Notes under the pieces: model-generated | Database searches by the model: none | Seen by the model: the letters and a program-made list of their open reading frames with translations, nothing else | What the model was told of the DNA's origin: nothing | Position numbers and translations under genes: made by a program | Assembly: GCA_041660605.1 (NCBI GenBank) | Contig: JBAZWB010000001.1 | Location: 265,295 to 329,294 of the forward strand | Direction of reading: 5' to 3' | DNA length: 64,000 bases | Source of the DNA: Patescibacteria group bacterium | Lineage (GTDB): Bacteria; Patescibacteriota; Patescibacteriia; UBA10025; JAHIVO01 | Part shown: positions 1-64,000 of the stretch, in pieces | How the letters are laid out: the number at the start of each line of letters is the position of its first letter | Numbering within the stretch: the stretch's first letter is position 1

Positions 1-1
1 C

Positions 2-214
2 CAATGCCTTGACAGCCGACAGTATAAAAACGAAGTTACTCAGGATTTTAACGATGGTATTTTTGCCGGTGTTGACGGTACGCCGACCTTTTTTATAAAT
101 GGGCATTTGTTTGAAGGTTCGCCAACCTTGGACAATTTTAAATTAGCCATTGACCGTCTCCTCATCATATATAAGGGAGGGACCCAGGGAGGGAATCAGG
201 GAGGGGGAGATTAA
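2..214 (+). CDS. DsbA-like thioredoxin-fold protein, C-terminal fragment (5' end outside window)
   Basis: Frame-2 ORF runs from the window edge to TAA at 212-214. Translation ...GTPTFFINGHLFEGSPTLDNFKLAIDRLLIIYKGG... parallels the C-terminus of the next DsbA-like protein (GGTPATFVNGRLVSGARPYEQFKAVVD). Confidence 0.55.
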   Translation, partial: QCLDSRQYKNEVTQDFNDGIFAGVDGTPTFFINGHLFEGSPTLDNFKLAIDRLLIIYKGGTQGGNQGGGD

Positions 215-280
215 TATTGACACCCTTTTTGTATCTGTTATTATATACTAAAGCGGGGAACGCTTTTTTTAATAATTAAT

Positions 281-1087
281 ATGTTTAAATTTATGCCAAA
301 TCATGAATCAGACCACGAGAAAAAAGAAGTGGTAGTTTTCAAAACTCCGCCAAAGATGGCCTTTATTATGGGCATTTTAGTGGGAGTTACCTTAGTTTCT
401 TTAACTGCATTCGGAATGACTTATTCTTTATTAAAATCGGATGGCAGTTCCAAGGATACCGCGGATTCTAACACCGCCAAGGTAGCCGGTACAGACACAA
501 ATGCCAACACAAATACGGCAGCCGCGCCGACTCAGACTCCGGCAGAATACGCAGCCTCATTGACCAAGCAGGATGTCAAAATTACCGCTGACGATCATAT
601 TGAAGGGGACAAGAACGCCAAGGTCCAGATAATTGAGTACTCGGATTTTCAATGCCCATATTGCGGCCAGGTAACTCCGACCATTACTCAGTTACAACAG
701 GAATACGGAAACAAAATAGCCGTGGTTTTTCGTAATTTTCCGCTGACTAGCCTCCATGCCAATGCCCAAAAAGCCGCTGAAGCGTCAGAGTGCGCCGCTG
801 AACAGGATAAGTTTTGGGAGATGCACGATAAAATGTTTGCCAATCAAACGGCTTTGACAGTTGATAATTTGAAAACTTATGCCAAGGATCTTGGTTTGAA
901 TACGACAAAGTTCAACAGTTGTCTTGATGATGGGAAATACGCCTCCGCTGTTCAGAAATCAATCACTGACGGGACTGCGTTAGGTGTCGGCGGCACGCCC
1001 GCGACTTTCGTGAATGGCCGTTTGGTTTCCGGTGCCAGACCGTATGAACAGTTTAAAGCGGTGGTAGACCTGGCTTTGAAAGATTAA
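281..1087 (+). CDS. DsbA-family thiol:disulfide oxidoreductase, membrane-anchored
   Basis: 268-aa ORF with an N-terminal TM helix, a CPYC active-site motif (FQCPYCGQ) and a thioredoxin-fold C-terminus (GTPATFVNG). Confidence 0.85.
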   Translation: MFKFMPNHESDHEKKEVVVFKTPPKMAFIMGILVGVTLVSLTAFGMTYSLLKSDGSSKDTADSNTAKVAGTDTNANTNTAAAPTQTPAEYAASLTKQDVKITADDHIEGDKNAKVQIIEYSDFQCPYCGQVTPTITQLQQEYGNKIAVVFRNFPLTSLHANAQKAAEASECAAEQDKFWEMHDKMFANQTALTVDNLKTYAKDLGLNTTKFNSCLDDGKYASAVQKSITDGTALGVGGTPATFVNGRLVSGARPYEQFKAVVDLALKD

Positions 1088-1109
1088 TTTAAGTCTAATC
1101 TTAGCACGG

Positions 1110-1910
1110 ATGAATTTTTTTCAAACAATTCATCCTCAACCAGTCGCTTTTAGTCTTTTAGGCAGGGATTTTTACTGGTACGGGCTGATAATATCATTTT
1201 CGATTCTTATAGGTTTTTTAATCGTTTTACAAATAGCTAAAAAAAAGCAGATTGCTGTTATGCATATCTATAATCTGCTTTTTTTGTTTATAGTCTGCGG
1301 CTTGATTGGCGGCCGGATAGCTTATATTCTGACAGAGTGGCAGGTGTTTAGCGGAAATTGGTCCGATGCTTTTAAAGTATGGGACGGGGGCATATCTCTA
1401 TATGGCGTGATAATCGCAAACCTGGCAGCGCTGGCCGTTTATTCCAAAATAAAAAAAATATCTGGCTGGGTAATTTCTGATTTAATAGTATTGGTTATGC
1501 CTCTGATGCAGGCAATCGGCCGGTGGGGGAATTATTTTAATCAGGAGCTGTTTGGCAAACCGACTAGTCTGCCCTGGAGCATTTTCATTGAAACAGCTAG
1601 GCGGCCGTTTGCTTACTTAGAAGATCAGTATTTCCATCCGTTATTTTTGTATGAATCACTGCTGATGCTGGGTGTTTTCATCGTCTTTTTAGTTCTTTGG
1701 CGTTCAGGTAAATTAAAAACAGGGGATTTGACCCTGCTGTATTTTTTTCTGTATTCGCTGGTGAGATTTTTTTTAGACTTCCTAAGGATTGAGCCGCCCA
1801 TGCTTGGCTGGCTTAGTATAGCCCAATGGATAAGCGTTTTATTTATTGCGGCGGCGGGTTTACTGTGGTATTTTCGGGGCAGGCTAGCCGGGGTAAAGAG
1901 CCAGGATTAA
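1110..1910 (+). CDS. lgt: prolipoprotein diacylglyceryl transferase
   Basis: 266-aa polytopic membrane protein carrying the Lgt signature GRWGNYFNQELFG and a typical N-terminus, placed next to the DsbA genes. Confidence 0.85.
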   Translation: MNFFQTIHPQPVAFSLLGRDFYWYGLIISFSILIGFLIVLQIAKKKQIAVMHIYNLLFLFIVCGLIGGRIAYILTEWQVFSGNWSDAFKVWDGGISLYGVIIANLAALAVYSKIKKISGWVISDLIVLVMPLMQAIGRWGNYFNQELFGKPTSLPWSIFIETARRPFAYLEDQYFHPLFLYESLLMLGVFIVFLVLWRSGKLKTGDLTLLYFFLYSLVRFFLDFLRIEPPMLGWLSIAQWISVLFIAAAGLLWYFRGRLAGVKSQD

Positions 1911-2453
1911 AAAAATTCCCAGAAATAACGCCTGAATAACTACACCGATGCCATTTGGCGTTATTGTTTTATTAAATACATAATCAATATAGTCGTGCAT
2001 TCTTTTATGATAAGCGAGGATTTTATCCAATCTGGTCATGGTAAAGACTTGATGAAAGACTGTAATTTTATATAAGTATCTTTCATTTAAATCCTGGGTT
2101 ACGCGTAAGACATCAGGCAGCAATCCGCCGATAATGGCGGCAACCAGGATTTTTAGTGAAGGCAGCGATATTTGATGGTAGAATGTTATGAAAAAAATGG
2201 CAATTAAAGCTATATCGGACAAAAAAATTATTACGGATTTTTTGAAATAGTTGCCGCTCTTAATCCATCGTTCAACCAGTCTGTCGCCATGAGGGATTAG
2301 ATCTAGTAGGTAATGTGAAAATAATGAAATAAAAAAAGCAATCCAGGCGTTTGGTGAATACTGGCTGATAACGACGCTTGCTAAAACGTGGGTGGTAGCA
2401 AACATGCTTAGATAATTAGATAATTTATATTTTAAATCAATATATAATATCAA
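1884..2453 (-). CDS. membrane-bound metal-dependent hydrolase-like protein (YdjM/DUF457-like)
   Basis: 189-aa ORF with several TM segments and His/Asp-rich motifs (HYLLDLIPHGD). The family assignment is from memory of YdjM-like proteins. Confidence 0.45.
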   Translation of the reverse strand: MILYIDLKYKLSNYLSMFATTHVLASVVISQYSPNAWIAFFISLFSHYLLDLIPHGDRLVERWIKSGNYFKKSVIIFLSDIALIAIFFITFYHQISLPSLKILVAAIIGGLLPDVLRVTQDLNERYLYKITVFHQVFTMTRLDKILAYHKRMHDYIDYVFNKTITPNGIGVVIQALFLGIFLILALYPG

Positions 2454-2480
2454 TAATGGGCAGCTCTGTCATTAAGATAG

Positions 2481-2729
2481 CTATAATGTCACCGCGCTAC
2501 CCGCAGAATTTACTCGTGCTTTAACGATATTTATTCCGAAGAATGTTTTTCCGACAACTATGTATTGGTCTAGATTTCCTGATTCTACCTGACGCTCCGT
2601 AATTTGGTATCTAAAGACAAATATTTTTTGGAAAGGATTGTCAAAATATGTTCGTGTTGCCTGTAAAATGACGGGTACCATACTGTCTGGTATTTTATTG
2701 TCATCGGAGATGGTCTTTACTGATGGCAT
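2481..2729 (-). CDS. hypothetical small protein, possibly N-terminally extended with a TM anchor
   Basis: 82-aa ORF. The in-frame upstream stretch encodes a hydrophobic segment (KKIFIIVILLGILIAVFGPLII) but has no canonical start codon, so the true start is uncertain. Confidence 0.3.
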   Translation of the reverse strand: MPSVKTISDDNKIPDSMVPVILQATRTYFDNPFQKIFVFRYQITERQVESGNLDQYIVVGKTFFGINIVKARVNSAGSAVTL

Positions 2730-2844
2730 AATAATAAGAGGCCCGAATACTGCAATGAGGATCCCGAGTAAGATAACTATAATTATGAAGATTTTTTTAG
2801 GGGAACGCGCATCTAGTTTGATAAATGTAGCCCAGGGGAATGCT

Positions 2845-3196
2845 TAATAGCAGGGGTGGGATTTCCGCGTCTCCTTCGCTTTCGCTCGGGCTCCTTGTCC
2901 TGAGCAGCGCCGAATGCTCCTGATGGTCGCATTCGTCGGCGTTCGTCTGCCCCTTCGGCTCCGCTCAGGGTTGCCTCACTTCTGCTCGTTCGAATCCCAC
3001 GAGCTTAAAAATATCGTTATGCTTAATAGCAGGGGTGGGATTTCCGCGTCTCCTTCGCTTTCGCTCGGGCTCCTTGTCCTGAGCAGCGCCGAATGCTCCT
3101 GATGGTCGCATTCGTCGACGTTCGTCTGCGCGCTTCGCGCTTGCCTCACTTCTGCTCGTTCGAATCCCACGAGCTTAAAAGTATCGTTATACTTAA
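2845..3196. repeat. two tandem ~187-bp direct repeats; each is a degenerate copy of the tRNA-Met 3' half with a ~111-nt GC-rich palindromic insertion in the T-loop
   Basis: Each unit begins with aatagcaggggtgggatt, identical to the 3' terminal 18 nt of the adjacent tRNA-Met in minus orientation. Each also contains GTGGGATTCGAA (T-stem 5' half plus T-loop) about 130 nt away. Copies differ at a few positions and carry internal hairpins (cgaatgc...gcattcg, gcgcgcttcgcgc). Confidence 0.8.
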
Positions 3197-3270
3197 TAGC
3201 AGGGGTGGGATTCGAACCCACGACCTCGGGCTTATGAGTCCCACGCTCTAACCAACTGAGCTACCCTGCC
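3197..3270 (-). tRNA. tRNA-Met (anticodon CAT; elongator type or tRNA-Ile2 lysidine type)
   Basis: Minus-strand sequence is GGCAGGGTAGCTCAGTTGGTTAGAGCGTGGGACTCATAAGCCCGAGGTCGTGGGTTCGAATCCCACCCCTGCTA. The D-arm is identical to E. coli elongator tRNA-Met. The anticodon loop CTCATAA has U33 and A37. There is a G1-U72 wobble, one A31-G39 mismatch, and no encoded CCA. Confidence 0.8.
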
Positions 3271-3423
3271 GCGTCAGAATCGCACTCCGCCTTCCGTTTC
3301 CAAAATTTTCTGAAAACTGCAGGCTGCGTGCGCTTCTTCCTTTCCTCGTCCGCCCATGGGCGGACTCGGTTTTTAATTTTTTAAATTGTCTGCCTAAATC
3401 AAACTATCGCAGTCAGCAAGGAT

Positions 3424-3498
3424 TGGTTGCGGGGGCGGGAGTTGCACCCGCGATCTCCGGATTATGAGCCCGGCGAGATTCTACTTCTCTACCCCGCG
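3424..3498 (-). tRNA. initiator tRNA-fMet (anticodon CAT)
   Basis: Minus-strand sequence is CGCGGGGTAGAGAAGTAGAATCTCGCCGGGCTCATAATCCGGAGATCGCGGGTGCAACTCCCGCCCCCGCAACCA. The unpaired C1xA72, the three consecutive G-C pairs in the anticodon stem, the CAU anticodon and the encoded CCA match bacterial initiator tRNA. The ends match E. coli tRNA-fMet (CGCGGGG...CCCCGCAACCA). Confidence 0.85.
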
Positions 3499-3698
3499 TC
3501 GTCAGAATCGCAGTACGCCATCCGCTTACAAAAGATTTTGTAAGCTGCTGGCTCCCTGCGATTCTTCCTCTCCTCGCAGAAAGCTTCGCTTTCTGCTCGG
3601 TTGTAAGAAATAATTCAGGACTTACTTAGGCGGTAATTTATTATGCGTGTTGGGAATTATAAGGTATTTAATGTATTTACGCAAGCTGGCAAGTTGGG

Positions 3699-3773
3699 TG
3701 GTGCCGCCGGTCGGAGTCGAACCGACATGGGAGTAATCCCACACGATTTTGAGTCCCCGCCATTCGGCGGGGC
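3699..3773 (-). pseudogene. tRNA-like element (75 nt, CCA-encoded) with intact T-arm and 3' acceptor strand but no complementary 5' acceptor strand; chimeric with tRNA-Leu(CAA) segments
   Basis: Minus-strand sequence is GCCCCGCCGAATGGCGGGGACTCAAAATCGTGTGGGATTACTCCCATGTCGGTTCGACTCCGACCGGCGGCACCA. The T-arm GTCGG/TTCGACT/CCGAC and CGGCGGC-A-CCA are canonical. The Leu(CAA) anticodon loop GACTCAAAATCG and a degenerate copy of the Leu T-arm are present, but no GCCGCCG 5' strand could be found. Confidence 0.4.
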
Positions 3774-3793
3774 AAGCGTACATGTCAATTTGT

Positions 3794-3880
3794 TGGTGCC
3801 GAAGGTGGGAGTTGAACCCACACGGGCTTGCGCCCATGCGATTTTGAGTCGCACGCGTATGCCAGTTCCGCCACTTCGGC
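3794..3880 (-). tRNA. tRNA-Leu (anticodon CAA), type II with long variable arm
   Basis: Minus-strand sequence is GCCGAAGTGGCGGAACTGGCATACGCGTGCGACTCAAAATCGCATGGGCGCAAGCCCGTGTGGGTTCAACTCCCACCTTCGGCACCA. The 5' end matches E. coli tRNA-Leu (GCCGAAGUGGCG...). Anticodon stem is TGCGA/TCGCA, loop CTCAAAA, variable hairpin GGGCGCAAGCCC, and CCA is encoded. Confidence 0.9.
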
Positions 3881-4020
3881 ATGTTCTATAAAATTAACTG
3901 TAAAATTGATTACCTACGTAATTAAGTAAATCAAAACAGTTTTTAATATATACAATGATTCTAGGTAAAAACGCTGTTTTTGTCAATGATTATTTGCTAT
4001 AATACTATTATATATATTAT

Positions 4021-4794
4021 ATGCCAAAGGTCATTTCCATTGTAAATCAGAAAGGAGGAGTGGGCAAAACTACAACGGCCATAAATTTGGCCGCTTTCTT
4101 GGCGCATCATGGCAAGTTTGTGCTTTTAATTGATCTGGACCCCCAGGGAAACGCTTCTTCCGGCCTTGGCATTGATTATAAAACCATTGAAAAAGGCATA
4201 TACCATCCCTTAATAGCCGGCCACCCATTAAAGGATATCATCACTCCGACCAGCGTAGATGGATTAAGAGTGGCGCCGGCGACGATCGATCTGGCAGGGG
4301 CGCGGGTGGAGCTGGTGGACATGGAAAAAAGGGAGTTCCGCCTGCATGACGCGGTTTTGGAAGTGCGTAATGATTATGATTATATAATCATTGATTGTCC
4401 GCCCTCCCTGTGCCTCTTGACGGTTAACGGGCTGGTAGCCGCTGATGAATTAATGATTCCCGTACAAACCGAATATTTCGCCCTTGAAGGATTGAGCCAG
4501 CTTCTCGACACCATAAAGCTCGTACGGGAAAATTTAAAACCAGAATTGAAAATAATGGGCGCGGTCATGACCATGTATGATGATCGGAATAAATTATCGC
4601 AGGATGTTTTCCATGAATTGTATAAATACTTCCCGGATAATATTTTTCGCACCGTTGTGCCCCGCAATGTCAGGCTGGCGGAAGCCCCCAGCTTCGGCCA
4701 GAGCATCTTGCATTACGACAAGCGATCTCCGGGCGGTAAAGCTTATAAAAGATTAGCGCAGGAAGTCATTGATCTGACTGAAGCGTTGCAATAA
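4021..4794 (+). CDS. parA: chromosome partitioning ATPase ParA/Soj
   Basis: 257-aa ORF with the deviant Walker A motif KGGVGKTTTAINLAAFLA and overall ParA/Soj architecture. It sits upstream of parB. Confidence 0.9.
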   Translation: MPKVISIVNQKGGVGKTTTAINLAAFLAHHGKFVLLIDLDPQGNASSGLGIDYKTIEKGIYHPLIAGHPLKDIITPTSVDGLRVAPATIDLAGARVELVDMEKREFRLHDAVLEVRNDYDYIIIDCPPSLCLLTVNGLVAADELMIPVQTEYFALEGLSQLLDTIKLVRENLKPELKIMGAVMTMYDDRNKLSQDVFHELYKYFPDNIFRTVVPRNVRLAEAPSFGQSILHYDKRSPGGKAYKRLAQEVIDLTEALQ

Positions 4795-4811
4795 ATTTTA
4801 ATTATAAAAAT

Positions 4812-5675
4812 ATGTCAAACAGTACTTTAGGCCGGGGACTGGGATCGCTAATTCCTCACCGCAAAATTGCCGAGGAAATAAACAGCACCATCATGCCGGT
4901 CCTTGATGATCAGATCAGGGAAATCGAAGTCAGATTGCTGAAACCGAACCCGCATCAGCCGCGCGTGGACTTTGACCGGGCCAACCTGGAGGATTTGATT
5001 AATTCCATAAAAGTACACGGGATCATTTCGCCTTTGATTGTCATAAAAGGGCAAGGTGAATATCAGATTATTGCCGGAGAACGACGCTGGCGCGCCGCAA
5101 AAATTCTGGGTTTAAAAAAAGTACCGGTAGTCGCCCGCAGCGCCACGGAGCAGGAGAAGCTGGAGCTAGCGCTGGTGGAAAATGTACAGCGGCAGAATTT
5201 GAATCCCATTGAAAAAGCCTATGGCTATCAGCGCCTGATTGATGAGTTTAATCTGACTCAGGAGGAAGTGGGCAAAAAAGTCGGACAAAGCCGCGCGGCG
5301 GTCAGCAACGCCCTGAGATTGCTGACGCTAGAGCCGGAAATACAGAAAGCCCTGATAGAGGGCATAATTACTGAAGGCCACGCCAAGGTATTATTAGGCA
5401 TTAAAAACGAAATTGAACGCCTGAAGGTTTTCAAAAATATTATCAGCCATAAATTAAGCGTCCGTTCGGCTGAAGATAAGGCGCGCACTGTGACTGTCAG
5501 AAAACATATTCGGCAGTCGTCCAAAGATCCAAATATTACCGCGCTGGAGGAATCTATACGCGAAAAGCTGGGGACTAAAGTGGAAATTCAGAAAAATGGA
5601 GAACAAGGACTGGTTAAAATCCATTTTTATTCGACAGAAGAATTGCGGGAGATTATTAATAAAATTACCGGATAA
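4812..5675 (+). CDS. parB: chromosome partitioning protein ParB/Spo0J
   Basis: 287-aa ORF with ParB box motifs (GLGSLIP, IIAGERRWRAAKILGL) and an HTH region, immediately downstream of parA. Confidence 0.9.
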   Translation: MSNSTLGRGLGSLIPHRKIAEEINSTIMPVLDDQIREIEVRLLKPNPHQPRVDFDRANLEDLINSIKVHGIISPLIVIKGQGEYQIIAGERRWRAAKILGLKKVPVVARSATEQEKLELALVENVQRQNLNPIEKAYGYQRLIDEFNLTQEEVGKKVGQSRAAVSNALRLLTLEPEIQKALIEGIITEGHAKVLLGIKNEIERLKVFKNIISHKLSVRSAEDKARTVTVRKHIRQSSKDPNITALEESIREKLGTKVEIQKNGEQGLVKIHFYSTEELREIINKITG

Positions 5676-5678
5676 CCC

Positions 5679-7901
5679 ATGAATATTATCAATACTTTGA
5701 AAAGTAAATTATTTTTTCATAAGCAGGAAGATAAATGGGATGCCGGTTTGCGCTGGATACTCCTGTTTCTAGTTTTTTTACTGCCGATTTTTTTCTTCAG
5801 CCCTAATACGCATCCCTTAGAATTCGATAAGGTCCTTTTGTTCTGTATAATTATTTTTCTGATTACCGCCGTGAGTTATGGAGTATCCTTATACAAAGGC
5901 ACATATGGGTGGATACGTACGCCGTTTGATTATCTGTTTATAATTTTTTTCGGATTTTACCTTTCATCATTTATTTTTTCCAAAGATCACTACCAGAGTT
6001 TAGTGGGAGTCAGCGGTTACTATAGCACCGGGCTGATGGCCGTTTTGGCTTTAATCTTATTTATTTATCTGCTGTTCCGCCTGATAAAGAAAAAGCAGCA
6101 TATTTTTTTATTTTTATACGCTTTTATCGCTTCGGCTATTCTGGTCGTTATTTACAACCTTTTCAAGGTTTTTGGAGTTGATATTCTACCCTGGGCTGTC
6201 ACTAAAACTCCGGGCTTTGGCCTGGCTTCTAGCTCAGCGGTATCACTGGCGATTTATGCTGGTCTGATTATGCTGGTCTGTTCTGGTTTAATGCTGATAT
6301 TAAAAAAGTTCTGGCAAAAGTCATTGTTTGGGATTATCGGGCTGCTCTCGTTATTTTTACTGTTTTTAATCAACAAGCAGATCTCTTTATTTGCCGTGGC
6401 ACTGGGATTTTTCTGCCTGTTAATACTGGCGGCTTTTAATTCCAGAAAAATTTCACCATGGTGGGTCATTACCCCGACCATTCTACTGACGCTCCTAATC
6501 GTTTTTATCTTTATTGATGTTTCGTCAATTTTTTCTTTGCAGGTTAATGACAGTATTTTTCTCGACCAAAAAACCTCCGCTAATATTGCCTGGCAGACAG
6601 TCAGTCATGAAATTTTATGGGGGGTTGGCCCGCAAAATTATAATTACGCTTTCAATGCCTATCGGCCGGTTTCCTTCAACAATTCCGATTTGTGGAATCT
6701 GAAATTCATAAAAGGAGCGGATGAGTGGTGGGGGATTTTAACAACTTTCGGTTTGGGCGGTTTCCTGGCGCTACTGGCAATTTGCTTAAAATATCTGTTA
6801 AGCGGTATAAAATCTGTTAGTAAATTAAGCCACTCCCTTGAGGACTGGAGTTTGGGGATAGTTTTATTATGCGGATGGCTGGTAACTTTTATCGCCAGCT
6901 GGCTTTTGCCTTTTGATTTTATTCTCTGGCTGGCCTGGGCGTTATTCCTGGGGCTAGGTATGCGCTATTTGATTCTCCAAGACAATACGGCGCAGATAAT
7001 TAAAATCAACAAAACCAGAATTTCGAATCTGCTTTTTCATATTGGGTTTGTGGTAATATCCACCGGAGCAATCCTGGTGGCATTTTTTGGCGTTAAAATA
7101 TGGCTGGCTGATTATCATTATGTCCTGGCTTTGCGAGGCATTGACGCAAAAAATGACATGACTAAAATTCAGCAGCATCTGGATAAGGCGATCAAAAATA
7201 ATCCGTATGAAGTGCAATATTACATAACGCAGGCGCAGGGGGACGTTACTCAGGCCCAGTTGGAGTCCGTTAAGGATACCCCCAAAACAGACGTTGTGCA
7301 AAAATATACACAACAGGCCATTGATTCGCTGAAAAAAGCCAAGGAAGTGAGACCGAGATTGGCTACCTTGTATGAGCAGGAAGCGAATTTATACGACAGC
7401 ATGCGCAATCTCATTTCCAATGCGGATGAGCTGTCTATCGGTGCCTACGTAAAATTATCCGAGCTGGAGCCTAATAATCCCTTGGTATTTTTAAACCTTG
7501 GGCGCTCCCGCATGCTCTGGGGGCAGGTCTTGCAGAGATCAGACGATACGGCCGTTAAAAATGAAGGTATGGGGTTATTGCAGCAATCCTTGGTGGATTT
7601 TTCCAAAGCAAAGGCTTTAAAAGATAATTTTATCATTGCCGATCTGAATATCGGGCTGGCGCAGGAAGCGGTGGGTAATGCGGATGAAGCCTTGAAAATA
7701 TACGAAAATATAATTGTCCAGGCGCCTGACTACCCGGATGCCTACTGGTATGCCGTCTTAATTTATGAAAATAAAGAGGATAAAGATGAGGCCGTGTCTT
7801 TACTGCAGAAACTGGTAAAAATTGCGCCAAGCAACCCGGCATTCAAGCAGAAATTGCAGGATTTAACGTCCGCTGAACAGCAGTCAGACACTGCAAATTA
7901 A
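5679..7901 (+). CDS. polytopic membrane protein with O-antigen ligase (Wzy_C)-like domain and C-terminal TPR repeats
   Basis: 740-aa ORF with more than 10 TM helices. A Wzy_C-like periplasmic loop (KFIKGADEWWGILTTFGLGGF) is followed by about 270 aa of TPR-like helical repeats. Confidence 0.7.
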   Translation: MNIINTLKSKLFFHKQEDKWDAGLRWILLFLVFLLPIFFFSPNTHPLEFDKVLLFCIIIFLITAVSYGVSLYKGTYGWIRTPFDYLFIIFFGFYLSSFIFSKDHYQSLVGVSGYYSTGLMAVLALILFIYLLFRLIKKKQHIFLFLYAFIASAILVVIYNLFKVFGVDILPWAVTKTPGFGLASSSAVSLAIYAGLIMLVCSGLMLILKKFWQKSLFGIIGLLSLFLLFLINKQISLFAVALGFFCLLILAAFNSRKISPWWVITPTILLTLLIVFIFIDVSSIFSLQVNDSIFLDQKTSANIAWQTVSHEILWGVGPQNYNYAFNAYRPVSFNNSDLWNLKFIKGADEWWGILTTFGLGGFLALLAICLKYLLSGIKSVSKLSHSLEDWSLGIVLLCGWLVTFIASWLLPFDFILWLAWALFLGLGMRYLILQDNTAQIIKINKTRISNLLFHIGFVVISTGAILVAFFGVKIWLADYHYVLALRGIDAKNDMTKIQQHLDKAIKNNPYEVQYYITQAQGDVTQAQLESVKDTPKTDVVQKYTQQAIDSLKKAKEVRPRLATLYEQEANLYDSMRNLISNADELSIGAYVKLSELEPNNPLVFLNLGRSRMLWGQVLQRSDDTAVKNEGMGLLQQSLVDFSKAKALKDNFIIADLNIGLAQEAVGNADEALKIYENIIVQAPDYPDAYWYAVLIYENKEDKDEAVSLLQKLVKIAPSNPAFKQKLQDLTSAEQQSDTAN

Positions 7902-7923
7902 TTATTCTAAAGTACCATGAGCC

Positions 7924-7952
7924 TTGACATTTATTAGCAGATCGATTAATAT
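7924..7952 (+). promoter_or_regulatory. sigma70-like promoter TTGACA-N17-TAATAT
   Basis: -35 TTGACA at 7924-7929, a 17-nt spacer and -10 TAATAT at 7947-7952. It lies about 160 nt upstream of the secreted-protein gene. Confidence 0.45.
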
Positions 7953-8161
7953 ATTTCATTAAGTTTAATTCGTTCATTGACTATAAATTCGATACTAAAA
8001 ATAGAAACTCAATATTCTACTGCCTTAATTGGGCACCGCTTCTCACGCCGGCAGAAAGGAGGGAATTTTTAAAGACAGGAAAACCGGCCTGTCTGGGTGG
8101 TAGGTAGAATATGAGTGAGTTAACACAGGTACCCATGAACTCATGTCCATCGGAGGAAACG

Positions 8162-8797
8162 ATGACAAGAAAGCTTTGTGCTTTAATTCTTGCCGTTACG
8201 CTCCTGTTCATGGTATCCGTCGTTTGGGCAAATCCAATTCCGCCGGCGATATCTGCTGAGAGTTGGGATGGTTGGTCTAACAAAGATGTTTCACCGCCGT
8301 CAAGCGTTTTGCCTGTTTCGTCGAATGCCATGCAAGAGTTGAGTCCTATGGTGTTGACAGCGCTGCAATACGTAGCGCCGATGAACGCCGATCGACTCGT
8401 CGTCAACACAGCTAATCCGGCAGTGATTGACAATTACCTGGCGTCTTGTGCAGTTTCGTCGAATAAACTGACAGCCGCCTACCTGACCGCATCCAGCCCG
8501 CCAATATCCAATACTGAAAGTTTGGCGCGTTGCGATGATTACCTGAACATTTCACCCCAAAACCGACAACAACTTAACAGCAGTATCGAATTGGCTGAGC
8601 GTACGACGACGGCGAGCGCCAATGAACCGCGGGAGTGCGTGGCCTATCCGGCCCATATTGTCGGTTTCGAGCAGAAGAGTATTGAGCACGGGCCGCAATT
8701 TCCTGTGCTCAGTGTGTGGATCGAAGACGGACCGGTAATCCCCGTCTTTGCGAAACTCGCACCGTTCGCAGGAACTACCGGACTGATTCTAGTCTAG
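8162..8797 (+). CDS. secreted hypothetical protein (signal peptide, 4 Cys), GC-richer than its surroundings
   Basis: The track ORF is 8111..8797. The likely true start is ATG 8162, preceded by GGAGGA at 8152-8157, giving MTRKLCALILAVTLLFMVSVVWA as a signal peptide. The opposite-strand ORF 8017..8433 is judged spurious. Confidence 0.5.
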   Translation: MTRKLCALILAVTLLFMVSVVWANPIPPAISAESWDGWSNKDVSPPSSVLPVSSNAMQELSPMVLTALQYVAPMNADRLVVNTANPAVIDNYLASCAVSSNKLTAAYLTASSPPISNTESLARCDDYLNISPQNRQQLNSSIELAERTTTASANEPRECVAYPAHIVGFEQKSIEHGPQFPVLSVWIEDGPVIPVFAKLAPFAGTTGLILV

Positions 8798-8836
8798 ACC
8801 GAGCGGCTTAGCTAGTAAGAAGTCTGAAATACAAAC

Positions 8837-8872
8837 CCGGTGCTGTCAGCTTGACGGCACCGGCCTTTTTTT
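8837..8872 (+). terminator. rho-independent terminator
   Basis: Stem ccggtgc (8837-8843) pairs with gcaccgg (8857-8863); T7 run at 8866-8872. Confidence 0.6.
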
Positions 8873-8890
8873 ATCCGGAATAGATAATTT

Positions 8891-11317
8891 TTACTCACCG
8901 TAATATTCCAGCATGCGCTCACGCCCCAGGTGCAGTTCCTGCAGCAGCGGCTGCTCGTCATCCGCATCATAAGTGTAATAGCTCTGGAGAATTTCAGTCT
9001 GGGCGGCGACCAGCTGCTTCAGATTTTCCATTTGGTTTGCACGTGCGTAGGCTTCCAGATCTGTAAATTCAAGGATGGGATTGTTATCCGTATGCAAGGC
9101 CATGCCGCTGCCAAGCTGGCGCACGTCGTCTTCTCCGAGCAGCAGCATGCCAGCCACCTCGTATGCGTTATCCAGGTATATTTCCGTGAGATCCGTCTGG
9201 ACGGCGGACATCCTTTCATTGATTTTATTAAGATCAATATTAATTTTTTCCGGCGAGCCAATAAATACGAGAAAGCCCGTCGGCTCAATATTATAGTACC
9301 AGACCGTGGTATGCGGATAGACCGACTGGAAGGTTGCCATGAGTATGCGCAAATCCGTAAAAGACAAGCCGCCCAAGGGCACCCAGGCCGCGGCCAGACC
9401 ATCCGGCTCCAGCGCGTTTTTCATTATTTGGAAATATTCACGCGTGTACAGGTAGGGATTGCTTTTGTATTTAAGATTTGTAACATCGGTAACAATAGTG
9501 TCGAATTTCAGTGTTGAATTATGCAGGTAGTTGCGGGCGTCATCGATGATAATATGAAGATTTGAGTCATCTCGCGCGCCGTGATTCAACTCCTGAAACT
9601 TCTGCCCCGCATTGATTACTTCTTTTTCTATTTCCAGGGCATAGACGGGTATTTTATATTGGAGCATGCTGTAGCTCGTCCCGCCGCTGCCATAGCCGAC
9701 CGTGGCTGCGCGAGACGGGTGGTCAAGCAGGAGGAGCGGCAGGTGCGCCAGTATTTTTGAATCAATAATGCCCGTCGCATACGTCCCGGCGACAATCTGG
9801 CTGTCCACGCTGAGCATTTTGTAGGGGTCAGTGGCTGATTTCAGGCTCTGGACGGTAACGGTAGCCGAGAGCCCTTCGGCATAAAAAATTTCTTCAAACG
9901 AGGCCGGCAGCCGGTGGAAAACCTGTCCACCGTTCGCGCTGATGAAATAGGCGATAACTATTCCGCCGATCAGCGCGGGAATAAGCTTGCGTTTGCTGGT
10001 TGTCGTTTTAAAAATGGCAATGACGGCCACGCTAAAGCAAAGCCCGATTAGAATCAGCGCGGAGTTTTTTATACCAAGAAAGGGGATCAGGAAAAATCCG
10101 GTGGCCAGGCTGCCGGCAACAGTGCCAAAAGCGTTGACCAGGTAAACCGTGCCGGTTTTTTTCCCGATGGTTTCAGCCGAGCCCATATATATTCTGCAGC
10201 CCAGTGGGAACAAGGTGCCGACAAAAGCCGCCAGGATGAAAGCCAGCCCAAAACCGACCCAAGATTCGGTCAGCAGGGTGGTGTAGCTGAGAAATTGTTC
10301 GGAAAAATAATTATTTAAAGAACCGAAGAAAAAAAGAATTATTGAGGCAGCCAGGCCGGTCAAGATCGCATAGACGGAGAAGTAATTAAGCGGCTGTTGC
10401 AGGCGATCGACTCGTCTGGCCACATACCAGCTGCCAAGCGCTAAGCCAGCCAGAAACCCGCCAAGGATGAGAGTAGACGACAGAGTCGTACCGGAACCGA
10501 AATTAGTCAGTATTCGTACCCAGAGTATTTCGAAGCCAAGCGCAATAAAGCCAGTAATAAACAGAATCGGCAGCATAAAGCGCCGGGGGCGGTCTTTTTC
10601 AACTGGCACACCGGCTGTTTGCCCGGGAATTATTGAGGCCGCTCTTTTTTTAAAAAATTGCACCACCAGGAAAATCAGTACGTTCAAAGCCGCGGCGCAA
10701 CAGAAAGCTCCCAGCGTGCCAAGCCGTTGTACCAGCAGCAGTCCAGTGGCGAGCGCGCCGGCAAAAGCACCCAGAGTATTAATGAAGTAGATGCCGCTAA
10801 ATGTGGAGCCGATGGTAATATTATTGCGTATCAGATATTTACTCAGAAGCGGTATTGTTCCGCCGATGCACATAGTCGGAACAAGCAAAATGATTACCGT
10901 TAACAGGCAGCGTACGATTGAGAGAATATAAATGTTTGCTGAATTGTATAAATAATGGTGTATTGATGAAAATAATGGCGTGTAGGTGATTATAACGAAT
11001 GCCGTCATGGAAGTAATGGCTATGGCCAGCTCCAGATAACCGTAGGTGCGAAGAATGTTTATTGATCGTTCCGCCCGCCTGCCAAAAAAATAGCTGCCGA
11101 GGCCGAGGCCGAGGAGAAATACGGAAATTACAGTGGCTATAGCCAGGCTACTCACGCCAAATACCAGATTAAATACGCGTATCCAGATAAGTTCATACAT
11201 CAAAGCCGCCAGACCGGAAAAAAATATGGCAGAATAAATAATATTTTTATTTATAAACCAGCTCCGTTGGTCTGGAGAGTTTTCAGAGGTTGTTGTTTTT
11301 CCCAACTGATCTGGCAT
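8891..11317 (-). CDS. fused polytopic membrane (MFS-like) / spermidine-synthase-like aminopropyltransferase protein
   Basis: 808-aa ORF. The N-terminal ~430 aa has about 12 TM helices. The C-terminal part has a spermidine-synthase / SAM-dependent fold (VGYGSGGTSY...IIIDDARNYL...TDVTN...PDGLAAAW). Confidence 0.7.
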   Translation of the reverse strand: MPDQLGKTTTSENSPDQRSWFINKNIIYSAIFFSGLAALMYELIWIRVFNLVFGVSSLAIATVISVFLLGLGLGSYFFGRRAERSINILRTYGYLELAIAITSMTAFVIITYTPLFSSIHHYLYNSANIYILSIVRCLLTVIILLVPTMCIGGTIPLLSKYLIRNNITIGSTFSGIYFINTLGAFAGALATGLLLVQRLGTLGAFCCAAALNVLIFLVVQFFKKRAASIIPGQTAGVPVEKDRPRRFMLPILFITGFIALGFEILWVRILTNFGSGTTLSSTLILGGFLAGLALGSWYVARRVDRLQQPLNYFSVYAILTGLAASIILFFFGSLNNYFSEQFLSYTTLLTESWVGFGLAFILAAFVGTLFPLGCRIYMGSAETIGKKTGTVYLVNAFGTVAGSLATGFFLIPFLGIKNSALILIGLCFSVAVIAIFKTTTSKRKLIPALIGGIVIAYFISANGGQVFHRLPASFEEIFYAEGLSATVTVQSLKSATDPYKMLSVDSQIVAGTYATGIIDSKILAHLPLLLLDHPSRAATVGYGSGGTSYSMLQYKIPVYALEIEKEVINAGQKFQELNHGARDDSNLHIIIDDARNYLHNSTLKFDTIVTDVTNLKYKSNPYLYTREYFQIMKNALEPDGLAAAWVPLGGLSFTDLRILMATFQSVYPHTTVWYYNIEPTGFLVFIGSPEKINIDLNKINERMSAVQTDLTEIYLDNAYEVAGMLLLGEDDVRQLGSGMALHTDNNPILEFTDLEAYARANQMENLKQLVAAQTEILQSYYTYDADDEQPLLQELHLGRERMLEYYGE

Positions 11318-11328
11318 TGAAGTTTTTA

Positions 11329-13596
11329 CTACTCAGTATCTTTGGTGAATTTACATTCTTTATTTGAGCAGCGCACTTTGCTTCCGGCAGCAAAAGTCAG
11401 TAAAGATCCGCAGTCGGGGCACTTTTCGCCGTTTGGTTTGGACCAGAGCGCGAACTTGCAGTCGGGATATTTGTTGCAAGCGAAGAATGTCCGGCCGCGT
11501 TTGGAGCGCTTGGCGACAATATCGCCTTTGCCGCATTGCGGGCAGGCCACGCCGGTCTTTTTTTCAATATTTTTTATATTTTTGCATTCCGGATAGCCGG
11601 AGCAGGCAAGGAACGGACCGAAACGCCCGTGCTTCATGACCATCGGTTTGCCGCATTTCTCGCATTTGGCGTCAGCTCCCTGGGGTTCGGTATTTTTTAC
11701 AATTTCGCCATTCTGGTCTATTGGCTTGGTGTTCTTGCATTCCGGATAGCCGGAGCAGGCCAAAAATTTACCAAAGCGGCCCATTTTAATGACCATCGGC
11801 TTGCCGCATTTTTCGCAGACCTTGTCGGTGGCTTGTTCAGTTAATTCCTTCTTGTCAACTTCGTCATGTTTTTTCATAAGATTTTCCTTAAAGGGTTCAT
11901 AAAATTCTTTAATCACCGGCACCCAGGCCATTTTCCCGTCAGCGATCTGATCCAGGTCGTCCTCCATGTGGGCGGTAAATTTATAATCCACTATTTTTGG
12001 GAAATGCTTGACCAGCACGTCATTGACCAGCAGGCCTATTTCCGTAGGCTTGAGACGCTTGTCCTCTTTTTCCACATAGTTCCTGTCCACCAGCGTGGCG
12101 ATAGTGGGGGCGTAGGTGGAAGGACGGCCAATGCCGTGCTCTTCCAACGCCTTGACCAGTCCGGCTTCTGAGTAGCGCGCCGGAGGCTCGGTAAAATGCT
12201 GAATAGGCTCGACTTTCACCGCCTCCAGGCCCTCTTCTTTTGCTAATGGAGGCAGGATGATATCTTTGGTGTTATTATAGACTTTCATATAACCGTCGAA
12301 TTTGACAGTTGAACCGCTGGCCCGGAAAGTATATTTATTGTTTTTATCATTTATATAAATCCCGACCGCATCAATAATGGCTTCCGGCATTTGGGAGGCC
12401 AGAGTACGCTGCCAGATCATGGTATATAATTTTAGCTGCCGGGCATCCAGATAATCTTTCAGGTCTTCCGGCCGGCGCCTTATATCCGTTGGCCGGATGG
12501 CCTCGTGGGCTTCCTGAGCAAGTTTCGATTTGGCCTTGAATCTCCGCGGTTCGGCCAGTGAATACTTATCCCCAAATTGCTCTCGTAAAAAAGTCTGAGC
12601 TTCAGCCAGGAATTTTTCTGCCAGATTCAGGGAATCGGTACGCATGTAAGAGATTAAGCCTTCAGGACCCTTGCTGCCCAGCTCAACGCCCTCATATAGT
12701 TGTTGGGCAATAAACATCGTTTGCCTGGCGGAATAGCCGAGTTTCCTGTTCGCCTCCTGCTGCAGGGCGGAGGTGGTCAAAGGCGCAGGCGGGTTTTTTT
12801 TAGTTTGGCGGCTCTGGATGTCGGTTACTTTGAATTCAGTGCCTTTCAATTCATCAAGAATTTTTTTTGCCTGCCCCTCATTTTGAATGGCCATCTTATC
12901 CAGGTTTTTGTCATCTATTTTTGACAGCTTGGCCGGGAATTCTTCGTTTGAACCGGTTTTTTTCTTGAATTGGCCCTCGACAGACCAGTATTCCTGCTTA
13001 TTGAATTTTAAAATTTCCCTTTCCCTTTCAGCCGTCAATCTCAGAGCTACAGACTGCACCCGTCCGGCCGACAGGCCTTTAGCTACCTTTTTCCACAGGA
13101 AAGGGGAGAGTTCATAGCCGACCAGACGGTCGAGAATGCGGCGCGCCTGCTGGGCATCCACCATATGGAGGTCAATGTCGCGGGGATTTTTTAACGCTTC
13201 TTTTATCGCCTCTTCGGTTATTTCATGGAAAACAATGCGCTCGGATTTTTTCTCCAGCTCTGCCGGATCTATTTTCTCCTTGGATTTTCCCGCGGACATT
13301 TTGAAGGTTTCCAGCAGGTGCCAGGCAATCGCCTCGCCTTCGCGGTCTTCGTCAGTTGCGAAGTAAATGGTCGGTGAGCTTAAAGCCAGTTTTTTCAGCT
13401 TGGCTACCGTTTTTTCGTTGGCCTTGGGGATGATATATTGAGGAGCGAAGTCGTGCTCAATATCTATGCCCATTTTTGACTTGGGCAGATCGCGCAGATG
13501 GCCATAAGAAGCCTGAATATTAAAATCTTTCCCGAGAAAACGGGAAATGGTTTTTGCCTTGGTCGGCGACTCAACGATGATTAGCTTTTTTGCCAT
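11329..13596 (-). CDS. topA: DNA topoisomerase I
   Basis: 755-aa ORF with a Toprim start (MAKKLIIVESPTKAKTISRFLG), a topoisomerase IA core and C-terminal C4 zinc ribbons (CEKCGKPMV...CSGYPEC, four repeats). Confidence 0.9.
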   Translation of the reverse strand: MAKKLIIVESPTKAKTISRFLGKDFNIQASYGHLRDLPKSKMGIDIEHDFAPQYIIPKANEKTVAKLKKLALSSPTIYFATDEDREGEAIAWHLLETFKMSAGKSKEKIDPAELEKKSERIVFHEITEEAIKEALKNPRDIDLHMVDAQQARRILDRLVGYELSPFLWKKVAKGLSAGRVQSVALRLTAEREREILKFNKQEYWSVEGQFKKKTGSNEEFPAKLSKIDDKNLDKMAIQNEGQAKKILDELKGTEFKVTDIQSRQTKKNPPAPLTTSALQQEANRKLGYSARQTMFIAQQLYEGVELGSKGPEGLISYMRTDSLNLAEKFLAEAQTFLREQFGDKYSLAEPRRFKAKSKLAQEAHEAIRPTDIRRRPEDLKDYLDARQLKLYTMIWQRTLASQMPEAIIDAVGIYINDKNNKYTFRASGSTVKFDGYMKVYNNTKDIILPPLAKEEGLEAVKVEPIQHFTEPPARYSEAGLVKALEEHGIGRPSTYAPTIATLVDRNYVEKEDKRLKPTEIGLLVNDVLVKHFPKIVDYKFTAHMEDDLDQIADGKMAWVPVIKEFYEPFKENLMKKHDEVDKKELTEQATDKVCEKCGKPMVIKMGRFGKFLACSGYPECKNTKPIDQNGEIVKNTEPQGADAKCEKCGKPMVMKHGRFGPFLACSGYPECKNIKNIEKKTGVACPQCGKGDIVAKRSKRGRTFFACNKYPDCKFALWSKPNGEKCPDCGSLLTFAAGSKVRCSNKECKFTKDTE

Positions 13597-13611
13597 AATA
13601 ATTCAATAACC

Positions 13612-14700
13612 TTAACTGGCGAGCGTGTAATACGCGCCGCCCTGGTGCCGTATCATACCCTTCATTTCCATCATGGTGATGGCGGAATTTGCAATACTGG
13701 TTTTTAGTTTACTCCTCTTTATTAATTCGTCAATATGCAGGGGTTCGTGCGATAAAAATTGCAGTAAAATTTTTTCTTCTTCCGTAGAGCCGATAACTTT
13801 TTTATTCTCTTCATATAATTGCGCCAGCCTGAGGTCGAAGACATCCAGGATATCGCGTGCCGAAGTGACCACATGAGCGCCCATTTTTATGAGATTGTTG
13901 GGCCCGCTGGCGGTTTGGCTGGAAATATTACCGGGCACGGCGAATATTTCCCTGTTTTGATCCAGGGCAAAGCGAGCGGTGATTAATGAGCCGGAATCCT
14001 CGCCCCCCTCGATTACCAGCACGCCCTTGGCCAGTCCGGAGATAATGCGGTTTCTGGCGGGAAAATGCTGTTTTAACGGCTCCGTACCGGGTGGGTATTC
14101 AGATATCAAGGCCCCGTCATTTTTCACGATTTCTTCGCCTAAACTGCGGTTGGTGACAGGATAAATGCGGTCCAGGCCGCAACCCAGCACTGCCACGGTT
14201 TTCTGGCCGGCATCAAGGGCAGCCTGATGGGCCAGGGCGTCTATACCCAGTGCCAGTCCGGAGATTATAATCAATCCAGCCCGGCTGATCTCACCGGTTA
14301 TTTCTGGAGCAATCTGCCGGCCATAAGCAGTGGTTTTTCTGGTGCCGACGACCGCCAGGGACAGATTAAAATTTTCCGGCAGTTTACCTTTTACATATAA
14401 AAGGGCAGGTGCGGAATGGATTTCTTTCAGCAGAGCGGGATATTCCTGATGATGTATAGTAATAACGCGTATGCCTTTCTTTGTCAAATCCTCCCATTCA
14501 GCCTCAGGATTTATTTTACATCTTTCGGTTAATATTTTTTCCACGTCTTTCTGGCCGAGGCCCGCGGCTTTTAATTCAGCGCCAGAGGCCTGCCAAGCTG
14601 CTTCCATAGACGGAAAATGCGCATAAAGAAGTTTGAATTTTTGCGGGCCGAGGCTGTAGATCCTGGAAAAGGCGACCCAGAATTTGGTGTCGTTTGGCAT
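13612..14700 (-). CDS. dprA: DNA processing protein DprA (natural transformation)
   Basis: 362-aa ORF with the DprA Rossmann-like core (LAVVGTRKTTAYGRQIAPEITGEISRAGLIIISGLALGIDALAHQAAL...GCGLDRIYP). Confidence 0.9.
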   Translation of the reverse strand: MPNDTKFWVAFSRIYSLGPQKFKLLYAHFPSMEAAWQASGAELKAAGLGQKDVEKILTERCKINPEAEWEDLTKKGIRVITIHHQEYPALLKEIHSAPALLYVKGKLPENFNLSLAVVGTRKTTAYGRQIAPEITGEISRAGLIIISGLALGIDALAHQAALDAGQKTVAVLGCGLDRIYPVTNRSLGEEIVKNDGALISEYPPGTEPLKQHFPARNRIISGLAKGVLVIEGGEDSGSLITARFALDQNREIFAVPGNISSQTASGPNNLIKMGAHVVTSARDILDVFDLRLAQLYEENKKVIGSTEEEKILLQFLSHEPLHIDELIKRSKLKTSIANSAITMMEMKGMIRHQGGAYYTLAS

Positions 14701-14987
14701 AATTTATCAAGTAAGTAAGATGGTAGTTAAAATATTATTTTGAAGTAAGTATTAAGTTTGAAGTTTAAGGAAGAATGTTTGGATATAGGTTAAAAGTTAA
14801 AAGTTTCAATATTTTTAAATATTCAGCTTACCTTTGACTTTTCACTTTCTTCCATACTTATATCCTTAAACCTTAAACTTTGAACATTTTTCATTATTGT
14901 ATTAATAAACAAAAAGACCTTTTTGGGGAAGGTCTGACGTTAGTTTAGCAGAGGGGCTGTTTAATAGCAAGAATAGAATAACAGAAG
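14701..14987. repeat. AT-rich intergenic region with a long imperfect inverted repeat
   Basis: gaagtttaaggaagaatgtttggatatagg (14752-14781) faces cttatatccttaaaccttaaactt (14860-14883), with exact 10-bp cores aagtttaagg / ccttaaactt. There are repeated aagtaagt motifs. Confidence 0.4.
14908..14936 (-). terminator. rho-independent terminator downstream of mfd
   Basis: Plus-strand stem agacctt (14915-14921) pairs with aaggtct (14929-14935). On the minus strand the hairpin is followed by a T-rich run (the plus-strand A run at 14908-14914). Confidence 0.5.
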
Positions 14988-17900
14988 TTATTTATTTTCG
15001 AATATTCTCAGAACTTTTTTAATCTCTTCCACCCAATGGTCGCCCAGTTTTTCCAGGTCAATCTTCAGCGAGTCGTCGGTGAACTGCCAGTTTTGGTCTT
15101 TGCGCAGGAGGATGGCCAGCTTCTCCGGCTTCAGCGGAAAGAGGAATTTGAAAATGACTTTTTTCACGCGATGGCCGAACTGGTCGGAAGTAATAGTGGT
15201 ATCAATATGCGAGATATCCGTTTTTTGCGTTAAAATCTTTATTTCCAGTATGGCGAAAAGATTCATCAGCTCCTGTGGGATGTATTTTTGCTCTTCGCGG
15301 GTGCGGGAGCGAATTATTTTATCTTTCAGCTCAGTCAATTCATCTAGCTTGACTATGCCGGCCATTTTTTGGTACAGAATCAAACGTTCTTCCTCCGGTA
15401 GGAATTCCTGGGGGATATAGGCGTCCAGCGGCAAGTCAATAATCACGTCCCTGATAGGCTCCTGGATTTTGCCAAATTTTAACTCTTCAATAGCCTGAGC
15501 CAGCAGGCGGGTGTAAAGCGAGAGCCCGATGGCGGAAACTTTTCCATGCTGTTCCTTGCCCAGGATGTTGCCGGCACCGCGTATTTCCAGGTCCCTCAGC
15601 GCCAGTTGGAAGCCACTACCGAGTTTTTTCGCTTCCATCAGCGCTTGCAGCCTTTTTTGGGCATTGCCTTTCAGCTTTTTACGGTGGTAAAGGAAGTATG
15701 AATAAGCCTGCCTTTCGCCGCGTCCGATGCGTCCGCGCAGCTGATAGAGCTGGGCCAGACCGAAATTCGTGGCGTTATCCACTACCAGCGTATTGACGTT
15801 TGGTAGGTCCAGGCCGTTTTCAATGATGGTGGAGCAGACCAGGAGATTGGTTTTTTGGTTATCGAAGTCCTGCATCGCCTTGGCCAGTTCTTTTTCCGGC
15901 AGCCGGCCGTGCGCGATCCCGATTTTTGCCTGAGGCAGGAGTTTTTTCAGTTTGGCGGCGGCAAAGGCGATAGTTTCCACTTTATTATGCAGGTAATAGG
16001 CCTGGCCCCCTCTTTTAAATTCTCTGCTTAATACTTCAGAGATTGTTTCTTCTGAATACGGATCTATGTGAGTTTCTATGGGCAGACGGCCTTCGGGCGG
16101 AGTTTCTATGATGCTGACATCCCTGACGCCTGATAAGGCAATGTTCAAAGTGCGCGGTATAGGGGTGGCTGTCAGCGTCAACACGTGGGCCTGGGTGCGC
16201 AGAGATTTCAGGCGCTCCTTGGCTTTCACGCCGAAGCGCTGTTCCTCATCTATGATTATTAATCCCAGATTTTTAGTTTTTACGTCCGGAGATAAGAGGC
16301 GGTGGGTGCCGATGACAATGTCCACCAGTCCGGCCTTCATTTTTTCAATAGTATCCTTTTGCTGCTTATCGGTTTCAAAACGCGAGAGAATGCCGATTTT
16401 AACGGGAAATTTTTTCAGCCGTTCGCTGAAGGTGTCAAAATGCTGCTGGGTCAGGATAGTGGTGGGGGACAGCAGGGCGACCTGCGTATTGTTCATCGCC
16501 GCTTTCAGGGCGGCCCTGACGGCGACTTCTGTTTTGCCGAATCCGACGTCTCCGCAAATCAGGCGGTCCATGGGCGTTTCTTTCTCCAGGTCGTTTTTTA
16601 CTTCATTAATGGCCTTGGCCTGGTCCGGCGTTTCTTTGTAGATGAAACTTTTTGCCAGCTCCAGGTCCTCGGGCGTTTCATGGCCAAAAGCGCTTATTTT
16701 TGTCATTTCCCTTTTGGCGTAGATTTTTAGGAGTTCGTGCGCCAGAACTTTGGCTTCCTGTTTCACCTTCCTGGTCAGCTGGTACCACTGGGTGCCGGAC
16801 AGGCGGTGCAGTTTCGGGTGGGCGATGCCGATATATTTTGACAACTTATCGGCGGTTTCCACTGGCACTGACAGTTTGTCGCCCTCGGCATATTGGATAG
16901 AAAAATATTCCTTGGCTATGCCTTCGATCATATCCCGGCGCATGCCGGTAAAGCGGCCGATGCCGTGGTCCAGGTGCACCACATAATCGCCGGGTTTCAT
17001 GCCCATGATGAAGGCCTGATCGATTTTATTCCTGGGCGATTCGTGCCGGAGGTTTTCTTCGCCAAAAATTTCTTTGTCAGTGATGAAAGCCAGGCCCAGC
17101 TTATTATTGATAAATCCATCAAGTTCCCGGCTGAATGGCTGGAATTCAACAGGCAGGCTGGCTATTTTATTCTGCTTGAGCAATTCCTTGATATCCTTGG
17201 TTTTGTCCGTGGCGATGGAGATTTGAAAATTATTGTCATGCCATTTTTTGATATCTTTGGCCAGCGAAGAGTAGTTTTGATGATAGAGCGGCGCGCTTTC
17301 AAAAAATAGATTATAGCTGGTGCGGGAGAAATTCAGAACAATAATTTTTTTAAATCCGGATATACTTTCTTCCAGCTCTAGCCACAGAGGATTGATGTTT
17401 TTTATTTCCTCCACGTCCTGGTACATGATTATCGGATCGCCGGCGGCCTCAAAATATTTAGCCAGAGTCGTGCGGCTGAGCATCTTGAAGAAGGACTTGG
17501 CCACTATTTCCGTCCTTTCTAATTTATTTTCCAGTCTTTTATTGATCGGATTGAAATACGATATATTTATTATTTTATTGTCTTCAAATTCCAGCCGCAC
17601 GGGTTTCTCGGTATTTACGGGGTATATGTCGACAATGCCCCCGCGGCGCGAAAAATATCCGGTCTGGCTGGCCTGGCCGGTAAACTCATAGCCGAAGCTG
17701 ATGAGCTTCTTTGAAATTAGAGCCGGCGACCACAGCTCTTTTTTATCAATTTCCAGTTTATAGCTCTCCCCGTTATTCAATGAGGGCAGTTTATTCTGCA
17801 GATTGGCGATATCGACCAGAACAATCTGCGGTTTGCTGTCCTTAAGGCGGATAGCCCTGATCGGATTGACTTCCTCCAGCAGCCAGACGGGTTTGGCTAT

Positions 17901-18134
17901 CTTAAAAATAGTGTGCCAATAGATAAGCAGGCGCTGAGCCAGCAGGATATTTTCTTTTTTCAAAAGCCAAAAAAATACCTTGTTTTGCAAATAAGGATTT
18001 GCGGCTAAATAAAATGTTTGGCACGCGAGATTGGGGAGACCGGAAAGAGGCAGGTTTTTTTTGGCTTCCAGAGCTTTTATTGAATCGGCTAAAAACCTCT
18101 GATGGGCTTCCCTGACAGCAGTTTTTTCAGTCAC
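14988..18134 (-). CDS. mfd: transcription-repair coupling factor
   Basis: 1048-aa ORF with a UvrB-homology N-terminus, a superfamily-2 helicase core (GDVGFGKTEVAVRAALKA; DEEQRFGV), a TRG motif and a C-terminal domain. Confidence 0.9.
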   Translation of the reverse strand: MTEKTAVREAHQRFLADSIKALEAKKNLPLSGLPNLACQTFYLAANPYLQNKVFFWLLKKENILLAQRLLIYWHTIFKIAKPVWLLEEVNPIRAIRLKDSKPQIVLVDIANLQNKLPSLNNGESYKLEIDKKELWSPALISKKLISFGYEFTGQASQTGYFSRRGGIVDIYPVNTEKPVRLEFEDNKIINISYFNPINKRLENKLERTEIVAKSFFKMLSRTTLAKYFEAAGDPIIMYQDVEEIKNINPLWLELEESISGFKKIIVLNFSRTSYNLFFESAPLYHQNYSSLAKDIKKWHDNNFQISIATDKTKDIKELLKQNKIASLPVEFQPFSRELDGFINNKLGLAFITDKEIFGEENLRHESPRNKIDQAFIMGMKPGDYVVHLDHGIGRFTGMRRDMIEGIAKEYFSIQYAEGDKLSVPVETADKLSKYIGIAHPKLHRLSGTQWYQLTRKVKQEAKVLAHELLKIYAKREMTKISAFGHETPEDLELAKSFIYKETPDQAKAINEVKNDLEKETPMDRLICGDVGFGKTEVAVRAALKAAMNNTQVALLSPTTILTQQHFDTFSERLKKFPVKIGILSRFETDKQQKDTIEKMKAGLVDIVIGTHRLLSPDVKTKNLGLIIIDEEQRFGVKAKERLKSLRTQAHVLTLTATPIPRTLNIALSGVRDVSIIETPPEGRLPIETHIDPYSEETISEVLSREFKRGGQAYYLHNKVETIAFAAAKLKKLLPQAKIGIAHGRLPEKELAKAMQDFDNQKTNLLVCSTIIENGLDLPNVNTLVVDNATNFGLAQLYQLRGRIGRGERQAYSYFLYHRKKLKGNAQKRLQALMEAKKLGSGFQLALRDLEIRGAGNILGKEQHGKVSAIGLSLYTRLLAQAIEELKFGKIQEPIRDVIIDLPLDAYIPQEFLPEEERLILYQKMAGIVKLDELTELKDKIIRSRTREEQKYIPQELMNLFAILEIKILTQKTDISHIDTTITSDQFGHRVKKVIFKFLFPLKPEKLAILLRKDQNWQFTDDSLKIDLEKLGDHWVEEIKKVLRIFENK

Positions 18135-18212
18135 TTTTTGTTTATTGTTAAAGTAAAAATGCGTAAATTAGCCAAATTCCCTTTATTTAGGCATATAGGG
18201 ACTTGACACAGC

Positions 18213-18241
18213 TAATCTATTCTGCTAGTATGTAGTATTGC
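18213..18241 (+). promoter_or_regulatory. sigma70-like promoter TTGACA-N17-TAGTAT
   Basis: -35 TTGACA at 18213-18218, a 17-nt spacer and -10 TAGTAT at 18236-18241. It predicts a ~220-nt leader ahead of the small ORF at 18467. Confidence 0.5.
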
Positions 18242-18288
18242 AATTGTTTCTTAAAAAATCAAGTGGAAAACTAAATTCTATATTTACA

Positions 18289-18470
18289 GCATCCAACTTT
18301 CTGCCTACCAAGCGGCGAAAGCAAGGCAACCCCTCCTAAGCCGTGCGAGTAGTCACAAGTTAAGGTTTTTCAGTTTTTACTGTTTAATCTTGCGCTTGGA
18401 GGCAGGAAGTTGGATGTTTTTAGTAAGGAATATTTACAAACACTAAACCAGAGCCAAGGAGGGACTATGG
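18289..18470 (+). promoter_or_regulatory. structured 5' leader with two anti-SD-like complements (candidate translational riboswitch or thermosensor)
   Basis: catccaactttctgcctacc (18290-18309) is complementary at 17 of 19 positions to ggaggcaggaagttggatg (18393-18412). ccctcct (18331-18337) is complementary to the true RBS aggaggg (18457-18463). Confidence 0.35.
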
Positions 18471-18742
18471 CTAAAGTTAGGGAGCTTTACCAGGCAGTGG
18501 ACAAGGTATATCGCGGAAAACCTGAAAATGGAGCAGGTCCTGATGTTGCCCGGCGGATATTTAACGCTGTGGCAGTGCCAGCAAATATCCAGTTGGCAGT
18601 GAAGAATGTCTGCGCAGAAGCAAATTCATTCACCATTGATACAGCCTACGCGCTGTATAATTTCATTAAGATTATGTCCAACAACAAGATGGACACGAAT
18701 CCGGTACTGGACATAGTAATTCCGGACTCACTTCTGAAGTAA
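18467..18742 (+). CDS. hypothetical small protein (91 aa)
   Basis: The track ORF 18410..18742 begins at TTG. ATG 18467 is preceded by GGAGGG, 5 nt upstream, so it is the more likely start. No recognizable family. Confidence 0.5.
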   Translation: MAKVRELYQAVDKVYRGKPENGAGPDVARRIFNAVAVPANIQLAVKNVCAEANSFTIDTAYALYNFIKIMSNNKMDTNPVLDIVIPDSLLK

Positions 18743-18753
18743 ATCAGACACAT

Positions 18754-18996
18754 TTGAAATTCCAAAACACATCTACCCAGTTCAAGGAGGAGCAGTTGAT
18801 AGAAATTACAGGCGAAGTTGATCTGAGTACGACTGAGGGATTGCCAAACCTTTTTAGTAAGTTGACAAACCTAAAGGAAGAACCTGAGGCCGCGATTGCG
18901 CTCCAGGAAATATCAAGGATTCCCTTGCCATCAATGGTGGCCGATCAGATTAAGCTGATTCTTCAGCGTCATGACATCCAGTTCATTCATGCCTAG
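18754..18996 (+). CDS. hypothetical small protein (about 66-80 aa)
   Basis: ORF begins at TTG 18754. An alternative TTG near 18796 is preceded by AAGGAGGA. It forms a tandem pair with the previous ORF. Confidence 0.35.
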   Translation: MKFQNTSTQFKEEQLIEITGEVDLSTTEGLPNLFSKLTNLKEEPEAAIALQEISRIPLPSMVADQIKLILQRHDIQFIHA

Positions 18997-19049
18997 CCGT
19001 TTGGCGGCTAACAACACAAAAGGGCCTCACTTGCGCGAGCGAGAGGGGC

Positions 19050-20099
19050 CTAATTTTTTTGTTTCATTGCCAGCCCGGCGGCCACGGCCATTTGCGCGCC
19101 AAGTTCCGTCAATTCTTCTTTCAGCTCTGTGGGGTAGGAAATTTTTTTCCAGGGATCAGCCACCTCAGTTTCTATTTTCAGCGTTTCACTGATATAAGCG
19201 GTGAAATTTTTTAATTTGTTGGCTCCGCCCAGTATGATGATTTTTTTCACCGTATCCTGATAATCATGATGATAGCTGGTTATAATCCTCCTTATTTCCC
19301 TGATGACCATATTGTCTATGACGAAGGCCATGGCTTTAGCCACCGGATGGAGGAATTGCGCGCCGGTCGGTAGTCCAATGTCGTCGCGGAATTGCTTGGC
19401 GCGCTCTTCGCTGACATTCAGGGCATTGGCGATATTCAGGGCGATGGTCTCGCCTCCAACATCAATGTTTCTGGTTATGACCGGGATTGTTTTGGAAAAA
19501 AGGGCCATATTAGTATTGGTCGCGCCGATGTCCATCAATAGAATTGGCTCGTCATCGGTGATCAGCGAACGGCGCATGGCCGTAATTTCTGTTTCGGCGC
19601 CGATCAGGGTTAAATCGCACATTTTGAATATCTGCAAATAATTCTCTACCACGTCTTTTGGGGCAGCAGTCAGAATGATATTCAGCTTGTCGGCGGGCTC
19701 GGAGGCATTACGCGCAGGGATTATTTGCCAGCTCAGAGTCACCCTGTCTATCGGCAGCGGCACCATTTTTTTAGCTTCCCAGCGTATGGCTGAGGTTATT
19801 TCCTTGTCCGGCATTTTTGGCAGGGTGATGACGGCATTAAAAACGTTGAGTGCGGAAATCGCCACTACCGATCTGGTAGCGGTGGCTCTGGCTTTTAGCG
19901 TGAGTTCCTTCAGGAGGCCGGCTATCTTTTGCTGGTTTTGGGCCGTATCAAATCGTGTTATTGCCTGGTCCCTTTCAGCGATACCATAGGTCACCAGGCG
20001 GAAACTCTGTTTGTATCTTTCTAGCTCAACGATTTTAATGGCGGACGAGCCAAGATCGACTCCCAGGATTTTTGATTTTTTTTCACCGAAGATTGGCAT
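19050..20099 (-). CDS. pilM: type IV pilus assembly protein PilM (actin-like ATPase fold)
   Basis: 349-aa ORF with N-terminal ILGVDLGSSAIKIVEL and an actin/ASKHA fold, similar to PilM/FtsA-like proteins, placed next to pilT. Confidence 0.8.
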   Translation of the reverse strand: MPIFGEKKSKILGVDLGSSAIKIVELERYKQSFRLVTYGIAERDQAITRFDTAQNQQKIAGLLKELTLKARATATRSVVAISALNVFNAVITLPKMPDKEITSAIRWEAKKMVPLPIDRVTLSWQIIPARNASEPADKLNIILTAAPKDVVENYLQIFKMCDLTLIGAETEITAMRRSLITDDEPILLMDIGATNTNMALFSKTIPVITRNIDVGGETIALNIANALNVSEERAKQFRDDIGLPTGAQFLHPVAKAMAFVIDNMVIREIRRIITSYHHDYQDTVKKIIILGGANKLKNFTAYISETLKIETEVADPWKKISYPTELKEELTELGAQMAVAAGLAMKQKN

Positions 20100-20120
20100 G
20101 AGTTTAAATAAAAATATAAT

Positions 20121-21197
20121 TTACGCCCTGAGCATATAGCTCAGCTGCTGCGGATCGATCGCATATTCCAGAGCATCGTCAATCTGGACCTGGTTTGATT
20201 TCACCAATTCCGCCAGTGACCAGTCCAGAGAAACCATCCCTTCTTCACGCGAGGTTTGGATAATGTTATTTAGCTGATAAAGGGACCCTTCTTTTATCAA
20301 TGACCGGATGGGCGGAGTTGATGTCATTATTTCTGCCACCGCCACCTGGCCGCCGCCGGTGCGGGGTACGAGTTTCTGGCAGATGATGCCTTCCAGATTG
20401 GTTGAAAGCTGGTCCTTGATTTGCTGCTGTTCGTTTGAGGGAAAGCTGTCAATGATGGTTTTCAAAGTTTTGACCACCGTATCGGCTTCGATATCGGCAA
20501 TAACCAGCCGTCCGGAAGAGGAAATTTTTAAAACCTGCTCGATCACTTTTGACGAGGGGAGGTCGGAAACATAGACAATGTTAACGTCCTCCTGGGTAAG
20601 GTTGCTCAGAGCCTGTTCAAATGAAACCGCGTCGCGCCCTACTTCCCTTTGTTCAATAAAGCTTTTTTGGCCGGTGAAGATATGCTCAATCGGCTTTTCT
20701 ATCGATAAGATATAGGTGGAGGCATTTTTATTGATGTAGTCGATAATAGAAGATGAAGTGGTTGATTTTCCGGAACCAAACGCGCCGCTCACCAGCAGCA
20801 GGCCTTTATTTAGGCTGGCCAGTTTTATCAGCGGCTGGAGGGGCAACCCCAATTGATTCAGGGGGACTATCTGGTTGCTGATCAGCCGGAGATAGGCAGC
20901 CAGCGCGCCTTTTTGGAAAAATAAATTAATTCTAAATCTTTCCTGCTTGCCAAATTGATAGGTCAGCACTATTTCTCTGTTTTCCTGCAGGGTGTTTTTC
21001 TGGTCATTATCAAGCAGGGAGTCGATGAAGGTCTCCATAAAATCCTTGCTGATAATATTTTCGTTTTCCAGGGGGATCAGCTTGTTATCTATGCGGATGA
21101 TCGGCGGGCTGCCGACAGAGAGATGCAGGTCAGAGGCTTTTTGCCCGGCCACGGTATTGAGTATATTGTCTATCGCTAATTTATTTTGGGTATCCAT
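20121..21197 (-). CDS. pilT: type IV pilus retraction ATPase PilT-like
   Basis: 358-aa ORF with Walker A GAFGSGKSTT and an AxxA secretion-ATPase core. The length is typical of PilT. Confidence 0.8.
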   Translation of the reverse strand: MDTQNKLAIDNILNTVAGQKASDLHLSVGSPPIIRIDNKLIPLENENIISKDFMETFIDSLLDNDQKNTLQENREIVLTYQFGKQERFRINLFFQKGALAAYLRLISNQIVPLNQLGLPLQPLIKLASLNKGLLLVSGAFGSGKSTTSSSIIDYINKNASTYILSIEKPIEHIFTGQKSFIEQREVGRDAVSFEQALSNLTQEDVNIVYVSDLPSSKVIEQVLKISSSGRLVIADIEADTVVKTLKTIIDSFPSNEQQQIKDQLSTNLEGIICQKLVPRTGGGQVAVAEIMTSTPPIRSLIKEGSLYQLNNIIQTSREEGMVSLDWSLAELVKSNQVQIDDALEYAIDPQQLSYMLRA

Positions 21198-21242
21198 TAA
21201 AATAATTAATAATTGATAATGTATAATTTATATAAAGTTTCT

Positions 21243-21812
21243 TCAAGAACAGTTTTTTTGGTTGAATTCTTGTGCGGCTATGGCTGGACTTTTTTCCAGG
21301 CAGACGACCAATGCGTCAACCGCGCGCTTAATCAAATCCGGCAGTTTTGCCTTTTCCGATTTAGTGAATTGGGAAATAACGTATTCGTCAGTCGGCCGCT
21401 GGTGGCGATCCTCCCCAGCGATGCCTACGCGGAGGTGCCAGAATTCATCGGTGTTCAGATACTCTATGGTTGAAATGGCGCCTTTATGTCCGGCAGAACC
21501 GCGGGCGAACTGAATTTTTATCTGGCCAAAGGGCAAATCCACGTCATCGCGTACCAGATAGATATTCTTAGGCAATATTTTATAATAATCCACAGCTTTT
21601 CTTATCGGTTCTCCCGAAAGGTTCATGAATTTACCCGGCTTGAATAAAACCACTTCCTGTGTTTTTGCCAGCTGACCAGCGATTTTTTTATTTTCAGTAA
21701 AGGCCGCTTCCGGAAATTTTTTTATCAGTTCGTCGAGCACCAAGAATCCGATGTTATGTCTGGTGTTTTCGTATTGTTTTCCGGGATTGCCCAGGCCGGC
21801 GATGAACTTCAT
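21243..21812 (-). CDS. pth: peptidyl-tRNA hydrolase
   Basis: 189-aa ORF starting MKFIAGLGNPGKQYENTRHNIGF, the canonical Pth N-terminus. Confidence 0.9.
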   Translation of the reverse strand: MKFIAGLGNPGKQYENTRHNIGFLVLDELIKKFPEAAFTENKKIAGQLAKTQEVVLFKPGKFMNLSGEPIRKAVDYYKILPKNIYLVRDDVDLPFGQIKIQFARGSAGHKGAISTIEYLNTDEFWHLRVGIAGEDRHQRPTDEYVISQFTKSEKAKLPDLIKRAVDALVVCLEKSPAIAAQEFNQKNCS

Positions 21813-23137
21813 AGTTTATTGGATTCATTGATTGATATTAATACCGGCGTGCCCGTAAAGCCGAATTTTATCCGCAATTTTTTTTCCAGCAGATTCACAT
21901 AAGCCTGGTGCATGAGATCCGGCCGGTTCACATATAGGGAAAAAGCCGGAGGGTTTGTGCCTGTTTGCTTCAGGCCTTTCACGGTGACTGGCTTTTTGCC
22001 CTTGCTGGGTTTGCTTTTTTTCGGCTTAATTTCATTCAACAGAATCTCCAGGTCTTTTTCAGGTACAATTTTATTCCTTTCCTGGTGGATGCTGATCGCC
22101 AATCTCAGGAGTTTTGCCATCCTCTGCTTCTCCAGGGCGGAAATGAAAATGATCGGTGCCCACCATAAATTCCGGAATAAATGCTGGTAATATTCGACGT
22201 ACTTCTGCATGGTCAGTGGGTCTTTATCAGGCACTAAGTCCCACTTATTGGCCACTAATATTATACCATTATGGTTCTCCTGGGAAAAATTGGCAATAGC
22301 CTGGTCCTGGTTGGAAATTTTTTGCGTCACATCAACGACAAAAAATGAAATTTCCGATTTTTTTATTGTTTGCAGGGTTTTTTGGGCGCTGAATTTTTCC
22401 AGGCGGTTGGAGATGCGGCTCCTTTTCCGCAAGCCGGCAGTGTCAATCAGCGTGATGTTCTTGCCCTGAAAATTGATCTCGATATTCTGCGGCTCCCGGG
22501 TAGTATGGGGCAGGGGCGTGACGATGACCCGATCTTCGCCGAGAATGGCGTTTAATAATGATGACTTGCCGACGTTTGTTTTGCCGATGATAGAAATTTT
22601 TATATCCGCCGGCGGCGTAATAGTATTTTTAGTCGGCAGCAGGCTGTTAATCTTATCCAGCAAGTCTCCGGTGCCGATGCCGTTGAGGGCGGATATTATT
22701 TCCACATTCTTCACTCCCAGCCTGTACATGTCCGGGGAAATGTTTCTCCTGATTTTATCTCCGTCAATTTTATTGATAACCAGAATGATTTTCTTTTTAA
22801 GCTTCTTCAAATGCTTAATGATTTTTTTGTCTTCAGCGATTGTTTCCGCCCGCCCGTCGATAATCAGCAAAATCAGGTCGGCAAAGGCAATGGCTTCGTA
22901 AGCTTTCGCCTGGACGTATTTTTCTATTTCACCCAAACGGCCGGCGTCAAGGCCACCGGTGTCGATGACAAAGAATTGTTTTTGCCGCCAGAAAATCTTG
23001 GCCACGCTAAAATCCCGGGTAGTGCCGGGTATGTCAGAGACCAGGGATTTACCGGAGGCGGAAAAGGTATTAAAAAGCGTGGATTTGCCGGCATTGGTTC
23101 GCCCGACCAGGACCACGCGCGGGAGCTCTTTGTACAT
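21809..23137 (-). CDS. der: ribosome-associated GTPase Der/EngA
   Basis: 442-aa ORF with two tandem GTPase domains (GRTNAGKSTLFN and IGKTNVGKSSLLN) and a KH-like C-terminus. It overlaps pth by 4 nt. Confidence 0.9.
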   Translation of the reverse strand: MYKELPRVVLVGRTNAGKSTLFNTFSASGKSLVSDIPGTTRDFSVAKIFWRQKQFFVIDTGGLDAGRLGEIEKYVQAKAYEAIAFADLILLIIDGRAETIAEDKKIIKHLKKLKKKIILVINKIDGDKIRRNISPDMYRLGVKNVEIISALNGIGTGDLLDKINSLLPTKNTITPPADIKISIIGKTNVGKSSLLNAILGEDRVIVTPLPHTTREPQNIEINFQGKNITLIDTAGLRKRSRISNRLEKFSAQKTLQTIKKSEISFFVVDVTQKISNQDQAIANFSQENHNGIILVANKWDLVPDKDPLTMQKYVEYYQHLFRNLWWAPIIFISALEKQRMAKLLRLAISIHQERNKIVPEKDLEILLNEIKPKKSKPSKGKKPVTVKGLKQTGTNPPAFSLYVNRPDLMHQAYVNLLEKKLRIKFGFTGTPVLISINESNKL

Positions 23138-23149
23138 AGGTAATTTTTT

Positions 23150-24634
23150 TTAATGTCGACTAAGTTGACCGTTGGTGACTTGGTCAGTACCTATGATGAT
23201 AAGGATGTCGATGTCTTCGCCATTCGCCTGTGCGTTACCGTTGGCCGCATTCAGAGAGTCATAGGTCAGGTCGCTGTTAGTCATGAAGCCCGGCAAGGAG
23301 CTGGAAATCTTGGCATTGAGGGTTTTTTTCAAACCCAGGAGTGTATTAGTTTTTGTCCCACCGGAGAGATCATAAATCGTGGTGGTTTCCTGCTGAGTCG
23401 CCAAAGAAGAATTACCGATTTTAACTATATTATAATCCAATCCTTTGAGTTTATCGCCGGTTTTTGTGGCCAAGCCGGCTTCTTTGGTGCCATTCTGTAT
23501 TTCAATCCTGGCATTTTCTTTTTGTATCAGATTAACGTCAAATATATTCTTTGCCAGACTCTGAATTTCCGCATAGTCGCCACTTTTTGGCGTGAGTATA
23601 TAGGCGCCATCCTGGGTAGTGGAGGAGATTAATAGTCCTTCAGCCCCGGTTTCCAGATTTTTGGAAATTATTTTATTAGAATCTGTGTTTTGCACAATCT
23701 TGCCCAGTTTTACTATTTCCCAGATTTCCATGTTAATAGTGTTGTGGTCCCCGATGTCATTCAATATTGAGACGATTTTGTTGGGATTCAGAAAAGTATT
23801 CAATGAGAAAAATTTGTTTTTAATGGCCAGCAACACTTTTTGCTGCCTGGCCGAACGCGCGAAATCAGAGCCTTCGCCGTTATTCCCGTGCCGGGAACGC
23901 ACAAACTGCAAAGCTCTTTCGCCATTCATATGCTCCGTGCCTTTTTTAAATGATATAAATTGGTAGCCGTAATTGTAGTCAGGGTATTCAGTGTCAGAGA
24001 AGCTATTGTCGATAGTGACATCGACTCCCTCCAGATCATCCACGATTTTTTTAAATCCTACAAAATCTACCCGGGCATAGTAGGGGATTTCCAGCCCAGT
24101 GACTTTTTCTACGATATCGCGCAGCATGGCTTCTCCGCCACCCGCGTAGTCGGATTCGTTGCCAAAGGCCAGGGCGTTATTTATTTTTCTCCAGCCATAT
24201 CCGGGAATTTCCACATATAAGTCCCGGGGGATGGAAAGCGTGGCTACTTCTCCGGTTGATGGCTTGATGCTAGCCAGGATAATAGTGTCAGCCAGATATG
24301 AGCCCGGGTGTCCCGGTCCACCGTTGCCGATCAGCAATATATTGATACGATCATCCGTATTGCCTTTGAATTGCGTATCAGGATTAGAGACCAGGTGTTT
24401 GATTTGGTCAAATAAACTGACTTTTTCTCCGGATTCGGCGTTTGTACTATTGACAGCCAGCACTACTTTGGTCAGAAAACCCAGTCCGATCAGGATGATG
24501 ACAACGAATAGTATCAAAACCGGCCGCCAAAGAACCGGCGCTTTTTTCTTCGCCGGCAGGCTGCGATAGACATCGCCTGGTTTTGGTGCGGCTGGATTCT
24601 GATTTTTTTCTGTTTGGTTGATTATTTCGGGCAT
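23150..24634 (-). CDS. LytR-CpsA-Psr (LCP) family cell-envelope phosphotransferase with extra C-terminal domain
   Basis: 494-aa ORF with an N-terminal TM helix and an LCP core (NILLIGNGGPGH...ADTIILASIKP...SIPRDLYVEIPGYG...INNA). It has about 200 aa of C-terminal extension. Confidence 0.8.
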   Translation of the reverse strand: MPEIINQTEKNQNPAAPKPGDVYRSLPAKKKAPVLWRPVLILFVVIILIGLGFLTKVVLAVNSTNAESGEKVSLFDQIKHLVSNPDTQFKGNTDDRINILLIGNGGPGHPGSYLADTIILASIKPSTGEVATLSIPRDLYVEIPGYGWRKINNALAFGNESDYAGGGEAMLRDIVEKVTGLEIPYYARVDFVGFKKIVDDLEGVDVTIDNSFSDTEYPDYNYGYQFISFKKGTEHMNGERALQFVRSRHGNNGEGSDFARSARQQKVLLAIKNKFFSLNTFLNPNKIVSILNDIGDHNTINMEIWEIVKLGKIVQNTDSNKIISKNLETGAEGLLISSTTQDGAYILTPKSGDYAEIQSLAKNIFDVNLIQKENARIEIQNGTKEAGLATKTGDKLKGLDYNIVKIGNSSLATQQETTTIYDLSGGTKTNTLLGLKKTLNAKISSSLPGFMTNSDLTYDSLNAANGNAQANGEDIDILIIIGTDQVTNGQLSRH

Positions 24635-24741
24635 AAGATGGTTATATTATAATAAAAAAAACTCAAAGGGTCAAAGAGCTCGAAAACCCAGGGAACGCTG
24701 GTCTGGCATTGATTTACAGCGGAGTTAATTTATGATACGAT

Positions 24742-25458
24742 TTGTGCATTATGCGCTCTATAATTATACTTCCTACATATAATGAAAAGGAAAATATTAA
24801 GGCGATAGTCCGTGAAATATTTTCTCTGAACATTCCTGATTTGGGAATAATTATTGTTGACGATAATTCTCCGGACGGTACAGGTAGGATTGCTGATGAA
24901 CTGGCAGCCGGCGATCGGCGCATTCGGGTTCTGCACCGGCAGCAGAAGGAGGGATTAGGCCGTGCTTACGTAGCCGGCTTTAAAAAAGCTCTGGAAGATC
25001 CGGAGGCGGAAAATATTTTTGAAATGGACGCGGATTTTTCCCACCAGCCTAAATATTTGCCGGATTTTTTGGGAGCCATTAACTCTGCGGATATTGTTTT
25101 GGGTTCGCGATACATCAAAGGCGGGGGAGTGCAAAATTGGAATTTTTTCCGGCGCTTCATCAGTACTTCGGCCAATTTTGTCATCAGATTTATTTTAGGA
25201 GTCAAAATCAGAGATCTGACCGGCGGTTTTAAATGTTTCAGCCGGCGAGCCCTGCTCAGCCTTGATTTTGATAAGGTTGAATCCAGCGGATATAATTTTC
25301 AGATTGAAGTTAATTATAAGGCTTATAAAGAAGGATTGAAGATAAAAGAGATTCCCATAATTTTTGTGGAGCGCCAAGCAGGAAATTCTAAGTTCAGTAC
25401 AGCCATAATGCTGGAAAGTTTTTGGAAGGTTTTACAGCTAAAATTCAGAAAAATCTAG
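24742..25458 (+). CDS. GT2 family glycosyltransferase, polyprenol-phosphate mannose/glucose synthase (Dpm1-like)
   Basis: 238-aa ORF with motifs IILPTYNEKENI and IIVDDNSPDGT, plus the rest of the Dpm1-like fold. Confidence 0.8.
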   Translation: MCIMRSIIILPTYNEKENIKAIVREIFSLNIPDLGIIIVDDNSPDGTGRIADELAAGDRRIRVLHRQQKEGLGRAYVAGFKKALEDPEAENIFEMDADFSHQPKYLPDFLGAINSADIVLGSRYIKGGGVQNWNFFRRFISTSANFVIRFILGVKIRDLTGGFKCFSRRALLSLDFDKVESSGYNFQIEVNYKAYKEGLKIKEIPIIFVERQAGNSKFSTAIMLESFWKVLQLKFRKI

Positions 25459-25677
25459 GTCGGAATACTATAATATTATTGCTGGTATATTTGATTTGAT
25501 TTTTTCTGATTTTGTGCTATAATGTGGCTAATTCGCTTATTTTTTTTACTTTTTTTGCAAATTTTGCACTTACTAAATTTAAGCAGTCTGAGATGATTCA
25601 GGATGATAATTAATTTATTGACTATCTAGTTGTCAGAATTTGGGAAGCGCGATTTTAGCCCGCCGATTCATATTCGT

Positions 25678-25751
25678 GGGTGATTAGCTCAGCTGGTTAG
25701 AGCGCTATCCTCACACGATAGAGGTCTCAGGTTCAAATCCTGAATCACCCA
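25678..25751 (+). tRNA. tRNA-Val (anticodon CAC)
   Basis: Sequence is GGGTGATTAGCTCAGCTGGTTAGAGCGCTATCCTCACACGATAGAGGTCTCAGGTTCAAATCCTGAATCACCCA. The cloverleaf is canonical, with anticodon loop CTCACAC and no encoded CCA. Confidence 0.85.
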
Positions 25752-25847
25752 TTTATAAAAAATAGACTTTGGGGTTCGTAGCTCCCCATACCATACTCAC
25801 TTTGTTCGTAGGTACGGGGCAAGCAGTTGACTAGAGCGCCACATTGA

Positions 25848-25956
25848 TCCCTCACCTTCCTCTGCGCGTGTAGCTCAGTTGGTTAGAGCGTCACATTGAC
25901 ATTGTGAAGGTCCCAGGTTCAACTCCTGGCACGCGCATGTAGAGGAAGGTGAGGGA
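25848..25956 (+). repeat. perfect 16-bp inverted repeat bracketing tRNA-Val(GAC)
   Basis: tccctcaccttcctct (25848-25863) directly abuts the tRNA 5' end. Its exact reverse complement agaggaaggtgaggga lies at 25941-25956, 3 nt after the tRNA 3' end. This is a processing-stem-like arrangement. Confidence 0.85.
25864..25937 (+). tRNA. tRNA-Val (anticodon GAC)
   Basis: Sequence is GCGCGTGTAGCTCAGTTGGTTAGAGCGTCACATTGACATTGTGAAGGTCCCAGGTTCAACTCCTGGCACGCGCA. The cloverleaf is canonical, with anticodon loop TTGACAT. Confidence 0.9.
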
Positions 25957-26020
25957 TAAAGGTCAGAGGTTCAACTCCTCTCGGACCCACCAAGGAGCGT
26001 TGCAGATTGATAAAATTTAA

Positions 26021-26158
26021 AGCGGCTCAGTTTCCGCCAAAGGCGGATCAGCCTCTGGCTGAGGTTAGAGCGTCACATTGACACCTGCCCGCAATGCCTT
26101 GCAGCAATGCGTGGCAGGCGGGTTGTGAAGGTCCCAGGTTCAACTCCTGGCACGCGCA
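26021..26158 (+). pseudogene. disrupted tRNA-Val(GAC) copy with 30-nt D-loop insertion and 39-nt insertion between anticodon-loop positions 37/38; no proper 5' acceptor strand
   Basis: The copy matches the intact gene from GCTCAGTT through CACGCGCA, plus 35 nt of identical 3' flank. It carries the insertion tccgccaaaggcggatcagcctctggctga (26033-26062) in the D-loop. It also carries cctgcccgcaatgccttgcagcaatgcgtggcaggcggg (26084-26122) after TTGACA of the anticodon loop. The 5' end reads AAAGCG instead of GCGCGTGTA. Confidence 0.6.
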
Positions 26159-26350
26159 TGTAGAGGAAGGTGAGGGATAAAGGTCAGAGGTTCCTCCGCC
26201 ACAATAAATTAAATAAATTAAAGTAGGGCGGGGTCCCCGCCCACCTGCCTTGCGGCAGCGAGGCTGGCGCGGCGCCTTTGGCGGAAACTCCTCTCGGACC
26301 CACCAGCAATTTAAAAGTTTTTATTATAATTAATCGATTTTTAAAATAAA

Positions 26351-26977
26351 ATGAAAATAACCTACGATTCGGAGGGAAAAGAAAAGCAAATACCAAAAAA
26401 ACAGGAAGAGATACCGTCCTTTGCGCAGTCACCTAAAGGTTTTATTTTTGAGCTTTTAAAGATTGTCCTTATCGCCCTGGCGATTATACTGCCAATACGT
26501 TATTTTTTATTTCAGCCTTTTTATGTCCGTGGCGCCTCGATGGAACCGAATTTTCAGGATAACCAGTACTTGATAATTGATGAGATCACTTATCGCTTCT
26601 CCGAGCCGAATCGCGGCGACGTGGTGGTGATAAAACCCATTATTAATGAATCAGATTTTCTGATAAAAAGAATAATCGGACTGCCAAATGAAACTGTAGA
26701 AATCAACGGCGGTAAAGTTACGATATTTAATGATAAAAATCCGCAAGGCCTGGTGCTGAAAGAAGATTATTTATCCAGCGGGCTATATACTAACGGCTCG
26801 GAAAAAATAAAATTGGGAGCAGATGAATATTTTGTGATGGGGGATAATCGGCCGGTCAGTCTGGATTCTCGGAGTTTCGGCTCACTGGACAAGAAAAATA
26901 TCGTCGGCCGGGCCTGGCTTCGCGTCTGGCCATTCAGTGAATTCCAGCATTTTGCCGCGCCTCAATACAATTTTTAA
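26351..26977 (+). CDS. lepB: signal peptidase I
   Basis: 208-aa ORF with an N-terminal TM helix and the catalytic motifs GASMEPNF, GDNRPVSLDSR and KRIIGLPNE. Confidence 0.9.
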   Translation: MKITYDSEGKEKQIPKKQEEIPSFAQSPKGFIFELLKIVLIALAIILPIRYFLFQPFYVRGASMEPNFQDNQYLIIDEITYRFSEPNRGDVVVIKPIINESDFLIKRIIGLPNETVEINGGKVTIFNDKNPQGLVLKEDYLSSGLYTNGSEKIKLGADEYFVMGDNRPVSLDSRSFGSLDKKNIVGRAWLRVWPFSEFQHFAAPQYNF

Positions 26978-26992
26978 GCATTTAATAAATAT

Positions 26993-28435
26993 ATGCCCAA
27001 GAAGCCAAATGAAAAAGTAAATTATAAAAGCAAAGAAATGTATCAATTGCTGAGGGGGATGAAGGATATCATGCCCGAAGACCAGAATTATTGGAATTTT
27101 ATCCGCGCCCGGGTAAATTCATTTGCCCAAGCTTACAGTTTCCAGCGCATTGATTTGCCCATCCTGGAGCAGACTTCGTTATTCATCAGATCGGTTGGCG
27201 AAGATACCGATATTGTCGAAAAAGAAATGTACACTTTTCGCGATAAAAGCGATGAATCCGTGACTTTGCGTCCGGAAGGCACCGCCGGTGTTGCGAGGGC
27301 ATATATTGAACACGGTATGCTGAACAGGCCTCAGCCGGTAAAAATGTATTACCTCGGCCCTTTTTTCCGCTATGATCGGCCGCAAGCCGGCCGTTACCGC
27401 CAGTTTTATCAGTACGGTTTTGAAGTCCTTGGCGACAATCATCCTGTTATTGACGCCCAGCTGATGATGATGGCTTACTTTTTTTATTCCCAGATGAATA
27501 TACCGGTTACTTTGCAGGTCAACAGCGTCGGTGGTCCGCAATGCCGCACCCGCTACAAAAAAGCCCTGGCGGATTATTATAAGACTAGAAAAAATTCACT
27601 GTGCGAGGATTGCAAAAAAAGACTGCTGAAAAATCCTCTGAGGCTTCTGGATTGCAAAAACCCGGACTGCCAGTTATTGGCGGCTGACGCTCCGCAGCTG
27701 GTAGATTATCTCAGTGAGGAATATCATGATCATTTTGTTAAAGTGCTGGAGCATCTGGACGCTTTGGAAATATCTTATGTCTTGAATACGCGATTGGTGC
27801 GCGGCCTTGATTATTACACAGGTACGGTTTTTGAAGTTTGGCCTACCGAGGGTAATCGTATAATTCCAGGCGAGGGTGTCCCTGGTGAGGGTCCCCAGGA
27901 AGGAGCCGTTCAGAGTGAGGTCAAGCCCTCGGCTCAGAGCGCTTTGGGCGGTGGAGGCCGTTATGACCTCCTGGTAAAAACGCTCGGTGGCCCGCCAACG
28001 CCGGCTATCGGTTTTGCTGCGGGGATCGAGAGATTAGTTCTGGAAATGAAATCCAGGGGTTTCAAACTGCCGGCCGAATTGCGCCCGGATATTTTTGTGG
28101 CGCAACTGGGCGACTCGGCGCGCAAAAAAGCGCTTAAGCTTTTCGAGGAGCTGAGGCAGGCAAACTACAATGTCACTGAAAGTTTTTCTAAGGACGGCCT
28201 GAAGCAGCAGATGGAAGTGGCTAACCGCCGCCAGGCAAAATTCGCGCTGATTCTCGGGCAGAAGGAAATAATGGACAGCACGATCCTGATCAGGGATATG
28301 GAGAGCGGATTGCAGGAAACCGTTGATTTCAGCAAAGTCGTCCCGGAAATAAAAAAGCGTTTGGAAAAATACAGCGTAGTCAAAGTTATAAATAATAACC
28401 GCGGCGCTAATACGTTGGTTCCCATCAATGAATGA
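26993..28435 (+). CDS. hisS: histidine--tRNA ligase
   Basis: 480-aa class II aminoacyl-tRNA synthetase with HisRS motifs (GMKDIMPED, LRPEGTAGVARAY, GGGRYD) and a C-terminal anticodon-binding domain. It has a Gly/Pro-rich insertion. Confidence 0.9.
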   Translation: MPKKPNEKVNYKSKEMYQLLRGMKDIMPEDQNYWNFIRARVNSFAQAYSFQRIDLPILEQTSLFIRSVGEDTDIVEKEMYTFRDKSDESVTLRPEGTAGVARAYIEHGMLNRPQPVKMYYLGPFFRYDRPQAGRYRQFYQYGFEVLGDNHPVIDAQLMMMAYFFYSQMNIPVTLQVNSVGGPQCRTRYKKALADYYKTRKNSLCEDCKKRLLKNPLRLLDCKNPDCQLLAADAPQLVDYLSEEYHDHFVKVLEHLDALEISYVLNTRLVRGLDYYTGTVFEVWPTEGNRIIPGEGVPGEGPQEGAVQSEVKPSAQSALGGGGRYDLLVKTLGGPPTPAIGFAAGIERLVLEMKSRGFKLPAELRPDIFVAQLGDSARKKALKLFEELRQANYNVTESFSKDGLKQQMEVANRRQAKFALILGQKEIMDSTILIRDMESGLQETVDFSKVVPEIKKRLEKYSVVKVINNNRGANTLVPINE

Positions 28436-28769
28436 TTGTATTTTTTGCAAAATCATAAATAAAGAAATTCCCGCGACAGTCATCAATGAAACTGATGATT
28501 TTATCGTGATCAAGGATATTCAGCCAAAAGCTCCGATTCATCTGCTGATAATTACAAAAAAACACATCCAATCGCTCTCTCATTTGGAGGCAGGAGACCA
28601 GGCTTTAATGGGGAAAATGGTTGAGCAGGCAAAACAGCTGGCTGAGAAAAGCGGGCTGTTGCAGAGGGGATTCAAGCTGGTAGTGAATTGCGGCCCTGAG
28701 GGCGGACAATTAGTGCCTCATCTGCATTTTCATTTTTTAGGCGGGGAAAAGCTGGATCATTTGGCCTAA
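28428..28769 (+). CDS. HIT family (histidine triad) nucleotide hydrolase
   Basis: 113-aa ORF with the motif HLHFHFLGG and an N-terminal MNDCIFCKI. It overlaps the hisS stop by 8 nt. Confidence 0.85.
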   Translation: MNDCIFCKIINKEIPATVINETDDFIVIKDIQPKAPIHLLIITKKHIQSLSHLEAGDQALMGKMVEQAKQLAEKSGLLQRGFKLVVNCGPEGGQLVPHLHFHFLGGEKLDHLA

Positions 28770-28822
28770 TATTGGCTGAATTTGCTTACTAAGAAGTAAT
28801 TATCCATTTTTTTCTGTTTTAA

Positions 28823-28852
28823 TTGACACTTGCGGTAAATATGTGTTATATT
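28823..28852 (+). promoter_or_regulatory. sigma70-like promoter TTGACA-N17-TTATAT (TG-extended)
   Basis: TTGACA at 28823-28828, a 17-nt spacer, and tgtTATATT at about 28843-28852. It lies upstream of rpsU. Confidence 0.45.
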
Positions 28853-28903
28853 AAATTAAGAATTTAATAATTTATTCACCAAAATCAAGGAGGTGAAATT
28901 TAA

Positions 28904-29194
28904 GTGGTCGAAGTAAGAAGGAAAGAAGGAGAATCAGCAGAAAATTTAATCAGGCGCTTTACCAAGAGAGTGCAGTCAAGCGGAGTCCTATTGAGAGCCA
29001 AAAAGGGAAGATTTTATACATCCAAAAAAACAAAGCGCGAGGTGCGCGAAGTGGCAGCCAGGCGCAAATTAATCAGGGATAAGAAAGAGTACCTGAGAAA
29101 AATCGGAAAACTTGAAGAATTTATTGATCCGCGCAAGCCAAACAAGCGCGGTACTATAAAAAAACTATTGCAAGCGAAAATAAGAATGAACTAA
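28904..29194 (+). CDS. rpsU: 30S ribosomal protein S21 (C-terminally extended)
   Basis: GTG start 8 nt after AAGGAGGTGA. The S21-like core is VEVRRKEGESAENLIRRFTKRVQSSGVLLRAKKGRFYTSKKTKREVREVAARRK, followed by a Lys/Arg-rich tail. Confidence 0.75.
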   Translation: MVEVRRKEGESAENLIRRFTKRVQSSGVLLRAKKGRFYTSKKTKREVREVAARRKLIRDKKEYLRKIGKLEEFIDPRKPNKRGTIKKLLQAKIRMN

Positions 29195-29216
29195 TAAATT
29201 CGCCGGACTAAACTTC

Positions 29217-29672
29217 ATGAGCGTTACTGAAGACATTGAAAAGAATATTAAAAAAGCCATGGTGGCTCATGACGAGCTGACTCTGTCTGTTTTACGGATG
29301 GCGAAAACCGCCATACATAATAAGGCGATCGCTCTGAAGAAAAAAGAATTGACTGAGGAAGAAGTGAAGAAAATTCTTTTGACTGAGGCGAAAAAGCATC
29401 ACGATTCCATCGCCGCCTTTGAGCAGGGCGGCCGGCAGGAACTGGCAGACAAGGAAAAAAAGGAGCTCAAAGTATTGGAGGAATATCTACCGCAGCAGCT
29501 GGATGAAGAGGAGACCAAAAAAATTGTTCAGCAGGTAATCGAAGGTTTGGATGACGCGCAGAAGAATTTCGGCACGGCCATGAAAATGTGCATGGCGGAG
29601 CTGAAAGGCCAGGCGGACGGCCAACTGGTATCGCGACTCGTTAAAAACGCGTTAGCGCCATCCGCCGAATAA
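29217..29672 (+). CDS. GatB/YqeY domain-containing protein
   Basis: 151-aa helical protein with motifs typical of the YqeY family (TLSVLRMAKTAIHNKAI, HDSIAAFEQGGRQELADKEKKE). Confidence 0.8.
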   Translation: MSVTEDIEKNIKKAMVAHDELTLSVLRMAKTAIHNKAIALKKKELTEEEVKKILLTEAKKHHDSIAAFEQGGRQELADKEKKELKVLEEYLPQQLDEEETKKIVQQVIEGLDDAQKNFGTAMKMCMAELKGQADGQLVSRLVKNALAPSAE

Positions 29673-29718
29673 GCAAGGATAGTTTTACTTATCATATTGC
29701 TTTTCAATATCTCATTCC

Positions 29719-32700
29719 ATGGGAGGCAGAAATAAAAATAAATTCATTACGGGGGCGGTTGTAGGATTAATTTTCAGCTTAGCGCTGATAGCTATGGCTG
29801 TTTTTGTCCTGCCAAATGCCGTCTCCGCCCAGGCGACTATTAACAGCGAGCTAGGGACGACTTTTGGTTTGGGCACGGCGGGCCTGGAATCGACAGTAAT
29901 AAAGATCGTCCAGTGGGCGCTCGGCTTCCTCGGGCTGATAGCGGTGATCATGATCATCTACGGCGGCGTGGTTTGGATGACCGCGGCCGGCAACACTGAT
30001 AAGGTAGCTAAGGCCAAGAAAATAATCATCCGCGCGGTGATCGGGCTGGTGATTGTTCTCTTAGCCTGGGCGATCGTCATGTTTATCGTTGACAGGATAA
30101 ATAAAGCCACCGGTGGCGGCGGAGATTTTTGCGATCCTCATTATTTTGGACCAAATTGGCCGGCTGACGCGGAGGTACGCTCGGACGGCTGTGCCTATTG
30201 CAATGAAAGCGGTACCGGCTGGATAGTTATCCCTGGCTGCGTCACTTTGCCGGATACCGACACTTTCCGCGTCAAATGGGTGGATCCGACTGACGGCGAA
30301 CATGACGTGCCTTTGTGCAGCATCGTGCAGGCCAAGTTGAACGGTAAAGTTGTGCCCGCTTCCATCGCTGGTAATGTTGGGCTGTATGTTAACGGTGCCA
30401 CGGCTAAAGGTGGCGATGCGTGTCTTGCCAACAATGAATGCATGTCTGGCGTTTGCGATATTGGCGGCACTAACCAGTGCGTGGGCGATGAAGTCGCCGG
30501 CAACTGGCAGGTTTCACCTGACCAGACAATCATAGAATTTTTACCGGCTACCGATTATCTGGAGAATCAGTGGTACCGGGCGGAATTGAGGAGAAATACC
30601 CCAGGGAATCCGGTTATTATCCAGGAAGACGCCGCTGATCCGCGTGATTTCGTAACTAAAATATGGATGTTTACTACCGGCATTACGACTTTGGATGTGC
30701 CTCCGACCGTGACTACAATATATCCAGCTGATGGTGAAGATAAAATTTGTTTGAACACCGCCATCCAGTCAATATTTTCCAGTAAAATGCGGGCCGCTTC
30801 AATGAACGCCAGTACTATAAAATTGGCTGAGGCCGGGACAGGAGATTACGGAATTAACATTAACGATCATACAAGTAATTCTTTTTCCGGCCGTCCGGCC
30901 AAACTTTTAAACGCCGGTAAAGAGTATAATGTTACTTTAACTGCCGGAGACCCCGGGAATAATGATCCGAATAACGGTGTTATGGACGTTTGTCTGAATC
31001 ATCTTGATGGCGATGCGGATACTGTTGAAGAAGGCACGGCCGGTGGCGATAATTTCCTTGAAACGGTACCGCCAAGCTCCAATCCCACCTTTACGGATGC
31101 GCCCTGGAATTTCTTAGCTGATACTGACACTACCAATGATAAATGCATACCGGAAATAACCGACATTGTGCCGGCTAATGGCAAATATGATAGCACCGCG
31201 GTAGATATACAGGGCGTGAATTTTGGTATTATTGGTTTCACCTATTTTAATAAAGGAGTAATTAATGCAGGGAATTGTTTTGACGGGGGGGGATGGCCTA
31301 GATTAGAATGCGTCAACAGCTGGTCGGGCAATAATATAAACATTCACGTGCCTGGCGGTCCGATCAACGGCGGCCAGAAAGCAGTGCCGTATAACGGCGC
31401 GGCCGATGGGCCGGTATCCGTGGAAGTGGCTGGCAAAACCAGCAACAATTGGACTTTTGACGTAGCCAGCCCGCAAATATTAAAAGCCATCGGCTTTAAA
31501 AACAATCGCCACGGCGGTACTGACCAGTATGTTACCCTGATCAGCCGTTCTGATACTGACGGTGGTTTCGGTGATAATACAGGTACGGTGGTTTTCCGGA
31601 GTTTTCAGCCTCCCTACAATGTGGTTACTGCGCCTTTCCCTCCTGATCCGCCTTGTGACGCCTCCTGGGCTAATGACCAGGTGATTATTAAAGTACCTGA
31701 TCTGACAGCCACGCTAGGCGTTCCCGCTTGCCCGGTGGCCGGACCCGCTGACTGGGTAAGTTGCCTGAATACTCCTTCCATGGTGGGTATTCAGCTTATC
31801 AGGAACGGAGGTGATCGTAGCAATATAGTTAATTTTGTCTATACTAATGAAGAAGCCGGTCCGGGTTTGTGCGCCATTCAGCCGCAGCAATGCGGTACGG
31901 GCGGTGAGACCGTAACTGCGGTGGGCCAGAAATTTCTTGCTCAGACTCCTGCGAGCCGAGTGCATTTTTCCGCCATCCAAGCAGTAATAAATAGCTGGAC
32001 ATTGAACCTGGTGACCGGAGACAGCGCGCAGGTTACTGTGCCAAGCCTTGATAACGCTGAAGATTATCTGGTGACGGTTTCAAATTCCGTTGGCACAAGT
32101 AACCCCTTGCTCTTTGACGTACCGTGCGGCCTGATACCAAAAGTGGTGGAAGATTCCTCCTGCGAAAATTATTGCCAGCTTGATCCTACCCTTAAGGGCT
32201 GTACTGAAGACATAGACTGCGGCGTTTCCGGTCCCTGCGTCACCGGCATTTCCTCGCCAAATCCGTATAAAGGCAATACTGACGTCTGCGTCAATGTTAA
32301 CGCCGCGGCGTCTTTTAATACTCTGATGGACGACGCCATGCTGACTGACGGCAATCTGGTCTATCTGCAGAAATGCAATGATGATAATTGCTCGGATGTG
32401 GATCCGGCCAAGGTGGCAGGCGCTTTGTCGGTATTTATCATTGACCCCACTCACGAAGGCGTTGAGTTCAATCCGGCTGTTAACCTTGATCCCTCAACAA
32501 CATACCAGATGACTATCCAGAAAGAAGTGCAGAGCGAGGCTGGCGCGCACATGAATAATGATTACAAGTGGCATTTCAAAACTAAAGACAGCATTGAACC
32601 CTGCCCGGTGGAGAAAGTGGTAGTTGCTCCGAACAGCGCGATTTTATATAATCTTGGAGACACTCAGAATTATTCCAGCTTAGCCCAAGGTCCGAACTGC

Positions 32701-35700
32701 ACCATCTTAGATCCCAACGACTATACCTGGGCCTGGACTTCGGAGGATTTTGGAATTGCCAGTGTTCCGGTGCCCAGCAGCATAACGCGAAATGAAATCG
32801 CCACCGCTACCGGCCTAGGCACTACTTATATAAAGGCCAGCATTCCCGCGGAAAGCAAGAGCGGCCGGGGCAGGCTGAAAGTTGATCCGGAATCCTGCGC
32901 TTTTAATCCTGATCCTGGTTACTGTGCTAACCCCGGTGGCGGTGTAACCTGTCCAGGCAGCTGGTGCGATTTACTGGCTGACAAATGCATGCCGGTGATT
33001 ACTGAGCGATCCATACCGCCGGATATACCGCCGAAGGAAATCACTCCACCCCAGGGACCAGCGGGCACTACGGTTTCTATTGAAGGCTGCTGGTTTGGCA
33101 GTAAAACCGGTCAGGTGATTATTGACCAGGCAGCAACTTTTGAATGCAGTAATTCCTGGTCAAGTAATTTGATCGTGGCGACTACTGATCCCTTAATTCC
33201 TACTGGTAATAAGCCGGTGGAAGTATTGACAGCTTACGGCCGATGCAACGGCGGCGACAGAGACGGCCGGTTATGCACGGTGGTAGGAGAATGTCCCGGA
33301 GCCGCGTCATGCGATAAATTTTCCAATATGATTGACAGCGGTCAAAGCGGAGCGCTTAGTAAAAATTTTAATGTTACTGACAGATGTTCCGGATATTGCG
33401 ATCCTAACATCAGCCCGGCGGAATTTGCCAATGCTCCTTGCGTTGATGATAGTAATTGCGATAATGTCCCCCTCAGCTGCAAGAAAGTGCTTCCGACCGG
33501 CGGCATACCGGGTATTTGCCCGCCTTTACAGCCGTCTGCGGGACCGGAGCTGACGCATGTATATATTGAAGGCTTTAATCTTTTGCCTGATAACGCGCAG
33601 ACTGTAGATGATTTGGTTTATTATCCACGAGGTAAGTCAGACACTCGTGATGATATAATTTTTTCATATTTGGAAAAATGGACCGGTACGGCTATCGATA
33701 GAAGCCGTGTGCCGGTTGGCGCGGAATCCGGCGCGGTTAACGTGCTGGTGGACAACTGCCCCTCAAATTCTCTGCCTTATGCCGTGACCTGCACTAACAA
33801 CATCCAGTGCGGTACGGGCTGCTGCGCTGATCCCGGCACGGGCCAGAAGATGTGCCTGCCTTTTGATCCATATTGTCTGTCTGGTACCATGCAGCCATGC
33901 CAGATAGAAGAAAATACCGACACTCCGGAATCTCCCGAAAATCCCAACTGCACTTCCGGCCAGATCTGGAATCCGGGTAATTATATGTGTATCAGTACCA
34001 CAGGCGATACTTCTCATGAATTTCCGGCACCGCCAGAAGATGCCACGCATCTATTCGGTACCGACTGCCGCGTGTGCTGCGACGCCAATCCGCCGCAGGT
34101 GTCAGCTTCAGGCTTGACCTGCCGCGCGGACAAAGGCGACTGCAGCGGCACCGAGCGCGGATTGTATTGCGGCTGTGACCCTGCAATTCCCGGCCAATGC
34201 GGAGCGGGCTTCGGCTGCAGCGCCAAAGACACCTGCTGCTATCCGGAACCCGTCATTGATCATGTCATACCTGATCCGTTAGCGGGCAATCTGCTCTGCA
34301 CCAACGTGGTTATCCGGTATTACTTCAATGAAGTCATGGATACGGAGACCATGAATACCGCCAATATTATAGTAACTGATGGCACAGATCCAATCGCCGG
34401 AAAAATAGATATCCATAAAAATAAAAAGGGTTTTGGTTTTGTCGCGGATAAACCGTACACACCCGGCCAGCAGGTGCATATCGAGGTAACGACCAATGTC
34501 AAGAATAAATACGGCGTGGGCATGGCGGGTTCTGATTCCAGGATTTGGACTATTGATCCGGCCGCGTCCCTCTGCGCCATTAACCAGATTGATTTTACGA
34601 TCATTACCACCGGCGCGCCGCCGACTTATGATCCGCCGGACGTGTTTCGCTGCGCCACGGATAATTGCAGCGGAGACATGGATCCCGCGCCGGGTACGGG
34701 CAACGAGCATGGCATCACGGCCTATGCCTATGATAAAAGAGGCCTGGAAGTGGCAGCTACCTATCAGTGGCAAGAAGAAGATGACGCGAATGTTATTGCC
34801 ATTGACCAATTGGCCGTAGGCACTGATAACGCTATCACCGCGCAACCCAATAATGGCAAAGCTAACATAGTAGTGACGGCTACCGAGCAGTACGTTGGCG
34901 ATTCGAAACTAACCGATAAGGCCAGAGTCAGCGTGATGCTGTGCGAAAAACCCTGGCCCAATCCGTATGCGCCGGAAATGGATCAGTTTCCTTTTGAGGA
35001 TTCTGACCGCAATCCGCCGGCTACCTGGAAACCGGACACCATTTTCCATACAAATAATTTTATTGCTAATTACAGCATCTGGTATTGCCGCGATTCCGGC
35101 AATCCGCCTTTATTAGAGCGCACTGATCAGGTAACAGTCCGTGACGGCTCGCCGACGGATCCGGACATAGTCAAGGAATACTTTTTCCTCAGGCCTGGCA
35201 CCAGTACGGACGGCATCGGCATTATTGTCGCCGACAATCCTGATAATAAATCTCCGGAGCAATGGTATCGGGATAAATTCGGCGCGGCCGCACCAGCGCC
35301 CCAGAGTCTGACAGTGGACGGCTATCCGGCGGTCAGAGCCGGCCGTACCGTTTATGTCGGCGTGCCGAACCTGGTAGGCGGAGCATTCCATCAATATATA
35401 TATTTATTATCTCATGACCAGGAGGCTTCAGATGAAACGCTGGATATCTACAACCGCCTGCTGGCCAATTGGGAGTTTAATGTTAATGTTGATCCGGCAC
35501 AAAAGGCAGCTTTGCAGCGCGATTTGCAGAGAATCAATAGCTTGGAGGAAATTTACGGCAAAATGCTGGCTTATAAGAATAAAAATGGCTTTTTCCCCAA
35601 ACTTGAAGGCGGTTCGTATATCCAGCATTTGTCCAATTCCAAATGGCCTTCCTGGCAGGAGACGCTGGGGTCCAGCATTAACAGTCTGGGCTTTATACCG

Positions 35701-38700
35701 CATCAGGCGCCGTTCCTGGAAAAACTACGCGGTTTATTTGTTAAAAACGCGGTCGCCCAATCCGGCCTGGCCGTTGATCCGTTGAATAAATTTGATTTGC
35801 CCGACCCCTCGCTGCCCCCGCAGTGCCTGGAGGACAACGGATTTAACCAGGATACCTGCTGGAATGAAACAAAACATTTGTATGAATGTCCGGCCAATTC
35901 AAATATTTACCAATATATGGTGGATGCCAATGGCGACAATGCCGCGCTCTATGCCCGGATGGAATACAGCGGTGCCGATAGTTTTGCAAATTATTTTGGG
36001 GGCGATCCTTGTACCGGCATAACCGGCGCCACCTGCAACTGCTTTAATTATGTATTGGGCGTAACCGGCAATCTGGCTGATCACGAAGGTCCGGAAATCC
36101 AGGGGGTGGACGCCTTGGGGGCCGGTGTGAACTGGATCAGCAGCACCCGGCCACTGGGCGTGTTAGTCGTTGACAAGCCAGACCTTAATCCCAGCGGCGT
36201 CAACCGGGTGGAATTTTTCGTTGACGGCATTAGGAAATTCACGGACAGCGACGGCACTGGTCCGGGCTGGTCCTGGGATTTCGTTTCCACGCAGTATGCC
36301 GACGGCGACCATAAGATTTCTGTGACTGCCTACGATAATGTTGGTAACTGGACCACGAAAAATTATGACATTAAAATCGACAATTCCAGCGGAGCGGATA
36401 CTACCGATCCCTTCATCGCCATCGCCCGGCCGGGAAACGGCGCTTCGGTCAGCGGCAAAGTCATCATTGAAGCGCAGGCCAGCGATAACCAGGTGCTGGC
36501 GCAGGTGCAGATTTCAGTTGAGGGCGCTTCGGCTAACTGGGTCTGTCCTGGCGGCGGTTCAAGCATGACCTGTACGACAGCCATCCCGAATCACTGGAAC
36601 ACCGCAGCACTTGACGCTGATGGCAAATATATCTATCCCAATGGCGAATATACCATCAACGCCACGGCCACAGACGCAGCCGGCAACAGCCGCACTGCCA
36701 GCATAAAAGTGAAAGTAGCCAACAGCGATTATACCGCACCATCCGTTGTTTTGACCGCGATATATAACGGCGGTCCGGATCATTGGAATAATGGAGATGT
36801 CATACCTGGCGCTATTGCGTACGCCCAGGGTCCGGGCGAGGTGTGGGTCTGGGTGATACCTACTGACGACCAGGGGGCTGACCAGTTCTACAAGCCCGGT
36901 CGCGTGAAATTCTACGTTGATGGCATCTATCGCGCTGACGGGTCAAATGATAATGGCGACCAGGTGTGGGAATGGGCGCCATGGAACACCCTGGAATACT
37001 CCAACGGACTGCATGAACTGACCGTCTATGTTTATGACGACGCGGGCAATATGGCCAGCGATACCTGGTATATTACGCTGAATAACGCTCAGTCAGACAT
37101 GGAACCGCCGGTAGTTAATTTTAGAAATGCCAAATCCAATCCAACAGGGAGAACGCTTTTAAATGGCCAGCCAGCTACGCAAATCATATATATTGATGCC
37201 AGCGCTTCAGATAATATCGGCGTTACAAAAGTTTATTTTTATCGCGATTATATATTGCGATCCGAGGTCATTGTTCCGGATCCAATGACAGGCTACTCCT
37301 GGATGGTTGATACTAATGCAATTTCGCCGGGTTGGCATACTTTTCAGGTGGACGCGGAAGACGCGGCGGGAAACCGCAGCGACGCCATTGAGATACGCCT
37401 GAATATCGGCGGCGGCGGCGCTCCAATTTGCGGCGACGGCATCATTACCAACTTTACTGTTCCGCCGGAACAGTGCGAGCTGATCGGCTACACCCCGCCG
37501 CCTGATAATCAGCCTATTTACAGCATGAACGGCGAGACCTGTAAAACATTGGGCTATGGCTGCGGCACCCTGGGATGCAATCCGCCCCTCTCCGCTAATG
37601 AGTGCCAGTTTGATGTTAGCCAATGCAAAAACTCCGTTTGCGGTGACGGTAAGATCGAGTGCGGCGAAACCTGTGAAAGTGTATCGGACTGCCCGGCCGC
37701 GCCTAATGCTTGTTCTACTATTAATTGCAATAGTTGCGACTGCTCTTACGATCAGAATTGCACCAACGCGCCGGGGTGCGAGCCTGGTACCCTTACCTGG
37801 TGCGCCAACTGCAACCACTGCAACAATAAGATCAAGGATTGCGATGAAACAACCACGGATTGTGGCGGCGCCATGTGCCCGACCTGCGGATGCACGCCAG
37901 GAAACCAGCGATGTACAGTAACCTCACAGACGCAGGTCTGCAATAACCTCGGCGTCTGGGTAAATGAAGCGCAAACCCTGCCTACCTGTACTGCCCCGCC
38001 TAGTTATCCTTTCTGGCAGGGCGATTGTAATTTGGGCTCAACATCAGGTTGCTATTCTGGCACTGTTTGTAAAACCTCGGGAGCTACCGATGCTCACTGC
38101 GAAAGTAATCAGGCCATACAATGTACTGCAGCCTGCCAGACTGGTTGGTCACTGGCTTATAACCAGTGTTGCGTCACCCAGCGATGTAATACCGGCCCAC
38201 CTCTACACACGGAGAAATTTGTAAGCGGTTCCTGGGTTGATGAACCCCAGGGTACACCAATTTGCAGTATGGCCAATGGGGCCAATTGGGATGGAAATTG
38301 TGTTATGGGTAATAGCTGCTACAACACTACAATCGGTTGTATGATGACTGGCGGCGGAACAGATGCTAAGTGCGTGAATACAAGCGTCAACCCATTCCAA
38401 TGCGTGGCCGCTTGCCAGAGTTCATTTCTAGCCGCGTATAACCAATGCTGCGCCGTATGCGTTGACGGCACAAAGCAGGATTGCGGCGCTACGAATACTG
38501 ATGTTGGCGAATGCAATATCGGCGAGCAGACCTGCGTCAGCGGCGCCTGGGGACCCTGTACCGGCGAAATTCCTTCGTCGCCGGAAATTTGCACTGGCGG
38601 CAAGGATGAGGACTGCGACGGCGCTATTGATGCTGCGGATACGGATTGCGCCATGCAGTGCAATCAAGCCTGCAACCCGCCCAGTATAAATTGCGCCAGC

Positions 38701-39771
38701 CCCTTGATCTGCAGCAGCGGTTTATGCCGCAACAGCGCCTGCCCTCTCCAAACTGATTGTATTTGCCCTACTATTCTATATACTATTACGCTGACCTGGA
38801 GCGGGACCACGGATCTTGACCTCAATTTATTGAGAAGCGATCTCAAGCGCTGGTACTGGGGGCACCCTGACATTGATGAAGGCATAGATTGGAATAATAT
38901 TAACTCTAATACGGAGGTTATAGAAATAACTGCAGAACAAAGCAGTTATCCTAACGATTTTCAAATACTCATACAGAATAGCGCCGTACCAACAGCGATG
39001 ATCCCCAGCGGTACGAGGGTGGATATTATGGATAATATACGCAGTTTGACTTATACTTATAATTCTCCGGATATGTGCCGCAGCAACAGCAGTCCTATCT
39101 GGCAGGTCGGTGAATTTAATTTCAGTGGTGGCGTTACACCAAATGTCAGCAATGCCTATATGCCCGCGCCTTTCCCGGCCACTTATCCCAGCGTGCCATA
39201 TCAGCAAGCTTCAGGCTCTTGCTGCGCTAATATAACCCAATGTCAGTCAGGGCTCTGCTGTAATGGTGGCTCGCCAGGTGTCTGCGGCGCCTGCTCCTCT
39301 TGTTTTGCTAACAATGGTTCCTGCGAAGTGGCACCGGGTTATTCCTGTGATGAGGTGAAGGACTATAGTGATCCGGATAATAAAGACTGCAAACAGAATT
39401 TTATAGATTGCAAAACTTGGTGTAGCGATAATTATTGCGACAGCATGGGAAATTGCACTGGATTTCTGGTCAGGATGACATATCCGGTTGCGACATATCA
39501 ATATGAACCGGGGAAATGCTATGATCCGTGGAGAAGCGGTGACCCTCAGGATCAATGTTATATTAGTATGGCTTGTGGCGGATATGCTTTTTATGGGCCG
39601 AATAATGAAGCGACGCAATGTTGCCACCCAGCCTCGACTAATCCACCTGGAACTCCGCTTGGTTATGGATGTTATTGCGGACGCGATGTACCGGTTGGCC
39701 CGCCTGTGGATCCAAATCCAGAATGTTTAATCGCCAGTTGCAATGGTCCGAACCTATATGTTTGCGAATAA
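29719..39771 (+). CDS. giant (3350 aa) Cys-rich cell-surface protein; N-terminal VirB2/TrbC pilin-like membrane domain, central Ig/beta-rich region, C-terminal Cys-rich repeats
   Basis: The single uninterrupted ORF is GC-richer than its neighbours. The N-terminus has a signal-anchor plus two hydrophobic helices split by a short basic loop (IYGGVVWMTAAGNTDKVAKAKKIIIRAVIGLVIVL). The C-terminal ~700 aa hold CGDG cysteine-rich repeats, CDGxDxDCDG-type motifs and a ~91-aa Cys-rich unit repeated about 2.5 times (DNA ~37900-38480). Antisense ORFs inside the gene are spurious. Confidence 0.9.
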   Translation: MGGRNKNKFITGAVVGLIFSLALIAMAVFVLPNAVSAQATINSELGTTFGLGTAGLESTVIKIVQWALGFLGLIAVIMIIYGGVVWMTAAGNTDKVAKAKKIIIRAVIGLVIVLLAWAIVMFIVDRINKATGGGGDFCDPHYFGPNWPADAEVRSDGCAYCNESGTGWIVIPGCVTLPDTDTFRVKWVDPTDGEHDVPLCSIVQAKLNGKVVPASIAGNVGLYVNGATAKGGDACLANNECMSGVCDIGGTNQCVGDEVAGNWQVSPDQTIIEFLPATDYLENQWYRAELRRNTPGNPVIIQEDAADPRDFVTKIWMFTTGITTLDVPPTVTTIYPADGEDKICLNTAIQSIFSSKMRAASMNASTIKLAEAGTGDYGININDHTSNSFSGRPAKLLNAGKEYNVTLTAGDPGNNDPNNGVMDVCLNHLDGDADTVEEGTAGGDNFLETVPPSSNPTFTDAPWNFLADTDTTNDKCIPEITDIVPANGKYDSTAVDIQGVNFGIIGFTYFNKGVINAGNCFDGGGWPRLECVNSWSGNNINIHVPGGPINGGQKAVPYNGAADGPVSVEVAGKTSNNWTFDVASPQILKAIGFKNNRHGGTDQYVTLISRSDTDGGFGDNTGTVVFRSFQPPYNVVTAPFPPDPPCDASWANDQVIIKVPDLTATLGVPACPVAGPADWVSCLNTPSMVGIQLIRNGGDRSNIVNFVYTNEEAGPGLCAIQPQQCGTGGETVTAVGQKFLAQTPASRVHFSAIQAVINSWTLNLVTGDSAQVTVPSLDNAEDYLVTVSNSVGTSNPLLFDVPCGLIPKVVEDSSCENYCQLDPTLKGCTEDIDCGVSGPCVTGISSPNPYKGNTDVCVNVNAAASFNTLMDDAMLTDGNLVYLQKCNDDNCSDVDPAKVAGALSVFIIDPTHEGVEFNPAVNLDPSTTYQMTIQKEVQSEAGAHMNNDYKWHFKTKDSIEPCPVEKVVVAPNSAILYNLGDTQNYSSLAQGPNCTILDPNDYTWAWTSEDFGIASVPVPSSITRNEIATATGLGTTYIKASIPAESKSGRGRLKVDPESCAFNPDPGYCANPGGGVTCPGSWCDLLADKCMPVITERSIPPDIPPKEITPPQGPAGTTVSIEGCWFGSKTGQVIIDQAATFECSNSWSSNLIVATTDPLIPTGNKPVEVLTAYGRCNGGDRDGRLCTVVGECPGAASCDKFSNMIDSGQSGALSKNFNVTDRCSGYCDPNISPAEFANAPCVDDSNCDNVPLSCKKVLPTGGIPGICPPLQPSAGPELTHVYIEGFNLLPDNAQTVDDLVYYPRGKSDTRDDIIFSYLEKWTGTAIDRSRVPVGAESGAVNVLVDNCPSNSLPYAVTCTNNIQCGTGCCADPGTGQKMCLPFDPYCLSGTMQPCQIEENTDTPESPENPNCTSGQIWNPGNYMCISTTGDTSHEFPAPPEDATHLFGTDCRVCCDANPPQVSASGLTCRADKGDCSGTERGLYCGCDPAIPGQCGAGFGCSAKDTCCYPEPVIDHVIPDPLAGNLLCTNVVIRYYFNEVMDTETMNTANIIVTDGTDPIAGKIDIHKNKKGFGFVADKPYTPGQQVHIEVTTNVKNKYGVGMAGSDSRIWTIDPAASLCAINQIDFTIITTGAPPTYDPPDVFRCATDNCSGDMDPAPGTGNEHGITAYAYDKRGLEVAATYQWQEEDDANVIAIDQLAVGTDNAITAQPNNGKANIVVTATEQYVGDSKLTDKARVSVMLCEKPWPNPYAPEMDQFPFEDSDRNPPATWKPDTIFHTNNFIANYSIWYCRDSGNPPLLERTDQVTVRDGSPTDPDIVKEYFFLRPGTSTDGIGIIVADNPDNKSPEQWYRDKFGAAAPAPQSLTVDGYPAVRAGRTVYVGVPNLVGGAFHQYIYLLSHDQEASDETLDIYNRLLANWEFNVNVDPAQKAALQRDLQRINSLEEIYGKMLAYKNKNGFFPKLEGGSYIQHLSNSKWPSWQETLGSSINSLGFIPHQAPFLEKLRGLFVKNAVAQSGLAVDPLNKFDLPDPSLPPQCLEDNGFNQDTCWNETKHLYECPANSNIYQYMVDANGDNAALYARMEYSGADSFANYFGGDPCTGITGATCNCFNYVLGVTGNLADHEGPEIQGVDALGAGVNWISSTRPLGVLVVDKPDLNPSGVNRVEFFVDGIRKFTDSDGTGPGWSWDFVSTQYADGDHKISVTAYDNVGNWTTKNYDIKIDNSSGADTTDPFIAIARPGNGASVSGKVIIEAQASDNQVLAQVQISVEGASANWVCPGGGSSMTCTTAIPNHWNTAALDADGKYIYPNGEYTINATATDAAGNSRTASIKVKVANSDYTAPSVVLTAIYNGGPDHWNNGDVIPGAIAYAQGPGEVWVWVIPTDDQGADQFYKPGRVKFYVDGIYRADGSNDNGDQVWEWAPWNTLEYSNGLHELTVYVYDDAGNMASDTWYITLNNAQSDMEPPVVNFRNAKSNPTGRTLLNGQPATQIIYIDASASDNIGVTKVYFYRDYILRSEVIVPDPMTGYSWMVDTNAISPGWHTFQVDAEDAAGNRSDAIEIRLNIGGGGAPICGDGIITNFTVPPEQCELIGYTPPPDNQPIYSMNGETCKTLGYGCGTLGCNPPLSANECQFDVSQCKNSVCGDGKIECGETCESVSDCPAAPNACSTINCNSCDCSYDQNCTNAPGCEPGTLTWCANCNHCNNKIKDCDETTTDCGGAMCPTCGCTPGNQRCTVTSQTQVCNNLGVWVNEAQTLPTCTAPPSYPFWQGDCNLGSTSGCYSGTVCKTSGATDAHCESNQAIQCTAACQTGWSLAYNQCCVTQRCNTGPPLHTEKFVSGSWVDEPQGTPICSMANGANWDGNCVMGNSCYNTTIGCMMTGGGTDAKCVNTSVNPFQCVAACQSSFLAAYNQCCAVCVDGTKQDCGATNTDVGECNIGEQTCVSGAWGPCTGEIPSSPEICTGGKDEDCDGAIDAADTDCAMQCNQACNPPSINCASPLICSSGLCRNSACPLQTDCICPTILYTITLTWSGTTDLDLNLLRSDLKRWYWGHPDIDEGIDWNNINSNTEVIEITAEQSSYPNDFQILIQNSAVPTAMIPSGTRVDIMDNIRSLTYTYNSPDMCRSNSSPIWQVGEFNFSGGVTPNVSNAYMPAPFPATYPSVPYQQASGSCCANITQCQSGLCCNGGSPGVCGACSSCFANNGSCEVAPGYSCDEVKDYSDPDNKDCKQNFIDCKTWCSDNYCDSMGNCTGFLVRMTYPVATYQYEPGKCYDPWRSGDPQDQCYISMACGGYAFYGPNNEATQCCHPASTNPPGTPLGYGCYCGRDVPVGPPVDPNPECLIASCNGPNLYVCE

Positions 39772-39800
39772 TTATCAAATTTGGCCTTAGACTTTTTTCT

Positions 39801-40343
39801 ATGACACAACAAAACATTCCATCAGAGCAGAATGAACAAAAGCAGAAGCCTATTTATCTATGGTTTTTAATGGGTTTGCTTGTCTTGGCCTTGCTTGGCG
39901 GCGGCGGTTATTTGTACTATAAATATGCCAATAAGCCAAATGATAACGCTAATAAAGCTAATGTGAATGGGGCGGTAGTTGCGGAAAAGCACCTTTTAAC
40001 CGCCGAGGACAAGGAGCAATACGGCATCCAGGCCAATCTCAACGGTGAAATTACATATACTAATGTTAACGGAACTCTGATACCCAGTATTGTCATAGAT
40101 CCAAACTCACGTCCGCTTGATACTGATGGCGACCGGCTATCTGATGAAGAGGAAGCCACCCAAAAAACAGATCCCAATAATCCCGATACCGATGGCGACC
40201 TGATATATGACGGCGATGAGGTGTTGGTCTGGAAAACTGATCCCGCTAAGGCCGATACTGACGAGGACGGTTTTGATGACGGTGCGGAGGTCAAAGGAGG
40301 CTACAATCCTCTGGGTACCGGCCTGTTGAATACCGCCCAGTAG
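39801..40343 (+). CDS. membrane-anchored protein with thrombospondin-type-3-like Ca-binding repeats (paralog 1 of 3)
   Basis: The track ORF 39669..40343 starts inside the giant gene. The likely start is the M of MTQQNIPSEQ...KPIYLWFLMGLLVLALLGGGGYLYY (single TM). Repeats follow (DTDGDRLSDEEE, DPNNPDTDGDLIYDGDE, DPAKADTDEDGFDDGAE) and the protein ends GGYNPLGTGLL. Confidence 0.7.
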   Translation: MTQQNIPSEQNEQKQKPIYLWFLMGLLVLALLGGGGYLYYKYANKPNDNANKANVNGAVVAEKHLLTAEDKEQYGIQANLNGEITYTNVNGTLIPSIVIDPNSRPLDTDGDRLSDEEEATQKTDPNNPDTDGDLIYDGDEVLVWKTDPAKADTDEDGFDDGAEVKGGYNPLGTGLLNTAQ

Positions 40344-40425
40344 CATTTTTGATCCTCTAGAATGTAGTATAATATTAAAGGCGGGTAGTGCCGCTTTAAA
40401 TTTTAAACGGGAAAAATAGCATAAA

Positions 40426-41019
40426 ATGCCAAATAATAAACCGATAGAAGATATTTTTGAGGAAGTGGATAAAAGCAAAACACCAAAAAACGGTAAAATA
40501 AAGAACGGAGCAAGAAAACCGAAGCTGGCCCCGCTCGCGCCCCAGTCATTGCCGCCCCTTCAGCCAGAATCCAGGAATACGAAATTGCCGGTGAAAATTA
40601 TTATTTTGGTAATAATCATAATAGTGCTGGCAGGCGGCGGGTATTTTGTTTATAATTATCTGGCTAATCGCGCTGAGGATGATCCGGTAAATGCCGCTAA
40701 CAACAGCGCCGTTCAGCCGGCGACTAACCAGCCGGTGAATTCAGCAGTGCCGGCGATTAATGCCAATACTGCTCAGGATACGGATGGCGACGGGTTGACG
40801 GATGCCGAAGAGAAAGACCTGGGCACCGATCCAAAAAATAAAGACACGGATAATGACGGCCTCTTTGACAGGGAAGAGGTCAAGGTTTATAAAACCGATC
40901 CTGATAATCCGGACACCGACGGTGACGGCATTAAGGACGGCCAGGAAGTTAAGAATGGGTACAATCCGAATGGCCCGGGGAAGTTATTGGATCTGAATTC
41001 AGCTAAAAATAATATTTAA
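40426..41019 (+). CDS. membrane-anchored protein with thrombospondin-type-3-like Ca-binding repeats (paralog 2 of 3)
   Basis: 197-aa ORF with the TM anchor IIILVIIIIVLAGGGYFVYNY. Repeats DTDGDGLTDAEEKDLGTDPKNKDTDNDGLFDREE...DPDNPDTDGDGIKDGQE follow, ending GYNPNGPGKL. Confidence 0.75.
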   Translation: MPNNKPIEDIFEEVDKSKTPKNGKIKNGARKPKLAPLAPQSLPPLQPESRNTKLPVKIIILVIIIIVLAGGGYFVYNYLANRAEDDPVNAANNSAVQPATNQPVNSAVPAINANTAQDTDGDGLTDAEEKDLGTDPKNKDTDNDGLFDREEVKVYKTDPDNPDTDGDGIKDGQEVKNGYNPNGPGKLLDLNSAKNNI

Positions 41020-41032
41020 AAATTTCAATAAT

Positions 41033-42193
41033 ATGGCAGTGCAGGAAAAAAATAATGAAGCGCGTCCGGCAGAACCGGTAAAGCAAGTACGCATCCATAC
41101 CATGCCCAGCAAGTTTTATCTGGACGAAAACAAGTCGGGCAGCGGTAAGAATATTTTTTTAGTGGTTTTTCTCATAATTTTGGCTGTTCTGGTGCTTGGC
41201 GGCGGAGGGTATTTCGCCTATACTAGCTTTTATCAGAATAAAAATCAGAACTCAAATGCCAATTCATTGGCCAATGAAAATGAAGAGGGTGACTTGAATG
41301 ACACCAATAGTTCAGCGAATGCCAATGGCAATAAAAATGCCAATACAAACGGCTCTAATACAAATAATGCCAATAGAACTAATGTAAATGCGGTAGATAT
41401 TAATTCGCTGAATATTTTCAATAATTTGAACCAAAATACCAATACCGGCAATTTTAACATCAATACGGTGGTTAGCAGCGCTGACGCGGATTTAGACGGC
41501 CTGTCGGACGTAGAAGAGCCGATTTACAGTACCAAGATCTCTTCAGCCGATTCTGACGGTGATGGGTTTAGTGACGGCCAGGAAGTCATAAACGGCTATA
41601 ATCCCAACGGTACTGGCAAGCTGGAGCTGAATGCCGGCGTTCTGCGCTATACCGATACAGACGAGAAGTATTCGTTGCTATATCCGAAAACCTGGGTTGT
41701 CAGCGATGACAACCAGACGTCCAGCGGCAAGATTTTTAGCGCTAACGGGCAATTCGTAACCATCAGCGTGGAGCTGAATGCCGCGAAATTATCAGCCCGC
41801 GACTGGTACCTGACCAAGTCGCCAGGAATTGATTCCTCCCGCATTCAGTCAGTCACTAACTGGGACGCGACTTTGGCTGGCGTCAAAAGCATTGACGGGC
41901 TGACCGTTTATTACACGAAGAACGACCAGACATTCATTATCAGCTACAATATAAATATTCTTACTCAGGCTGATTATCTGACCACCTTCGCAATGATGTA
42001 TAAAAGTTTTACGCTGGTGACGGCTAATTTTGTAAATAGTAACGCCAATTCAAATTCTAATACCAGTACGAATTTTAATTTTAATACGAATATTAATACC
42101 AATACAAACAGGAATACAAACTCAAATTTAAATTCTAACGCCAATACAAATAGAAATACAAATTCAAACTCAAATTCAACAAATCACCTATAA
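41033..42193 (+). CDS. membrane-anchored protein with thrombospondin-type-3-like Ca-binding repeats plus extra C-terminal domain and Asn-rich tails (paralog 3 of 3)
   Basis: 386-aa ORF with the TM anchor FLVVFLIILAVLVLGGGGYFAY. It has Asn-rich low-complexity segments, the repeats DADLDGLSDVEE...DSDGDGFSDGQEVINGYNPNGTGKL, and a ~150-aa C-terminal domain. Confidence 0.75.
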   Translation: MAVQEKNNEARPAEPVKQVRIHTMPSKFYLDENKSGSGKNIFLVVFLIILAVLVLGGGGYFAYTSFYQNKNQNSNANSLANENEEGDLNDTNSSANANGNKNANTNGSNTNNANRTNVNAVDINSLNIFNNLNQNTNTGNFNINTVVSSADADLDGLSDVEEPIYSTKISSADSDGDGFSDGQEVINGYNPNGTGKLELNAGVLRYTDTDEKYSLLYPKTWVVSDDNQTSSGKIFSANGQFVTISVELNAAKLSARDWYLTKSPGIDSSRIQSVTNWDATLAGVKSIDGLTVYYTKNDQTFIISYNINILTQADYLTTFAMMYKSFTLVTANFVNSNANSNSNTSTNFNFNTNINTNTNRNTNSNLNSNANTNRNTNSNSNSTNHL

Positions 42194-42633
42194 TGAAGAT
42201 CTGGATCAACAAAGAGACGGGAATCAGAGCAGAGACCGGCTTTTTCAAAAAATTATTCAGGTTGATCGGCCGGCAGTTTCCCCGTTATTCAGGAGCGGAA
42301 ATTTCCGTCGCCCTGGTTAGCGCCAGGACAATAAAAAAATTAAATAAAAAGTACAGGCATAAAAATAAAGTAACGGATGTTCTCTCCTTTGCCGAAAGGG
42401 AATCAAAATACAAAATTGCACCCAGACAATATTTAGGCGAGATAGTGATTTCTATGCCGCAGGCGAGAGAGCAGGCGAGAGAGCATAAACATGCCTTACG
42501 TCGTGAACTGGTGATTTTACTTGTCCACAGTTTTTTACATCTGGTGGGGTTCGATCATGCCACGGACAAGCAGGAAAAAATTATGGACAAGGAGGCCCGG
42601 AAAGTAATGTTGATATACGAAAAAAATTTATAA
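42193..42633 (+). CDS. ybeY: rRNA maturation endoribonuclease YbeY
   Basis: 146-aa ORF with the zinc-binding motif HSFLHLVGFDH. Confidence 0.9.
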   Translation: MKIWINKETGIRAETGFFKKLFRLIGRQFPRYSGAEISVALVSARTIKKLNKKYRHKNKVTDVLSFAERESKYKIAPRQYLGEIVISMPQAREQAREHKHALRRELVILLVHSFLHLVGFDHATDKQEKIMDKEARKVMLIYEKNL

Positions 42634-42644
42634 ATTACTAATAT

Positions 42645-43019
42645 ATGCCAATTTTGGATTTACGGATGTTGGGGAAAAGCTTTCGTTACGCAGCCAGGGG
42701 GTTTTGGTATGTGTTTAAAAACGAACAAAATATCCGGCTTCATATTTTTGCCAGCGCTTTGGTGATAATTTTAATGGTATATTTCGGCGTTTCCCTCTGG
42801 CAAGCCATCATACTCTTCCTGGTCATGGCCTGGGTCGTAGTACTGGAACTGATCAATACAATTTTTGAGAAAATGGTGGATATTTTGCAACCGCGGATAC
42901 ATTTTTACGCTCAGGTGATCAAGGATGTCATGGCCGCCACCGTGCTGGTATCATCAATCGGGGCCGTAATCATTGGGATTTTGATTTTTGGACCTTATAT
43001 TTGGACGGCCAAGCCCTAA
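42645..43019 (+). CDS. dgkA: diacylglycerol kinase / undecaprenol kinase (DgkA family)
   Basis: 124-aa ORF with three TM helices. Motifs NEQNIRLH and ELINTAIE-like (LELINTIFEKMVD) are typical of prokaryotic DAGK. Confidence 0.85.
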   Translation: MPILDLRMLGKSFRYAARGFWYVFKNEQNIRLHIFASALVIILMVYFGVSLWQAIILFLVMAWVVVLELINTIFEKMVDILQPRIHFYAQVIKDVMAATVLVSSIGAVIIGILIFGPYIWTAKP

Positions 43020-43122
43020 GCCGGATTTTATTAAAAAACAAATAATTTGTTCAGTTCCAGGGGTGCATTGCATAGAATGAAAATATCTTTTATAATATAC
43101 GTATATCATTATTTCCTAAAAT

Positions 43123-44376
43123 ATGTCGAAAGAGCAAATAATAACCGGTTTGGACATCGGCTCAACTACGGTCAGGGTAGTGGTGGGGCAGGTTAATCCG
43201 CAGGATAAAAAAATTCACATACTGGGCGCCTCTGAAAACAACGCCGAAGGCATCAATAAAGGTTCGATTACCAGCATTGAAGACGCCGTTTCTTCCATTT
43301 CCGGAGCTTTGGAGAAAGTTGAGCGTATGACCGGCCTGCCGGTAGAGCACGTTTTCGTGGGCATCAACGGCAGCCATATCACTTCCCAGGATTCACATGG
43401 CGTAATTGCCGTTTCGAAATCAGACGGAGAGATAAAGGAGGACGACATTGAGAGGGTGATGGAAGCGGCACAAGCGGTGGCTACTCCCCCTAACTACGAA
43501 ATTTTGCATGTCATCCCGCGGAGCTTCACGGTGGATAACCAAAAAGGGATAAAAGACCCTATCGGTATGACCGGCATCAGGCTCGAGGTGGATGCTCAGA
43601 TTATCCAGGGCCTCTCCTCGCAAATAAAAAATCTGACCAAATCCATATACCGGACCGGCATTGACATTGACGATCTGGTCCTGGGCGTACTCGCTGCCTC
43701 TGAATCAGTGCTGACCAAGAAACAGAAAGACCTGGGCGTAGCTCTCCTGAATATCGGCGGCTCGACTACCAGCATGCTGGTTTTCGAAGAGGGAGACGTA
43801 CTGCATACCGCCATTCTGCCGATCGGCTCCAGTCACATTACCAACGATATCGCCATCGGTTTGCGTACTTCTATCGATTTAGCCGAAAAGATCAAGATCG
43901 AATACGGCTCCGCTCTGCCAGAGGAAATAAATAAGCGCGATGAGATAAATTTAGCCGAGATTGATTCCCGCGAAGAAGGAGTGGTGTCACAGAAGCACAT
44001 TGCTGAGATAGTCGAAGCGCGCTGCGAGGAAATTTTCAAAATGGCAGAAAAAGAACTTCAAAAAATAGACCGTTCCGGTTTATTGCCGGCGGGAGTGATA
44101 CTCACCGGCGGCGGTGTCAAGCTGCCAGGACTGATCGAAGTCGCCAAGAGAGAATTCAAATTGCCCGCATCGCTGGGCTATCCGTTGGACCTGGGTTCGA
44201 CTGCGGTGGACAAGGCAAATGATTTAAGTTTTACTACTGCCATCGGCTTGCTGTACTGGGGCGCGGGATTCGTCAATAAGGGGGGATCTCGAGGGGGGAT
44301 TACAATGCCGAAATTCACCTCTGTCGGTGAGGCAACAAATAAAATGAAAAAGTGGTTCAAGTCTTTAATACCTTAA
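43123..44376 (+). CDS. ftsA: cell division protein FtsA
   Basis: 417-aa actin-fold protein (GLDIGSTTVRVVVGQV...) located immediately upstream of ftsZ. Confidence 0.9.
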   Translation: MSKEQIITGLDIGSTTVRVVVGQVNPQDKKIHILGASENNAEGINKGSITSIEDAVSSISGALEKVERMTGLPVEHVFVGINGSHITSQDSHGVIAVSKSDGEIKEDDIERVMEAAQAVATPPNYEILHVIPRSFTVDNQKGIKDPIGMTGIRLEVDAQIIQGLSSQIKNLTKSIYRTGIDIDDLVLGVLAASESVLTKKQKDLGVALLNIGGSTTSMLVFEEGDVLHTAILPIGSSHITNDIAIGLRTSIDLAEKIKIEYGSALPEEINKRDEINLAEIDSREEGVVSQKHIAEIVEARCEEIFKMAEKELQKIDRSGLLPAGVILTGGGVKLPGLIEVAKREFKLPASLGYPLDLGSTAVDKANDLSFTTAIGLLYWGAGFVNKGGSRGGITMPKFTSVGEATNKMKKWFKSLIP

Positions 44377-44398
44377 ATTTATTTAGTATAATATATTT

Positions 44399-45601
44399 AT
44401 GCGGTATAAAAATAACAGGCAAAACGAGGAAATCAAACCAGAAATCGAAACATTTGCGAAAATCAAGGTTATTGGCGTTGGCGGATCCGGCGGTTCAGCC
44501 ATAGATCGCATGATCAGCGATAAGATCAGAGGCGTGGAGTTTGTGGCGATTAACTCTGATGCGCAGGCTCTTCATCATTCAAATGCTCCGCATAAACTGC
44601 ATATCGGCCGGACTACTACCAGGGGCCTGGGCGCCGGTATGGATCCTGAATTAGGTCGCAAAGCAGTGGAGGAAAATCAGGACGAAATACATGAAATGCT
44701 GAAGGGGTCTGATATGGTGTTTATTACTTGCGGTCTGGGCGGCGGTACGGGTACGGGCGCTTCGCCGATGATTGCCGATATTGCCCGGGATGTCGGGGCC
44801 TTAACAGTGGCGGTAGTGACTAAGCCCTTTGCTTTTGAAGGCGCACAGCGCAAGCAAATAGCGGAAAACGGGCTGGGAGAATTGACTGACAAAGTTGATA
44901 CGATTATTACTATACCAAATGACAGGATTTTGCAGATAATCGATAAGAAAACCTCCCTGCTTGATGCTTTTGGCACTGTGGATGAAGTTTTACGGCAGGG
45001 CGTGCAGGGCATTTCAGATTTAATCACCGTGCCGGGCTTGATTAACGTGGACTTTGCTGATGTTAAATCCATCATGGAAAACGCCGGTTCGGCCTTGATG
45101 GGCATTGGCCAGGGTTCCGGTGAAAACAGGGCGGTGGACGCGGCCAAGGCGGCAATTGACAGCCCTTTGCTGGAATTGTCCATTGAAGGAGCAAAAGGCA
45201 TCTTATTCACCATTACCGGCGGTCCGAATCTGGGTATGTATGAGGTAAATGAAGCGGCCAGGATCATTACCGCTTCGGCCGACCCCAATGCGCGGGTTAT
45301 TTTTGGCTCAGTAATTGATGAAGCCATGAAAGATATGGTAAAAATCACGGTTATTGCCACGGGATTCGGCGGCAAGCAGACAACCATTAAAAAAATCAAG
45401 CCTCTGGAGTTCGGCAATAGGGAAGAGCGGCCTCAGCGCATGGATTTCAGCGCGACGCGGGTAAATCGTCCGGCTTCACAGCCAGCACCGATGAGTCCAC
45501 CAAGAAATAATCCCATTCGGCCCTCGGAAAAAGAACCTCCAAAAACAAAGGAAGAAGAAGACTTGGAAATACCCGCATTTATCCGCAAGAAAATGATGTA
45601 A
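44399..45601 (+). CDS. ftsZ: cell division GTPase FtsZ
   Basis: 400-aa ORF with the tubulin signature [25 protein letters not shown], and a Pro-rich C-terminal linker. Confidence 0.95.
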
Positions 45602-45667
45602 TTTTTAATAAATAATAAAAAGAGCGGCAGTTTTCAAAAAAATAATATAAAAACAAAAAAAAGCTGA

Positions 45668-45694
45668 AAAAAGACACGACGATGTCTTTTTTTA
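45668..45694 (+). terminator. rho-independent terminator after ftsZ
   Basis: Stem aaagaca pairs with tgtcttt (45669-45690), followed by a T run to 45693. Confidence 0.6.
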
Positions 45695-45823
45695 TCGGTT
45701 TATTGTCAGAATTATCCACAGGTTTGGCTGATTATTAAAGCCAGAAGCTGGCAGTTTGGCTCCATAATTATTTGAAAAACTATTTTATTTAACTAAGGTT
45801 AGCCAAGATATGACTAACCACAA

Positions 45824-45879
45824 TTGACTAATCCATATATAGTAGTATAATGTCTATTAGAGGTACTATATATAGGATG
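45824..45879 (+). promoter_or_regulatory. nrdR promoter (TTGACT-N16-TATAAT) overlapped by two NrdR boxes
   Basis: -35 TTGACT at 45824-45829 and -10 TATAAT at 45846-45851. NrdR-box-like palindromes are tccATATATAGtagt (centre ~45838) and gtACTATATATAGga (centre ~45870). They are about 32 bp apart centre-to-centre and match the consensus acaCwAtATaTwGtgt. Confidence 0.6.
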
Positions 45880-45889
45880 CCGTAATATT

Positions 45890-46348
45890 ATGAAGTGCCC
45901 AGCTTGTCATCACAATGATACTAAGGTTACGGATTCGCGGATGGTAAATGAAGGTATGGCCATCAGGCGCCGCCGTGAATGCCTAAAATGCGGCTTTCGC
46001 TTTTCTACTTATGAAGAAGTGGAAATTTTGAACCTCACAATTATAAAAAGGGACGGCCGGACGGAACCATACGGCAAGGATAAGCTTGAATCCGGACTGA
46101 AAAAATCGTTTGAGAAAAGGCCGATTACCCACGATGAATTCAAAAAATTGCTTAATAGGATTGAGCGGGATATTCAGCTGGAGGGCAAGAGTGAAATAAA
46201 GAGCCGACGAATCGGAGAAATCGTTATGAAGCACTTGCGGAGGGTTGATGTGGTTGCTTATATACGCTTCGCTTCAGTTTATCGGTCGTTTAAGGACGCC
46301 AAAACTTTCCAGCGTGAACTGAAAAAAATTATTAAAAAATCAAAATAA
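45890..46348 (+). CDS. nrdR: transcriptional repressor NrdR
   Basis: 152-aa ORF with an N-terminal zinc ribbon (CPACHHNDTKVTDSR...CLKCGFRF) and an ATP-cone. Confidence 0.9.
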   Translation: MKCPACHHNDTKVTDSRMVNEGMAIRRRRECLKCGFRFSTYEEVEILNLTIIKRDGRTEPYGKDKLESGLKKSFEKRPITHDEFKKLLNRIERDIQLEGKSEIKSRRIGEIVMKHLRRVDVVAYIRFASVYRSFKDAKTFQRELKKIIKKSK

Positions 46349-46370
46349 TAATTAAGTTGAAATATTCTAT

Positions 46371-48701
46371 ATGCTAAAATCAAAAGAAATCAGAAAAATA
46401 AAAAAGCGCGACGGCCGGGTGGTGCCATTTGACCAGGAGAGAATTACCAATGCCATTTACAAGGCCGCTCAGGCAGTCGGACAGCCGGACCAGGAAACAG
46501 CCAAAAAATTATCAAAGAAAGTCGTAGAGATGCTGAGAAAGAATTTTGACGAGACTAAGCATCCGACTGTTGAGCAGATACAGGATATCGTGGAAGAAAC
46601 GCTGGTTAAGGAAAGAAAAACGAAAATTGCCAAAGCATATATTTTATACCGCAAAGAACACCAAAAATTGCGCGAGACCAAAGGATCCCTGGTGGGCGTG
46701 AATGAACTAGATACAAATTTATCTGTAAATGCGCTGAGAGTTTTAAGCAAGCGTTATTTCAGAAAAGACGTAAACGGCAAGGTACTGGAAACTCCCAGCC
46801 AGTTATTCAGCCGGGTAGCCCAAAATATTGCCAAGGCTGATTTAAAATATGATTCTTTATTATCCCATCCCGTAGACCTGGAAAAAACCGAGGAGGCTTT
46901 TTGCAATTTGCTGGCTAATCTTGACTTTGTCCCCAATTCGCCGACCCTGATGAATGCCGGCAAAGAGCTGCAGCAGCTGGCGGCCTGCTTCGTCATTCCC
47001 GTCGGCGATTCCATGGAGGAAATATTTGATGCGGTCAAATGGACAGCTATGGTCCATAAGACAGGCGGCGGTACGGGCTTTTCTTTCTCTCGTTTGCGCC
47101 CGAAAAATGACCGCGTGATGTCCACCAAAGGCGTGGCTTCCGGGCCGGTATCGTTTATGACTGTTTTTGATGCCGCCACGGAGACTATCAAGCAGGGCGG
47201 CACCAGGCGCGGTGCCAATATGGGCATTTTGCGCGTTGATCATCCGGATGTTCTGGAGTTTATTACCGCCAAGGAAAATAATGATAAATTGAATAATTTT
47301 AACATTTCCGTGGCCGTAACGGAGGATTTCATGCGGGCGGTGGAAAATGGCGAGGATTACGATCTGATCAATCCAAAAGATAAGAAGCCTATTGACCGTC
47401 TGAACGCACGGAAAGTATTTGATTTGATATTGACCCTGGCCTGGAAGAACGGGGATCCCGGAATAGTTTTCATTGACCGGATCAACAAGGACAATCCCAC
47501 TCCGAAGGTTGGCGAGATTGAATCGACCAATCCCTGCGGTGAACAGCCGCTGCTGCCTTTTGAGGCGTGCAATCTGGGCTCTATAAATTTAGCGCACATG
47601 GTCAAGGGGGATTTTTCATTGGGAGAAAAAGCAGAGGTTGACTGGGAAAGATTGCGGAAGACCATCCGCACTTCCATCCATTTCCTTGATAACGTCATTG
47701 ATATGAGCGCTTACCCCCTGCCTCAGATAGAGAAAATGGTGCACAATAACCGCAAAATAGGCTTGGGCGTCATGGGTTGGGCCGACCTTTTAATTATGCT
47801 CTGTATCCCTTATGACTCCGAGGAAGCGGTTGAGCTGGCTGAAAAGCTGATGAAATTCATTGCCGACGAATCCAGAAAGATGTCCCAGGATCTGGCTCTC
47901 GACCGCGGGCAGTTCCCGAATTTTGAAGGCAGTATTTTTGACCAGCCGAACGCCCCGAAAATGAGGAACGCCACCACCAATACCATCGCTCCGACCGGCA
48001 CTATCAGTATCATTGCCGGCTGCTCCTCGGGCATTGAGCCGATCTTCGCCATCTCCTATATCCGGAATGTCATGGATGATAATGAATTAATTGAAGTCAA
48101 TCCATTGTTTGAAACTATCGCCCGGCATGAAGGTTTTTACAGCGAAGAACTGATGAAGAAAATCGCGGAATCAGGCGGTGTCCAGGGACTGGACGAGGTG
48201 CCAGCCAAATGGCAGAGAGTTTTCGTGGTGTCACATGATATCACGCCAGAGTGGCATTTGCGCATGCAGTCCGTATTTCAGAAGCACACCGATAACGCCG
48301 TTTCCAAGACCGTTAATTTTCCGACAGAAGCCACGCCTTCGGACATTGAAAAAGTTTATATGCTTGCTTATCGCCTGGGCTGCAAAGGCGTGACTATTTA
48401 TCGCGACAAATCCAGGGAAACGCAGGTGCTGAATATCGCCAAGGTTAACCATAAGGTCGGGAAAAAGACATTCAGCTACAATTATGATGACATGCAGAGC
48501 AATAAGCAGTCTGTCCCAGATGCAGAAATTGACGAGCACGCAGCCGGCAGCCCTGAGCCAAGAGAGAAGGTAAAAGTAACGGTGGCCCAGTCAAAGAGCC
48601 ATGTGATAGAAGAATGCCCTGACTGCAAAACTAGGATGGAGATAAAAGAGGGCTGTTCTGTCTGCCCGCACTGCGGTTTCTCGGCCTGCAGCCTCGGTTG
48701 A
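46371..48701 (+). CDS. nrdJ: adenosylcobalamin-dependent ribonucleotide reductase (class II)
   Basis: 776-aa ORF with an N-terminal ATP-cone and the class II active-site region TNPCGEQPL...ACNLGSINL. It has a C-terminal zinc-finger tail (CPDCKTRMEIKEGCSVCPHCG). Confidence 0.9.
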   Translation: MLKSKEIRKIKKRDGRVVPFDQERITNAIYKAAQAVGQPDQETAKKLSKKVVEMLRKNFDETKHPTVEQIQDIVEETLVKERKTKIAKAYILYRKEHQKLRETKGSLVGVNELDTNLSVNALRVLSKRYFRKDVNGKVLETPSQLFSRVAQNIAKADLKYDSLLSHPVDLEKTEEAFCNLLANLDFVPNSPTLMNAGKELQQLAACFVIPVGDSMEEIFDAVKWTAMVHKTGGGTGFSFSRLRPKNDRVMSTKGVASGPVSFMTVFDAATETIKQGGTRRGANMGILRVDHPDVLEFITAKENNDKLNNFNISVAVTEDFMRAVENGEDYDLINPKDKKPIDRLNARKVFDLILTLAWKNGDPGIVFIDRINKDNPTPKVGEIESTNPCGEQPLLPFEACNLGSINLAHMVKGDFSLGEKAEVDWERLRKTIRTSIHFLDNVIDMSAYPLPQIEKMVHNNRKIGLGVMGWADLLIMLCIPYDSEEAVELAEKLMKFIADESRKMSQDLALDRGQFPNFEGSIFDQPNAPKMRNATTNTIAPTGTISIIAGCSSGIEPIFAISYIRNVMDDNELIEVNPLFETIARHEGFYSEELMKKIAESGGVQGLDEVPAKWQRVFVVSHDITPEWHLRMQSVFQKHTDNAVSKTVNFPTEATPSDIEKVYMLAYRLGCKGVTIYRDKSRETQVLNIAKVNHKVGKKTFSYNYDDMQSNKQSVPDAEIDEHAAGSPEPREKVKVTVAQSKSHVIEECPDCKTRMEIKEGCSVCPHCGFSACSLG

Positions 48702-48746
48702 TCAGGGAAGCAGCCAGCGGTTTTTTTCTAGACCCACGATAATATT

Positions 48747-49292
48747 ATGAAATATAGAAAAGTTGATAAAGGACTGGTGCATATCTACACTGGCGCAGGC
48801 AAGGGCAAAACCACGGCGGCGCTGGGCCTGGCTTTAAGGGCGATCAGTTACAAAAAAAATGTTTTAATGGTTCAGTTCATCAAAGGGCCCTGGCGCTCGG
48901 GTGAGCTAAACATTATTAGTAAACTAAGGCCATATTTAAAAATTAAAGCGTTAGGACAGGGCTTTATCGGGATACAAGGCGACAGGAAGCCTTTTTCAGC
49001 CCACAAAAAAGCGGCGGAGCAGGCTCTGGAGTACGCGCAAGCGCAGATAAAATCCGGCAGATACGATTTGGTGATATTGGATGAAATAAACGTGGCCTTG
49101 AAAGAAAGGGCCGTTACTCTGGCACAAGTCAGAAAAATCATCCGGACAAAACCAGCTGCCGTTGAACTAGTCCTGACAGGCCGCTATGCTTCCCGGGAAA
49201 TAATCAAGCTGGCTGATTACGTTTCGGAGATAAAAATGATTAAGCACCCTTTTGAAAAGGGAATACTGGCCAGGCCGGCGATAGATTATTAG
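48747..49292 (+). CDS. cobO: cob(I)alamin/cob(I)yrinic acid a,c-diamide adenosyltransferase (CobA/CobO/BtuR family)
   Basis: 181-aa ORF with the P-loop HIYTGAGKGKTTAALGLALRA, diagnostic of BtuR/CobO-type ATP:corrinoid adenosyltransferases. Confidence 0.85.
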   Translation: MKYRKVDKGLVHIYTGAGKGKTTAALGLALRAISYKKNVLMVQFIKGPWRSGELNIISKLRPYLKIKALGQGFIGIQGDRKPFSAHKKAAEQALEYAQAQIKSGRYDLVILDEINVALKERAVTLAQVRKIIRTKPAAVELVLTGRYASREIIKLADYVSEIKMIKHPFEKGILARPAIDY

Positions 49293-49361
49293 CCATCCCA
49301 GACAAGCTTAAACATAATATTTTTTAAATAGAGAGGGATAATATTAATTAAACAAAAGAAT

Positions 49362-49841
49362 ATGAAAAAGACCGTCAATCTTCATTTTATTGCCCTTTCG
49401 GTGGTTGCGTTGGTGGTGGCTATCACAGCTATTTCCGCGGTGGGTTATAACACCGAAGCGGATATTGAACAGCTTGCCAGCCGGCCGATGGTAACGATAG
49501 AACCGGCTCAGGGAGTAGTCGCCGGCTTAGCCACGGAAAATGCGCACCTGGTTATTGACCGGGGCACTGGCAATTCGCTGAGCATGTACGTCCAGGTCAA
49601 CGACGAGACAACCGTATTTCAGGCGTTGCAAGAGGCTGCCAACGATTACGGCCTGGAATTAAAAACTTCAACCAGCGATTATGGCGTATTGGTGCAGGGC
49701 ATCGGAGAGATGATTGGCGGGCAGGACGATAAATACTGGATTTATTATGTAAATGGCGAAATGGCTTTGAATTCCGTAGATAAGCAGATGGTTAATCCCG
49801 GCGATAAAATTGAGTTTCGCTTTGAGGCCAATCCTTTCTAA
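49362..49841 (+). CDS. secreted DUF4430-like protein (putative cobalamin-binding)
   Basis: 159-aa ORF with a signal peptide or anchor. The C-terminal motif is GEMIGGQDDKYWIYYVNGEMALNSVDKQMVNPGDKIEFRF. The family assignment is from memory. Confidence 0.6.
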   Translation: MKKTVNLHFIALSVVALVVAITAISAVGYNTEADIEQLASRPMVTIEPAQGVVAGLATENAHLVIDRGTGNSLSMYVQVNDETTVFQALQEAANDYGLELKTSTSDYGVLVQGIGEMIGGQDDKYWIYYVNGEMALNSVDKQMVNPGDKIEFRFEANPF

Positions 49842-49859
49842 TTTATAGTATTATTAAAA

Positions 49860-50405
49860 ATGAAAAAAAACATAGTTATCCAGTCAGTTATTTTAGTGAT
49901 AATCATTGCCGCCAGTTTTATCATGAGGCTGGTGCCGCATCCCGTAAATTTTATCCCCATCGGGGCTCTGGCGCTTTTTAGCGGATCTTATATCAAGTCC
50001 AAATGGGGCGTAATTTTGCCAGTGGCAGTGATGGTGGCTAGTGATTTAATAATCGGAGTGCATAGTCTGGTTCTGTTCACCTGGGGCAGTTTTTTACTGA
50101 TAGGAATGATCGGCTGGTGGATCAGAAAAAACAGGAATATCTGGCGCGTGGCTGGCGGAACTTTAGCCGGGTCGGTATTATTTTTTCTAGTGACCAATTT
50201 CGCGGTTTGGGGATTCACGCCTTTATACCAAAAATCCGTTGCCGGTCTGGTGAATTGTTTTTATATGGCGCTGCCGTTTTTCCGCAACACCGCCTTGGGT
50301 GATTTATTCTATGTTGGCGTCTTTTTCGGATTATATGAAGCAGTTATGCATTTTGCCGTAAAGAGACAGCCGGATCGTCAAAAAGCTTTTAGCAAAGAGA
50401 TTTAA
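49860..50405 (+). CDS. small polytopic membrane protein, possible ECF-transporter substrate-specific component (CbrT-like)
   Basis: 181-aa ORF with 5-6 TM helices. It sits in the B12 adenosyltransferase/DUF4430 cluster, and the function is inferred from that context only. Confidence 0.4.
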   Translation: MKKNIVIQSVILVIIIAASFIMRLVPHPVNFIPIGALALFSGSYIKSKWGVILPVAVMVASDLIIGVHSLVLFTWGSFLLIGMIGWWIRKNRNIWRVAGGTLAGSVLFFLVTNFAVWGFTPLYQKSVAGLVNCFYMALPFFRNTALGDLFYVGVFFGLYEAVMHFAVKRQPDRQKAFSKEI

Positions 50406-50506
50406 AATATTGTTAAAAAATCAGGAAAGCTTATTCCTGATTTTTCATTTGGCGCAAATCGGGATATTTACTGATTCATTGATTTTATCTATAATAATAT
50501 AAGGCT

Positions 50507-51427
50507 ATGCCTCAATACCAACAATACCAAAGATACAAAATGCAACCGGAAAACAAGGGTTTTCGCCTCGGACGGCTCTTGGTGATTATTGCCATTTTGG
50601 CGGTTTTATATCTGATCGGCCGGGCGATATTCGGCAGCCCGGCGGAGATTGAATCAAACATACCGGACATAACCAATGAAAACGTAAACACCGAAGCGGC
50701 TGCCAATACTAATGACAATGGGAATTCAAATGTGAATACCGCGGTAAATTCTAACTCAAATGCTAATACTAATAGTAACAGCAATATTAATGCCGCCATC
50801 ACCAGTGATTTTAATTTGGAAAATTGCAAAAATAACATAGCCCACGGGAGTACAGCGGAAAAAAGAATCAGCCTGACTTTCAACGTTGGCACGGTTAAAG
50901 AGGGAGAGATCCAGAAAGTGCTGGACGCTCTGAAAAGTACCAGTACGCCGGCTGATTTTTTTGCCAGAGGCGACGTAGCCGAAGCAAATCCTGATTTAAT
51001 AAATAAAATCGCCAGCGCCGGATTTCCGATATACAATCTGAGCTATGACCATCCGAGATTTACCGAATTGACTAGCGAGGAGATGGCCGACGAGTTGGAA
51101 AAAGCGGATGCCGCCATCTCGCAAAGGACAGAAAAAAGCACCAAGCCATTCTTCCGGCCGCCTTATGGCGCGGTTGATGATGACGTCCTGGCTGCCGTTA
51201 AGGAAGACGGCTACTGCCCGGTGACCTGGACAGTGGACGCGCTTGACTGGTCGGCAGATTATACCGCCGCGCAGTCGAAGGAAAGGGTGCTGACGAATAT
51301 CAGCAATGGCTCAATCGTCTTGATGCAGGCCAGTAATTCGGTGACTTCCGAGATAGTACCGGAATTAATTACCAATCTTAAATCTCAGGGTTACGAAATT
51401 GTTGATCTGAATAAACTGCTGGAATAA
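50507..51427 (+). CDS. polysaccharide deacetylase family protein (NodB homology), membrane-anchored
   Basis: 306-aa ORF with an N-terminal TM helix and an Asn-rich linker. The NodB domain motifs are TFNVGT, HPRFTELTSEE, FRPPYG and WTVDALDW. Confidence 0.85.
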   Translation: MPQYQQYQRYKMQPENKGFRLGRLLVIIAILAVLYLIGRAIFGSPAEIESNIPDITNENVNTEAAANTNDNGNSNVNTAVNSNSNANTNSNSNINAAITSDFNLENCKNNIAHGSTAEKRISLTFNVGTVKEGEIQKVLDALKSTSTPADFFARGDVAEANPDLINKIASAGFPIYNLSYDHPRFTELTSEEMADELEKADAAISQRTEKSTKPFFRPPYGAVDDDVLAAVKEDGYCPVTWTVDALDWSADYTAAQSKERVLTNISNGSIVLMQASNSVTSEIVPELITNLKSQGYEIVDLNKLLE

Positions 51428-51647
51428 TGCTGTCGAATGAAATATGATTTAATGGATTCACATACAATAGGGGTTGTTTGTGAATTTTTTCCTTGAAATT
51501 TTGCGTATAATCACAGCAGTAATACTAAAGTAGTTTTGGTTCTTTTGTATTTTGGCCTGAAATTACAGAAAAATCAGCTTCCTGCTTGACAGATTTTAAT
51601 TTCCCAATAATAATTATTAACACAAATTAAATTTAATTATAAATAAT

Positions 51648-52946
51648 ATGGAAGAAGCAACAATCAAAAAATCCTCAAATAAAAAAGAAGAATCCAAAAA
51701 GGTGATAACTCCAGAAATGCTCAAAAGAATGGTGATCAGTACGTTACTAATCAGTTTTTTAGTCGGTGGCGCTTCCGGGGTACTTTTCGGCAGCTGGGCA
51801 ACCATTGATACTTCAGCTTCCTCCTGGATACAAAAAAATATTTTCAAGCAGTCAAGCGCCCAGACGGTCAGCAACTTCACAAGCGGGACCACGGTTAACG
51901 GCGGTACAGTTACAGTTCAGGAAGATTCAGCCACTATTGAGGTGGTAAAAAAGGTAGATCCGGCTGTCGTCAGTATTGTGATTTATCAGGATGCCAGCCA
52001 GAATCCCAATAACATAAACCTCGGACCTTTCGGCGGAATATTTAATATACCTGATCAACTGCAGACGCCCCAGGGGAAACAGGAAGTCGGGGCTGGGACA
52101 GGATTCATTGTTTCAAGTAACGGTATTATTTTGACCAATAAGCATGTTGTGGATACCAAAAGCGCCACCTATACAGTTGTATTAAATGATGGCACTCAAT
52201 ATGAGGCGCAAGTGCTGGCTGCCGATCCTTTCAATGATATTGCTTTGATAAAGATTGACGCAAATAACTTACCTTCAGTGGAAATTGGCAATTCAGATGC
52301 GCTGCAGCTGGGACAAACCGTCGTTGCCATCGGCAATGCCCTGGGTCAGTATAATAATACCGTTACCCGCGGATTAATTTCCGGCCTAGGGAGAACCGTA
52401 ACTGCCGGCGACAATACCGGACAGTCGGAAACACTGCAAAATATTATTCAAACCGATGCGGCCATAAATCTCGGTAATTCCGGCGGCCCGCTGCTGAATT
52501 TAAGCGGCCAGGTGATTGGCATCAACACCGCCATCAGTCAGCAGGGCCAGCTGGTAGGTTTTGCCATCCCCATAAACCAGGCGATTAAAGATATACAAAG
52601 CGTGGAAACGACCGGAAAAATTATCAGCCCTTATTTAGGCGTCAGATATGTACTGATAAATGCGGATATCGCCAAGCAAAATAATTTATCGGTGGATTAC
52701 GGAGCCTTGATTGTAAAGGGCGCTAATCCTTCTGATTTGGCAATTGTCCCCGGCAGTCCCGCTGACAAGGCTGGTCTGACGGAAAATGACATTATCCTTG
52801 AAATCAATGGCCAGAAAATAGATCAAAACCATAGCCTGGTTTCGGAACTGCAAAAGCAGAACCCCGGCGATTCAGTGACCCTGAAAGTGTTGCAAAAAGG
52901 CCAGGAAAAAACAATAAATGTAAAATTGGAACAGGCACCCCAATAA
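51648..52946 (+). CDS. HtrA/DegP family serine protease with PDZ domain
   Basis: 432-aa ORF with the catalytic triad context (TNKHVV, D, GNSGGPL) and a C-terminal PDZ domain. Confidence 0.85.
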   Translation: MEEATIKKSSNKKEESKKVITPEMLKRMVISTLLISFLVGGASGVLFGSWATIDTSASSWIQKNIFKQSSAQTVSNFTSGTTVNGGTVTVQEDSATIEVVKKVDPAVVSIVIYQDASQNPNNINLGPFGGIFNIPDQLQTPQGKQEVGAGTGFIVSSNGIILTNKHVVDTKSATYTVVLNDGTQYEAQVLAADPFNDIALIKIDANNLPSVEIGNSDALQLGQTVVAIGNALGQYNNTVTRGLISGLGRTVTAGDNTGQSETLQNIIQTDAAINLGNSGGPLLNLSGQVIGINTAISQQGQLVGFAIPINQAIKDIQSVETTGKIISPYLGVRYVLINADIAKQNNLSVDYGALIVKGANPSDLAIVPGSPADKAGLTENDIILEINGQKIDQNHSLVSELQKQNPGDSVTLKVLQKGQEKTINVKLEQAPQ

Positions 52947-53004
52947 TTTTCAAGCCAATGTTAGTAAAAAAATTTCCGGGTTTAAACGGAAATTTTTTGT
53001 TCAG

Positions 53005-54345
53005 CTATAAATATTTTTTTATTTCCACTGGCGTTACTTCCAGTCTGGCCTGCTCTACCTCTTTCCGCTTGGCCTTGATAAAATTATCCACAATTTCTTG
53101 TCCCAATGCCTGTTTAATCACTTCATCATTTTGCAGTTCGGTGATTGCTTGTTCAAGGCTAGAAGGCAGGGTATCAATATTTTTATTTTTTAATTCAAGC
53201 GAAGTCAGGTTAAAAACGTTTTCTTCAATTGGTTTGGAAATTGGCAGCTTCTTTTTCATGCCATCAAGTCCGGCCGCCAGCATGACGGTAAAAGCCAGAT
53301 AAGGATTGCAATACGGATCAGGGCAGCGTAATTCTGCTCTGGCAGAGATTTCTTTTCTCTCGGGACTGGCTGACGGAATGCGGATGAGAGCGGAGCGGTT
53401 TATGCGTCCCCAGCAAATGTAACAGGGCGCTTCATATCCGGGCACTAATCGTTTATAAGAATTAACAGTTGAAGCAAGGATAGCACACATGCCTTTGGCA
53501 TGTTTCATTTGTCCGGCGATAAAATGGTAGGCAGTTTTTGAGAGATTATATTTATCCCGGGCATCAAAAAAAGCATTTTTGTTATTATTGAAAAGACTTT
53601 GGTGGACATGCATGCCAGAGCCATTGACACCCTGGATCGGTTTGGGCATGAATGTCGCCATCAGCGGTGTATTGGAGCCGGCGTGAGCTTTAATGGAGTT
53701 TTTCAGGATGGTAATATTCTCGGCGCTTTTCAAAGCCTTGTCATATCTAATACCGATTTCATTTTGGCCCGGAGCGACTTCATGATGATAGACTTCGCCC
53801 TTTATGCCAAAACTGGATAAATCCAAAATAACCTGTTCGCAAATCTCCGTAGCCCGGGATACAGTGGTGTAGTCAAAATATCCTTTGGCATCATGGGGGA
53901 TTAATAACGGCAGTTTGTCTCTTTCAAATAGAAAGAATTCCACTTCCGGCCCGACTTTATATGTAAAGCCCAGTTTTTCGGCCTGGGAGAGAATTTTTTT
54001 CAGGACAAAACGCGGGTCGCCCTGGAAGGGCCGCCCGTTTGGCAGGTAAACGTCGCAGATTAAATGTGCGGCTTTTTTCTCCTTATCAGACCAGGGCAGT
54101 ACGCTGAATGTACCTAAATCCGGCTTCAGCACCATATCGCTTTCAAAAATACGCCCGAAACCTTCGATTGAAGATCCGTCAAACCAGATGCCCGATTGAG
54201 CAATTGATGAAAAGTTTTCAGCGTTTACACTGATACTTTTTAAAGCTCCAGTGACATCCGTGAATTGCAGATAAATAAACTTTATTTTAAATTTTTTTAT
54301 CTCCTTCTCAATGGCAGAGACGCTTTTGTGTTCCAAACCTTTCAT
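53005..54345 (-). CDS. glnA: glutamine synthetase (type I-like)
   Basis: 446-aa ORF with a GS beta-grasp N-domain and a catalytic C-domain (NGSGMHVHQSLF, YICWGRINRSALIRIP). Confidence 0.85.
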   Translation of the reverse strand: MKGLEHKSVSAIEKEIKKFKIKFIYLQFTDVTGALKSISVNAENFSSIAQSGIWFDGSSIEGFGRIFESDMVLKPDLGTFSVLPWSDKEKKAAHLICDVYLPNGRPFQGDPRFVLKKILSQAEKLGFTYKVGPEVEFFLFERDKLPLLIPHDAKGYFDYTTVSRATEICEQVILDLSSFGIKGEVYHHEVAPGQNEIGIRYDKALKSAENITILKNSIKAHAGSNTPLMATFMPKPIQGVNGSGMHVHQSLFNNNKNAFFDARDKYNLSKTAYHFIAGQMKHAKGMCAILASTVNSYKRLVPGYEAPCYICWGRINRSALIRIPSASPERKEISARAELRCPDPYCNPYLAFTVMLAAGLDGMKKKLPISKPIEENVFNLTSLELKNKNIDTLPSSLEQAITELQNDEVIKQALGQEIVDNFIKAKRKEVEQARLEVTPVEIKKYL

Positions 54346-54457
54346 TTTTTTACTTGATATTATATGAAATCAGTATAAGCTGACATTTGCCAGCTGTCAA
54401 ATTTGCCAAGCAACTGTATTATGGAGTATGATATATCAAGAAGTAATTTAATTTTAT

Positions 54458-55556
54458 ATGAGAGAATTAATCGAGAAAATAAAGGCATTACAAGCCAAAA
54501 TTTCCCGCACCTGGGGGTTACTTTGACCTTGATAAAGTCAAAGACGAGATAAAATCATTGGAATTTGAAATGGCGGAACCTGATTTTTGGTCCCAGCCGG
54601 AGCAGGCGAAATTAAAAAGCCAGCACTTTGACGAATTGAAAGAAGAAGTCTTGCGATGGGAAAAAATTTCCAGGGAAGTTGGCGATTTGCTGACCTTCGC
54701 GCAGGAAATACATTCCGTAAAGGACGATTCGCTGAAGGGGGAGCTGGAGATTAAATTTAATGAGATAAATAAGCGCTTTGACAGCCTGGAGTTTTATATT
54801 TTATTATCCGATAAATACGACAAAAATAATGCCATAATGGCTATTCATGCCGGCACCGGGGGAGTTGACGCGCAGGATTGGGCGGCGATGCTGCTGCGCA
54901 TGTATCTGAGGTTCGCCGAACGAAATGGCTGGGTAGTCAAAATTGTCGATAAATCGGTCGGTGCGGAAGCGGGCATCAAAAGCGTAACCTTCCATATTAC
55001 CGGGCGCTACGCTTACGGCTATCTGCAGGGCGAGGCGGGCGTCCATCGGCTGGTGCGCATTTCGCCGTTTGACGCTGAGAAGATGCGCCATACGTCATTT
55101 TCCCTGGTGGAAGTTTTGCCGGAGCTGGAGGATCTGGAACAGGTAAAAATTGACGATAAAGATCTGCGCATCGATACCTATATGTCTTCCGGCAAGGGCG
55201 GTCAGTCTGTTAATACCACTTACTCGGCGGTACGTATAGTGCATACTCCCACCGGGATTACGGTGACCTGCCAGAATGAGCGGTCGCAGCTGCAGAACAG
55301 GGAAACCGCCCTGAAAATTTTGAAAAGCAAGCTGAATAAACTGAATGAAGAGGAAAGGCAGAAAGAAAAGCAGGAATTAAGAGGCGCCTATCAGGAAGCG
55401 GCTTGGGGCAACCAGGTAAGATCGTACGTGCTCCAGCCTTATAAAATGGTTAAAGACCACCGGACCAAGTTCGAAACCGGCGACGTGGACAGGGTGCTGG
55501 ACGGCGATTTGGAAAGTTTCATGGAAAATTATTTGCGTAATAAAGTAAAAAAATAA
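54458..55556 (+). CDS. prfB: peptide chain release factor 2 with programmed +1 frameshift
   Basis: Frame 1 runs ATG 54458 to CTT 54521-54523 (MRELIEKIKALQAKISRTWGLL), then an in-frame TGA. After the +1 shift the frame continues at GAC 54525 through the track ORF to 55556. It contains the SPF and GGQ motifs. The join is 54458..54523,54525..55556. Confidence 0.9.
54512..54527 (+). promoter_or_regulatory. RF2 autoregulatory frameshift site
   Basis: tGGGGGttaCTTTGAC: an internal SD-like GGGGG 3 nt upstream of the slippery CTT and an in-frame UGA followed by C. Confidence 0.85.
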
Positions 55557-55557
55557 T

Positions 55558-57453
55558 ATGTGCGGAATCGTAGGCTATATCGGCACCCAGAGTGCCAAAC
55601 CAATTCTCATGGAAGGACTGAAAAGGCTGGAATATCGCGGCTATGATTCGGCTGGCATCGCGACTATCAGCGACTCCCTGCATCTCCAGAAAACCAAGGG
55701 CAAGATCAGCGTGCTGGAGCAGCTTTTGGAAAAAAATTTCATGCCCGGGTCGGTGGGCATCGCCCATACCCGCTGGGCCACCCATGGCGAACCTTCCAGC
55801 GTTAATGCCCATCCCCACGTGGATTGCCAGGAGACGATCGCAATCGCGCACAACGGCATTATTGAGAATTACCGCACCCTAAAGAAATTGCTGCAAAAAG
55901 AAGGGCATGTTTTCAGATCGGAAACCGATACTGAGGTCATCGCCCATTTGATAGAAAAATATCATAAAAAATTAAATCTGGAACTGGCAGTGCAAAAAGC
56001 CCTGAGCCAGCTGGAAGGCGCCTACGGGATCGTGGTGGTCAGCGGCAATGAGCCGGATAAATTGGTGGCCGCCCGCAAAGGCAGTCCGCTGGTCCTGGGC
56101 ATTAAAGACAAGGACTTTTTCATCGCTTCGGATACCTCGGCAATACTGCCTTTTACGCGCCAGGTAATTTATTTAAAAGACGGAGAAATGGTAACTTTAT
56201 CAAATGGCGATTTCCGGCTGACCACGCTGGATAACAAGGATGTTTTAAAAAATATTGAGCAGGTTGACTGGGACCTGGAAATGATCGAGAAAGGCGGGTT
56301 CCCGCATTTTATGCTGAAAGAAATATTCGAGCAGCCCGAGGCGATCGAAAATACCATGAGCGGGCGCGTAAAAAAAGGCGTGGCCGGCATTCATCTCGGC
56401 TGTATGAGCAACGGCCTGCCAAAGGCTCTGGAAAAAATTGATTCTATAAAAATATTAGCCTGCGGCACTTCCTGGCATACGGGACTGCTGGGAGCGTTTT
56501 TAATGGAAAAAATGCTGCGCCTGCCGGTCACCTGCGAGCAGGCTTCGGAATTCAGGTACCGCCATCCGGTCATCAAACCACAAACGCTGGCGATCGGCAT
56601 CTCGCAATCAGGAGAAACCGCGGATACCAAGGGAGCCATTGAGCTGACCCACGAATTAGGAGCGTATAATCTCGGCATCGTTAATGTGGTTGGCTCTTCC
56701 ATCGCCCGGCTGGTGGACAGCGGCATTTACACGCATGCGGGCCCGGAAATCGGCGTCGCCTCAACCAAAGCCTTCTCCTGCCAGGTGGTGGCGCTTTCCA
56801 TGCTTAATCTCGCGCTGGCGAACATTCTGGACGAACACCAGCCGCTGGAAGATAAAAAGAAGAGAATTCCGAAAAAAGATTATTTAAAAATAGTCAATGA
56901 GCTTTGCGCTTTGCCTGATAAAATCCGCAAGGTTTTAGGCAGCATTTACGATATGAAGAATGATACCGGCGTTATCAAGGATATTGCCAGAGAATTTAAA
57001 GATGAGAATAATTTTCTTTATCTTGGCCGGGGCTATAATTTTCCCATTGCCCTGGAGGGAGCTTTGAAGCTAAAAGAGATTTCCTATATCCACGCTGAGG
57101 GGTATTCGGCCGCGGAAATGAAACACGGGCCGATTGCCTTAATTGACCAGAATATGCCGGTGGTGATTATCGCGCCCCAGGACAGCGAGGATCCGGTCAG
57201 CTATGAAAAGATTGCTTCCAATGCCGAAGAAGTGCGGGCACGCGGCGGACGGATAATCGCCCTGGTCAGCGAAGGTGATCAGGTTATCTCGCAAATGGCT
57301 GAATGGGCCATCTTTATTCCGCACACTCTGGCGCATTTAGTGCCGGTACTGGCGGCGGTACCAATGCAGTTGTTAGCCTACGAAATTGCCGTGCTGCGGG
57401 GGCTGGATCCGGATAAACCGAGGAATCTGGCAAAATCGGTGACCGTTGAATGA
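55558..57453 (+). CDS. glmS: glutamine--fructose-6-phosphate aminotransferase
   Basis: 631-aa ORF with the N-terminal nucleophile start MCGIVGY and two SIS domains. Confidence 0.95.
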   Translation: MCGIVGYIGTQSAKPILMEGLKRLEYRGYDSAGIATISDSLHLQKTKGKISVLEQLLEKNFMPGSVGIAHTRWATHGEPSSVNAHPHVDCQETIAIAHNGIIENYRTLKKLLQKEGHVFRSETDTEVIAHLIEKYHKKLNLELAVQKALSQLEGAYGIVVVSGNEPDKLVAARKGSPLVLGIKDKDFFIASDTSAILPFTRQVIYLKDGEMVTLSNGDFRLTTLDNKDVLKNIEQVDWDLEMIEKGGFPHFMLKEIFEQPEAIENTMSGRVKKGVAGIHLGCMSNGLPKALEKIDSIKILACGTSWHTGLLGAFLMEKMLRLPVTCEQASEFRYRHPVIKPQTLAIGISQSGETADTKGAIELTHELGAYNLGIVNVVGSSIARLVDSGIYTHAGPEIGVASTKAFSCQVVALSMLNLALANILDEHQPLEDKKKRIPKKDYLKIVNELCALPDKIRKVLGSIYDMKNDTGVIKDIAREFKDENNFLYLGRGYNFPIALEGALKLKEISYIHAEGYSAAEMKHGPIALIDQNMPVVIIAPQDSEDPVSYEKIASNAEEVRARGGRIIALVSEGDQVISQMAEWAIFIPHTLAHLVPVLAAVPMQLLAYEIAVLRGLDPDKPRNLAKSVTVE

Positions 57454-57466
57454 TTATTTATTGGCA

Positions 57467-57495
57467 TTGACAAAATCATTGATTTGATATATGAT
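57467..57495 (+). promoter_or_regulatory. sigma70-like promoter TTGACA-N17-TATGAT
   Basis: -35 at 57467-57472 and -10 at 57490-57495. It drives the small ORF at 57580. Confidence 0.5.
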
Positions 57496-57579
57496 ACTAG
57501 GAATTTCATCTTGTAGTCGTTTTTTCGTAAACCTTTAACCAACAGAACCTTAATTCACTCTATCCACGGAGGGTAAGTA

Positions 57580-57786
57580 ATGGCACGATTCACGGCCGGG
57601 CAGGATGTACAATATCCTGCAAGCATAATTGCTGGCGAAGAAAAGCCACAGATGCGCAAAGGGAAAATTGAATTCGTCGGCGGTAACATGCTGAGTATCA
57701 TCGACGTAGAAACCGGCGTAAGCGCGCTTCGCTTTTTCGCCGTAGACGGGACTATCATTGTCCCTGTTATGAAGCCGAAAGAATAA
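57580..57786 (+). CDS. hypothetical small protein (68 aa)
   Basis: ATG is preceded by GGAGGG at a 7-nt spacing. The unit has its own promoter and terminator. No family recognized. Confidence 0.55.
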   Translation: MARFTAGQDVQYPASIIAGEEKPQMRKGKIEFVGGNMLSIIDVETGVSALRFFAVDGTIIVPVMKPKE

Positions 57787-57813
57787 GGGCTCTGAATAGG
57801 AATTTGTACATGA

Positions 57814-57848
57814 GCTGTCACTGGGTTTCCCGGAGACAGCTTTTTTTA
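57814..57848 (+). terminator. rho-independent terminator
   Basis: Stem gctgtc (57814-57819) pairs with gacagc (57835-57840); T7 run at 57841-57847. Confidence 0.65.
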
Positions 57849-57887
57849 TCCTCCTACATGCCTTTATAGTTAATTATGAAGGCTAAT

Positions 57888-57962
57888 TTGACATAATTTT
57901 TATCCGGTGATATGGTTATTCCAGCAAAACCTTCCCTAAATTTTCGGGAAGGGATTTTTTTT
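57888..57962 (+). promoter_or_regulatory. promoter (TTGACA-N17-TATGGT) immediately followed by terminator hairpin: mini transcription unit or attenuator
   Basis: -35 at 57888-57893 and -10 at 57911-57916. Stem ccttccc (57930-57936) pairs with gggaagg (57946-57952), followed by a T8 run. Confidence 0.4.
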
Positions 57963-58052
57963 ATGGGAAGATTAGGTGCTTAGCATATAGCATATGGCTT
58001 ATAGCAAATAGTTTAAGTTAAATGATAGTAAATTATTACTAATAAAACAACT

Positions 58053-58403
58053 ATGTTTAGATTTGAGACATTGGAAATTTGGAAAGAGGCGATAATTTTT
58101 GTGAATAAAATTTATCTCACTACTGAAAAAAACTTTCCGAAACATGAGTTATATGCTCTCACAAGCCAAGTGCGAAGAGCAGCGATATCTGTTTCTGCGA
58201 ATATCGCCGAAGGCTCGGCTAATGACAGTATAAGGGGTTTCAAATTATTTTTGAATTACAGCATCCGTTCTTTAGTGGAAGTAATTTCTGAGCTCTATAT
58301 TGCAAGAGATAGAGAGTATATAAATAATCAAGATTTTAACTCCCTATATTTAAATGCTGAAGTACTAGTTAAGAGGATAACTTGTTTTAAAAAAAGTTTA
58401 TAG
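58053..58403 (+). CDS. four-helix-bundle protein (23S rRNA intervening-sequence protein family)
   Basis: 116-aa ORF with N-terminal FETLEIWKEAIIFVNKIY and SANIAEGS. The family is recalled from memory as the four-helix-bundle proteins found within 23S rRNA intervening sequences. Confidence 0.8.
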   Translation: MFRFETLEIWKEAIIFVNKIYLTTEKNFPKHELYALTSQVRRAAISVSANIAEGSANDSIRGFKLFLNYSIRSLVEVISELYIARDREYINNQDFNSLYLNAEVLVKRITCFKKSL

Positions 58404-58434
58404 CCATATACTATAAGCTATTCGCTGTTGAGTT

Positions 58435-59940
58435 ATGAGAAAACTATCAAAATCAAAAATTTTCCTATACAGCAGCCTGGCTTTTATCTTTGGCGTGGCT
58501 ATTCGGTCGTTAATAAATATTCCTATGTGGCTGGCGCTGACGTTCGGGTCGGCAGGAATAATTATGCTAATTTGGCGGGTAAAAATTTTATGGAGAGTCT
58601 GCGCGATTTGTCTGCTGATGATTTCCTGCGGCATTTTCAGGTACCAGATGTCGATTCCGCATAATAATAATTCAAGCGTTCAGCATTTTAATAACCAAAA
58701 AGCCAGTTTTATTGCATTGATTACAACTGAGCCGGATACCAGGAAGGATCACGTGAAACTGGCCGTTGAAATAAAAAAAGGTTTAGATAATATTCCAGCA
58801 GCAGTGCAGGGTAAAGTGTTAATTAACGCAACATTATATCCGGAACACCATTATGGAGATTTGTTGCAGATTGATTGCCGGCTGCAGGCGCCGGAGCCGA
58901 TAAAAGACGAGGAATCAGGCAGGATTTTTAATTACGACAAATATCTAGCCCGCTATGACATTTATTCCATATGTTATCGGCCGGGCATCAAGCTTCTAGC
59001 TGCTGACCAGGGTAATATTCTTTTAGCCGCCCTTTTGTCAGTTAAAAATAAGTTTGTTCAATCTATCCAGCTATCCCTGCCAGAACCGCAGGCTTCTTTT
59101 CTCGGCGGGCTGGTCCTGGGCGCGAAGAGGGCGATTCCCGACGATTTGATGGAAAGTTTCGCTCGTACAGGCACTACGCATATCGTGGCTTTATCGGGCT
59201 ACAACATTACAATTATTGCTGTTTTAATTTCAAATCTGTGCAAGCACCTGTGGATTTCCAGAAAAAAAGCTTTTTGGGTGTCTGCGGCGGCTATCGCCTT
59301 TTTCGTTTTAATCACCGGCGCGCAGGCCTCAGTCGTCAGGGCGGGGATTATGGGCATGCTGGTTTTACTGGCTACCCAGATGGGGCGCCTGAGCCGGATC
59401 ACCAATGTGTTAATTTTGGCAGCAGTAATAATGTTACTGGTGAATCCGAAGGTCTTGGTTTTTGATGCCGGATTTCAATTGTCTTTTTTGGCGACCGTGG
59501 GGCTTGTTTATGTGTCGCCAATTGTTAAAAGATTTTTTAATTGGCTGCCGGACTTTTTCCAAATCAGGGAAAATTTGGTGGCCACCCTCTCTGCCACTTT
59601 AATGACATTGCCTTTGATAATTTTTCAGTTTGGACGCCTGTCTTTAGTGGCTCCGCTGGTGAATGTTTTAATCCTGCCGGCTATTCCTATTGCTATGGGC
59701 TTTGGTTTTGTCATGGGGTTACTGGCGCTGATCTGGCTGCCGTTGGGGCCGGTGTTCGGCTGGATAGTCTGGTCAATTTTGAGTTATATAATTTTTATAG
59801 TTAATAGTTTTGCCAAGTTAAACTTCGTGGCTTTTGAATTTGGCCAAGTCAGATGGCTCTGGCTGGCGCTAGGCTATGGGTTTTTAACATTAATATTATT
59901 CAAAGCCAGAAAATCAGAAGCCAGTATGATTAAAGTGTAA
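58435..59940 (+). CDS. comEC: ComEC/Rec2 DNA internalization channel (DUF4131 + competence domain; no beta-lactamase domain)
   Basis: 501-aa polytopic membrane protein with the competence-domain motifs (GTTHIVALSGYNITII, GFQLSFLAT). Confidence 0.8.
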   Translation: MRKLSKSKIFLYSSLAFIFGVAIRSLINIPMWLALTFGSAGIIMLIWRVKILWRVCAICLLMISCGIFRYQMSIPHNNNSSVQHFNNQKASFIALITTEPDTRKDHVKLAVEIKKGLDNIPAAVQGKVLINATLYPEHHYGDLLQIDCRLQAPEPIKDEESGRIFNYDKYLARYDIYSICYRPGIKLLAADQGNILLAALLSVKNKFVQSIQLSLPEPQASFLGGLVLGAKRAIPDDLMESFARTGTTHIVALSGYNITIIAVLISNLCKHLWISRKKAFWVSAAAIAFFVLITGAQASVVRAGIMGMLVLLATQMGRLSRITNVLILAAVIMLLVNPKVLVFDAGFQLSFLATVGLVYVSPIVKRFFNWLPDFFQIRENLVATLSATLMTLPLIIFQFGRLSLVAPLVNVLILPAIPIAMGFGFVMGLLALIWLPLGPVFGWIVWSILSYIIFIVNSFAKLNFVAFEFGQVRWLWLALGYGFLTLILFKARKSEASMIKV

Positions 59941-59948
59941 ATAATTTT

Positions 59949-60992
59949 ATGCCAAACAGATTCATTTCAAAAAAAATATTTATATGCTTATTTGGTTTGT
60001 TAACAGTTTGTTGTCTATTGTTTGCGCTGGTCTGGCAAAGCGAACAAAATAAAAATCTAAAGATAATATTTTTTGATATCGGCCAGGGAGACAGCATTTA
60101 CATCCGCACGCCCTCGCAGCAGGACATATTGATAGACGGCGGGTCGGATTCCGGAGTCCTGGCAAAACTGGGGCGGGCCATGCCGTTCTATGACCACACG
60201 ATTGACCTAATGGTATTGACGCACGCCCACGCGGATCACGTGGCCGGATTAGTTGAAGTGCTGAAACGTTATAAGGTGCGGAAGGTTTTATACAGCGGAG
60301 TGGAGGATTCAGCGCCGGAATTTCTGGAATGGGAGCGGTTGATAAATGAAAAAGGCGTTGAAATGACCATTGCCAAGGCTGGCCAGGAATTTATTTTTGA
60401 TCAAGCGGGCATGAAAGTTTTATATCCAACTGAAGATTTAAGGCAGAATAAATTTGACGACTTAAACGAGACTTCAATAGTTACACAGCTGGTTTACCAG
60501 AACACCTCGTTTTTATTCACCGGCGACGCGCCGGTAAAAGTAGAAAAGGGTTTGTTGGAATTCTATCAGCAGCTCGGGTCAGGAGTTTTAAATATCGCTG
60601 AAGCGAGCCCGCCCGCCTTGCTCACGCCTGCATCGACTTCGTCGATACGAAGTCGGGCAGGTCGCAACGCGAAGCGGGCGGGGGCTTCAGCGTACCCTTT
60701 GGAAGGGGCTCCAGCAAACCCGCTAAAGAGTGATGTTCTGAAAGTCGGGCACCATGGGAGTAAATATTCCTCTTCGCTGGAATTTCTCCAAGCTGTTGAC
60801 CCGCAGTACGCGGTGATTCAGGTGGGAAAGGATAATAAATTCGGGCATCCGCATGAGCAGGTCGTTAAAAGATTAAATGGATTGGGCTTTAATGTTTTAA
60901 GAAATGATCTTGAAGGAGACATTACCATGGAGTCCGATGGCGATAATATTCTATTGACAGATAAGAATGATAGTGTTAATATCATCAGATAA
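59949..60992 (+). CDS. MBL-fold metallo-hydrolase (ComEC C-terminal-domain-like) with a ~40-aa in-frame insertion
   Basis: 347-aa ORF with HAHADH and a downstream HHGS. The insertion VLNIAEASPPALLTPASTSSIRSRAGRNAKRAGASAYPLEGAPANPL sits between QQLGSG and KSDVLKVGHHG. Confidence 0.8.
   Translation: MPNRFISKKIFICLFGLLTVCCLLFALVWQSEQNKNLKIIFFDIGQGDSIYIRTPSQQDILIDGGSDSGVLAKLGRAMPFYDHTIDLMVLTHAHADHVAGLVEVLKRYKVRKVLYSGVEDSAPEFLEWERLINEKGVEMTIAKAGQEFIFDQAGMKVLYPTEDLRQNKFDDLNETSIVTQLVYQNTSFLFTGDAPVKVEKGLLEFYQQLGSGVLNIAEASPPALLTPASTSSIRSRAGRNAKRAGASAYPLEGAPANPLKSDVLKVGHHGSKYSSSLEFLQAVDPQYAVIQVGKDNKFGHPHEQVVKRLNGLGFNVLRNDLEGDITMESDGDNILLTDKNDSVNIIR
60596..60715 (+). repeat. GC-rich nested-palindrome insertion inside the MBL hydrolase coding sequence (in frame)
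   Basis: gcccgcccgc pairs with gcgggcgggg as outer arms; cgacttcg-tcgata-cgaagtcg forms the inner hairpin. About 65% GC within a ~45% GC gene. Confidence 0.5.
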
Positions 60993-61038
60993 TTTTGTAC
61001 GTTGATTTATTAACTTTCTCCACAAAGAAGGAGGGGAG

Positions 61039-62106
61039 ATGACAGAACAAAGACAAGCTGATTCCATTGAAACACCAGGAGAACCGGATCCGCCAGAGAC
61101 ACCAATCACCACCGAAGGCAAGTCAGACTGGCTGTCGAACTTTTTTGGCAGCACTGTCAATGAATTGCCTATTGTTTTGAGGGTGATAATGTTCGGTGCC
61201 TGGATATTCATTATGGCAATTATCCTGCCCAAGGCGCCTATCGCGTCGCTAATTATTCTGGGCGTGGTCTGGCTGCTTTTTGGCTTCAGGAAGATTCCCT
61301 GGGGGCACCGCGCTTTGATAACGATATTTGACCGCCGTCTGCCATTTGCTCTGGAAGAGGGGTGGAAGCCGGTTATACCGTTTATCTGCGGATTGATTGA
61401 AGTTGACATCCGTGAAAGGGAAGTCAAGACAATCATTACACATTCGTCTCATGACGGACTGCCAATCATTGCTCAAGTCACGTTCTACTGGTACCCGCCG
61501 CGCCAGGAAGATGAGGAGCCTGGGCTTCTGTCCGGGCGTAGACTGCTGTCTTTTACTCAGTTGGAGAGCAAAGTTATTGAGGAAAAATTGCTTTCCAATG
61601 TCGCCGCTGCTATTGAGAGCGAAACGGTTCTCTATACGCATGACCAGTTGATTGGCATACATATTGTCAATATTCTGGCCGAGGCGAGCGATGGGAAAAC
61701 TGTAACGCAAACTGATAATCCAGCATCAGGCAAGATTGTCGCCGTGCGGTTCGAAATTGCGAAAACAGTCGCGGCATACGTTCAGGGTATTGTTCCCGAG
61801 GTGACACTGAGGCAGGTCGTTATTAATCGGATTGACTTCGATGAAACGACGCAGGCTGCTCTAGCTCTGGCTCTTGGAGCGATCATTGAGAAAACGAAAG
61901 ATCGCATTGACGTAGAAAAAGATATTCTGCGCGCCAAGCTGTATATGACAGAAGTAAATGCGGACAGGCCGGAGGGTCAGAAAATGACGCTCGACCAGGC
62001 TTACCGCGAAATCAGAACACTTGATAACGCGGAGTATGCCTCAAAGCTGGGCTTAGGTCCGCAGATATTGCAGATGATTACCTCTAAGTTTACCACGACA
62101 GGCTAA
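61039..62106 (+). CDS. SPFH/band-7 (stomatin/HflC-like) domain protein, membrane-anchored
   Basis: 355-aa ORF with the strong RBS AAGGAGGGGAG. It has an N-terminal TM helix (VLRVIMFGAWIFIMAIIL) and an SPFH-like core followed by coiled-coil. Confidence 0.7.
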   Translation: MTEQRQADSIETPGEPDPPETPITTEGKSDWLSNFFGSTVNELPIVLRVIMFGAWIFIMAIILPKAPIASLIILGVVWLLFGFRKIPWGHRALITIFDRRLPFALEEGWKPVIPFICGLIEVDIREREVKTIITHSSHDGLPIIAQVTFYWYPPRQEDEEPGLLSGRRLLSFTQLESKVIEEKLLSNVAAAIESETVLYTHDQLIGIHIVNILAEASDGKTVTQTDNPASGKIVAVRFEIAKTVAAYVQGIVPEVTLRQVVINRIDFDETTQAALALALGAIIEKTKDRIDVEKDILRAKLYMTEVNADRPEGQKMTLDQAYREIRTLDNAEYASKLGLGPQILQMITSKFTTTG

Positions 62107-62120
62107 AGAAAGGATTCTGA

Positions 62121-62351
62121 ATGAATAGTGACATGCAATCCCGGCCTCAGCAGGGTATGCAGAGATTCTATACTGGATTGGCCGTAGTTTTCTGGATGAT
62201 ATTCATTGCCGTACTTCTGGCATTCGTGGTCGGCTGGATGCAAATCAGCGTCCGATTCTGGGTGGGGATTATCTGCTCTTTTGCCCTGGCTGTGGTTTTC
62301 ACGATCATACTCGCACGATGCAGAAGCAAGGCCAAGGATAGTACAGTTTAA
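62121..62351 (+). CDS. small two-TM membrane protein (possible SPFH partner)
   Basis: 76-aa ORF with two hydrophobic helices, immediately downstream of the SPFH gene. Confidence 0.45.
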   Translation: MNSDMQSRPQQGMQRFYTGLAVVFWMIFIAVLLAFVVGWMQISVRFWVGIICSFALAVVFTIILARCRSKAKDSTV

Positions 62352-62376
62352 TTGCCATTCTTACTAAAGATTGGCA

Positions 62377-62410
62377 GGGCACCGCTTGAAAAAGTAGGTG
62401 CCTTTTTTTA
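62377..62410 (+). terminator. rho-independent terminator
   Basis: Stem gggcacc (62378-62384) pairs with ggtgcc (62397-62402); T8 run at 62403-62410. Confidence 0.65.
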
Positions 62411-62425
62411 TACACAGGAATGCTC

Positions 62426-62454
62426 TTGACAAACTCTATGATATGTTGTAGTAT
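62426..62454 (+). promoter_or_regulatory. sigma70-like promoter TTGACA-N17-TAGTAT
   Basis: -35 at 62426-62431 and -10 at 62449-62454. A second TTGACA lies near 62515. Confidence 0.45.
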
Positions 62455-62688
62455 GGAGGGTCATGATAAATTACCCACAATGTAATTTATTATGAACTGA
62501 GATCAGTAATGGTCTTTGACAATTTGTAAACAGTTTAAGGCAACCATAAACTAAACTCACCTCTAAATTAGAGGGTGAACAGAAAGGATGGTACAGTATG
62601 TACCACAAAGCTGTGATGCGGTGTTTGAGGACACCCAGAACAAAACCTCAGGAAACAATAACCACTCTTTATAGAGGAGGTGAGTTAG

Positions 62689-63972
62689 ATGGCTAAAGAA
62701 GACAAACATCAAGTGCAGACATCCGACGCGCCCGTAACAGCTGAACACGATCAAAAGGTTAATGTCGAGAAGGTTATGGGTCGGGGAACTGACGTGATGA
62801 TTCGATACTTCCTTGGGAGGTTATCGACATTCGCAAAGAAAAGCGGGGCTATCAATTGGCTCAGACAAAAGGGTTTTGATCCAGGTAAAATGCCGATGGG
62901 CTTCGAAATGTTGAGGGGACTGAGTGCAGCAATGCGTGAGTTTACCGACGACATCAAGAACAAGCAGTGGAAAGCAACAGCCAACACACTTGTTGAAGAG
63001 CTTTCCCAAATCCTCGAATTACTTGCGATGGATGATGGGAAGACTCCGACCACTGGAGCAACCGTTGTTCCAGCTACCGCAGTTGAGCCAAGTAAGAAAT
63101 CAGGCTTCGACAACTACATGTATTTCCTGATGCAGCTGCCGCCGGATTCGCTCAAAGCGTTTCTTGAAGCCATTGACGGATTTGATCGTGAGGCAGTTAC
63201 GCTTCGCGAGAAGATTGGCTTGATGACTCCCAAACAAATGGAGATTATCGTCAAAAAACTCGGTAGTTCGGTTGATCCTAAGTATTGGACAGACCTGGTC
63301 AAAACCGTGCAGCAATCGTATCTGCAGGACCGGATCAAGCAGGACGAGACGGGTGTTGAGCAGTCGATACTCGCTCTTGAGCCGGAAGATCAGAAGAAGG
63401 CCATTAATTTCCTCCAGGCCTGTATGCATGAGTCACGGGCATATTTTGACCATGCGCTTACCAGGCTGAAGAGCTATACGGTCGCTGAGTGGCATCAGTT
63501 TCTCGAGCTGTCAACAGACAATGATCGGGCAACGCTACTCGGTATCAAGCTCGACGGCGATAAGATCAGCAACTCCGTCGCTGAACTGGAGAAGTTTCGT
63601 CTCTGGTTCAGTGGCTGTTGGCACCATCTGGCTGAGGTTTTGGCAACGCTCAAATCAAATGAGATACCCCATGTCCAGGAAGCCATTAGCCTTCTGGATA
63701 AGAAAGATCGGGAGTATCAGGATCGGATCGCGCGAGCCAGTTTTCAGATCATGTGGCTCAAGCGGATCGGCATCCCGATTGCTGTCGTTTTGCTTTTCAT
63801 CTCGACTACTGTCCCGACAATGGGCCGGATTGGGTGGATTGCGACCATCGGTTTCGGCTTGATCGCACTAGTGATCACCATCATCGTGGCGGGAATGCGG
63901 TGGAGCACTAACTACGTTTCACCCGCGCAAGTTCAAGAACAAGATGTTAAGAGGAGTGAAGGTAATGTTTAA
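62689..63972 (+). CDS. hypothetical protein with two C-terminal TM helices
   Basis: 427-aa ORF with the strong RBS AGAGGAGGTGAG 5 nt upstream. It is mostly helical and hydrophilic. The C-terminus reads IGIPIAVVLLFISTTVPTMGRIGWIATIGFGLIALVITIIVAG. No family recognized. Confidence 0.65.
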   Translation: MAKEDKHQVQTSDAPVTAEHDQKVNVEKVMGRGTDVMIRYFLGRLSTFAKKSGAINWLRQKGFDPGKMPMGFEMLRGLSAAMREFTDDIKNKQWKATANTLVEELSQILELLAMDDGKTPTTGATVVPATAVEPSKKSGFDNYMYFLMQLPPDSLKAFLEAIDGFDREAVTLREKIGLMTPKQMEIIVKKLGSSVDPKYWTDLVKTVQQSYLQDRIKQDETGVEQSILALEPEDQKKAINFLQACMHESRAYFDHALTRLKSYTVAEWHQFLELSTDNDRATLLGIKLDGDKISNSVAELEKFRLWFSGCWHHLAEVLATLKSNEIPHVQEAISLLDKKDREYQDRIARASFQIMWLKRIGIPIAVVLLFISTTVPTMGRIGWIATIGFGLIALVITIIVAGMRWSTNYVSPAQVQEQDVKRSEGNV

Positions 63973-64000
63973 GACAATAACTGAGTTGCTCAAGCGGGGC
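63965..64000 (+). CDS. possible start of downstream gene (MFKTITELLKRG..., truncated by window end)
   Basis: ATG 63965 overlaps the preceding stop (ATGTTTAA), suggesting translational coupling. Only 12 codons are visible. Confidence 0.2.
   Translation, partial: MFKTITELLKRG

Follow-up and report, generated by a model that had tools for sequence, protein, structure and literature searches.

Prophages, genomic islands and integrative elements that use att sites in tRNA genes leave direct repeats of the tRNA 3' end behind, and the literature on Prochlorococcus islands reportedly ascribes direct repeats of this kind to integrase-mediated insertion. The sublocations of att sites within tRNA genes were reportedly classified by Williams in NAR in 2002. 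Additional segments are also found in RNA genes, as with the IVS of bacterial 23S rRNA and the multi-intron tRNA genes of Thermoproteales archaea, and the Rickettsia palindromic elements (RPEs) are said to have been described by Ogata et al. in 2000 and 2002. RPEs are mentioned in PMC3767692; mobile GC-rich palindromic clusters (GC clusters, GC42) are known from the AT-rich organelle genome of yeast mitochondria (PMC4478555), repetitive hairpin-forming elements from sponge mitochondria (PMC2800124), and REP/REPIN elements, which bear a GTAG or CGTC end tag, are mobilised by RAYT (Y1 HUH) transposases (PMC3733652). Here we describe a locus of an uncultured Patescibacteria genome, contained in a 64-kb stretch of DNA that we refer to as the window, at which an intact tRNA-Met gene is followed by two tandem, interrupted copies of its own 3' portion. 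This report covers the anatomy of these units and of comparable sequences in the same window, and the explanations for their origin.

The intact tRNA-Met of an earlier note on this DNA is present, but on the minus strand (3197..3270); the gene encodes an elongator tRNA-Met(CAT) and is recognized both by ARAGORN and by the Rfam tRNA model (68.7 bits). CCA is not encoded, and TTAAG stands directly 3' of the gene. The two tandem units that the same note placed 3' of the tRNA are also present on the minus strand, unit 1 running from 3196 to 3027 (170 nt) and unit 2 from 3026 to 2848 (179 nt); the figure of 187 bp formerly assigned to each repeat is the length of their gapped alignment. Both units share one layout, composed of an AT-rich linker, a 5' fragment of the T-arm, a GC-rich insert (116 nt in unit 1, 125 nt in unit 2) and the last 16 nt of the tRNA. 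They are identical at 165 positions and differ by an 11-column indel block plus four substitutions, the longest stretch common to both being about 111 nt. Units and intact gene are linked by a 21-mer, AATCCCACCCCTGCTATTAAG, of which there are three exact copies on the minus strand; none of 100 shuffles yields one, even at three mismatches. Copy 1 (3192..3212) lies in the intact tRNA-Met and spans the 3' part of the T-loop, the 3' strands of the T-stem and acceptor stem, the discriminator and a 5-nt trailer. Copies 2 (3022..3042) and 3 (2843..2863) comprise the ends of units 1 and 2, each with TTAAG, and copy 3 is followed by the unique flank CATTCCCCTGGG. A terminal tRNA repeat had thus been correctly perceived, its length of 18 nt giving way to 21 nt (16 of tRNA and 5 of trailer), or to 24 nt when only copies 2 and 3 are compared.

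Homology to tRNA-Met extends beyond this terminal repeat, a point that had been named as part of the test of the tRNA interpretation, and flanks the insert on both sides. The T-arm 5' fragment, AGCTCGTGGGATTCGAA, is the same in unit 1 (3159..3175, minus) and unit 2 (2989..3005, minus); it corresponds to tRNA positions ~44-59 (variable loop, T-stem 5' strand and T-loop) with 15 of 17 positions matching, and in the direct reading against AGGTCGTGGG-TTCGAA its score is reached by only 0-2 of 300 shuffles. This above-chance match, together with the clear-cut parallel at the tRNA-Val locus described below, bears out the description of each unit as a 3' fragment of tRNA-Met whose T-arm is divided by a GC-rich hairpin segment. 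The earlier note had located GTGGG-ATTCGAA about 130 nt beyond the terminal repeat; as measured, GTGGGATTCGAA precedes AATCCCAC by 128 nt in unit 1 and 137 nt in unit 2. The T-arm is nearly palindromic, however, so that the 5' fragment is equally readable as an inverted copy: in unit 1 it contains GTGGGATTCGAAC, the exact reverse complement of tRNA-Met GTTCGAATCCCAC (13/13, a score reached by 0 of 300 shuffles), and on this reading a split T-loop is not required. The unit 1 fragment is located in the loop of a GCTCG/CGAGC hairpin, and its GTGGGATT is predicted to pair with the unit end AATCCCAC over 8 bp. Approximately 33 of the 74 tRNA-Met positions are represented in the units, and by sequence inspection the acceptor 5' strand, the D-arm and the anticodon arm are missing; what had been called an anticodon-loop remnant amounts to at most the 5-nt CATAA/TATAA. 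Neither ARAGORN, with its intron and pseudogene options included, nor the Rfam tRNA model calls the units as tRNA genes.

The inserts occupy 3043..3158 in unit 1 (63% GC) and 2864..2988 in unit 2 (64% GC), both on the minus strand, in a window of 46% GC; the composition of about 65% GC given earlier was close to these values, and the stated ~111 nt was too short. The insert of unit 1 contains several hairpins, including the two that the earlier note pointed out: a module, GCGCGAAGCGCGC (3128..3140, minus), found in unit 1 only, and a central hairpin, GAATGC-GACCATCAGGA-GCATTC (3091..3113, minus), which recurs identically in unit 2 (2912..2934, minus). In place of the unit 1 module, unit 2 has CCCTGAGCGGAGCCGAAGGGGC (2949..2970, minus), such that a hairpin module is exchanged at one site between the two units; CCTGAGCGG of the latter module is predicted to pair with CTGCTCAGG ~60 nt downstream. 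An extra A, a one-base insertion, extends the closing helix of the insert to 8 bp, and the sole inverted termini of the insert (GTGGGATT/AATCCCAC) are derived from the target. A GAA triplet flanks the insert on both sides; it may be a duplication of 3 nt or may simply belong to the T-loop. The 7 nt immediately preceding the 3' remnant, GACGCGG, are identical to the leader/tRNA junction of intact tRNA-Met and are left unaccounted for by an insertion model. The motifs cttgcctcac and gcgcttcgcgc, previously thought to be shared with other insertions, proved to be confined to the units; 9-mers elsewhere, at 44327, 44757 and 57724, are at chance level. The other GC-rich intergenic islands of the window are ordinary terminator-like hairpins.

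Searches for further copies covered the window and several large collections. No second Met unit or insert was detected by blastn in the 64-kb window, the unit had no blastn match in phage and plasmid collections, and exact-pattern scans for the insert in JGI metagenomes and IMG/VR returned nothing or chance matches. Across 185,579 GTDB species-representative genomes, the 18-mer at the left end of the insert gave only 17 chance matches, which are 18-20 nt long and fall in unrelated taxa. The hairpins of the insert likewise had no second copy in any collection scanned, and the units matched no Rfam family. Exact-protein look-ups for variants of the locus recovered only an identical ENA contig and two contigs ending in tRNA-Leu, and nothing relevant was found in the literature on tRNA introns or insertions in Patescibacteria or on the hairpin sequence itself.

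Among relatives, a conserved gene order (DsbA-Lgt-...-tRNA-Met-tRNA-fMet-tRNA-Leu-ParA-ParB) defines the syntenic site in four genomes (L004, L006, L010 and L011), where either the next gene or unrelated AT-rich DNA adjoins tRNA-Met and there are no units. In L007, a fifth relative, a partial tRNA-Met copy of another kind is present, with a GC-rich insert of its own (47 nt). By sequence comparison, then, the Met units appear to be lineage-specific: none of the five relatives examined has them at the syntenic site, and a conserved function beyond this lineage is thereby excluded. The tRNA cluster itself is a tandem array with a period of 228 nt (repeat D2), and the best sigma-70-like promoter match (TTGACA-17-TAGAAT, 11/12; 3958..3986, minus) lies 5' of the tRNA-Leu / tRNA-fMet / tRNA-Met genes. 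Units, tRNAs and downstream genes share one strand and are not separated by any terminator, and the units are probably co-transcribed with the tRNA operon. The small ORF that separates the Met units from the next gene was rejected as candidate cargo: a Kerfeldbacteria genome contains a homolog (53%), and the ORF carries no Pfam or mobile-element signature.

The pattern of interrupted tRNA remnants recurs at two further loci, tRNA-Val and tRNA-Leu, as the earlier suggestion of similar insertions elsewhere in the window had anticipated. On the plus strand, 25993..26305 comprises a second, partial tRNA-Val(GAC) copy together with a tRNA-like 3' half; a direct repeat of 20 nt, AACTCCTCTCGGACCCACCA (25973-25992 and 26286-26305), starts in a T-loop and marks the boundaries. 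This partial copy is without a 5' acceptor strand and carries a 39-nt insert at 37/38 (26084-26122), a 92-nt T-loop insert (26194-26285) and a probable D-loop insert (about 26031-26062). The GC-rich 92-nt insert falls precisely at the GGTTC/AACTCC junction of a T-loop, and 220 nt upstream lies an uninterrupted copy to which its flanks (71 + 20 nt) are 100% identical; copy 2 can in fact be described as copy 1 (21 + 71 + 20 nt, 100% identity) with exact insertions at 37/38 and in the T-loop. Within the T-loop insert is a palindrome that begins with GTAG (GTAGGGCGGGGTCCCCGCCC, 26223-26242), the only one so tagged. The outer tRNA-like sequence at this locus was also considered as an intron-containing gene, a candidate that was rejected after 230,400 two-insert removals submitted to ARAGORN gave no consistent canonical tRNA. 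In relatives, a glycosyltransferase gene is followed directly by a giant protein gene with no tRNA between, so that the ancestral state of the Val locus is not recoverable. At the Leu locus, a degenerate partial copy of tRNA-Leu(CAA) (3700..3781, minus; repeat D4, 76%, with a weak Rfam match to tRNA-Sec) lies 12 nt downstream of the intact tRNA-Leu (3880-3797), similarly lacks the 5' acceptor strand, and has a hairpin, CCCCGCCGAATGGCGGGG, in place of the 5' strand of the anticodon stem. Taken over all tRNA-like sequence, approximately eight insertion events were counted, six or seven of them in loops; the loop share of a tRNA is about 37%.

The Val insert at 37/38 opens a view beyond the window, in that its hairpin, CCTGCCCGC...GGCAGGCGGG, is found also in relative L007 and in many viral contigs. 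In IMG/VR it occurs in 73 stretches, with conserved stems, variable loops and up to five copies per stretch, and 34 distinct variants have the common fold ((((((.((((...)))).)))))). Precise pairs of occupied and unoccupied sites exist for this family: Val copy 2 vs copy 1, and L007, where the hairpin sits between two hairpins of a module that is uninterrupted in the window (the Val D-loop module). Hairpin-in-loop nesting can additionally be seen against uninterrupted orthologous sites in L061 vs L046/L047 and in L060/L101 vs L110. No GTAG or CGTC tag flanks the hairpin. Judged from these sequences, the CCTGCCCGC..GGCAGGCGGG hairpins form a widespread family that is apparently mobile.

The explanation that we prefer, with a confidence evenly divided between acceptance and doubt, is that the Met units are lineage-specific, non-functional remnants of the tRNA-Met 3' end that were colonised by small palindromic GC-rich modules, which are probably mobile. 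A local duplication downstream of the intact gene would first have copied the region that starts at the variable loop and extends ~8 nt beyond the 3' end, after which the T-loop of the duplicate would have gained a composite, GC-rich, hairpin-forming insert; the whole unit may later have been duplicated again, with one hairpin module swapped between the copies. The insert would have been assembled from small palindromic GC-rich modules that, in this lineage, may enter stem-loop-forming sequences at their loops, with precision and no target duplication, redundant tRNA gene copies providing tolerant landing sites. The units presumably have no function of their own, and would be discarded during 3' processing of the tRNA operon transcript. 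By analogy, the Met insert would have arrived by the same process as the Val inserts and would itself be mobile; no second Met insert or hairpin exists in any searched collection, so this mobility is argued from the Val parallel only. The same result qualifies the earlier proposal of a small non-autonomous element, which is plausible but for the Met insert lacks a second copy in the collections searched. A further point against our preferred explanation is that the predicted folding energy of the insert does not clearly surpass that of shuffled sequence (z = -0.9 and -2.25).

A broader version of this model is a tentative one to which we lend appreciably less credence. It holds that Patescibacteria of the present lineage, together with various phage-like contigs, host GC-rich hairpin elements of 27-40 nt that may insert precisely into loops without target duplication and without an enzyme of their own. 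Their targets would be the D-, anticodon- and T-loops of tRNAs and the loops of other copies, and they would accrete to composites of 90-125 nt. The Met units would then be duplicated tRNA ends that survived such a hit, and the att-like repeats a by-product of repair or bypass at an essential single-copy tRNA gene.

The strongest rival, though an unlikely one, is a miniature integrative element, in which each unit would be an attP-only element of ~150 nt, or the decayed stump of a larger one, and a trans-acting tyrosine or serine recombinase would have carried out two insertions into an attB extending from the T-loop to the 3' end of tRNA-Met, regenerating the tRNA end and leaving three direct repeats. 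Such an element would account well for three exact repeats of 21-24 nt that reach from the T-loop to past the 3' end of the gene, a classic att sublocation, for the unoccupied site downstream of tRNA-Met in four syntenic relatives, and for the similar layout of the Val locus with its 20-nt repeat starting in a T-loop. The repeat also includes trailer DNA, which places the event at the DNA level. The att-site duplication proposed in the earlier note therefore stands as regards the direct repeats and the unit-free syntenic site, but not as regards an integrase, a matching attP or a contiguous core at the right junction. As already observed in that note, no integrase is encoded: Pfam detects no integrase/recombinase, transposase or reverse transcriptase in the 64 kb, and no integrase/recombinase appears in the existing annotation of the ENA contig. 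As an attP, the 21-nt repeat core has 0 matches in IMG/VR and JGI metagenome contigs, and the phage and plasmid collections, as described above, contain no match to the unit. On the left side of the repeat the core is non-contiguous, the T-stem 5' strand being 116-125 nt off. The neighbouring loci speak against the element as well, in that the partial Leu copy leaves no space for an element in the 12 nt after the intact gene, and the Val 'element' is identical over >110 nt to the chromosome upstream of the crossover, which site-specific recombination does not predict.

Rather improbable, in our estimate, is a functional, structured trailer RNA, in which an anti-T-arm, GUGGGAUUCGAAC, would pair with the 3' side of the tRNA T-arm and modulate the folding or processing of pre-tRNA-Met, or in which the units would act in front of the downstream genes as a processing signal of tRNA-like form. 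The single-strand, terminator-free arrangement of units, tRNAs and downstream genes would suit such an RNA, as would the elevated GC content of the inserts, and in a predicted whole-transcript fold the T-arm does pair with its 13-nt complement in unit 1 (z = -3.7). Also of the kind expected are the inserted base that gives the closing helix its 8 bp and the substitution of one hairpin for another at a single site, both of which could reflect selection on RNA structure instead of junk. Against it, the units are missing from the syntenic site in five of five relatives, Rfam offers no family for them, and their predicted folding energies are unexceptional for their composition (z = -0.9 and -2.25) next to those of the conserved tRNA leaders next door (z = -6.4 and -9.8). 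Moreover, units 1 and 2 are almost identical, and hence present no covariation to examine.

More doubtful still is the proposal that the units are collapsed [leader + tRNA] repeats, derived from a former tandem of complete leader-tRNA-Met units by two deletions with end points in the T-loop that took away most of each tRNA body, the insert being a residue of the inter-tRNA spacer or leader. The GACGCGG before the 3' remnant reproduces the junction between leader (GACGC) and tRNA (GG...) of the intact gene, CCGAGC-GAAAGCGAAG of the unit resembles CCGAGCAGAAAGCGAAG of the tRNA-fMet leader (a resemblance reached by 3-6 of 300 shuffles), and the cluster already is a tandem array of 228-nt period. 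However, a leader profile built from six genomes detects both leaders with nhmmer (E = 5e-24 and 2e-12) and misses the units even when filters are switched off and E is raised to 10, and a MAFFT alignment of the insert with the leader is unconvincing. The proposal also calls for two independent deletions that both end in the T-loop, and the Val locus demonstrates that true, precise T-loop insertions do occur.

An assembly artefact, in which the tandem units would stem from a mis-assembled repeat in a metagenome, merits very little weight: two Logan contigs of the same organism (L002 and L003) do break in the neighbouring tRNA-Leu and mark the region as hard to assemble, but the indel block and substitutions allow reads to tell the units apart, their shared stretch of ~111 nt falls short of the k = 141 that the name of the ENA contig implies, and that 203-kb contig carries the identical 2.1 kb. 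Least credible of all is a tRNA intron or split tRNA gene, the intron-like option of the earlier note, whereby the insert would be spliced from a functional tRNA or tRNA half, for although the insert is in a loop and one Val insert is exactly at the canonical 37/38, the Met units lack the 5' half (acceptor 5' strand, D-arm and anticodon arm) and the Val partial copy its 5' acceptor strand, and inspection finds no 3-nt bulge / 4-bp helix / 3-nt bulge (BHB, bulge-helix-bulge) at Val 37/38, where the 4-bp helix needed between positions 32-35 and the insert's 3' end cannot form and UUGA cannot pair with GGCG near that end. In addition, a plain helix of 8 bp closes the Met insert, group I or II introns are larger than the 39-125 nt seen here, a group I core would exceed 200 nt and sit in the anticodon loop where the Met insert has 116-125 nt in the T-loop, Rfam has no intron match at E<=1 or at the gathering threshold, and ParAB, Lgt and signal peptidase I among its genes identify the host as a bacterium.

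Taken alone, the Met locus is small, lineage-specific junk beside a tRNA gene. Yet in an otherwise compact genome of 0.9 Mb, all tRNA clusters in view hold broken tRNA copies with GC-rich hairpins, the insertions are in loops far more often than expected by chance, and at least one hairpin belongs to a family that is common to phage contigs and nests within itself. If the insertion mechanism itself targets loops, the hairpins would rank with the smallest known mobile DNAs and provide a bacterial counterpart of the mitochondrial GC clusters. Inserts of this kind also break tRNA gene callers and metagenome assemblies, and they mimic introns and att sites.

In comparison with known systems, the locus resembles the att sites of tRNA genes in having an intact tRNA followed by repeats of its own 3' end, from the T-loop through a few trailer bases, at a site where relatives have no units. 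It differs in that only ~150-nt segments separate the repeats, neither an integrase nor an attP partner was found, the segment also carries the T-arm 5' part of the target, and the Leu locus is without an intervening element. With IVS and the introns of Thermoproteales, it shares hairpin-like extras at helix tips or loops and the D-loop, 37/38 and T-loop positions; there, however, the genes are functional and RNase III or the splicing endonuclease excises the segments, whereas the carriers here lack half the tRNA, have no BHB motif and belong to a bacterial host. RPEs are similarly palindromic inserts of 100-150 nt within the genes of a reduced genome, those for RNA among them, where their folding away from the host structure makes them tolerable; they differ in being multi-copy with a recognisable consensus, whereas the carriers at this locus are dead gene fragments and the Met insert formed no family in the collections searched. 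REP/REPIN elements provide a further likeness, as GC-rich extragenic palindromes of 20-40 nt that are often paired into larger hairpins and insert precisely without target duplication, and one Val module (GTAGGGCGGGGTCCCCGCCC) begins with the GTAG of that system. Unlike REPs, the sequences here form no demonstrable high-copy family in 64 kb, the window has no RAYT or Y1 transposase gene, the CCTGCCCGC..GGCAGGCGGG family has no GTAG/CGTC tag, and the Met insert is confined to a single locus in the collections searched. Finally, the mitochondrial GC clusters likewise consist of hairpins, 30-45 nt long and richer in GC than the genome around them, whose stems are conserved and whose loops vary; small units merge into composites, the locations are in non-coding DNA and RNA genes, and no element-encoded enzyme is known. 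The hairpins described here differ from them in a setting of Patescibacteria and phages, in showing no target duplication of the AG/TAG type, and in inserting into the loops of tRNA-like stem-loops and of other copies of themselves.

The two tandem units u1 (3196-3027, minus strand, 170 nt) and u2 (3026-2848, minus strand, 179 nt) are best accounted for as dead fragments of the 3' end of the tRNA-Met(CAT) gene that they directly follow. They are identical at 165 positions and differ by four substitutions and one replaced block, GCGCGAAGCGCGC in u1 corresponding to CCCTGAGCGGAGCCGAAGGGGC in u2. Each is laid out as an AT-rich linker, AGCTCGTGGGATTCGAA, a GC-rich segment (here termed the Met insert) and AATCCCACCCCTGCTA; the insert measures 116 nt in u1 and 125 nt in u2, at 63-64% GC against 46% in the window. 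The 21-mer AATCCCACCCCTGCTATTAAG, composed of the final 16 nt of tRNA-Met and 5 nt of trailer, is present in three exact copies, at the end of the gene and of each unit, where chance would yield none, and copies 2 and 3 have three more bases (CAT) in common. Given their composition, u1 and u2 do not have remarkable folding energies (z = -0.9 and -2.25). The earlier note, which had described a tRNA-Met followed by two degenerate copies of its 3' half, was essentially correct, with several numbers now corrected; its claim that motifs of the Met insert recur in other insertions was wrong, as these are present only in u1/u2 or are chance 9-mers within coding regions.

The host is an uncultured Patescibacteria (CPR) bacterium whose ParA is ~80% identical to that of its nearest named relatives, Candidatus Kerfeldbacteria; the units lie among bacterial housekeeping genes, including DsbA, Lgt, ParA and ParB, and a 203-kb ENA contig is identical to the window over the 2.1 kb around them. 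Every tRNA gene nearby lies on the minus strand (ARAGORN, Rfam). On this strand, a strong sigma-70-like promoter match (3986-3958) is followed in transcription order by tRNA-Leu(CAA) (3880-3797), a degenerate tRNA-Leu-like copy (3781-3700), an initiator-type tRNA-Met (3498-3427) and, as the last tRNA gene, the elongator tRNA-Met(CAT) (3270-3197). Each tRNA-Met gene is immediately preceded by a conserved leader of two hairpins (3271-3375 and 3499-3600, minus strand). The two leaders fold with z = -6.4 and -9.8, are homologous to each other (nhmmer E = 2e-12) and found no match in an Rfam search; hairpin 1 is wholly different between them, with the flanks CCGAG / CGAGGA retained, and relatives also have the leader, with 16 of its 25 pairs showing compensatory changes. 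Logan contigs L002 and L003, from two independent short-read assemblies of this organism, end inside tRNA-Leu (window ~3845), consistent with disruption of assembly by repeated tRNA-like sequences. Downstream of the units, a small membrane-protein ORF (2729-2830, minus strand) with a 103-aa homolog (53% identity) in a Kerfeldbacteria genome appears frameshifted at an A7 run, ATG CGC GTT CCC CTA AAAAAA and the hydrophobic N-terminus KKIFIIIVILLG... being in different frames; the shift could be a sequencing error, a pseudogene mutation or programmed.

Within the units, AGCTCGTGGGATTCGAA matches tRNA positions about 44-59 (AGGTCGTGGG-TTCGAA) at 15 of 17 bases, a score reached by only 0-2 of 300 dinucleotide shuffles. 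The same bases also contain the 13-nt GTGGGATTCGAAC, which is the exact reverse complement of GTTCGAATCCCAC in the tRNA (0/300 shuffles), and because the T-arm is nearly palindromic, the fragment can be read both directly and inverted; the Met locus alone cannot separate these readings. With an extra A, GTGGGATT pairs with AATCCCAC and the Met insert is closed by 8 bp; when the whole transcript is folded, the 13-mer pairs instead with the T-arm of the intact tRNA-Met. By analogy with the tRNA-Val locus, a direct reading, in which a T-loop was split by the insert, appears more likely, and the inverted one is possible.

At the tRNA-Val locus (25677-26310, plus strand), tRNA-Val(GAC) (25863-25938) is followed by a tRNA-like 3' half ending in CCA (to 25992), and both recur in a second copy (26063-26305) whose repeated stretches of 21, 71 and 20 nt are 100% identical. 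This copy carries a 39-nt GC-rich palindrome exactly between anticodon-loop positions 37 and 38 (the 37/38 insert), a 92-nt GC-rich segment precisely at the GGTTC/AACTCC junction of the T-loop, and a further, roughly 30-nt pair of hairpins, probably in the D-loop; in Rfam it scores below threshold, as a partial tRNA (26.7 bits over model positions 8-63). The two copies of a 20-nt direct repeat bound it, and this repeat begins in a T-loop, like the one at the Met locus. Since the uninterrupted and interrupted Val states adjoin, GC-rich T-loop insertion is a demonstrated event in this genome. The degenerate Leu copy begins 12 nt past intact tRNA-Leu, lacks the 5' acceptor strand and has the hairpin CCCCGCCGAATGGCGGGG in place of the anticodon-stem 5' strand; it encodes CCA, is missed by ARAGORN and gives only a weak tRNA-Sec match in Rfam (30.4 bits). 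Overall, 6-7 of the about 8 insertion events seen fall in loops, which account for roughly 37% of a tRNA. The Val locus is itself composite (25753-26310, plus strand): inverted repeats of 17-23 nt (25841-25863 / 25941-25963) flank tRNA-Val(GAC), around which an "outer" tRNA-like scaffold, made up of GGGTTCGTAGCTC and a hairpin insert 5' of the gene and of AAGGTCAGAGGTTCAACTCCTCTCGGACCCACCA 3' of it, has complementary acceptor strands and a cloverleaf-like fold (z = -5.65), while the second, partial copy combines its three loop insertions with a 17-nt perfect inverted repeat (26029-26045 / 26273-26289).

Relatives with ParA 75-80% identical keep the order DsbA-Lgt-(membrane protein)-tRNA-Met-tRNA-fMet-tRNA-Leu-ParA-ParB. 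Directly after elongator tRNA-Met comes the next gene in three of their contigs (L004, L006, L011) and unrelated AT-rich DNA with a terminator in L010; nothing resembling u1/u2 is present in these four, so the units are a recent, lineage-specific addition. A fifth relative, L007, has an independent partial tRNA-Met copy (4460-4572, minus strand), which lies downstream of the intact gene at a distance of about 200 nt, runs from D-arm to 3' end, has its anticodon mutated to TAT and contains, in its variable-loop region, a separate GC-rich insert of 47 nt; the insert's flanks, CCCGAAG / CCCAAGG, could be a short target duplication. The DNA that follows matches the sequence after the intact gene in L010, and L007 also has three Leu-like T-arm/variable-arm repeats, only one a called gene. 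Searches for the Met insert yielded 17 matches to an 18-mer in GTDB species-representative genomes (the chance expectation, none extending further) and no second copy in JGI metagenome contigs, IMG/VR, phage or plasmid collections; the genome and metagenome sets evidently lack this organism's genome, as the Met locus itself was not recovered there.

The 37/38 insert (CCTGCCCGCAATGCC..GGCAGGCGGG) has relatives elsewhere. A close one lies in the ParA-ParB spacer of L007, as a hairpin between TTTCCGCCAAAGGCG and GATCAGCCTCTGGCTGAG, two pieces that are contiguous in the window, where they form the D-loop insert. The two-hairpin module TTTCCGCCAAAGGCGGATCAGCCT(C/A)TGGCTGA is common to the window (26030-26062), the L007 spacer (6885-6957, with the nested hairpin inside) and two AT-rich viral contigs, where it is uninterrupted (L034 3808-3827, L036 3541-3560). 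An IMG/VR scan for CCTGCCCGC-N10-40-GGCAGGCGGG returned 73 stretches, some of them coding-sequence coincidences in GC-rich phages; with L007, these gave 34 distinct variants of 30-41 nt, most of which fold as CCUGCC-C-GCCG-loop-CGGC-A-GGCGGG, with conserved stems and variable loops. As many as five copies occur in one of the stretches retrieved (L097). Several copies are nested in another copy's loop at sites uninterrupted in related contigs (L061 vs L046/L047; L060/L101 vs L110), where no target duplication was seen. The hairpins inserted at tRNA loci include an apparently mobile family. Hairpin positions in L097 are 3536-3719, 4518-4550 and 6462-6580; multiple copies per contig, in two loop variants, are found in the IMG/VR contigs L097, L046, L047, L056, L063 and L087, and nested copies in L061, L060/L101, L098, L050 and L091. 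Copies frequently form part of a larger repeat, flanked by sequences of the CTCTGTG..CACAGAG type. In L064 and L110, an ATG is directly preceded by a Shine-Dalgarno-like GGGGGAG that the hairpin's 3' arm overlaps.

Two other loci in the window merit mention. At 57454-58403 (plus strand), some 600 nt of non-coding DNA precede the gene for a 116-aa protein assigned to the "23S rRNA intervening sequence protein" family (PF05635, E = 3e-30); the family includes accessory proteins of diversity-generating retroelements, and the window contains no reverse transcriptase. A giant gene (29719-39771, plus strand) encodes a 3,350-aa protein whose homologs in relatives (3,151 to 10,276 aa) directly follow a glycosyltransferase; here the tRNA-Val cluster and signal peptidase, HisRS, HIT and YqeY genes separate the two.

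For the Met units, local duplication would have produced tRNA-Met 3'-end fragments whose T-loop came to carry a composite of GC-rich palindromic modules, of a kind for which loop insertion is demonstrable in this lineage; a further duplication, of the entire unit, would then have followed, with one module exchanged. Transcripts from the operon promoter probably include the units, which would then be trimmed off. The weak points of this duplication and insertion account are that the Met insert has no known second copy, that its ends are unlike those of any recognised element, and that two short matches to the tRNA leader (GACGCGG at the junction and CCGAGC-GAAAGCGAAG) are unexplained; a leader profile search did not detect the units. 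A function of the units as RNA in this lineage is conceivable, and finds no comparative support. An att-site origin, with the repeats left by an integrative element, accounts for the direct repeats and for the units' absence from relatives, but integrase and attP are missing, the core is non-contiguous, the Leu copy leaves no room for an element and the Val "element" would carry a long upstream chromosomal stretch. The 64 kb contain no gene for an integrase, transposase or reverse transcriptase. Nor are the units tRNA or intron-containing genes: they lack the acceptor 5' strand, D-arm and anticodon arm, went uncalled by ARAGORN (intron and pseudogene options) and Rfam, and match no group I or group II intron model. 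The earlier interpretation holds for tRNA remnants with a T-loop insert, and possibly for a non-autonomous element, and fails for an intron.

The Met units add a variant to two known classes, tRNA gene remnants and small palindromic mobile DNA. Interest potentially lies with the family of mini-hairpins, which is loop-targeted and nests within itself. Our literature search found neither a published description of the hairpin sequence CCTGCCCGC..GGCAGGCGGG nor tRNA-loop insertions in Patescibacteria. The mobile GC clusters of yeast mitochondria (PMC4478555) and the hairpin elements of sponge mitochondria (PMC2800124) are reported to be characterised by stems that are conserved, loops that vary and small units that merge into composites, and the hairpin family described here shares these features.

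Follow-up and report, generated by a model that had tools for sequence, protein, structure and literature searches.

We asked whether the GC-rich inserts that interrupt several tRNA copies and one coding sequence at this locus belong to one family of mobile elements. The DNA analysed here (the window) is a stretch of 64,000 nt from a Patescibacteria (CPR) genome, in which ARAGORN and Rfam found five intact tRNAs. A preliminary description had listed the inserts and assigned them to a single family. Every insert that it listed is present in the sequence, and a separately built, independent Logan assembly matches the insert region at 100% identity. The tRNA copies are interrupted at exactly the positions claimed (the T-loop of two Met copies, and the D-loop and position 37/38 of Val). 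The GC-rich inserts are real; judged from sequence, they appear to represent several kinds of selfish insertion and not one family. No functional tRNA gene is broken up here: the interrupted copies are dead duplicates, and intact genes lie next to them.

The Met locus consists of two tandem 179-nt units, each containing the 3′ end of a tRNA-Met that is interrupted in its T-loop. The features of the locus are as follows.

2848-2863, minus strand: displaced tRNA-Met 3′ end AATCCCACCCCTGCTA of unit 1, identical to the 3′ end of the tRNA-Met at 3197-3270 (repeat families)
2864-2987, minus strand: structured T-loop module, copy 1 (core 2892-2986; covariance model R1, 80.3 bits, E 3e-18)
2988-3000, minus strand: 5′ arm GTGGGATTCGAAC of unit 1, an inverted copy of the T-loop and T-stem 3′ strand that closes the module (inverted repeat)
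3027-3042, minus strand: displaced tRNA-Met 3′ end of unit 2 (repeat families)
3043-3157, minus strand: structured T-loop module, copy 2 (core 3071-3156; R1, 83.7 bits, E 4e-19)
3158-3170, minus strand: 5′ arm of unit 2 (inverted repeat I3)
3197-3270, minus strand: intact tRNA-Met(CAT), whose 3′ end is duplicated in both units (ARAGORN, Rfam)
3424-3498, minus strand: intact tRNA-Met (ARAGORN, Rfam)

The 5′ arm of unit 1 forms a 13-nt perfect inverted repeat with 3205-3217. On alignment, the two module copies differ solely in a variable inner hairpin, which is GCGCGAAGCGCGC in copy 2 and CCCTGAGCGGAGCCGAAGGGG in copy 1. The module is predicted to adopt a three-way-junction-like fold that is closed by the halves of the T-stem and contains P1 GGGCAG/CUGCCC, P3 GAAUGC-GACCNNNGGA-GCAUUC and the variable hairpin. 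Of the tRNA, the Met remnants retain no more than the T-arm and the acceptor strand on the 3′ side; the 5′ two-thirds are missing. This anatomy suggests that a ~180-bp element, made of a tRNA 3′ end, a spacer and the structured module, entered the T-loop between TTCGAA and AT. The element is present twice in tandem, and a displaced tRNA-Met 3′ end terminates each copy.

A related arrangement lies next to it at the Leu locus.

3703-3755, minus strand: remnant of a diverged tRNA-Leu(CAA) that keeps the 3′ two-thirds, anticodon loop to CCA (repeat D4)
3756-3773, minus strand: GC hairpin CCCCGCCGAATGGCGGGG at the tRNA-Leu break (hairpin listing)
3794-3880, minus strand: intact tRNA-Leu (ARAGORN, Rfam)

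The remnant is 76% identical to the adjoining intact tRNA-Leu (repeat D4) and gives a weak tRNA-Sec match of 30 bits. We read it as a displaced 3′ fragment, broken at the anticodon loop with the GC hairpin at the break.

The Val locus is more complex.

25677-25752, plus strand: intact tRNA-Val(CAC) (ARAGORN, Rfam)
25771-25848, plus strand: 5′ part of an ancestral tRNA-Val(GAC), here called pseudogene X (match to the L004 orthologue GGGTTCGTAGCTC...; synteny)
25784-25824, plus strand: 41-nt insert in the D-loop of X
25849-25955, plus strand: replacement cassette in the anticodon loop of X, composed of IR-L, tRNA-Val(GAC), TGT and IR-R (ARAGORN, Rfam; inverted repeat I1)
25849-25863, plus strand: IR-L CCCTCACCTTCCTCT (15-bp inverted repeat)
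25864-25937, plus strand: intact replacement tRNA-Val(GAC) (ARAGORN, Rfam)
25941-25955, plus strand: IR-R AGAGGAAGGTGAGGG (15-bp inverted repeat)
25960-25992, plus strand: 3′ part of X with variable loop, T-arm, acceptor strand and CCA (L004 comparison)
26025-26305, plus strand: second dead Val(GAC) copy plus X 3′ part (repeat analysis, folding)
26033-26062, plus strand: D-loop insert in the dead copy, TCCGCCAAAGGCGGA plus TCAGCCTCTGGCTGA
26084-26122, plus strand: 37/38 insert in the dead copy, a CCTGCC...GGCAGG palindrome
26194-26285, plus strand: T-loop insert in the fragment that follows the dead copy

The hairpin run that had been described at 26226-26285 is contained in this last insert. 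The tRNA-Val(GAC) of L004 is uninterrupted and matches both halves of X; with the 3′ part it shares 32 of 33 nt. In X the anticodon stem has lost its 3′ strand, and the second copy lacks the 5′ acceptor strand. A 17-nt perfect inverted repeat (26029-45 and 26273-89) spans the dead region. We propose that the ancestral tRNA-Val(GAC) received, in its anticodon loop, a cassette made of a whole tRNA-Val(GAC) with 15-bp inverted repeats. The D-, T- and anticodon loops of the dead copy would have gathered small GC hairpins of the types CCGCC-AAA-GGCGG and CCTGCC...GGCAGG.

Comparison of orthologous loci indicates that each listed insert is a true insertion. Synteny at both tRNA loci is kept in nine related loci of six related genomes, and at the Val locus the order GT2-tRNA-lepB-hisS is conserved. 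The intergenic space there is 893 nt in the window versus 212-384 nt in relatives; at the Met/Leu locus it is 1568 nt versus 700-1498 nt. The Met remnant is absent from L006, L007, L009 and L010. L011 carries a homologous module (48 bits), and L008 has a different insert at this same junction. Nesting recurs as well: L008 has a tRNA-Leu with flanking inverted repeats inside the D-loop of the same isoacceptor, and L011 has such nested same-isoacceptor tRNAs for Leu and, in the anticodon loop, for Met. The flanking repeat at Val (CCCTCACC...) is unlike the CCTGCC-type repeats of the relatives in sequence. In L006, L015 and L043, a hairpin-riddled dead tRNA copy lies upstream of a GIY-YIG ORF that abuts the live tRNA. 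The GIY-YIG proteins of relatives are single-domain (79-92 aa), have no DNA-binding domain, and find their nearest structures in UPF0213 and SLX1. At the tRNA remnants of relatives, CCGCC-N3-4-GGCGG hairpins number 31 against ~1.2 expected, and CTGCC..GGCAG 71 against 24.8. The proposed cctgcc/ggcagg motif is enriched at tRNA remnants across relatives, as are the CCGCC-N3-GGCGG hairpins. Within the window the proposed motifs stay at chance.

The T-loop module proved to be widespread. A 19-base core pattern occurs at 63 loci in GTDB genomes, versus ~9 expected by chance, with conserved flanks. The covariance model found ~50 full-length copies (47-87 bits) in ~30 assemblies, mostly CPR, some of them outside the set picked by the pattern. 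In the alignment 99.4% of cells are paired, with compensatory changes in 14 of 16 pairs; none of 500 shuffles reached the observed values, and slid controls paired at 29-39%. Rfam has no match to the module, which is apparently an undescribed family of structured DNA or RNA. With few exceptions an intact tRNA of any isoacceptor is followed by a terminator, the module and the displaced 3′ end of the same tRNA. This duplicate 3′ end is typically split in its T-loop by the module, and closing stems measure 6-13 bp across the family. In other CPR genomes the module also sits in frame within two GT4 glycosyltransferase genes, at different positions. No recurrent gene neighbour was found in ~60 loci.

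We consider it probable that several kinds of selfish insertion have entered single-stranded loops of structured genes, chiefly tRNA genes, in this Patescibacteria lineage. A common logic would be that an element enters the loop of a tRNA gene and supplies a replacement for the part that it destroys, and that the displaced piece of the old gene persists alongside as a pseudogene. No GIY-YIG, transposase or integrase gene was found in the window by tblastn or by Pfam searches of ~30 ORFs, so we infer the mechanism. The elements may move as DNA, and the loops that they enter would be those of folded single-stranded DNA. The single-domain GIY-YIG nucleases are candidates for the driving enzyme, since in relatives their genes sit between dead and live tRNA copies; the window has none.

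The module could instead be a cellular non-coding RNA gene, for example a small RNA matured via its tRNA-like closing helix, duplicated beside tRNA genes and not mobile. The unpaired nucleotides are strongly conserved, which is compatible with a functional RNA gene as well, and the module's loop and junction nucleotides are conserved, with strong covariation, in very divergent genomes. The module is always on the same strand as the tRNA, with a terminator in between, and sometimes has a -10-like box upstream; the closing helix is sometimes prolonged into an acceptor-like stem. However, single genomes hold several copies beside many different tRNAs, and presence varies among the orthologous loci of relatives. 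The two in-frame positions in glycosyltransferase genes are unrelated, other palindromes are nested in the module (L059), and in the window the module was tandemly duplicated with its inner hairpin swapped. We therefore regard a stationary RNA gene as unlikely.

Direct repeats of a tRNA 3′ end that start in the T- or anticodon loop are the classical attL/attR mark of tRNA-targeting integrases. The remnants could then be attachment-site scars of integrase-type islands or prophages that were later almost wholly deleted, and in L024 the direct repeat does run 27 nt beyond the tRNA end. Yet no integrase lies in the window or beside the module at ~60 loci, and viral contigs gave no matches. The same conserved module of 85-170 nt is the sole content between the tRNA 3′-end repeats in ~30 genomes, which independent decay would not yield. 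D-loop inserts and nested whole tRNAs would also be left unexplained, and this origin is quite improbable.

The insert in the coding sequence is of another kind.

60596-60692, plus strand: nested hairpin of 97 nt (33 codons), in frame, in a variable loop of a ComEC-type MBL protein (homologue alignment, folding)

Its host is the MBL/ComEC-type CDS at 59949-60992, and the claim of a frame-preserving GC-rich insertion was borne out. The hairpin is absent from all ten aligned homologues, the closest matches included. It is the strongest local structure of the window (RNA MFE -73.8, z -6; DNA fold -38.5 kcal/mol, z -6.7). It shares short identities of 12 nt (GTCGCAACGCGA) with L027 and 10 nt (GTCGGGCAGG) with L059, which could be within chance range. 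The gene may have taken up the 97-nt nested hairpin in frame, in the style of Rickettsia palindromic elements. Alternatively, this hairpin and the small GC hairpins formed in place by template switching or slippage at quasi-palindromes, with no mobile element. The MBL insert is nested and near-perfectly palindromic, the Val-locus hairpins are mutual inverted copies, and the search, which within the source genome reached as far as the window, turned up no further copy of the MBL hairpin. Against formation in place, the D-loop of the dead tRNA-Gln copy in L043 carries the hairpin CCGCCAAAGGCGG as in the window; tRNA and genome differ, yet the hairpin sequence and the kind of site are the same. 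A 20-nt palindrome (CCTGCCTRCCGGYAGGCAGG) is present in at least six genomes, and the MBL homologues have nothing resembling a seed palindrome at the insert site. Such an origin seems improbable to us, and we keep to insertion of several kinds of element.

The preliminary description had favoured one miniature mobile family, REP-, MITE- or Correia-like, with cctgcc/ggcagg, cttgcctcac and gcgc-ttcg as shared motifs. All inserts are indeed GC-rich (0.59-0.69), several are hairpins (MBL the strongest), and CCTGCC...GGCAGG palindromes recur at the tRNA remnants of relatives. But the motifs are at chance level in the window (CTTGCYTCAC, 5 observed versus 6.2 expected; GCGCTTCGCGC, 21 versus 20.5). 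In pairwise local alignments against shuffles, similarity was found only within loci (Met1=Met2, ValD~ValT, Val37~ValT); Met, Val and MBL inserts showed no cross-locus similarity above shuffles. The Met-module covariance model matches nothing in the window besides the two Met copies. In single-sequence folding, the hairpin character of the Met inserts is not significant (z -0.9 to -2.3). GTAG or CGTC tags, a 26-bp terminal inverted repeat and a short target duplication are all absent. The single-family claim is largely refuted, and we give it very little credence. What stands of the description is the inserts and their positions, as structured GC-rich insertions into loops and a CDS, and a likeness to mobile elements in the sense of a process that related sequences elsewhere mark as recurrent and lineage-wide; what is not borne out is the shared motifs, the cross-locus similarity, the hairpin character at Met and one shared REP/MITE/Correia-like element. 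Small introns (archaeal-type bulge-helix-bulge or group I-like) that are spliced to give functional tRNAs and mRNA are scarcely credible: one insert does lie exactly at the canonical intron site 37/38, but removal of the inserts rebuilds no complete tRNA from the Met remnants (whose 5′ two-thirds are missing), X (whose anticodon stem has no 3′ strand) or the second Val copy, intact genes with the same anticodon stand alongside, the inserts (30-124 nt) have no Rfam intron match, and the MBL insert leaves the reading frame open, as if translated.

Several known systems resemble parts of this picture. The multi-intron, split and permuted tRNA genes of archaea (PMC3218864) share the interruptions of the D- and T-loops and at position 37/38, and GC-rich helices that flank tRNA pieces. 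The genome here is bacterial, however, its pieces assemble into no complete tRNA, intact genes stand alongside, and no bulge-helix-bulge geometry was identified.

Phage T4 SegB is a free-standing GIY-YIG homing endonuclease in a tRNA cluster (PMC2988022, PMC13096335). SegB and the homing-endonuclease insertions of fungal mitochondria resemble our loci in a GIY-YIG gene among tRNA genes, in the associated segmental duplication of tRNA DNA and in the displaced partial gene copies that remain. In contrast, our genomes are cellular CPR genomes and not phage or organelle, and the CPR nucleases are single-domain proteins of 79-92 aa whose homing would be putative; the window has no such gene.

Islands and prophages with tRNA-targeting tyrosine integrases likewise enter the T-loop or anticodon loop, bring a replacement 3′ part and leave the displaced 3′ end as a direct repeat. 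The elements here have no integrase, measure ~180-300 bp or are a single tRNA cassette, nest whole tRNAs between inverted repeats, and have a covarying structured module in place of attP arms.

REP and CGTC-tagged repeats are short GC-rich hairpins recognised as folded single strands; the genes of the single-domain GIY-YIG ssDNA nuclease Ssn are small and flanked by their own hairpins, and the repeats occasionally lie in CDSs (PMC3733652; PMC11893778). Short GC-rich hairpins, small single-domain GIY-YIG genes (in relatives) and occasional CDS insertion are likenesses. The hairpins here (CCGCC-N3-GGCGG, CCTGCC..GGCAGG) lack GTAG and CGTC tags, however, and the GIY-YIG proteins, found in relatives and not in the window, are nearest to UPF0213/SLX1 structures. 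Ssn has no described link to tRNA genes ('tRNA' is unmentioned in PMC11893778).

Rickettsia palindromic elements (RPEs; Ogata et al. 2000/2002) are described in PMC3733652 as structured palindromes of ~100-150 nt with no coding capacity of their own, and by that description our inserts are like them. They differ in that the host lineage here is CPR and that the module is bound to tRNA T-loops together with a duplicated tRNA 3′ end.

The window belongs to a bacterial metagenome-assembled genome of the Patescibacteria (CPR) and carries the housekeeping genes ParAB, Lgt, topoisomerase I, DprA, Mfd, HisRS, LepB, FtsAZ and a split ComEC. Its proteins also occur on the 960,449-bp ENA contig ERZ27249449 k141_729649 and, identical, on a Logan assembly; an assembly artefact was rejected because the independent assembly is identical. 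The nearest relatives in protein databases are only 55-69% identical and are Kerfeldbacteria-like. ARAGORN and Rfam found five tRNAs of normal length: Leu(CAA), two Met, Val(CAC) and Val(GAC). Direct sequence reading and repeat analysis revealed partial tRNA copies adjoining intact tRNAs, and the ARAGORN and Rfam calls fell on the intact neighbours only. The preliminary description had placed GC-rich inserts in tRNA loops, and the partial copies are indeed broken where it said, in the T-loop (Met, twice), in the D-loop and at position 37/38 (Val).

Downstream of tRNA-Met (3197-3270, minus strand) lie two tandem 179-nt units, each containing GTGGGATTCGAAC, an insert of 115-124 nt and AATCCCACCCCTGCTA. 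The last of these is the tRNA-Met 3' end and occurs three times in the window. Outside a swapped variable inner hairpin, the two inserts (2864-2987 and 3043-3157) are 99% identical. By single-sequence folding they showed no significant structure (z -0.9 to -2.3). The other features of the Met/Leu locus are as follows.

Features of the Met/Leu locus
3703-3755, minus strand: 3' fragment of a diverged tRNA-Leu; the break is in the anticodon loop and is marked by hairpin CCCCGCCGAATGGCGGGG
3276-3348 and 3504-3576, minus strand: element of ~80 nt directly upstream of both tRNA-Met genes
3348-3365, read on the plus strand: hairpin GTCCGCCCATGGGCGGAC followed by TCGGTTTTT, terminator-like, on the opposite strand to the tRNAs
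~2480-2800, minus strand: small ORF of ~100 codons with a hydrophobic N-terminus, between the Met remnants and a conserved 189-aa ORF

The tRNA-Leu fragment is a third case of an interrupted tRNA, absent from the preliminary list. Diversity-generating (DGR) template/variable repeats were rejected, since the Met copies differ by the swapped hairpin without A-specific changes.

The element upstream of the tRNA-Met genes has CGAGGAAAGGAG, next a long imperfect hairpin (30-bp arms at 3504-3565) and after it GGAAACGGAAGGCGGAGTGCGATTC. Its two copies in the window are 80% identical. In three relatives' Met/Leu loci (L006, L007 and L008) it can be recognised in front of the tRNA-Met genes, although the hairpin differs in sequence, and it may represent a conserved leader. 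At the place equivalent to 3348-3365, L006 has the GTCCGCCCATGGGCGGAC hairpin at least once (4591) and a second time with one mismatch, and in other relatives the conserved flanks CCGAG and CGAGG enclose a different hairpin. The ORF at ~2480-2800 has no counterpart there in L006, L007 and L010, where tRNA-Met almost directly precedes the conserved ORF.

A central hairpin, GAATGCGACC-N3-4-GGAGCATTC, is common to the window's Met insert and to L011, another relative's Met/Leu locus. We used it as a search pattern over one genome per GTDB species and obtained 63 loci, compared with ~9 expected by chance. Conservation of the flanks reached far past the pattern and defined a T-loop module with the layout: T-stem 5' strand, ATTCGAAC-GGGCAGAAGCGAG, variable hairpin, GAGCGTCGAT, core, AGCGCTGCCC-AGGACAAGGAG, variable hairpin, GACGCGG, and AAATCCC with the T-stem 3' strand and the acceptor strand. 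A covariance model built from 31 sequences scored the window copies at 83.7 and 80.3 bits and the L011 copy at 48 bits. Over the fetched loci it recovered ~50 full-length copies, several of which did not match the search pattern.

In the module alignment, which was fitted to the model, 99.4% of cells are paired and compensatory changes occur in 14 of 16 pairs (57 cells). None of 500 shuffles reached these values, and slid controls paired at 29-39%. The P1 variants GGCAG/CTGCC, GGTGG/CCACC, GGTAG/CTACC and the window's GAGCAG/CTGCTC were seen in the raw MAFFT alignment. In Rfam 15 no family matched the module, nor was there a meaningful sub-threshold hit on it; the only families to reach the gathering threshold were tRNA and, in one locus (L069), RNase P. 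The module is a well-supported structured motif absent from Rfam. tmRNA, SRP RNA, RNase P RNA and known ribozymes were rejected as its identity because there was no Rfam signal and the module is multi-copy. The viral contigs that we scanned for the module core gave 0 hits, and in the library searched, by keyword and by sequence string, no paper described the module, its arrangement or tRNAs nested in this way in CPR.

At most module loci a same-strand tRNA gene (Glu, Pro, Lys, Val, Ser, Leu, Arg or Gln) precedes the module by 100-200 nt. Each locus inspected (~15) begins with an intact tRNA, followed by a hairpin and T-run resembling a terminator. After a short spacer comes the module, and behind it the 3' end of the same tRNA appears a second time, beginning in the T-loop. 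The flanking duplication is this 3' end, 16-24 nt long and up to 55 nt in L024, where the direct repeat extends 27 nt past the tRNA end. The closing helix of the module is 6-13 bp and made of target-derived T-stem sequence. It reaches into the acceptor strand in L048 (13 bp), L032 (11 bp) and L018 (10 bp), and no natural 5' segment of a tRNA could provide this extension. A minority of copies precede a tRNA by ~60 nt. In two loci (L027 and L064) the module sits in frame within glycosyltransferase (GT4) genes, at different positions, and each insertion is missing from other homologues. Several assemblies carry multiple copies; in the window the tandem pair is the only one. One module (L059) contains an inserted CCTGCC...GGCAGG palindrome. 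ORF clustering revealed no recurrent partner gene around ~60 module loci. As a set, these traits are better matched by a non-autonomous mobile element; a cellular RNA gene is the less likely reading.

L069 (Parcubacteria ADurb.Bin326) has three module copies in 8 kb (1368-1448, 7490-7574 and 7771-7869), which flank tRNA-Val(TAC) on both sides and adjoin tRNA-Gln; the CCGCCTTTGGCGG hairpin lies inside its RNase P RNA gene match (1608-1989). Only the central hairpin, GAATGCGACC-NNN-GGAGCATTC, is present in L012, L022, L029, L037, L038, L050 and L060 (Halieaceae), in L014 (Bdellovibrionales) and in L017 and L032 (Coriobacteriia). These hairpins from outside the CPR score 27-29 bits over model positions 45-69. 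They adjoin a tRNA wherever the fetched stretch has one, mostly downstream after the terminator, and in L017 and L032 the hairpin again precedes a copy of the tRNA 3' end. They probably form a separate family of modules that is related to this one.

At the Val locus a whole tRNA has been nested inside another. The gene order GT2, tRNA-Val genes, lepB, hisS, HIT ... giant pilin-like protein is common to the window and three relatives (L003-L005), and the intergenic space is 893 nt in the window compared with 212-384 nt in the relatives. L004 has an uninterrupted tRNA-Val(GAC), GGGTTCGTAGCTCAGTTGGTTAGAGCGCCACATTGACATTGTGGAGGTCAGAGGTTCAACTCCTCTCGAACCCACCA. Both halves of a gene of this type are kept almost unchanged in the window, as a pseudogene (X).

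Halves of pseudogene X
25771-25848, plus strand: 5' half, with a 41-nt insert in the D-loop
25960-25992, plus strand: 3' half, 32 of 33 nt identical to the L004 tRNA-Val(GAC)

The cassette that splits X at the anticodon loop consists of CCCTCACCTTCCTCT, an intact tRNA-Val(GAC) at 25864-25937, TGT and AGAGGAAGGTGAGGG. X is dead because the 3' strand of its anticodon stem is lost (positions ~37-43 are missing). The nested gene, which differs from X in sequence, is the functional tRNA-Val(GAC). The segment from the D-stem of this new Val to the end of the X 3' half is repeated at 26025-26305 (copy 2), with three hairpin inserts: in the D-loop, at 37/38 and, in the following fragment, 92 nt in the T-loop.

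Similar nesting was found in relatives at the Met/Leu locus, where the conserved order is DsbA, Lgt, small ORF, [Leu, Met, Met], ParA, ParB and TPR protein. L007, L009 and L010 are clean. In L008 a complete tRNA-Leu, flanked by CCCGCCTGCC and GGCAGGCGGG, takes the place of the D-loop of an older tRNA-Leu that is orthologous to the window's. The same locus has a Leu 3' fragment with a T-loop interruption and a tRNA-Met remnant interrupted in the T-loop at the same place as in the window. L011, which carries the homologue of the window Met insert, has a Leu nested in a Leu and also a Met that sits within a degenerate Met, in its anticodon loop, again with flanking repeats of the CCTGCC/GGCAGG type. 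Together with the window, L008 and L011 therefore indicate a recurrent architecture of the lineage, in which a same-anticodon replacement is nested in the old gene between inverted repeats.

Small GC-rich hairpins are enriched in the 625 kb of fetched loci. We counted 31 CCGCC-N3-4-GGCGG hairpins (~1.2 expected) and 71 CTGCC...GGCAG pairs (24.8 in dinucleotide shuffles). The 20-nt palindrome CCTGCCTRCCGGYAGGCAGG is present in at least six assemblies, typically within displaced tRNA 3' ends. In copy 2 of the window the D-loop hairpin is TCCGCCAAAGGCGGA, and its inverted copy lies in the T-loop insert. Direct counterparts of this hairpin occur in L043 (Kerfeldbacteria), whose dead tRNA-Gln copy has CCGCCAAAGGCGG in the D-loop and GCGCCAAAGGCGC and TCCGCCTCCGGCGGA in the T-loop. 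A dead tRNA-Lys copy in L015 has CCCGTCGAATGACGGG at 37/38 and the inverted copy of it in the T-loop. L006 has a 41-nt copy of the tRNA-Leu 5' half with a perfect 20-nt palindrome, CCTGCCTGCCGGCAGGCAGG, inserted at 31/32, followed by a 79-aa GIY-YIG ORF and then an intact tRNA-Leu with a gap of 0.

In L006, L015 and L043 the hairpin-riddled dead copy lies immediately upstream of a single-domain GIY-YIG ORF (PF01541), and this ORF adjoins the 5' end of the live tRNA at 0-34 nt. Single-domain GIY-YIG ORFs beside a tRNA and hairpin structures were also found in L008 (between the Met genes), L020 and L068. The nearest PDB structures to the relatives' proteins are UPF0213 and SLX1. In the window, tblastn with these proteins gave no match, and Pfam scans of ~30 ORFs detected no transposase (Y1_Tnp included), no integrase and no nuclease gene.

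The remaining insert is in a protein-coding gene. Two competence genes of the window are listed here.

Competence genes of the window
13612-14700: DprA, CDS
58435-59940 and 59949-60992: ComEC split in two, a channel gene and an MBL-nuclease gene

A GC-rich nested hairpin at 60596-60692 lies in the second ComEC part, an MBL-fold, ComEC C-terminal protein. As the preliminary description had claimed, the insertion keeps the frame: it adds 33 codons of open frame and is missing from ten aligned homologues, the closest hits included (284-312 aa, compared with 347 aa here). The insertion is thus genuine, and the variable loop in which it sits is presumably at the protein surface. It is also the strongest local structure in the window (RNA -73.8 kcal/mol, z -6.0; DNA -38.5, z -6.7). 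It falls outside the module family by the covariance model, and neither the window nor the metagenome matches listed contained it a second time; for an exact 18-mer of it, no match among those listed exceeded 22 nt, and these were unrelated GC-rich contigs. Peptide-based scans for the MBL, Met and Val inserts gave no further copy among the 599 candidate stretches listed for each of genome_contigs and metagenome_contigs, a set in which the source locus itself did not appear either. The hairpin shares GTCGCAACGCGA with the flank of L027 and GTCGGGCAGG with the palindrome of L059, likenesses short enough for chance. By analogy it may behave like a Rickettsia palindromic element (RPE), and it is the least explained of the inserts. 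At ORF 8111-8797, orthologues are too divergent to be compared for a further in-frame insertion.

DprA and the split ComEC belong to the machinery for single-stranded DNA uptake, which may be relevant if the insertions spread via transformation. Just upstream of the split comEC genes, a 116-aa ORF at ~58053-58403 (L001 8105-8455) matches PF05635, the 23S rRNA intervening-sequence protein family, beside a domain-less 68-aa ORF.

The preliminary description had united the inserts that it listed in one family marked by shared motifs. Local alignments of insert pairs against shuffles were significant only within a locus: between the two Met inserts, between the D-loop and T-loop inserts of Val (a 17-nt perfect inverted repeat) and between the 37/38 and T-loop inserts of Val. 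Among Met, Val and MBL inserts, blastn-short and Smith-Waterman with shuffled controls, run insert against insert and against the window, detected no significant similarity between loci. The motifs occur in the window at chance frequency, and within it the idea of one family finds no support. One of them, cctgcc/ggcagg, is at chance level in the window as well; it is real at the level of the lineage, as follows from the hairpin enrichment and the dead-copy counterparts in relatives. A covariance-model scan had been proposed as a check. The model of the Met module yielded a family in other assemblies, and in the window and nine related loci it matched nothing beyond the two window copies and the one in L011. 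The general idea of GC-rich structured insertions in exposed loops of tRNA genes, sometimes in frame in proteins, is supported and extended by the comparative data, and the earlier observation was largely correct.

The reading that we consider most likely is that this lineage has elements which insert into tRNA-gene loops and compensate for the damage done. At the Met locus the T-loop module elements would bring the missing tRNA 3' part, and at the Val locus a whole replacement tRNA would be brought between inverted repeats. The displaced remnants would then gather small GC hairpins at their remaining loops. The target may be recognised or attacked as folded single-stranded DNA, as suggested by the consistent choice of D-, anticodon- and T-loops and by the nesting of hairpins in hairpins (MBL, L059). 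The candidate drivers are single-domain GIY-YIG nucleases. Such a driver is plausible by analogy, because Ssn cuts hairpin repeats in single-stranded DNA and SegB sits in a tRNA cluster.

A wider reading, which we offer tentatively and regard as somewhat doubtful, is a new class of selfish element, common in Patescibacteria, that homes into the universally conserved T-loop and other loops of tRNA genes. It would carry a replacement tRNA or 3' end and a conserved, covarying module of ~85-170 nt required for propagation; autonomous copies would encode the single-domain GIY-YIG nuclease, and small GC hairpins as well as in-frame insertions in proteins would be products of this machinery too. Possible roles for the module are a recognition site in folded single strands, a guide or a ribozyme. 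If this is true, elements overwrite tRNA genes in the reduced CPR genomes again and again, each time destroying the resident copy and supplying one of their own. Three things would then be accounted for: the nested and fragmentary tRNA genes that mislead annotation, fast turnover of tRNA sequences between close relatives, and peptide insertions in otherwise conserved proteins. The covariance model is a concrete handle for surveying the phenomenon, and the recurring order of dead tRNA, GIY-YIG gene and live tRNA points to a testable candidate enzyme, possibly a structure-specific single-strand nuclease like the recently described Ssn.

The inserts were also compared with known systems, and the intron reading is not supported. 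Excision of archaeal BHB tRNA introns gives a complete cloverleaf, whereas removal of the inserts rebuilds no complete tRNA, against the intron-like reading proposed earlier: the Met remnants are only a T-arm and 3' acceptor strand, and copy 2 has no 5' acceptor strand. Group I introns occur in Patescibacteria tRNA (PMC13011429). Their core is ~200 nt or more and detectable as Rfam Intron_gpI, whereas the window inserts are 30-124 nt and gave no Rfam intron hit, even at E<=5-10.

The REP, MITE and Correia classes, also proposed earlier, lack their hallmarks here. REP/RAYT elements are 20-40-bp palindromes with a terminal GTAG and an associated Y1 (RAYT/IS200-like) transposase gene. Direct reading found no GTAG-tagged hairpin, the hairpin types being CCGCC..GGCGG or CCTGCC..GGCAGG, and there is no such transposase among the ~30 window ORFs. 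MITE/Correia (CREE) elements have terminal inverted repeats of 15-30 bp and a short fixed duplication (TA for Correia), whereas the module has T-stem-derived closing stems of 6-13 bp and a tRNA 3'-end duplication. Integrase-type islands have the 3' part of the tRNA repeated directly at their distal end, as seen in the window and ~15 loci. They carry an integrase inside the inserted DNA, whereas here the insert is 179 bp and the window has no integrase.

Ssn-related CGTC repeats have a CGTC tag, a stem of 8-9 bp starting with AT, a 4-5-nt loop and a short tail, a combination absent here. In the module, the CGTC-like positions form a covarying base pair (CG, AU) instead of a fixed tag, and the small hairpins have no tag. 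Ssn GIY-YIG proteins cut hairpin repeats specifically in single-stranded DNA and are flanked by their own repeats (PMC11893778). The flanking gene of that system is a single-domain GIY-YIG (cd10448) gene; here PF01541 ORFs occur in relatives and none in the window. In L008, the 80-aa GIY-YIG ORF between the two tRNA-Met genes (~4070-4309, minus strand) has related hairpins on both sides, CCAACCTCCGCTTCCTTCGGAAGCTTCGGTTGG and CCAACCTTCGTTTCCCTTGGAAGTTTTGGCTGG, a layout that recalls the repeat-gene-repeat layout of ssn genes. The phage T4 GIY-YIG homing endonuclease SegB is encoded within a cluster of tRNA genes, whose preferential inheritance and segmental amplification it promotes (PMC2988022, PMC13096335). 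Seg-like genes adjoin their target, and the enzyme cleaves endonuclease-free alleles with co-conversion; for the relatives' GIY-YIG ORFs the observation is adjacency to a live tRNA, with a disabled copy upstream. RPE-like elements insert in frame without disrupting the ORF, as do the MBL hairpin and the module in the GT4 genes (L027, L064). RPEs are dispersed in many copies per genome; other assemblies have the module several times each, and the window has its tandem pair. Both the T-loop module and the nested replacement tRNAs appear to be variants, so far undescribed, of selfish DNA of known kinds: RPE-/REP-like palindromic elements, target-restoring tRNA insertions and free-standing homing-endonuclease loci.

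Follow-up and report, generated by a model that had tools for sequence, protein, structure and literature searches.

A predicted giant surface protein of Patescibacteria carries a complete VirB2-like pilin module at its N-terminus

A single 10-kb open reading frame (ORF) encodes a giant protein of 3350 aa in a 64-kb window, the whole stretch of DNA analysed here, from an uncultured Patescibacteria (CPR) bacterium. The ORF begins with ATG, runs exactly where the original prediction had placed it (Table 1) and is genuine. An exact look-up of the 3350-aa sequence returned no existing record, and all findings on the giant are computational. Housekeeping and cell-division genes surround it, not secretion genes, in the order SPase I-HisRS-HIT-S21-YqeY, giant, TSP3 proteins-YbeY-DAGK-FtsA-FtsZ. 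TSP3_bac genes also lie 3' of the giant in L006/L007 and L011, and the TSP3 proteins are possible partners of the giant, as judged from this conserved adjacency alone.

The giant gene is GC-richer than its flanks, as predicted (0.50–0.54 versus 0.44–0.46). The excess sits in GC2, at 0.48 versus 0.31–0.42 in neighbouring genes, and GC3 (0.534) is on par with theirs (0.52–0.585). High GC therefore reflects amino-acid composition, not foreign DNA, and native GC3 and codon usage rule out the foreign origin that it had suggested.

Table 1. The giant gene, its domains and the genes directly downstream, in window coordinates
Feature	Coordinates	Strand	Basis
Whole gene, 3350-aa pilin-anchored giant surface protein	29719..39771 (stop codon included)	+	ORF call; collinear syntenic orthologues in L002, L003, L004
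Probable Sec signal peptide, aa 1–37 (basic n-region, h-region, AVSA↓QA)	29719..29829	+	Sequence, hydropathy, AF2 helix 9–38; cleavage site inferred
VirB2-like pilin module, aa 38–130 (helix 56–88, turn 89–92, Lys-rich stretch 95–101, helix 93–130)	29830..30108	+	PF18895, pilin HMM, identity, invariant residues, AF2
Pfam T4SS_pilin match, aa 58–123	29890-30087	+	PF18895 profile
Big_5 Ig-like domain 1, aa ~327–410	30697..30948	+	Pfam
TIG/IPT-like domain, aa ~478–580 (weak, slightly under cutoff)	31150..31458	+	Pfam
TIG/IPT domain, aa 720–799	31876..32115	+	Pfam
Big_5 Ig-like domain 2, aa 844–955 (inside family-wide conserved block, aa ~800–1100)	32248..32583	+	Pfam
TIG/IPT domain, aa 1107–1170	33037..33228	+	Pfam
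Big_5 Ig-like domain 3, aa 1511–1605	34249..34533	+	Pfam
Family-signature head, aa 1640–2134 (~480 aa)	34636..36120	+	Structure model; no Pfam or PDB sequence match
Big_13/Big_7 Ig-like array, aa 2185–2544	36271..37350	+	Pfam
Lineage-specific Cys-rich C-terminal region, aa 2570–3350	37426..39768	+	Cys density, Pfam; orthologues without the region
Two tandem Cys-rich units, ~92–97 aa each (aa 2725–2821, 2822–2913)	37891..38457	+	Direct alignment against shuffles
Three genes for single-pass membrane proteins with extracellular bacterial TSP3 (Ca-binding) repeats	39801-40343, 40426-41019, 41033-42193	+	TSP3_bac repeats

The N-terminus has the layout of a small two-helix pilin. Hydropathy identifies only three hydrophobic segments in the entire protein (aa 7–41, 58–92 and 96–130). 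The AF2 model places helices at 9–38, 56–88 and 93–130 and gives a confident hairpin, with pLDDT >89 across aa 61–130. Its turn, TAAGNTDKVAKAKK (aa 88–101), is Lys-rich, with 4 K/R versus 1 D/E across aa 88–102, and the preceding segment aa 38–59 holds no K/R. The hydrophobic helices and Lys-rich turn of the original prediction are thus borne out, but its signal-anchor is less likely: the first hydrophobic segment ends in AVSA↓QA, and a signal peptide that is cut off is the likelier identity. Orthologues read AWA↓QV and TQA↓QV at the aligned position.

Profile searches assign this N-terminus to the VirB2-like pilins rather than to an ordinary signal peptide or membrane anchor. PF18895 (T4SS_pilin) scored 44.2 bits with the whole protein, 47.9 with aa 1–400 and 50.9 with aa 1–135, against a gathering cutoff of 26.6 bits, and an HMM made from stand-alone pilins only gave 141 bits over its full model length. 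The module is 60–69% identical to stand-alone 124–130-aa Patescibacteria pilins and carries 12 of 12 invariant or near-invariant pilin residues (L68, G83, W86, T88, A89, G91, A99, K100, A106, I108, G109 and L110). By sequence, then, aa 1–~130 are a true PF18895 pilin module, a complete copy of the small VirB2-like pilin that these episymbionts typically carry.

The predicted VirB2/TrbC similarity holds through PF18895 but not through the classical TrbC/VirB2 model PF04956, which the giant fails to match at E<=1 or at E<=0.01; 33 of 103 close free-pilin relatives do match it (best 5.6e-8). The NCBIfam Mbov_0395/MMCAP2_0565 pilin-like model reached 28 bits for the giant, under its cutoff of 40. 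Structural comparison did not discriminate. Searched as a profile against the PDB, the pilin alignment returned spurious repeat matches (designed 'Pizza' proteins) and one non-significant VirB2 match, and when the hairpin was set against VirB2/TraA pilins of solved structure, fold and sequence comparisons were non-significant or non-discriminating. N_methyl and T2SSG profiles found no match at the giant's N-terminus, where MGGRNKNKFITGAVVG... lacks a class III signal peptide motif.

Everything beyond the module appears to be ectodomain. The giant has no hydrophobic segment past aa 130, no LPXTG-like motif and no C-terminal anchor. Pfam recovers the Ig-like segments that had been predicted, as three Big_5, three TIG and Big_7/Big_13 domains, and tiles covering aa 801–1100 have matches in 126–128 of 150 family members. 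Beyond the third Big_5 domain, the head defines a new conserved domain of the giant family. Its model runs from an Ig-like sandwich through a PsbP/Mog1/LpqN-like alpha/beta domain to a long helix and sheet like a type IV pilin head, and many relatives end, at the C-terminus, with this head. The ectodomain yielded no enzyme fold. Homology of the head to the downstream PsbP-like TSP3 protein is unsupported (hhalign, 25 aligned columns, 10% probability).

The C-terminal tail is Cys-rich, though less repetitive than first proposed. The giant contains 170 Cys (5.1%), at peak density in aa 2601–3000. A Cys-rich unit is indeed repeated, in two copies and not the predicted ~2.5: the pair aligns with a score of 150, whereas shuffles average 36 (z = 16), and a third copy is unsupported (z about 1 versus shuffles). 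Direct alignment with shuffles is the one method that confirms the pair; self-BLAST and TRF found no repeats in the giant, and there is no DNA-level tandem repeat. Of the motifs proposed for the extracellular part, CGDG is present at two places only (aa 2571 and 2641), and the strict CDGxDxDCDG form is absent from the giant, the only related sequence being DEDCDGAIDAADTDC near aa 2960. What the family conserves as its core is three parts, namely the pilin module, a stalk of Ig-like domains (Big_5/TIG) and the ~480-aa head; the window's giant adds its Big_7/Big_13 domains and Cys-rich tail to them.

Sequence searches place the protein in a large, vertically inherited family of pilin-anchored giants of 650–5,400 aa, of which we found no description in the searchable literature. 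An exhaustive HMMER search returned 242 cluster representatives at E<=1e-30; 145 of the 150 best carry the N-terminal pilin module, with lengths of 648–5369 aa. At least six further assemblies of Patescibacteria have a pilin-headed giant at the matching locus. L002, L003 and L004 hold collinear orthologues, P0152, P0137 and P0145 are more distant syntenic members, and assemblies produced independently, in different studies, show the fusion uninterrupted at this locus (L002, L003, L004, L006/L007, L010 and L011). The syntenic orthologues were recovered through the neighbouring HisRS gene in a contig scan, the same scan with the giant itself returning nothing. Word-indexed searches with aa 126–900 and 1628–2134 gave one weak match each, which reflects the limit of the index, not uniqueness. 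In an independent metagenome sample, 21 of 253 pilin-domain ORFs had extensions of at least 300 aa, seven of them at least 1000 aa. The module is also fused to other ectodomains, including PG_binding_1 and 300–850-aa Big_5 proteins.

Within this family, the pilin module is the most constrained part. Mean identity to the window protein is 50% for the module versus 27% for the alignable ectodomain, a contrast that is in part compositional because hydrophobic helices raise identity. In 137 of 137 members the module is better conserved than the ectodomain, and distal modules differ strongly between orthologues. At the 12 invariant or near-invariant positions, 146 giants show the same degree of conservation as 103 free pilins, and no position separates the two groups. 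Across the 146 giants, conservation is 100% at G83, G91 and G109 and ~90–97% at L68, W86, T88, A99, K100, I108 and L110.

No T4SS genes lie beside the giants examined. The stand-alone VirB2-like gene and VirB4/VirB6 homologues that the original prediction proposed to look for did not turn up in the stretches covered: the 64-kb window contains no VirB4, VirB6, VirB3, VirD4 or free pilin gene, and around every giant relative examined the nearest 10 kb contain neither T4SS genes nor free pilins. Gene lists around the closest free-pilin arrays likewise contain no VirB4, and ten large ORFs beside such arrays encode amidase, PBP, PMT_2 and other families, with no VirB4 among them. Display of the giant on a T4SS pilus is unproven, since neither VirB4/VirB6 nor a free pilin occurs in the window or beside these relatives. 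Of the earlier interpretation, the pilin-giant structure stands, and pilus display or co-assembly stays conjectural.

The reading that we favour, with somewhat better than even confidence, is that the giant is a modular VirB2-like pilin: a surface protein anchored in the membrane solely by a complete PF18895 module that is under functional constraint. Most likely it is a membrane-anchored adhesin with a functional pilin module as anchor, adhesion being something we infer from domain types only. Export would go through Sec, with aa 1–37 probably removed by signal peptidase I. Helices aa ~56–88 and 93–130 would then insert as a hairpin, with the Lys-rich turn cytoplasmic and both ends outside. 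A turn-in, ends-out hairpin is the known topology of VirB2/TraA propilins. With its ends outside, the hairpin would leave the remaining ~3,200 residues extracellular, as a Big_5/TIG stalk, a head with PsbP/LpqN-like and pilin-head-like binding folds, more Ig domains and a lineage-specific disulfide-rich tail. This ectodomain would project from the monoderm cell and may bind a partner or host surface. Because the module is the most conserved part and has constraints identical to those of free pilins, it may keep the same helix-helix contacts, with free pilins or with the machinery that handles them, be it in the membrane or in an extruded filament. The pilin module is probably more than an inert anchor.

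A broader reading is a real if minority prospect. The PF18895 hairpin of Patescibacteria would be a general polymerisation and display module, and pilin-headed giants would assemble together with free pilins in a filament or membrane array, built by a T4SS or another machine, that presents multi-thousand-residue adhesins to the host cell.

A rival reading, that of the original prediction, makes the giant a true pilus subunit and seems unlikely. A VirB4-type T4SS would extract the module and polymerise it with free VirB2-like pilins, leaving the giant at the tip or sparse along the filament. The module's free-pilin residue constraints and its close identity to free pilins fit this proposal. So does topology: the C-terminus of the VirB2/TraA-type hairpin faces outward, as in the F-pilus structure, so a C-terminal graft is allowed. 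The arrangement would be analogous to that of modular type IV pilins located at a pilus tip, and this class, PilB included, offers a precedent in logic (PMC8179133). VirB4 and arrays of VirB2-like pilins are also widespread in Patescibacteria, and both the arrays and the T4SS are essential in Ca. Southlakia epibionticum, the only genetically tractable Patescibacterium (PMC12102498; PMC10633639). However, T4SS genes are missing near the giant, its relatives and the closest free-pilin arrays alike, a load of 3,200 aa per subunit rules out a homopolymer, and the window has no free pilin. Giant-borne modules also cluster apart from free pilins, their best match being another giant in 145 of 146 cases. 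Moreover, no PF18895 protein has been experimentally shown to form a pilus, a review crediting them with the 'potential to elaborate conjugative pili' (PMC12857230).

At the other extreme, the hairpin could be inert, a pilin-derived pair of helices co-opted for membrane anchoring and export and left with no pilin partner, on an otherwise ordinary giant adhesin. The housekeeping neighbourhood suits this idea, and the joining of one module to many kinds of ectodomain fits a generic anchor. Yet plain anchors drift fast, and here the key module residues persist across 146 giants whose ectodomains retain only ~27% identity, under the constraints that also hold free pilins; we regard an inert anchor as distinctly unlikely. 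A structural envelope role is very improbable. The giant would then be a membrane-tethered S-layer-like or wall-spanning scaffold, a core envelope part instead of an adhesin for host recognition, but domain searches gave it no SLH or other wall-binding domain, its S-layer similarities are generic Ig folds, and its distal modules are highly variable, as expected of a partner-recognition surface. Finally, an accidental fusion of a small pilin gene with a giant gene, by sequencing or assembly error or by stop loss, has practically no standing: free pilins do end at the junction, stopping a median of 2 aa past the domain where the ectodomain starts, and all 120 listed word-index matches of the N-terminus are small (124–351 aa), but the syntenic orthologues in independent assemblies and 145 further cluster representatives with the same fusion refute it.

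The giant resembles several known systems. It shares with PF18895 pilins the signal peptide, two hydrophobic helices, short basic turn, invariant residues and phylum. Unlike them, it carries ~3,200 extra residues, is the only pilin at its locus and lacks T4SS neighbours; known members are ~100–170 aa, often arrayed and frequently near virB4 (PMC12102498). Classical TrbC/VirB2/TraA pilins (PF04956; F, RP4 and T pili) follow the same two-helix hairpin plan with N-out/C-out topology. Modular type IV pilins such as Streptococcus sanguinis PilB/PilC similarly have a binding module grafted onto the C-terminus of a small module for polymerisation or anchoring, and are widespread, architecturally diverse and found in CPR too (Raynaud et al. 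2021, PMC8179133). They nonetheless belong to an unrelated superfamily, with a class III signal peptide, a single N-terminal helix and T4P machinery, and the largest cited there has 860 aa, whereas grafts in the VirB2-like family reach >5,000 aa.

Other giants and adhesins share the ectodomain logic. The giant membrane proteins of Vampirococcus lugosii (PMC8080830) and the giant genes of Omnitrophota (bioRxiv 10.1101/2023.11.21.568195) are described, in the available parts of these sources, as multi-thousand-residue, rich in Ig or adhesion domains and proposed for host attachment; the same parts mention no VirB2-like pilin anchor, and they tie the Omnitrophota giants to T2SS/T4P-like loci. PrgB-type adhesins of Gram-positive T4SSs and extended VirB6 likewise bring large extracellular parts to T4SS cell-cell contact (PMC12857230; PMC12102498). 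PrgB is LPXTG/sortase-anchored, unlike the window's giant, and PrgB-like adhesins are undetected in Patescibacteria (PMC12102498); VirB6 is polytopic and unrelated.

The pilin-anchored giants are concrete candidate host-attachment determinants in a phylum where such determinants are largely unknown. Surveys that score every PF18895 match as 'VirB2' probably take in giant fusion proteins. Since neither the giants nor the closest free-pilin arrays lie beside virB4, our analysis suggests that the module's primary job in the phylum may be to anchor or present surface proteins rather than to build a DNA-transfer pilus. Relaxases and coupling proteins are usually absent in Patescibacteria (PMC12102498; PMC12857230; PMC10633639). 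Should the hairpin prove inert, the gene would simply encode a giant adhesin that is well conserved. If giants and free pilins do co-assemble, no earlier natural example of 'modular conjugative-type pilins' would precede them, and they could explain why VirB2-like arrays are essential to an epibiotic lifestyle despite the missing relaxases and coupling proteins.

At the level of sequence family, the N-terminus of the giant classifies as a VirB2-like pilin module, as the original prediction had proposed. Pfam T4SS_pilin (PF18895; cutoff 26.6 bits) matched aa 58-123 at 44.2 bits in the whole protein and 50.9 bits in aa 1-135; the NCBIfam Mbov_0395 pilin-like conjugal transfer model reached 28 bits, under its cutoff of 40. 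The homologues listed for aa 1-226 were without exception small (124-351 aa); every one carries PF18895, the best are 60-69% identical, and several are also annotated as PF04956 TrbC/VirB2. Among 103 stand-alone Patescibacteria homologues (free pilins), PF18895 matched all and PF04956 matched 33. An HMM made solely from free pilins scored the giant at 141 bits (HMM positions 11-126), and all 12 invariant or nearly invariant free-pilin positions are kept. Because free pilins stop a median of 2 residues past the domain, the giant's ectodomain starts exactly at the usual pilin end. AlphaFold2, given the free-pilin alignment, predicted a confident helical hairpin (pLDDT >89 over aa 61-130).

The single ORF was confirmed, and its three hydrophobic segments all lie within aa 1-130. 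Hydropathy and motif checks of the whole protein found neither an LPXTG motif nor a C-terminal anchor. The first segment, ending AVSA/QA, is most simply a putative cleavable Sec signal peptide. The other two flank the turn TAAGNTDKVAKAKK (aa 88-101); its K/R bias (four K/R versus one D/E in aa 88-102, no K/R in aa 38-59) and the positive-inside rule predict an N-out, loop-in, C-out hairpin. The gene is GC-richer than its flanks (0.50-0.54 versus 0.44-0.46). GC3 (0.534) is at the neighbouring genes' level and the excess sits in GC2 (0.48 versus 0.31-0.42), so the high GC reflects Gly/Ala/Pro/Thr/Cys-rich composition, and foreign origin was rejected.

What is established is a bona fide, constrained PF18895 module on a conserved, syntenic gene whose product, beyond its N-terminal hydrophobic segments, is built of extracellular-type binding folds. 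We lean towards a giant adhesin anchored in the membrane by a pilin module that is itself functional. Such a protein would be exported by Sec and cut by SPase I; its module would insert as a hairpin, ectodomain outside, and make pilin-type helix-helix contacts, and the giant may act where the cell touches a partner or host.

Genomic context bears on whether the giant is truly displayed on a pilus built by a type IV secretion system (T4SS). The window is ordinary Patescibacteria chromosome (ParA/ParB, TopA, DprA, Mfd, PilM, T2SSE ATPase, Der, LytR, HisRS, FtsA/FtsZ, RNR, GlnA, RF, GlmS and split ComEC; five tRNAs and no other RNA family). ComEC is split into a Competence+DUF4131 gene, then a metallo-beta-lactamase-domain gene. 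The 64-kb window holds no VirB4 or VirB6, and no pilin-domain ORF besides the giant. The closest free pilins (P0001, P0012, P0004) lie in cassettes ordered NTP_transferase, SBP_bac_1, pilin with 300-480-aa ectodomain, pilins, DUF2079, with 1-3 free pilins per cassette and PG_binding_1 in one fused ectodomain; no T4SS genes, VirB4/VirB6 included, occur within 10 kb. Ten large ORFs beside other free-pilin arrays, a partial sample rather than a census, comprised amidases, a PBP, PMT_2, an EccB-like protein, a P-type ATPase and others, with VirB4 in 0/10. Large arrays (8-10 pilin ORFs) are adjoined by ~780-aa Amidase_2 (N-acetylmuramoyl-L-alanine amidase) proteins, and one such locus encodes a 614-aa modular type IV pilin (N_methyl + CarboxypepD_reg); wall-hydrolase neighbours might have a VirB1-like role. 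The pilin assignment stands; pilus display, unproven and somewhat weakened by this context, is unlikely.

The module could instead be an inert anchor, but its conservation argues otherwise. Across 137 comparable relatives, mean identity to the window giant is 50% in the module and 27% in the alignable ectodomain, and the module is more conserved in 137/137, a contrast somewhat inflated by hydrophobic composition. In 146 giants, G83, G91 and G109 are 100% conserved, L68, A99 and I108 95-97%, and W86, T88, K100 and L110 89-92%; position 89 is A or S and position 106 mostly A or G. These 12 positions are held as in free pilins, and none discriminates giants' modules from them. The same constraints thus act on both, which argues against a drifting anchor and makes inertness improbable. 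A functional pilin module remains our preferred reading.

Tiling the giant against 150 relatives revealed three common blocks. Many members of 1,500-2,050 aa stop right after the last, so the core design is a pilin module, an Ig-like stalk and a C-terminal head. The giant's Ig-like Pfam domains comprise three each of Big_5 and TIG plus several Big_7/Big_13, and none of its fold matches is catalytic; secondary-structure order suggests how the head matches fall on successive sub-domains. Cysteines (170, 5.1%) are densest in aa 2601-3000. A Cys-rich unit of ~92-97 aa, predicted to repeat about 2.5 times, is repeated in two copies (aa 2725-2821 and 2822-2913; z = 16 versus shuffles), a third being unsupported; CGDG, reported as repeats, occurs just twice, and the strict CDGxDxDCDG motif is absent. 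An S-layer-like structural role is quite improbable.

The pilin-giant fusion is old. An exact look-up found no database record of the protein. Word-indexed searching with ectodomain pieces gave 0-1 matches, which is no proof of uniqueness for low-complexity, Ig-rich queries, since scoring is confined to the 8000 candidates with the most words in common. Scans with the giant itself gave no related genomes; the neighbouring HisRS gene reached four from Patescibacteria (L002-L005). L002 and L003 carry 2730- and 2769-aa ORFs directly after SPase I-HisRS-HIT-S21-YqeY, which start as the giant does, with signal peptide and then pilin module, and are collinear with its aa 1-2580 (37-40% identity). 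A third orthologue, in the single-cell genome L004, runs off its contig; in L005 this locus is occupied by a tandem pair of pilin-headed genes. Exhaustive phmmer with aa 1-1200 against 1.84 billion cluster representatives found 242 proteins at E<=1e-30. Among the best 150, the free-pilin HMM detects a pilin domain at the N-terminus of 145 (648-5369 aa, median 2226). Source names read 'Ig-like domain-containing protein', 'DUF2341 domain-containing protein' or 'cysteine-rich repeat protein'; none mentions 'pilin'.

In an independent sample, 80 metagenome loci picked by pilin motif contained 271 pilin-domain ORFs; the 253 with complete 3' ends included 197 free pilins, 21 with at least 300 extra residues and 7 with at least 1000. 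In these loci a pilin fusion of 600-850 aa is often found immediately 5' of the giant, and many related genomes carry a 577-853-aa pilin-headed protein directly upstream as a tandem pair; in the window, L002, L003 and L006 the giant has no such partner. In the window, the three genes directly downstream of the giant code for membrane proteins with one transmembrane pass and Ca-binding TSP3 repeats, and TSP3 genes also lie 3' of distant relatives P0152 and P0137. A locus conserved even in distant members implies an old, vertically inherited fusion under selection, and excludes an artefact.

Features of the window, the giant and related loci
Feature	Location	Strand	Detail
Pilin-headed giant gene	29719-39771	+	single uninterrupted ORF, 3350 aa
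Scattered competence/type IV pilus genes	13612-14700; 19050-21197; 58435-60992	-; -; +	DprA, PilM, T2SSE-family ATPase, ComEC as two adjacent genes
tRNA cluster	3197-3880	-	two tRNA-Met(CAT), tRNA-Leu(CAA)
tRNA cluster	25677-25938	+	two adjacent tRNA-Val (CAC, GAC)
808-aa protein	8891-11317	-	sole Pfam match spermine/spermidine synthase, aa 520-642
Common block	pilin module		145/150 relatives
Common block	aa ~800-1100		incl. second Big_5; 126-128/150 relatives
Common block	aa ~1700-2100		106-116/150 relatives
Big_13/Big_7 array	aa 2185-2544		absent from orthologues
Cys-rich tail	aa 2570-3350		absent from orthologues
Closest free-pilin cassettes	L001 6316-12412; L008 5712-12576; L009 5828-12533		
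Amidase_2 neighbours/array loci	L079 1981-4335; L045 192-2513; L058 1781-3622		
Second pilin-headed gene	L005 12353-14086; L011 6979-9540; L053 7970-9985; L090 7765-9879; L081 1113-3101; L056 2391-4457; L044 9941-11827; L063 4084-6336		
Relative's locus	P0152		34% identity; Mfd-Pth-Der-LytR-GT2-SPase-HisRS-HIT-(79-aa ORF at S21 position)-YqeY-giant-TSP3-...-YbeY-DAGK-FtsA-FtsZ-NrdR-RNR
Relative's locus	P0137		same gene frame as P0152; extra 853-aa pilin-Big_5 gene before giant
Relative's locus	P0145		5369 aa, Parcubacteria; giant after YqeY, before HisRS, RF, GlmS

Judged by sequence, the giant would be a variation on known kinds, in a combination we did not find described. Small VirB2-like pilins and pilin arrays are known in Patescibacteria, one array being essential in Southlakia (PMC12102498, PMC10633639, PMC12857230). 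Modular type IV pilins, with a functional module grafted onto a pilin module, are widespread (PMC8179133) but belong to an unrelated pilin superfamily, their largest cited example being 860 aa. Giant surface proteins are reported from CPR and Omnitrophota (PMC8080830; bioRxiv 10.1101/2023.11.21.568195). Full-text searching of the open-access literature turned up no account of giant proteins that begin with a VirB2-like module; in the parts consulted, a PF18895-counting survey lists every match as 'VirB2', and its supplement gives HMM coverage and no protein length. The finding exceeds one gene: pilin-headed giants form a widespread and syntenic family whose conserved head is novel.
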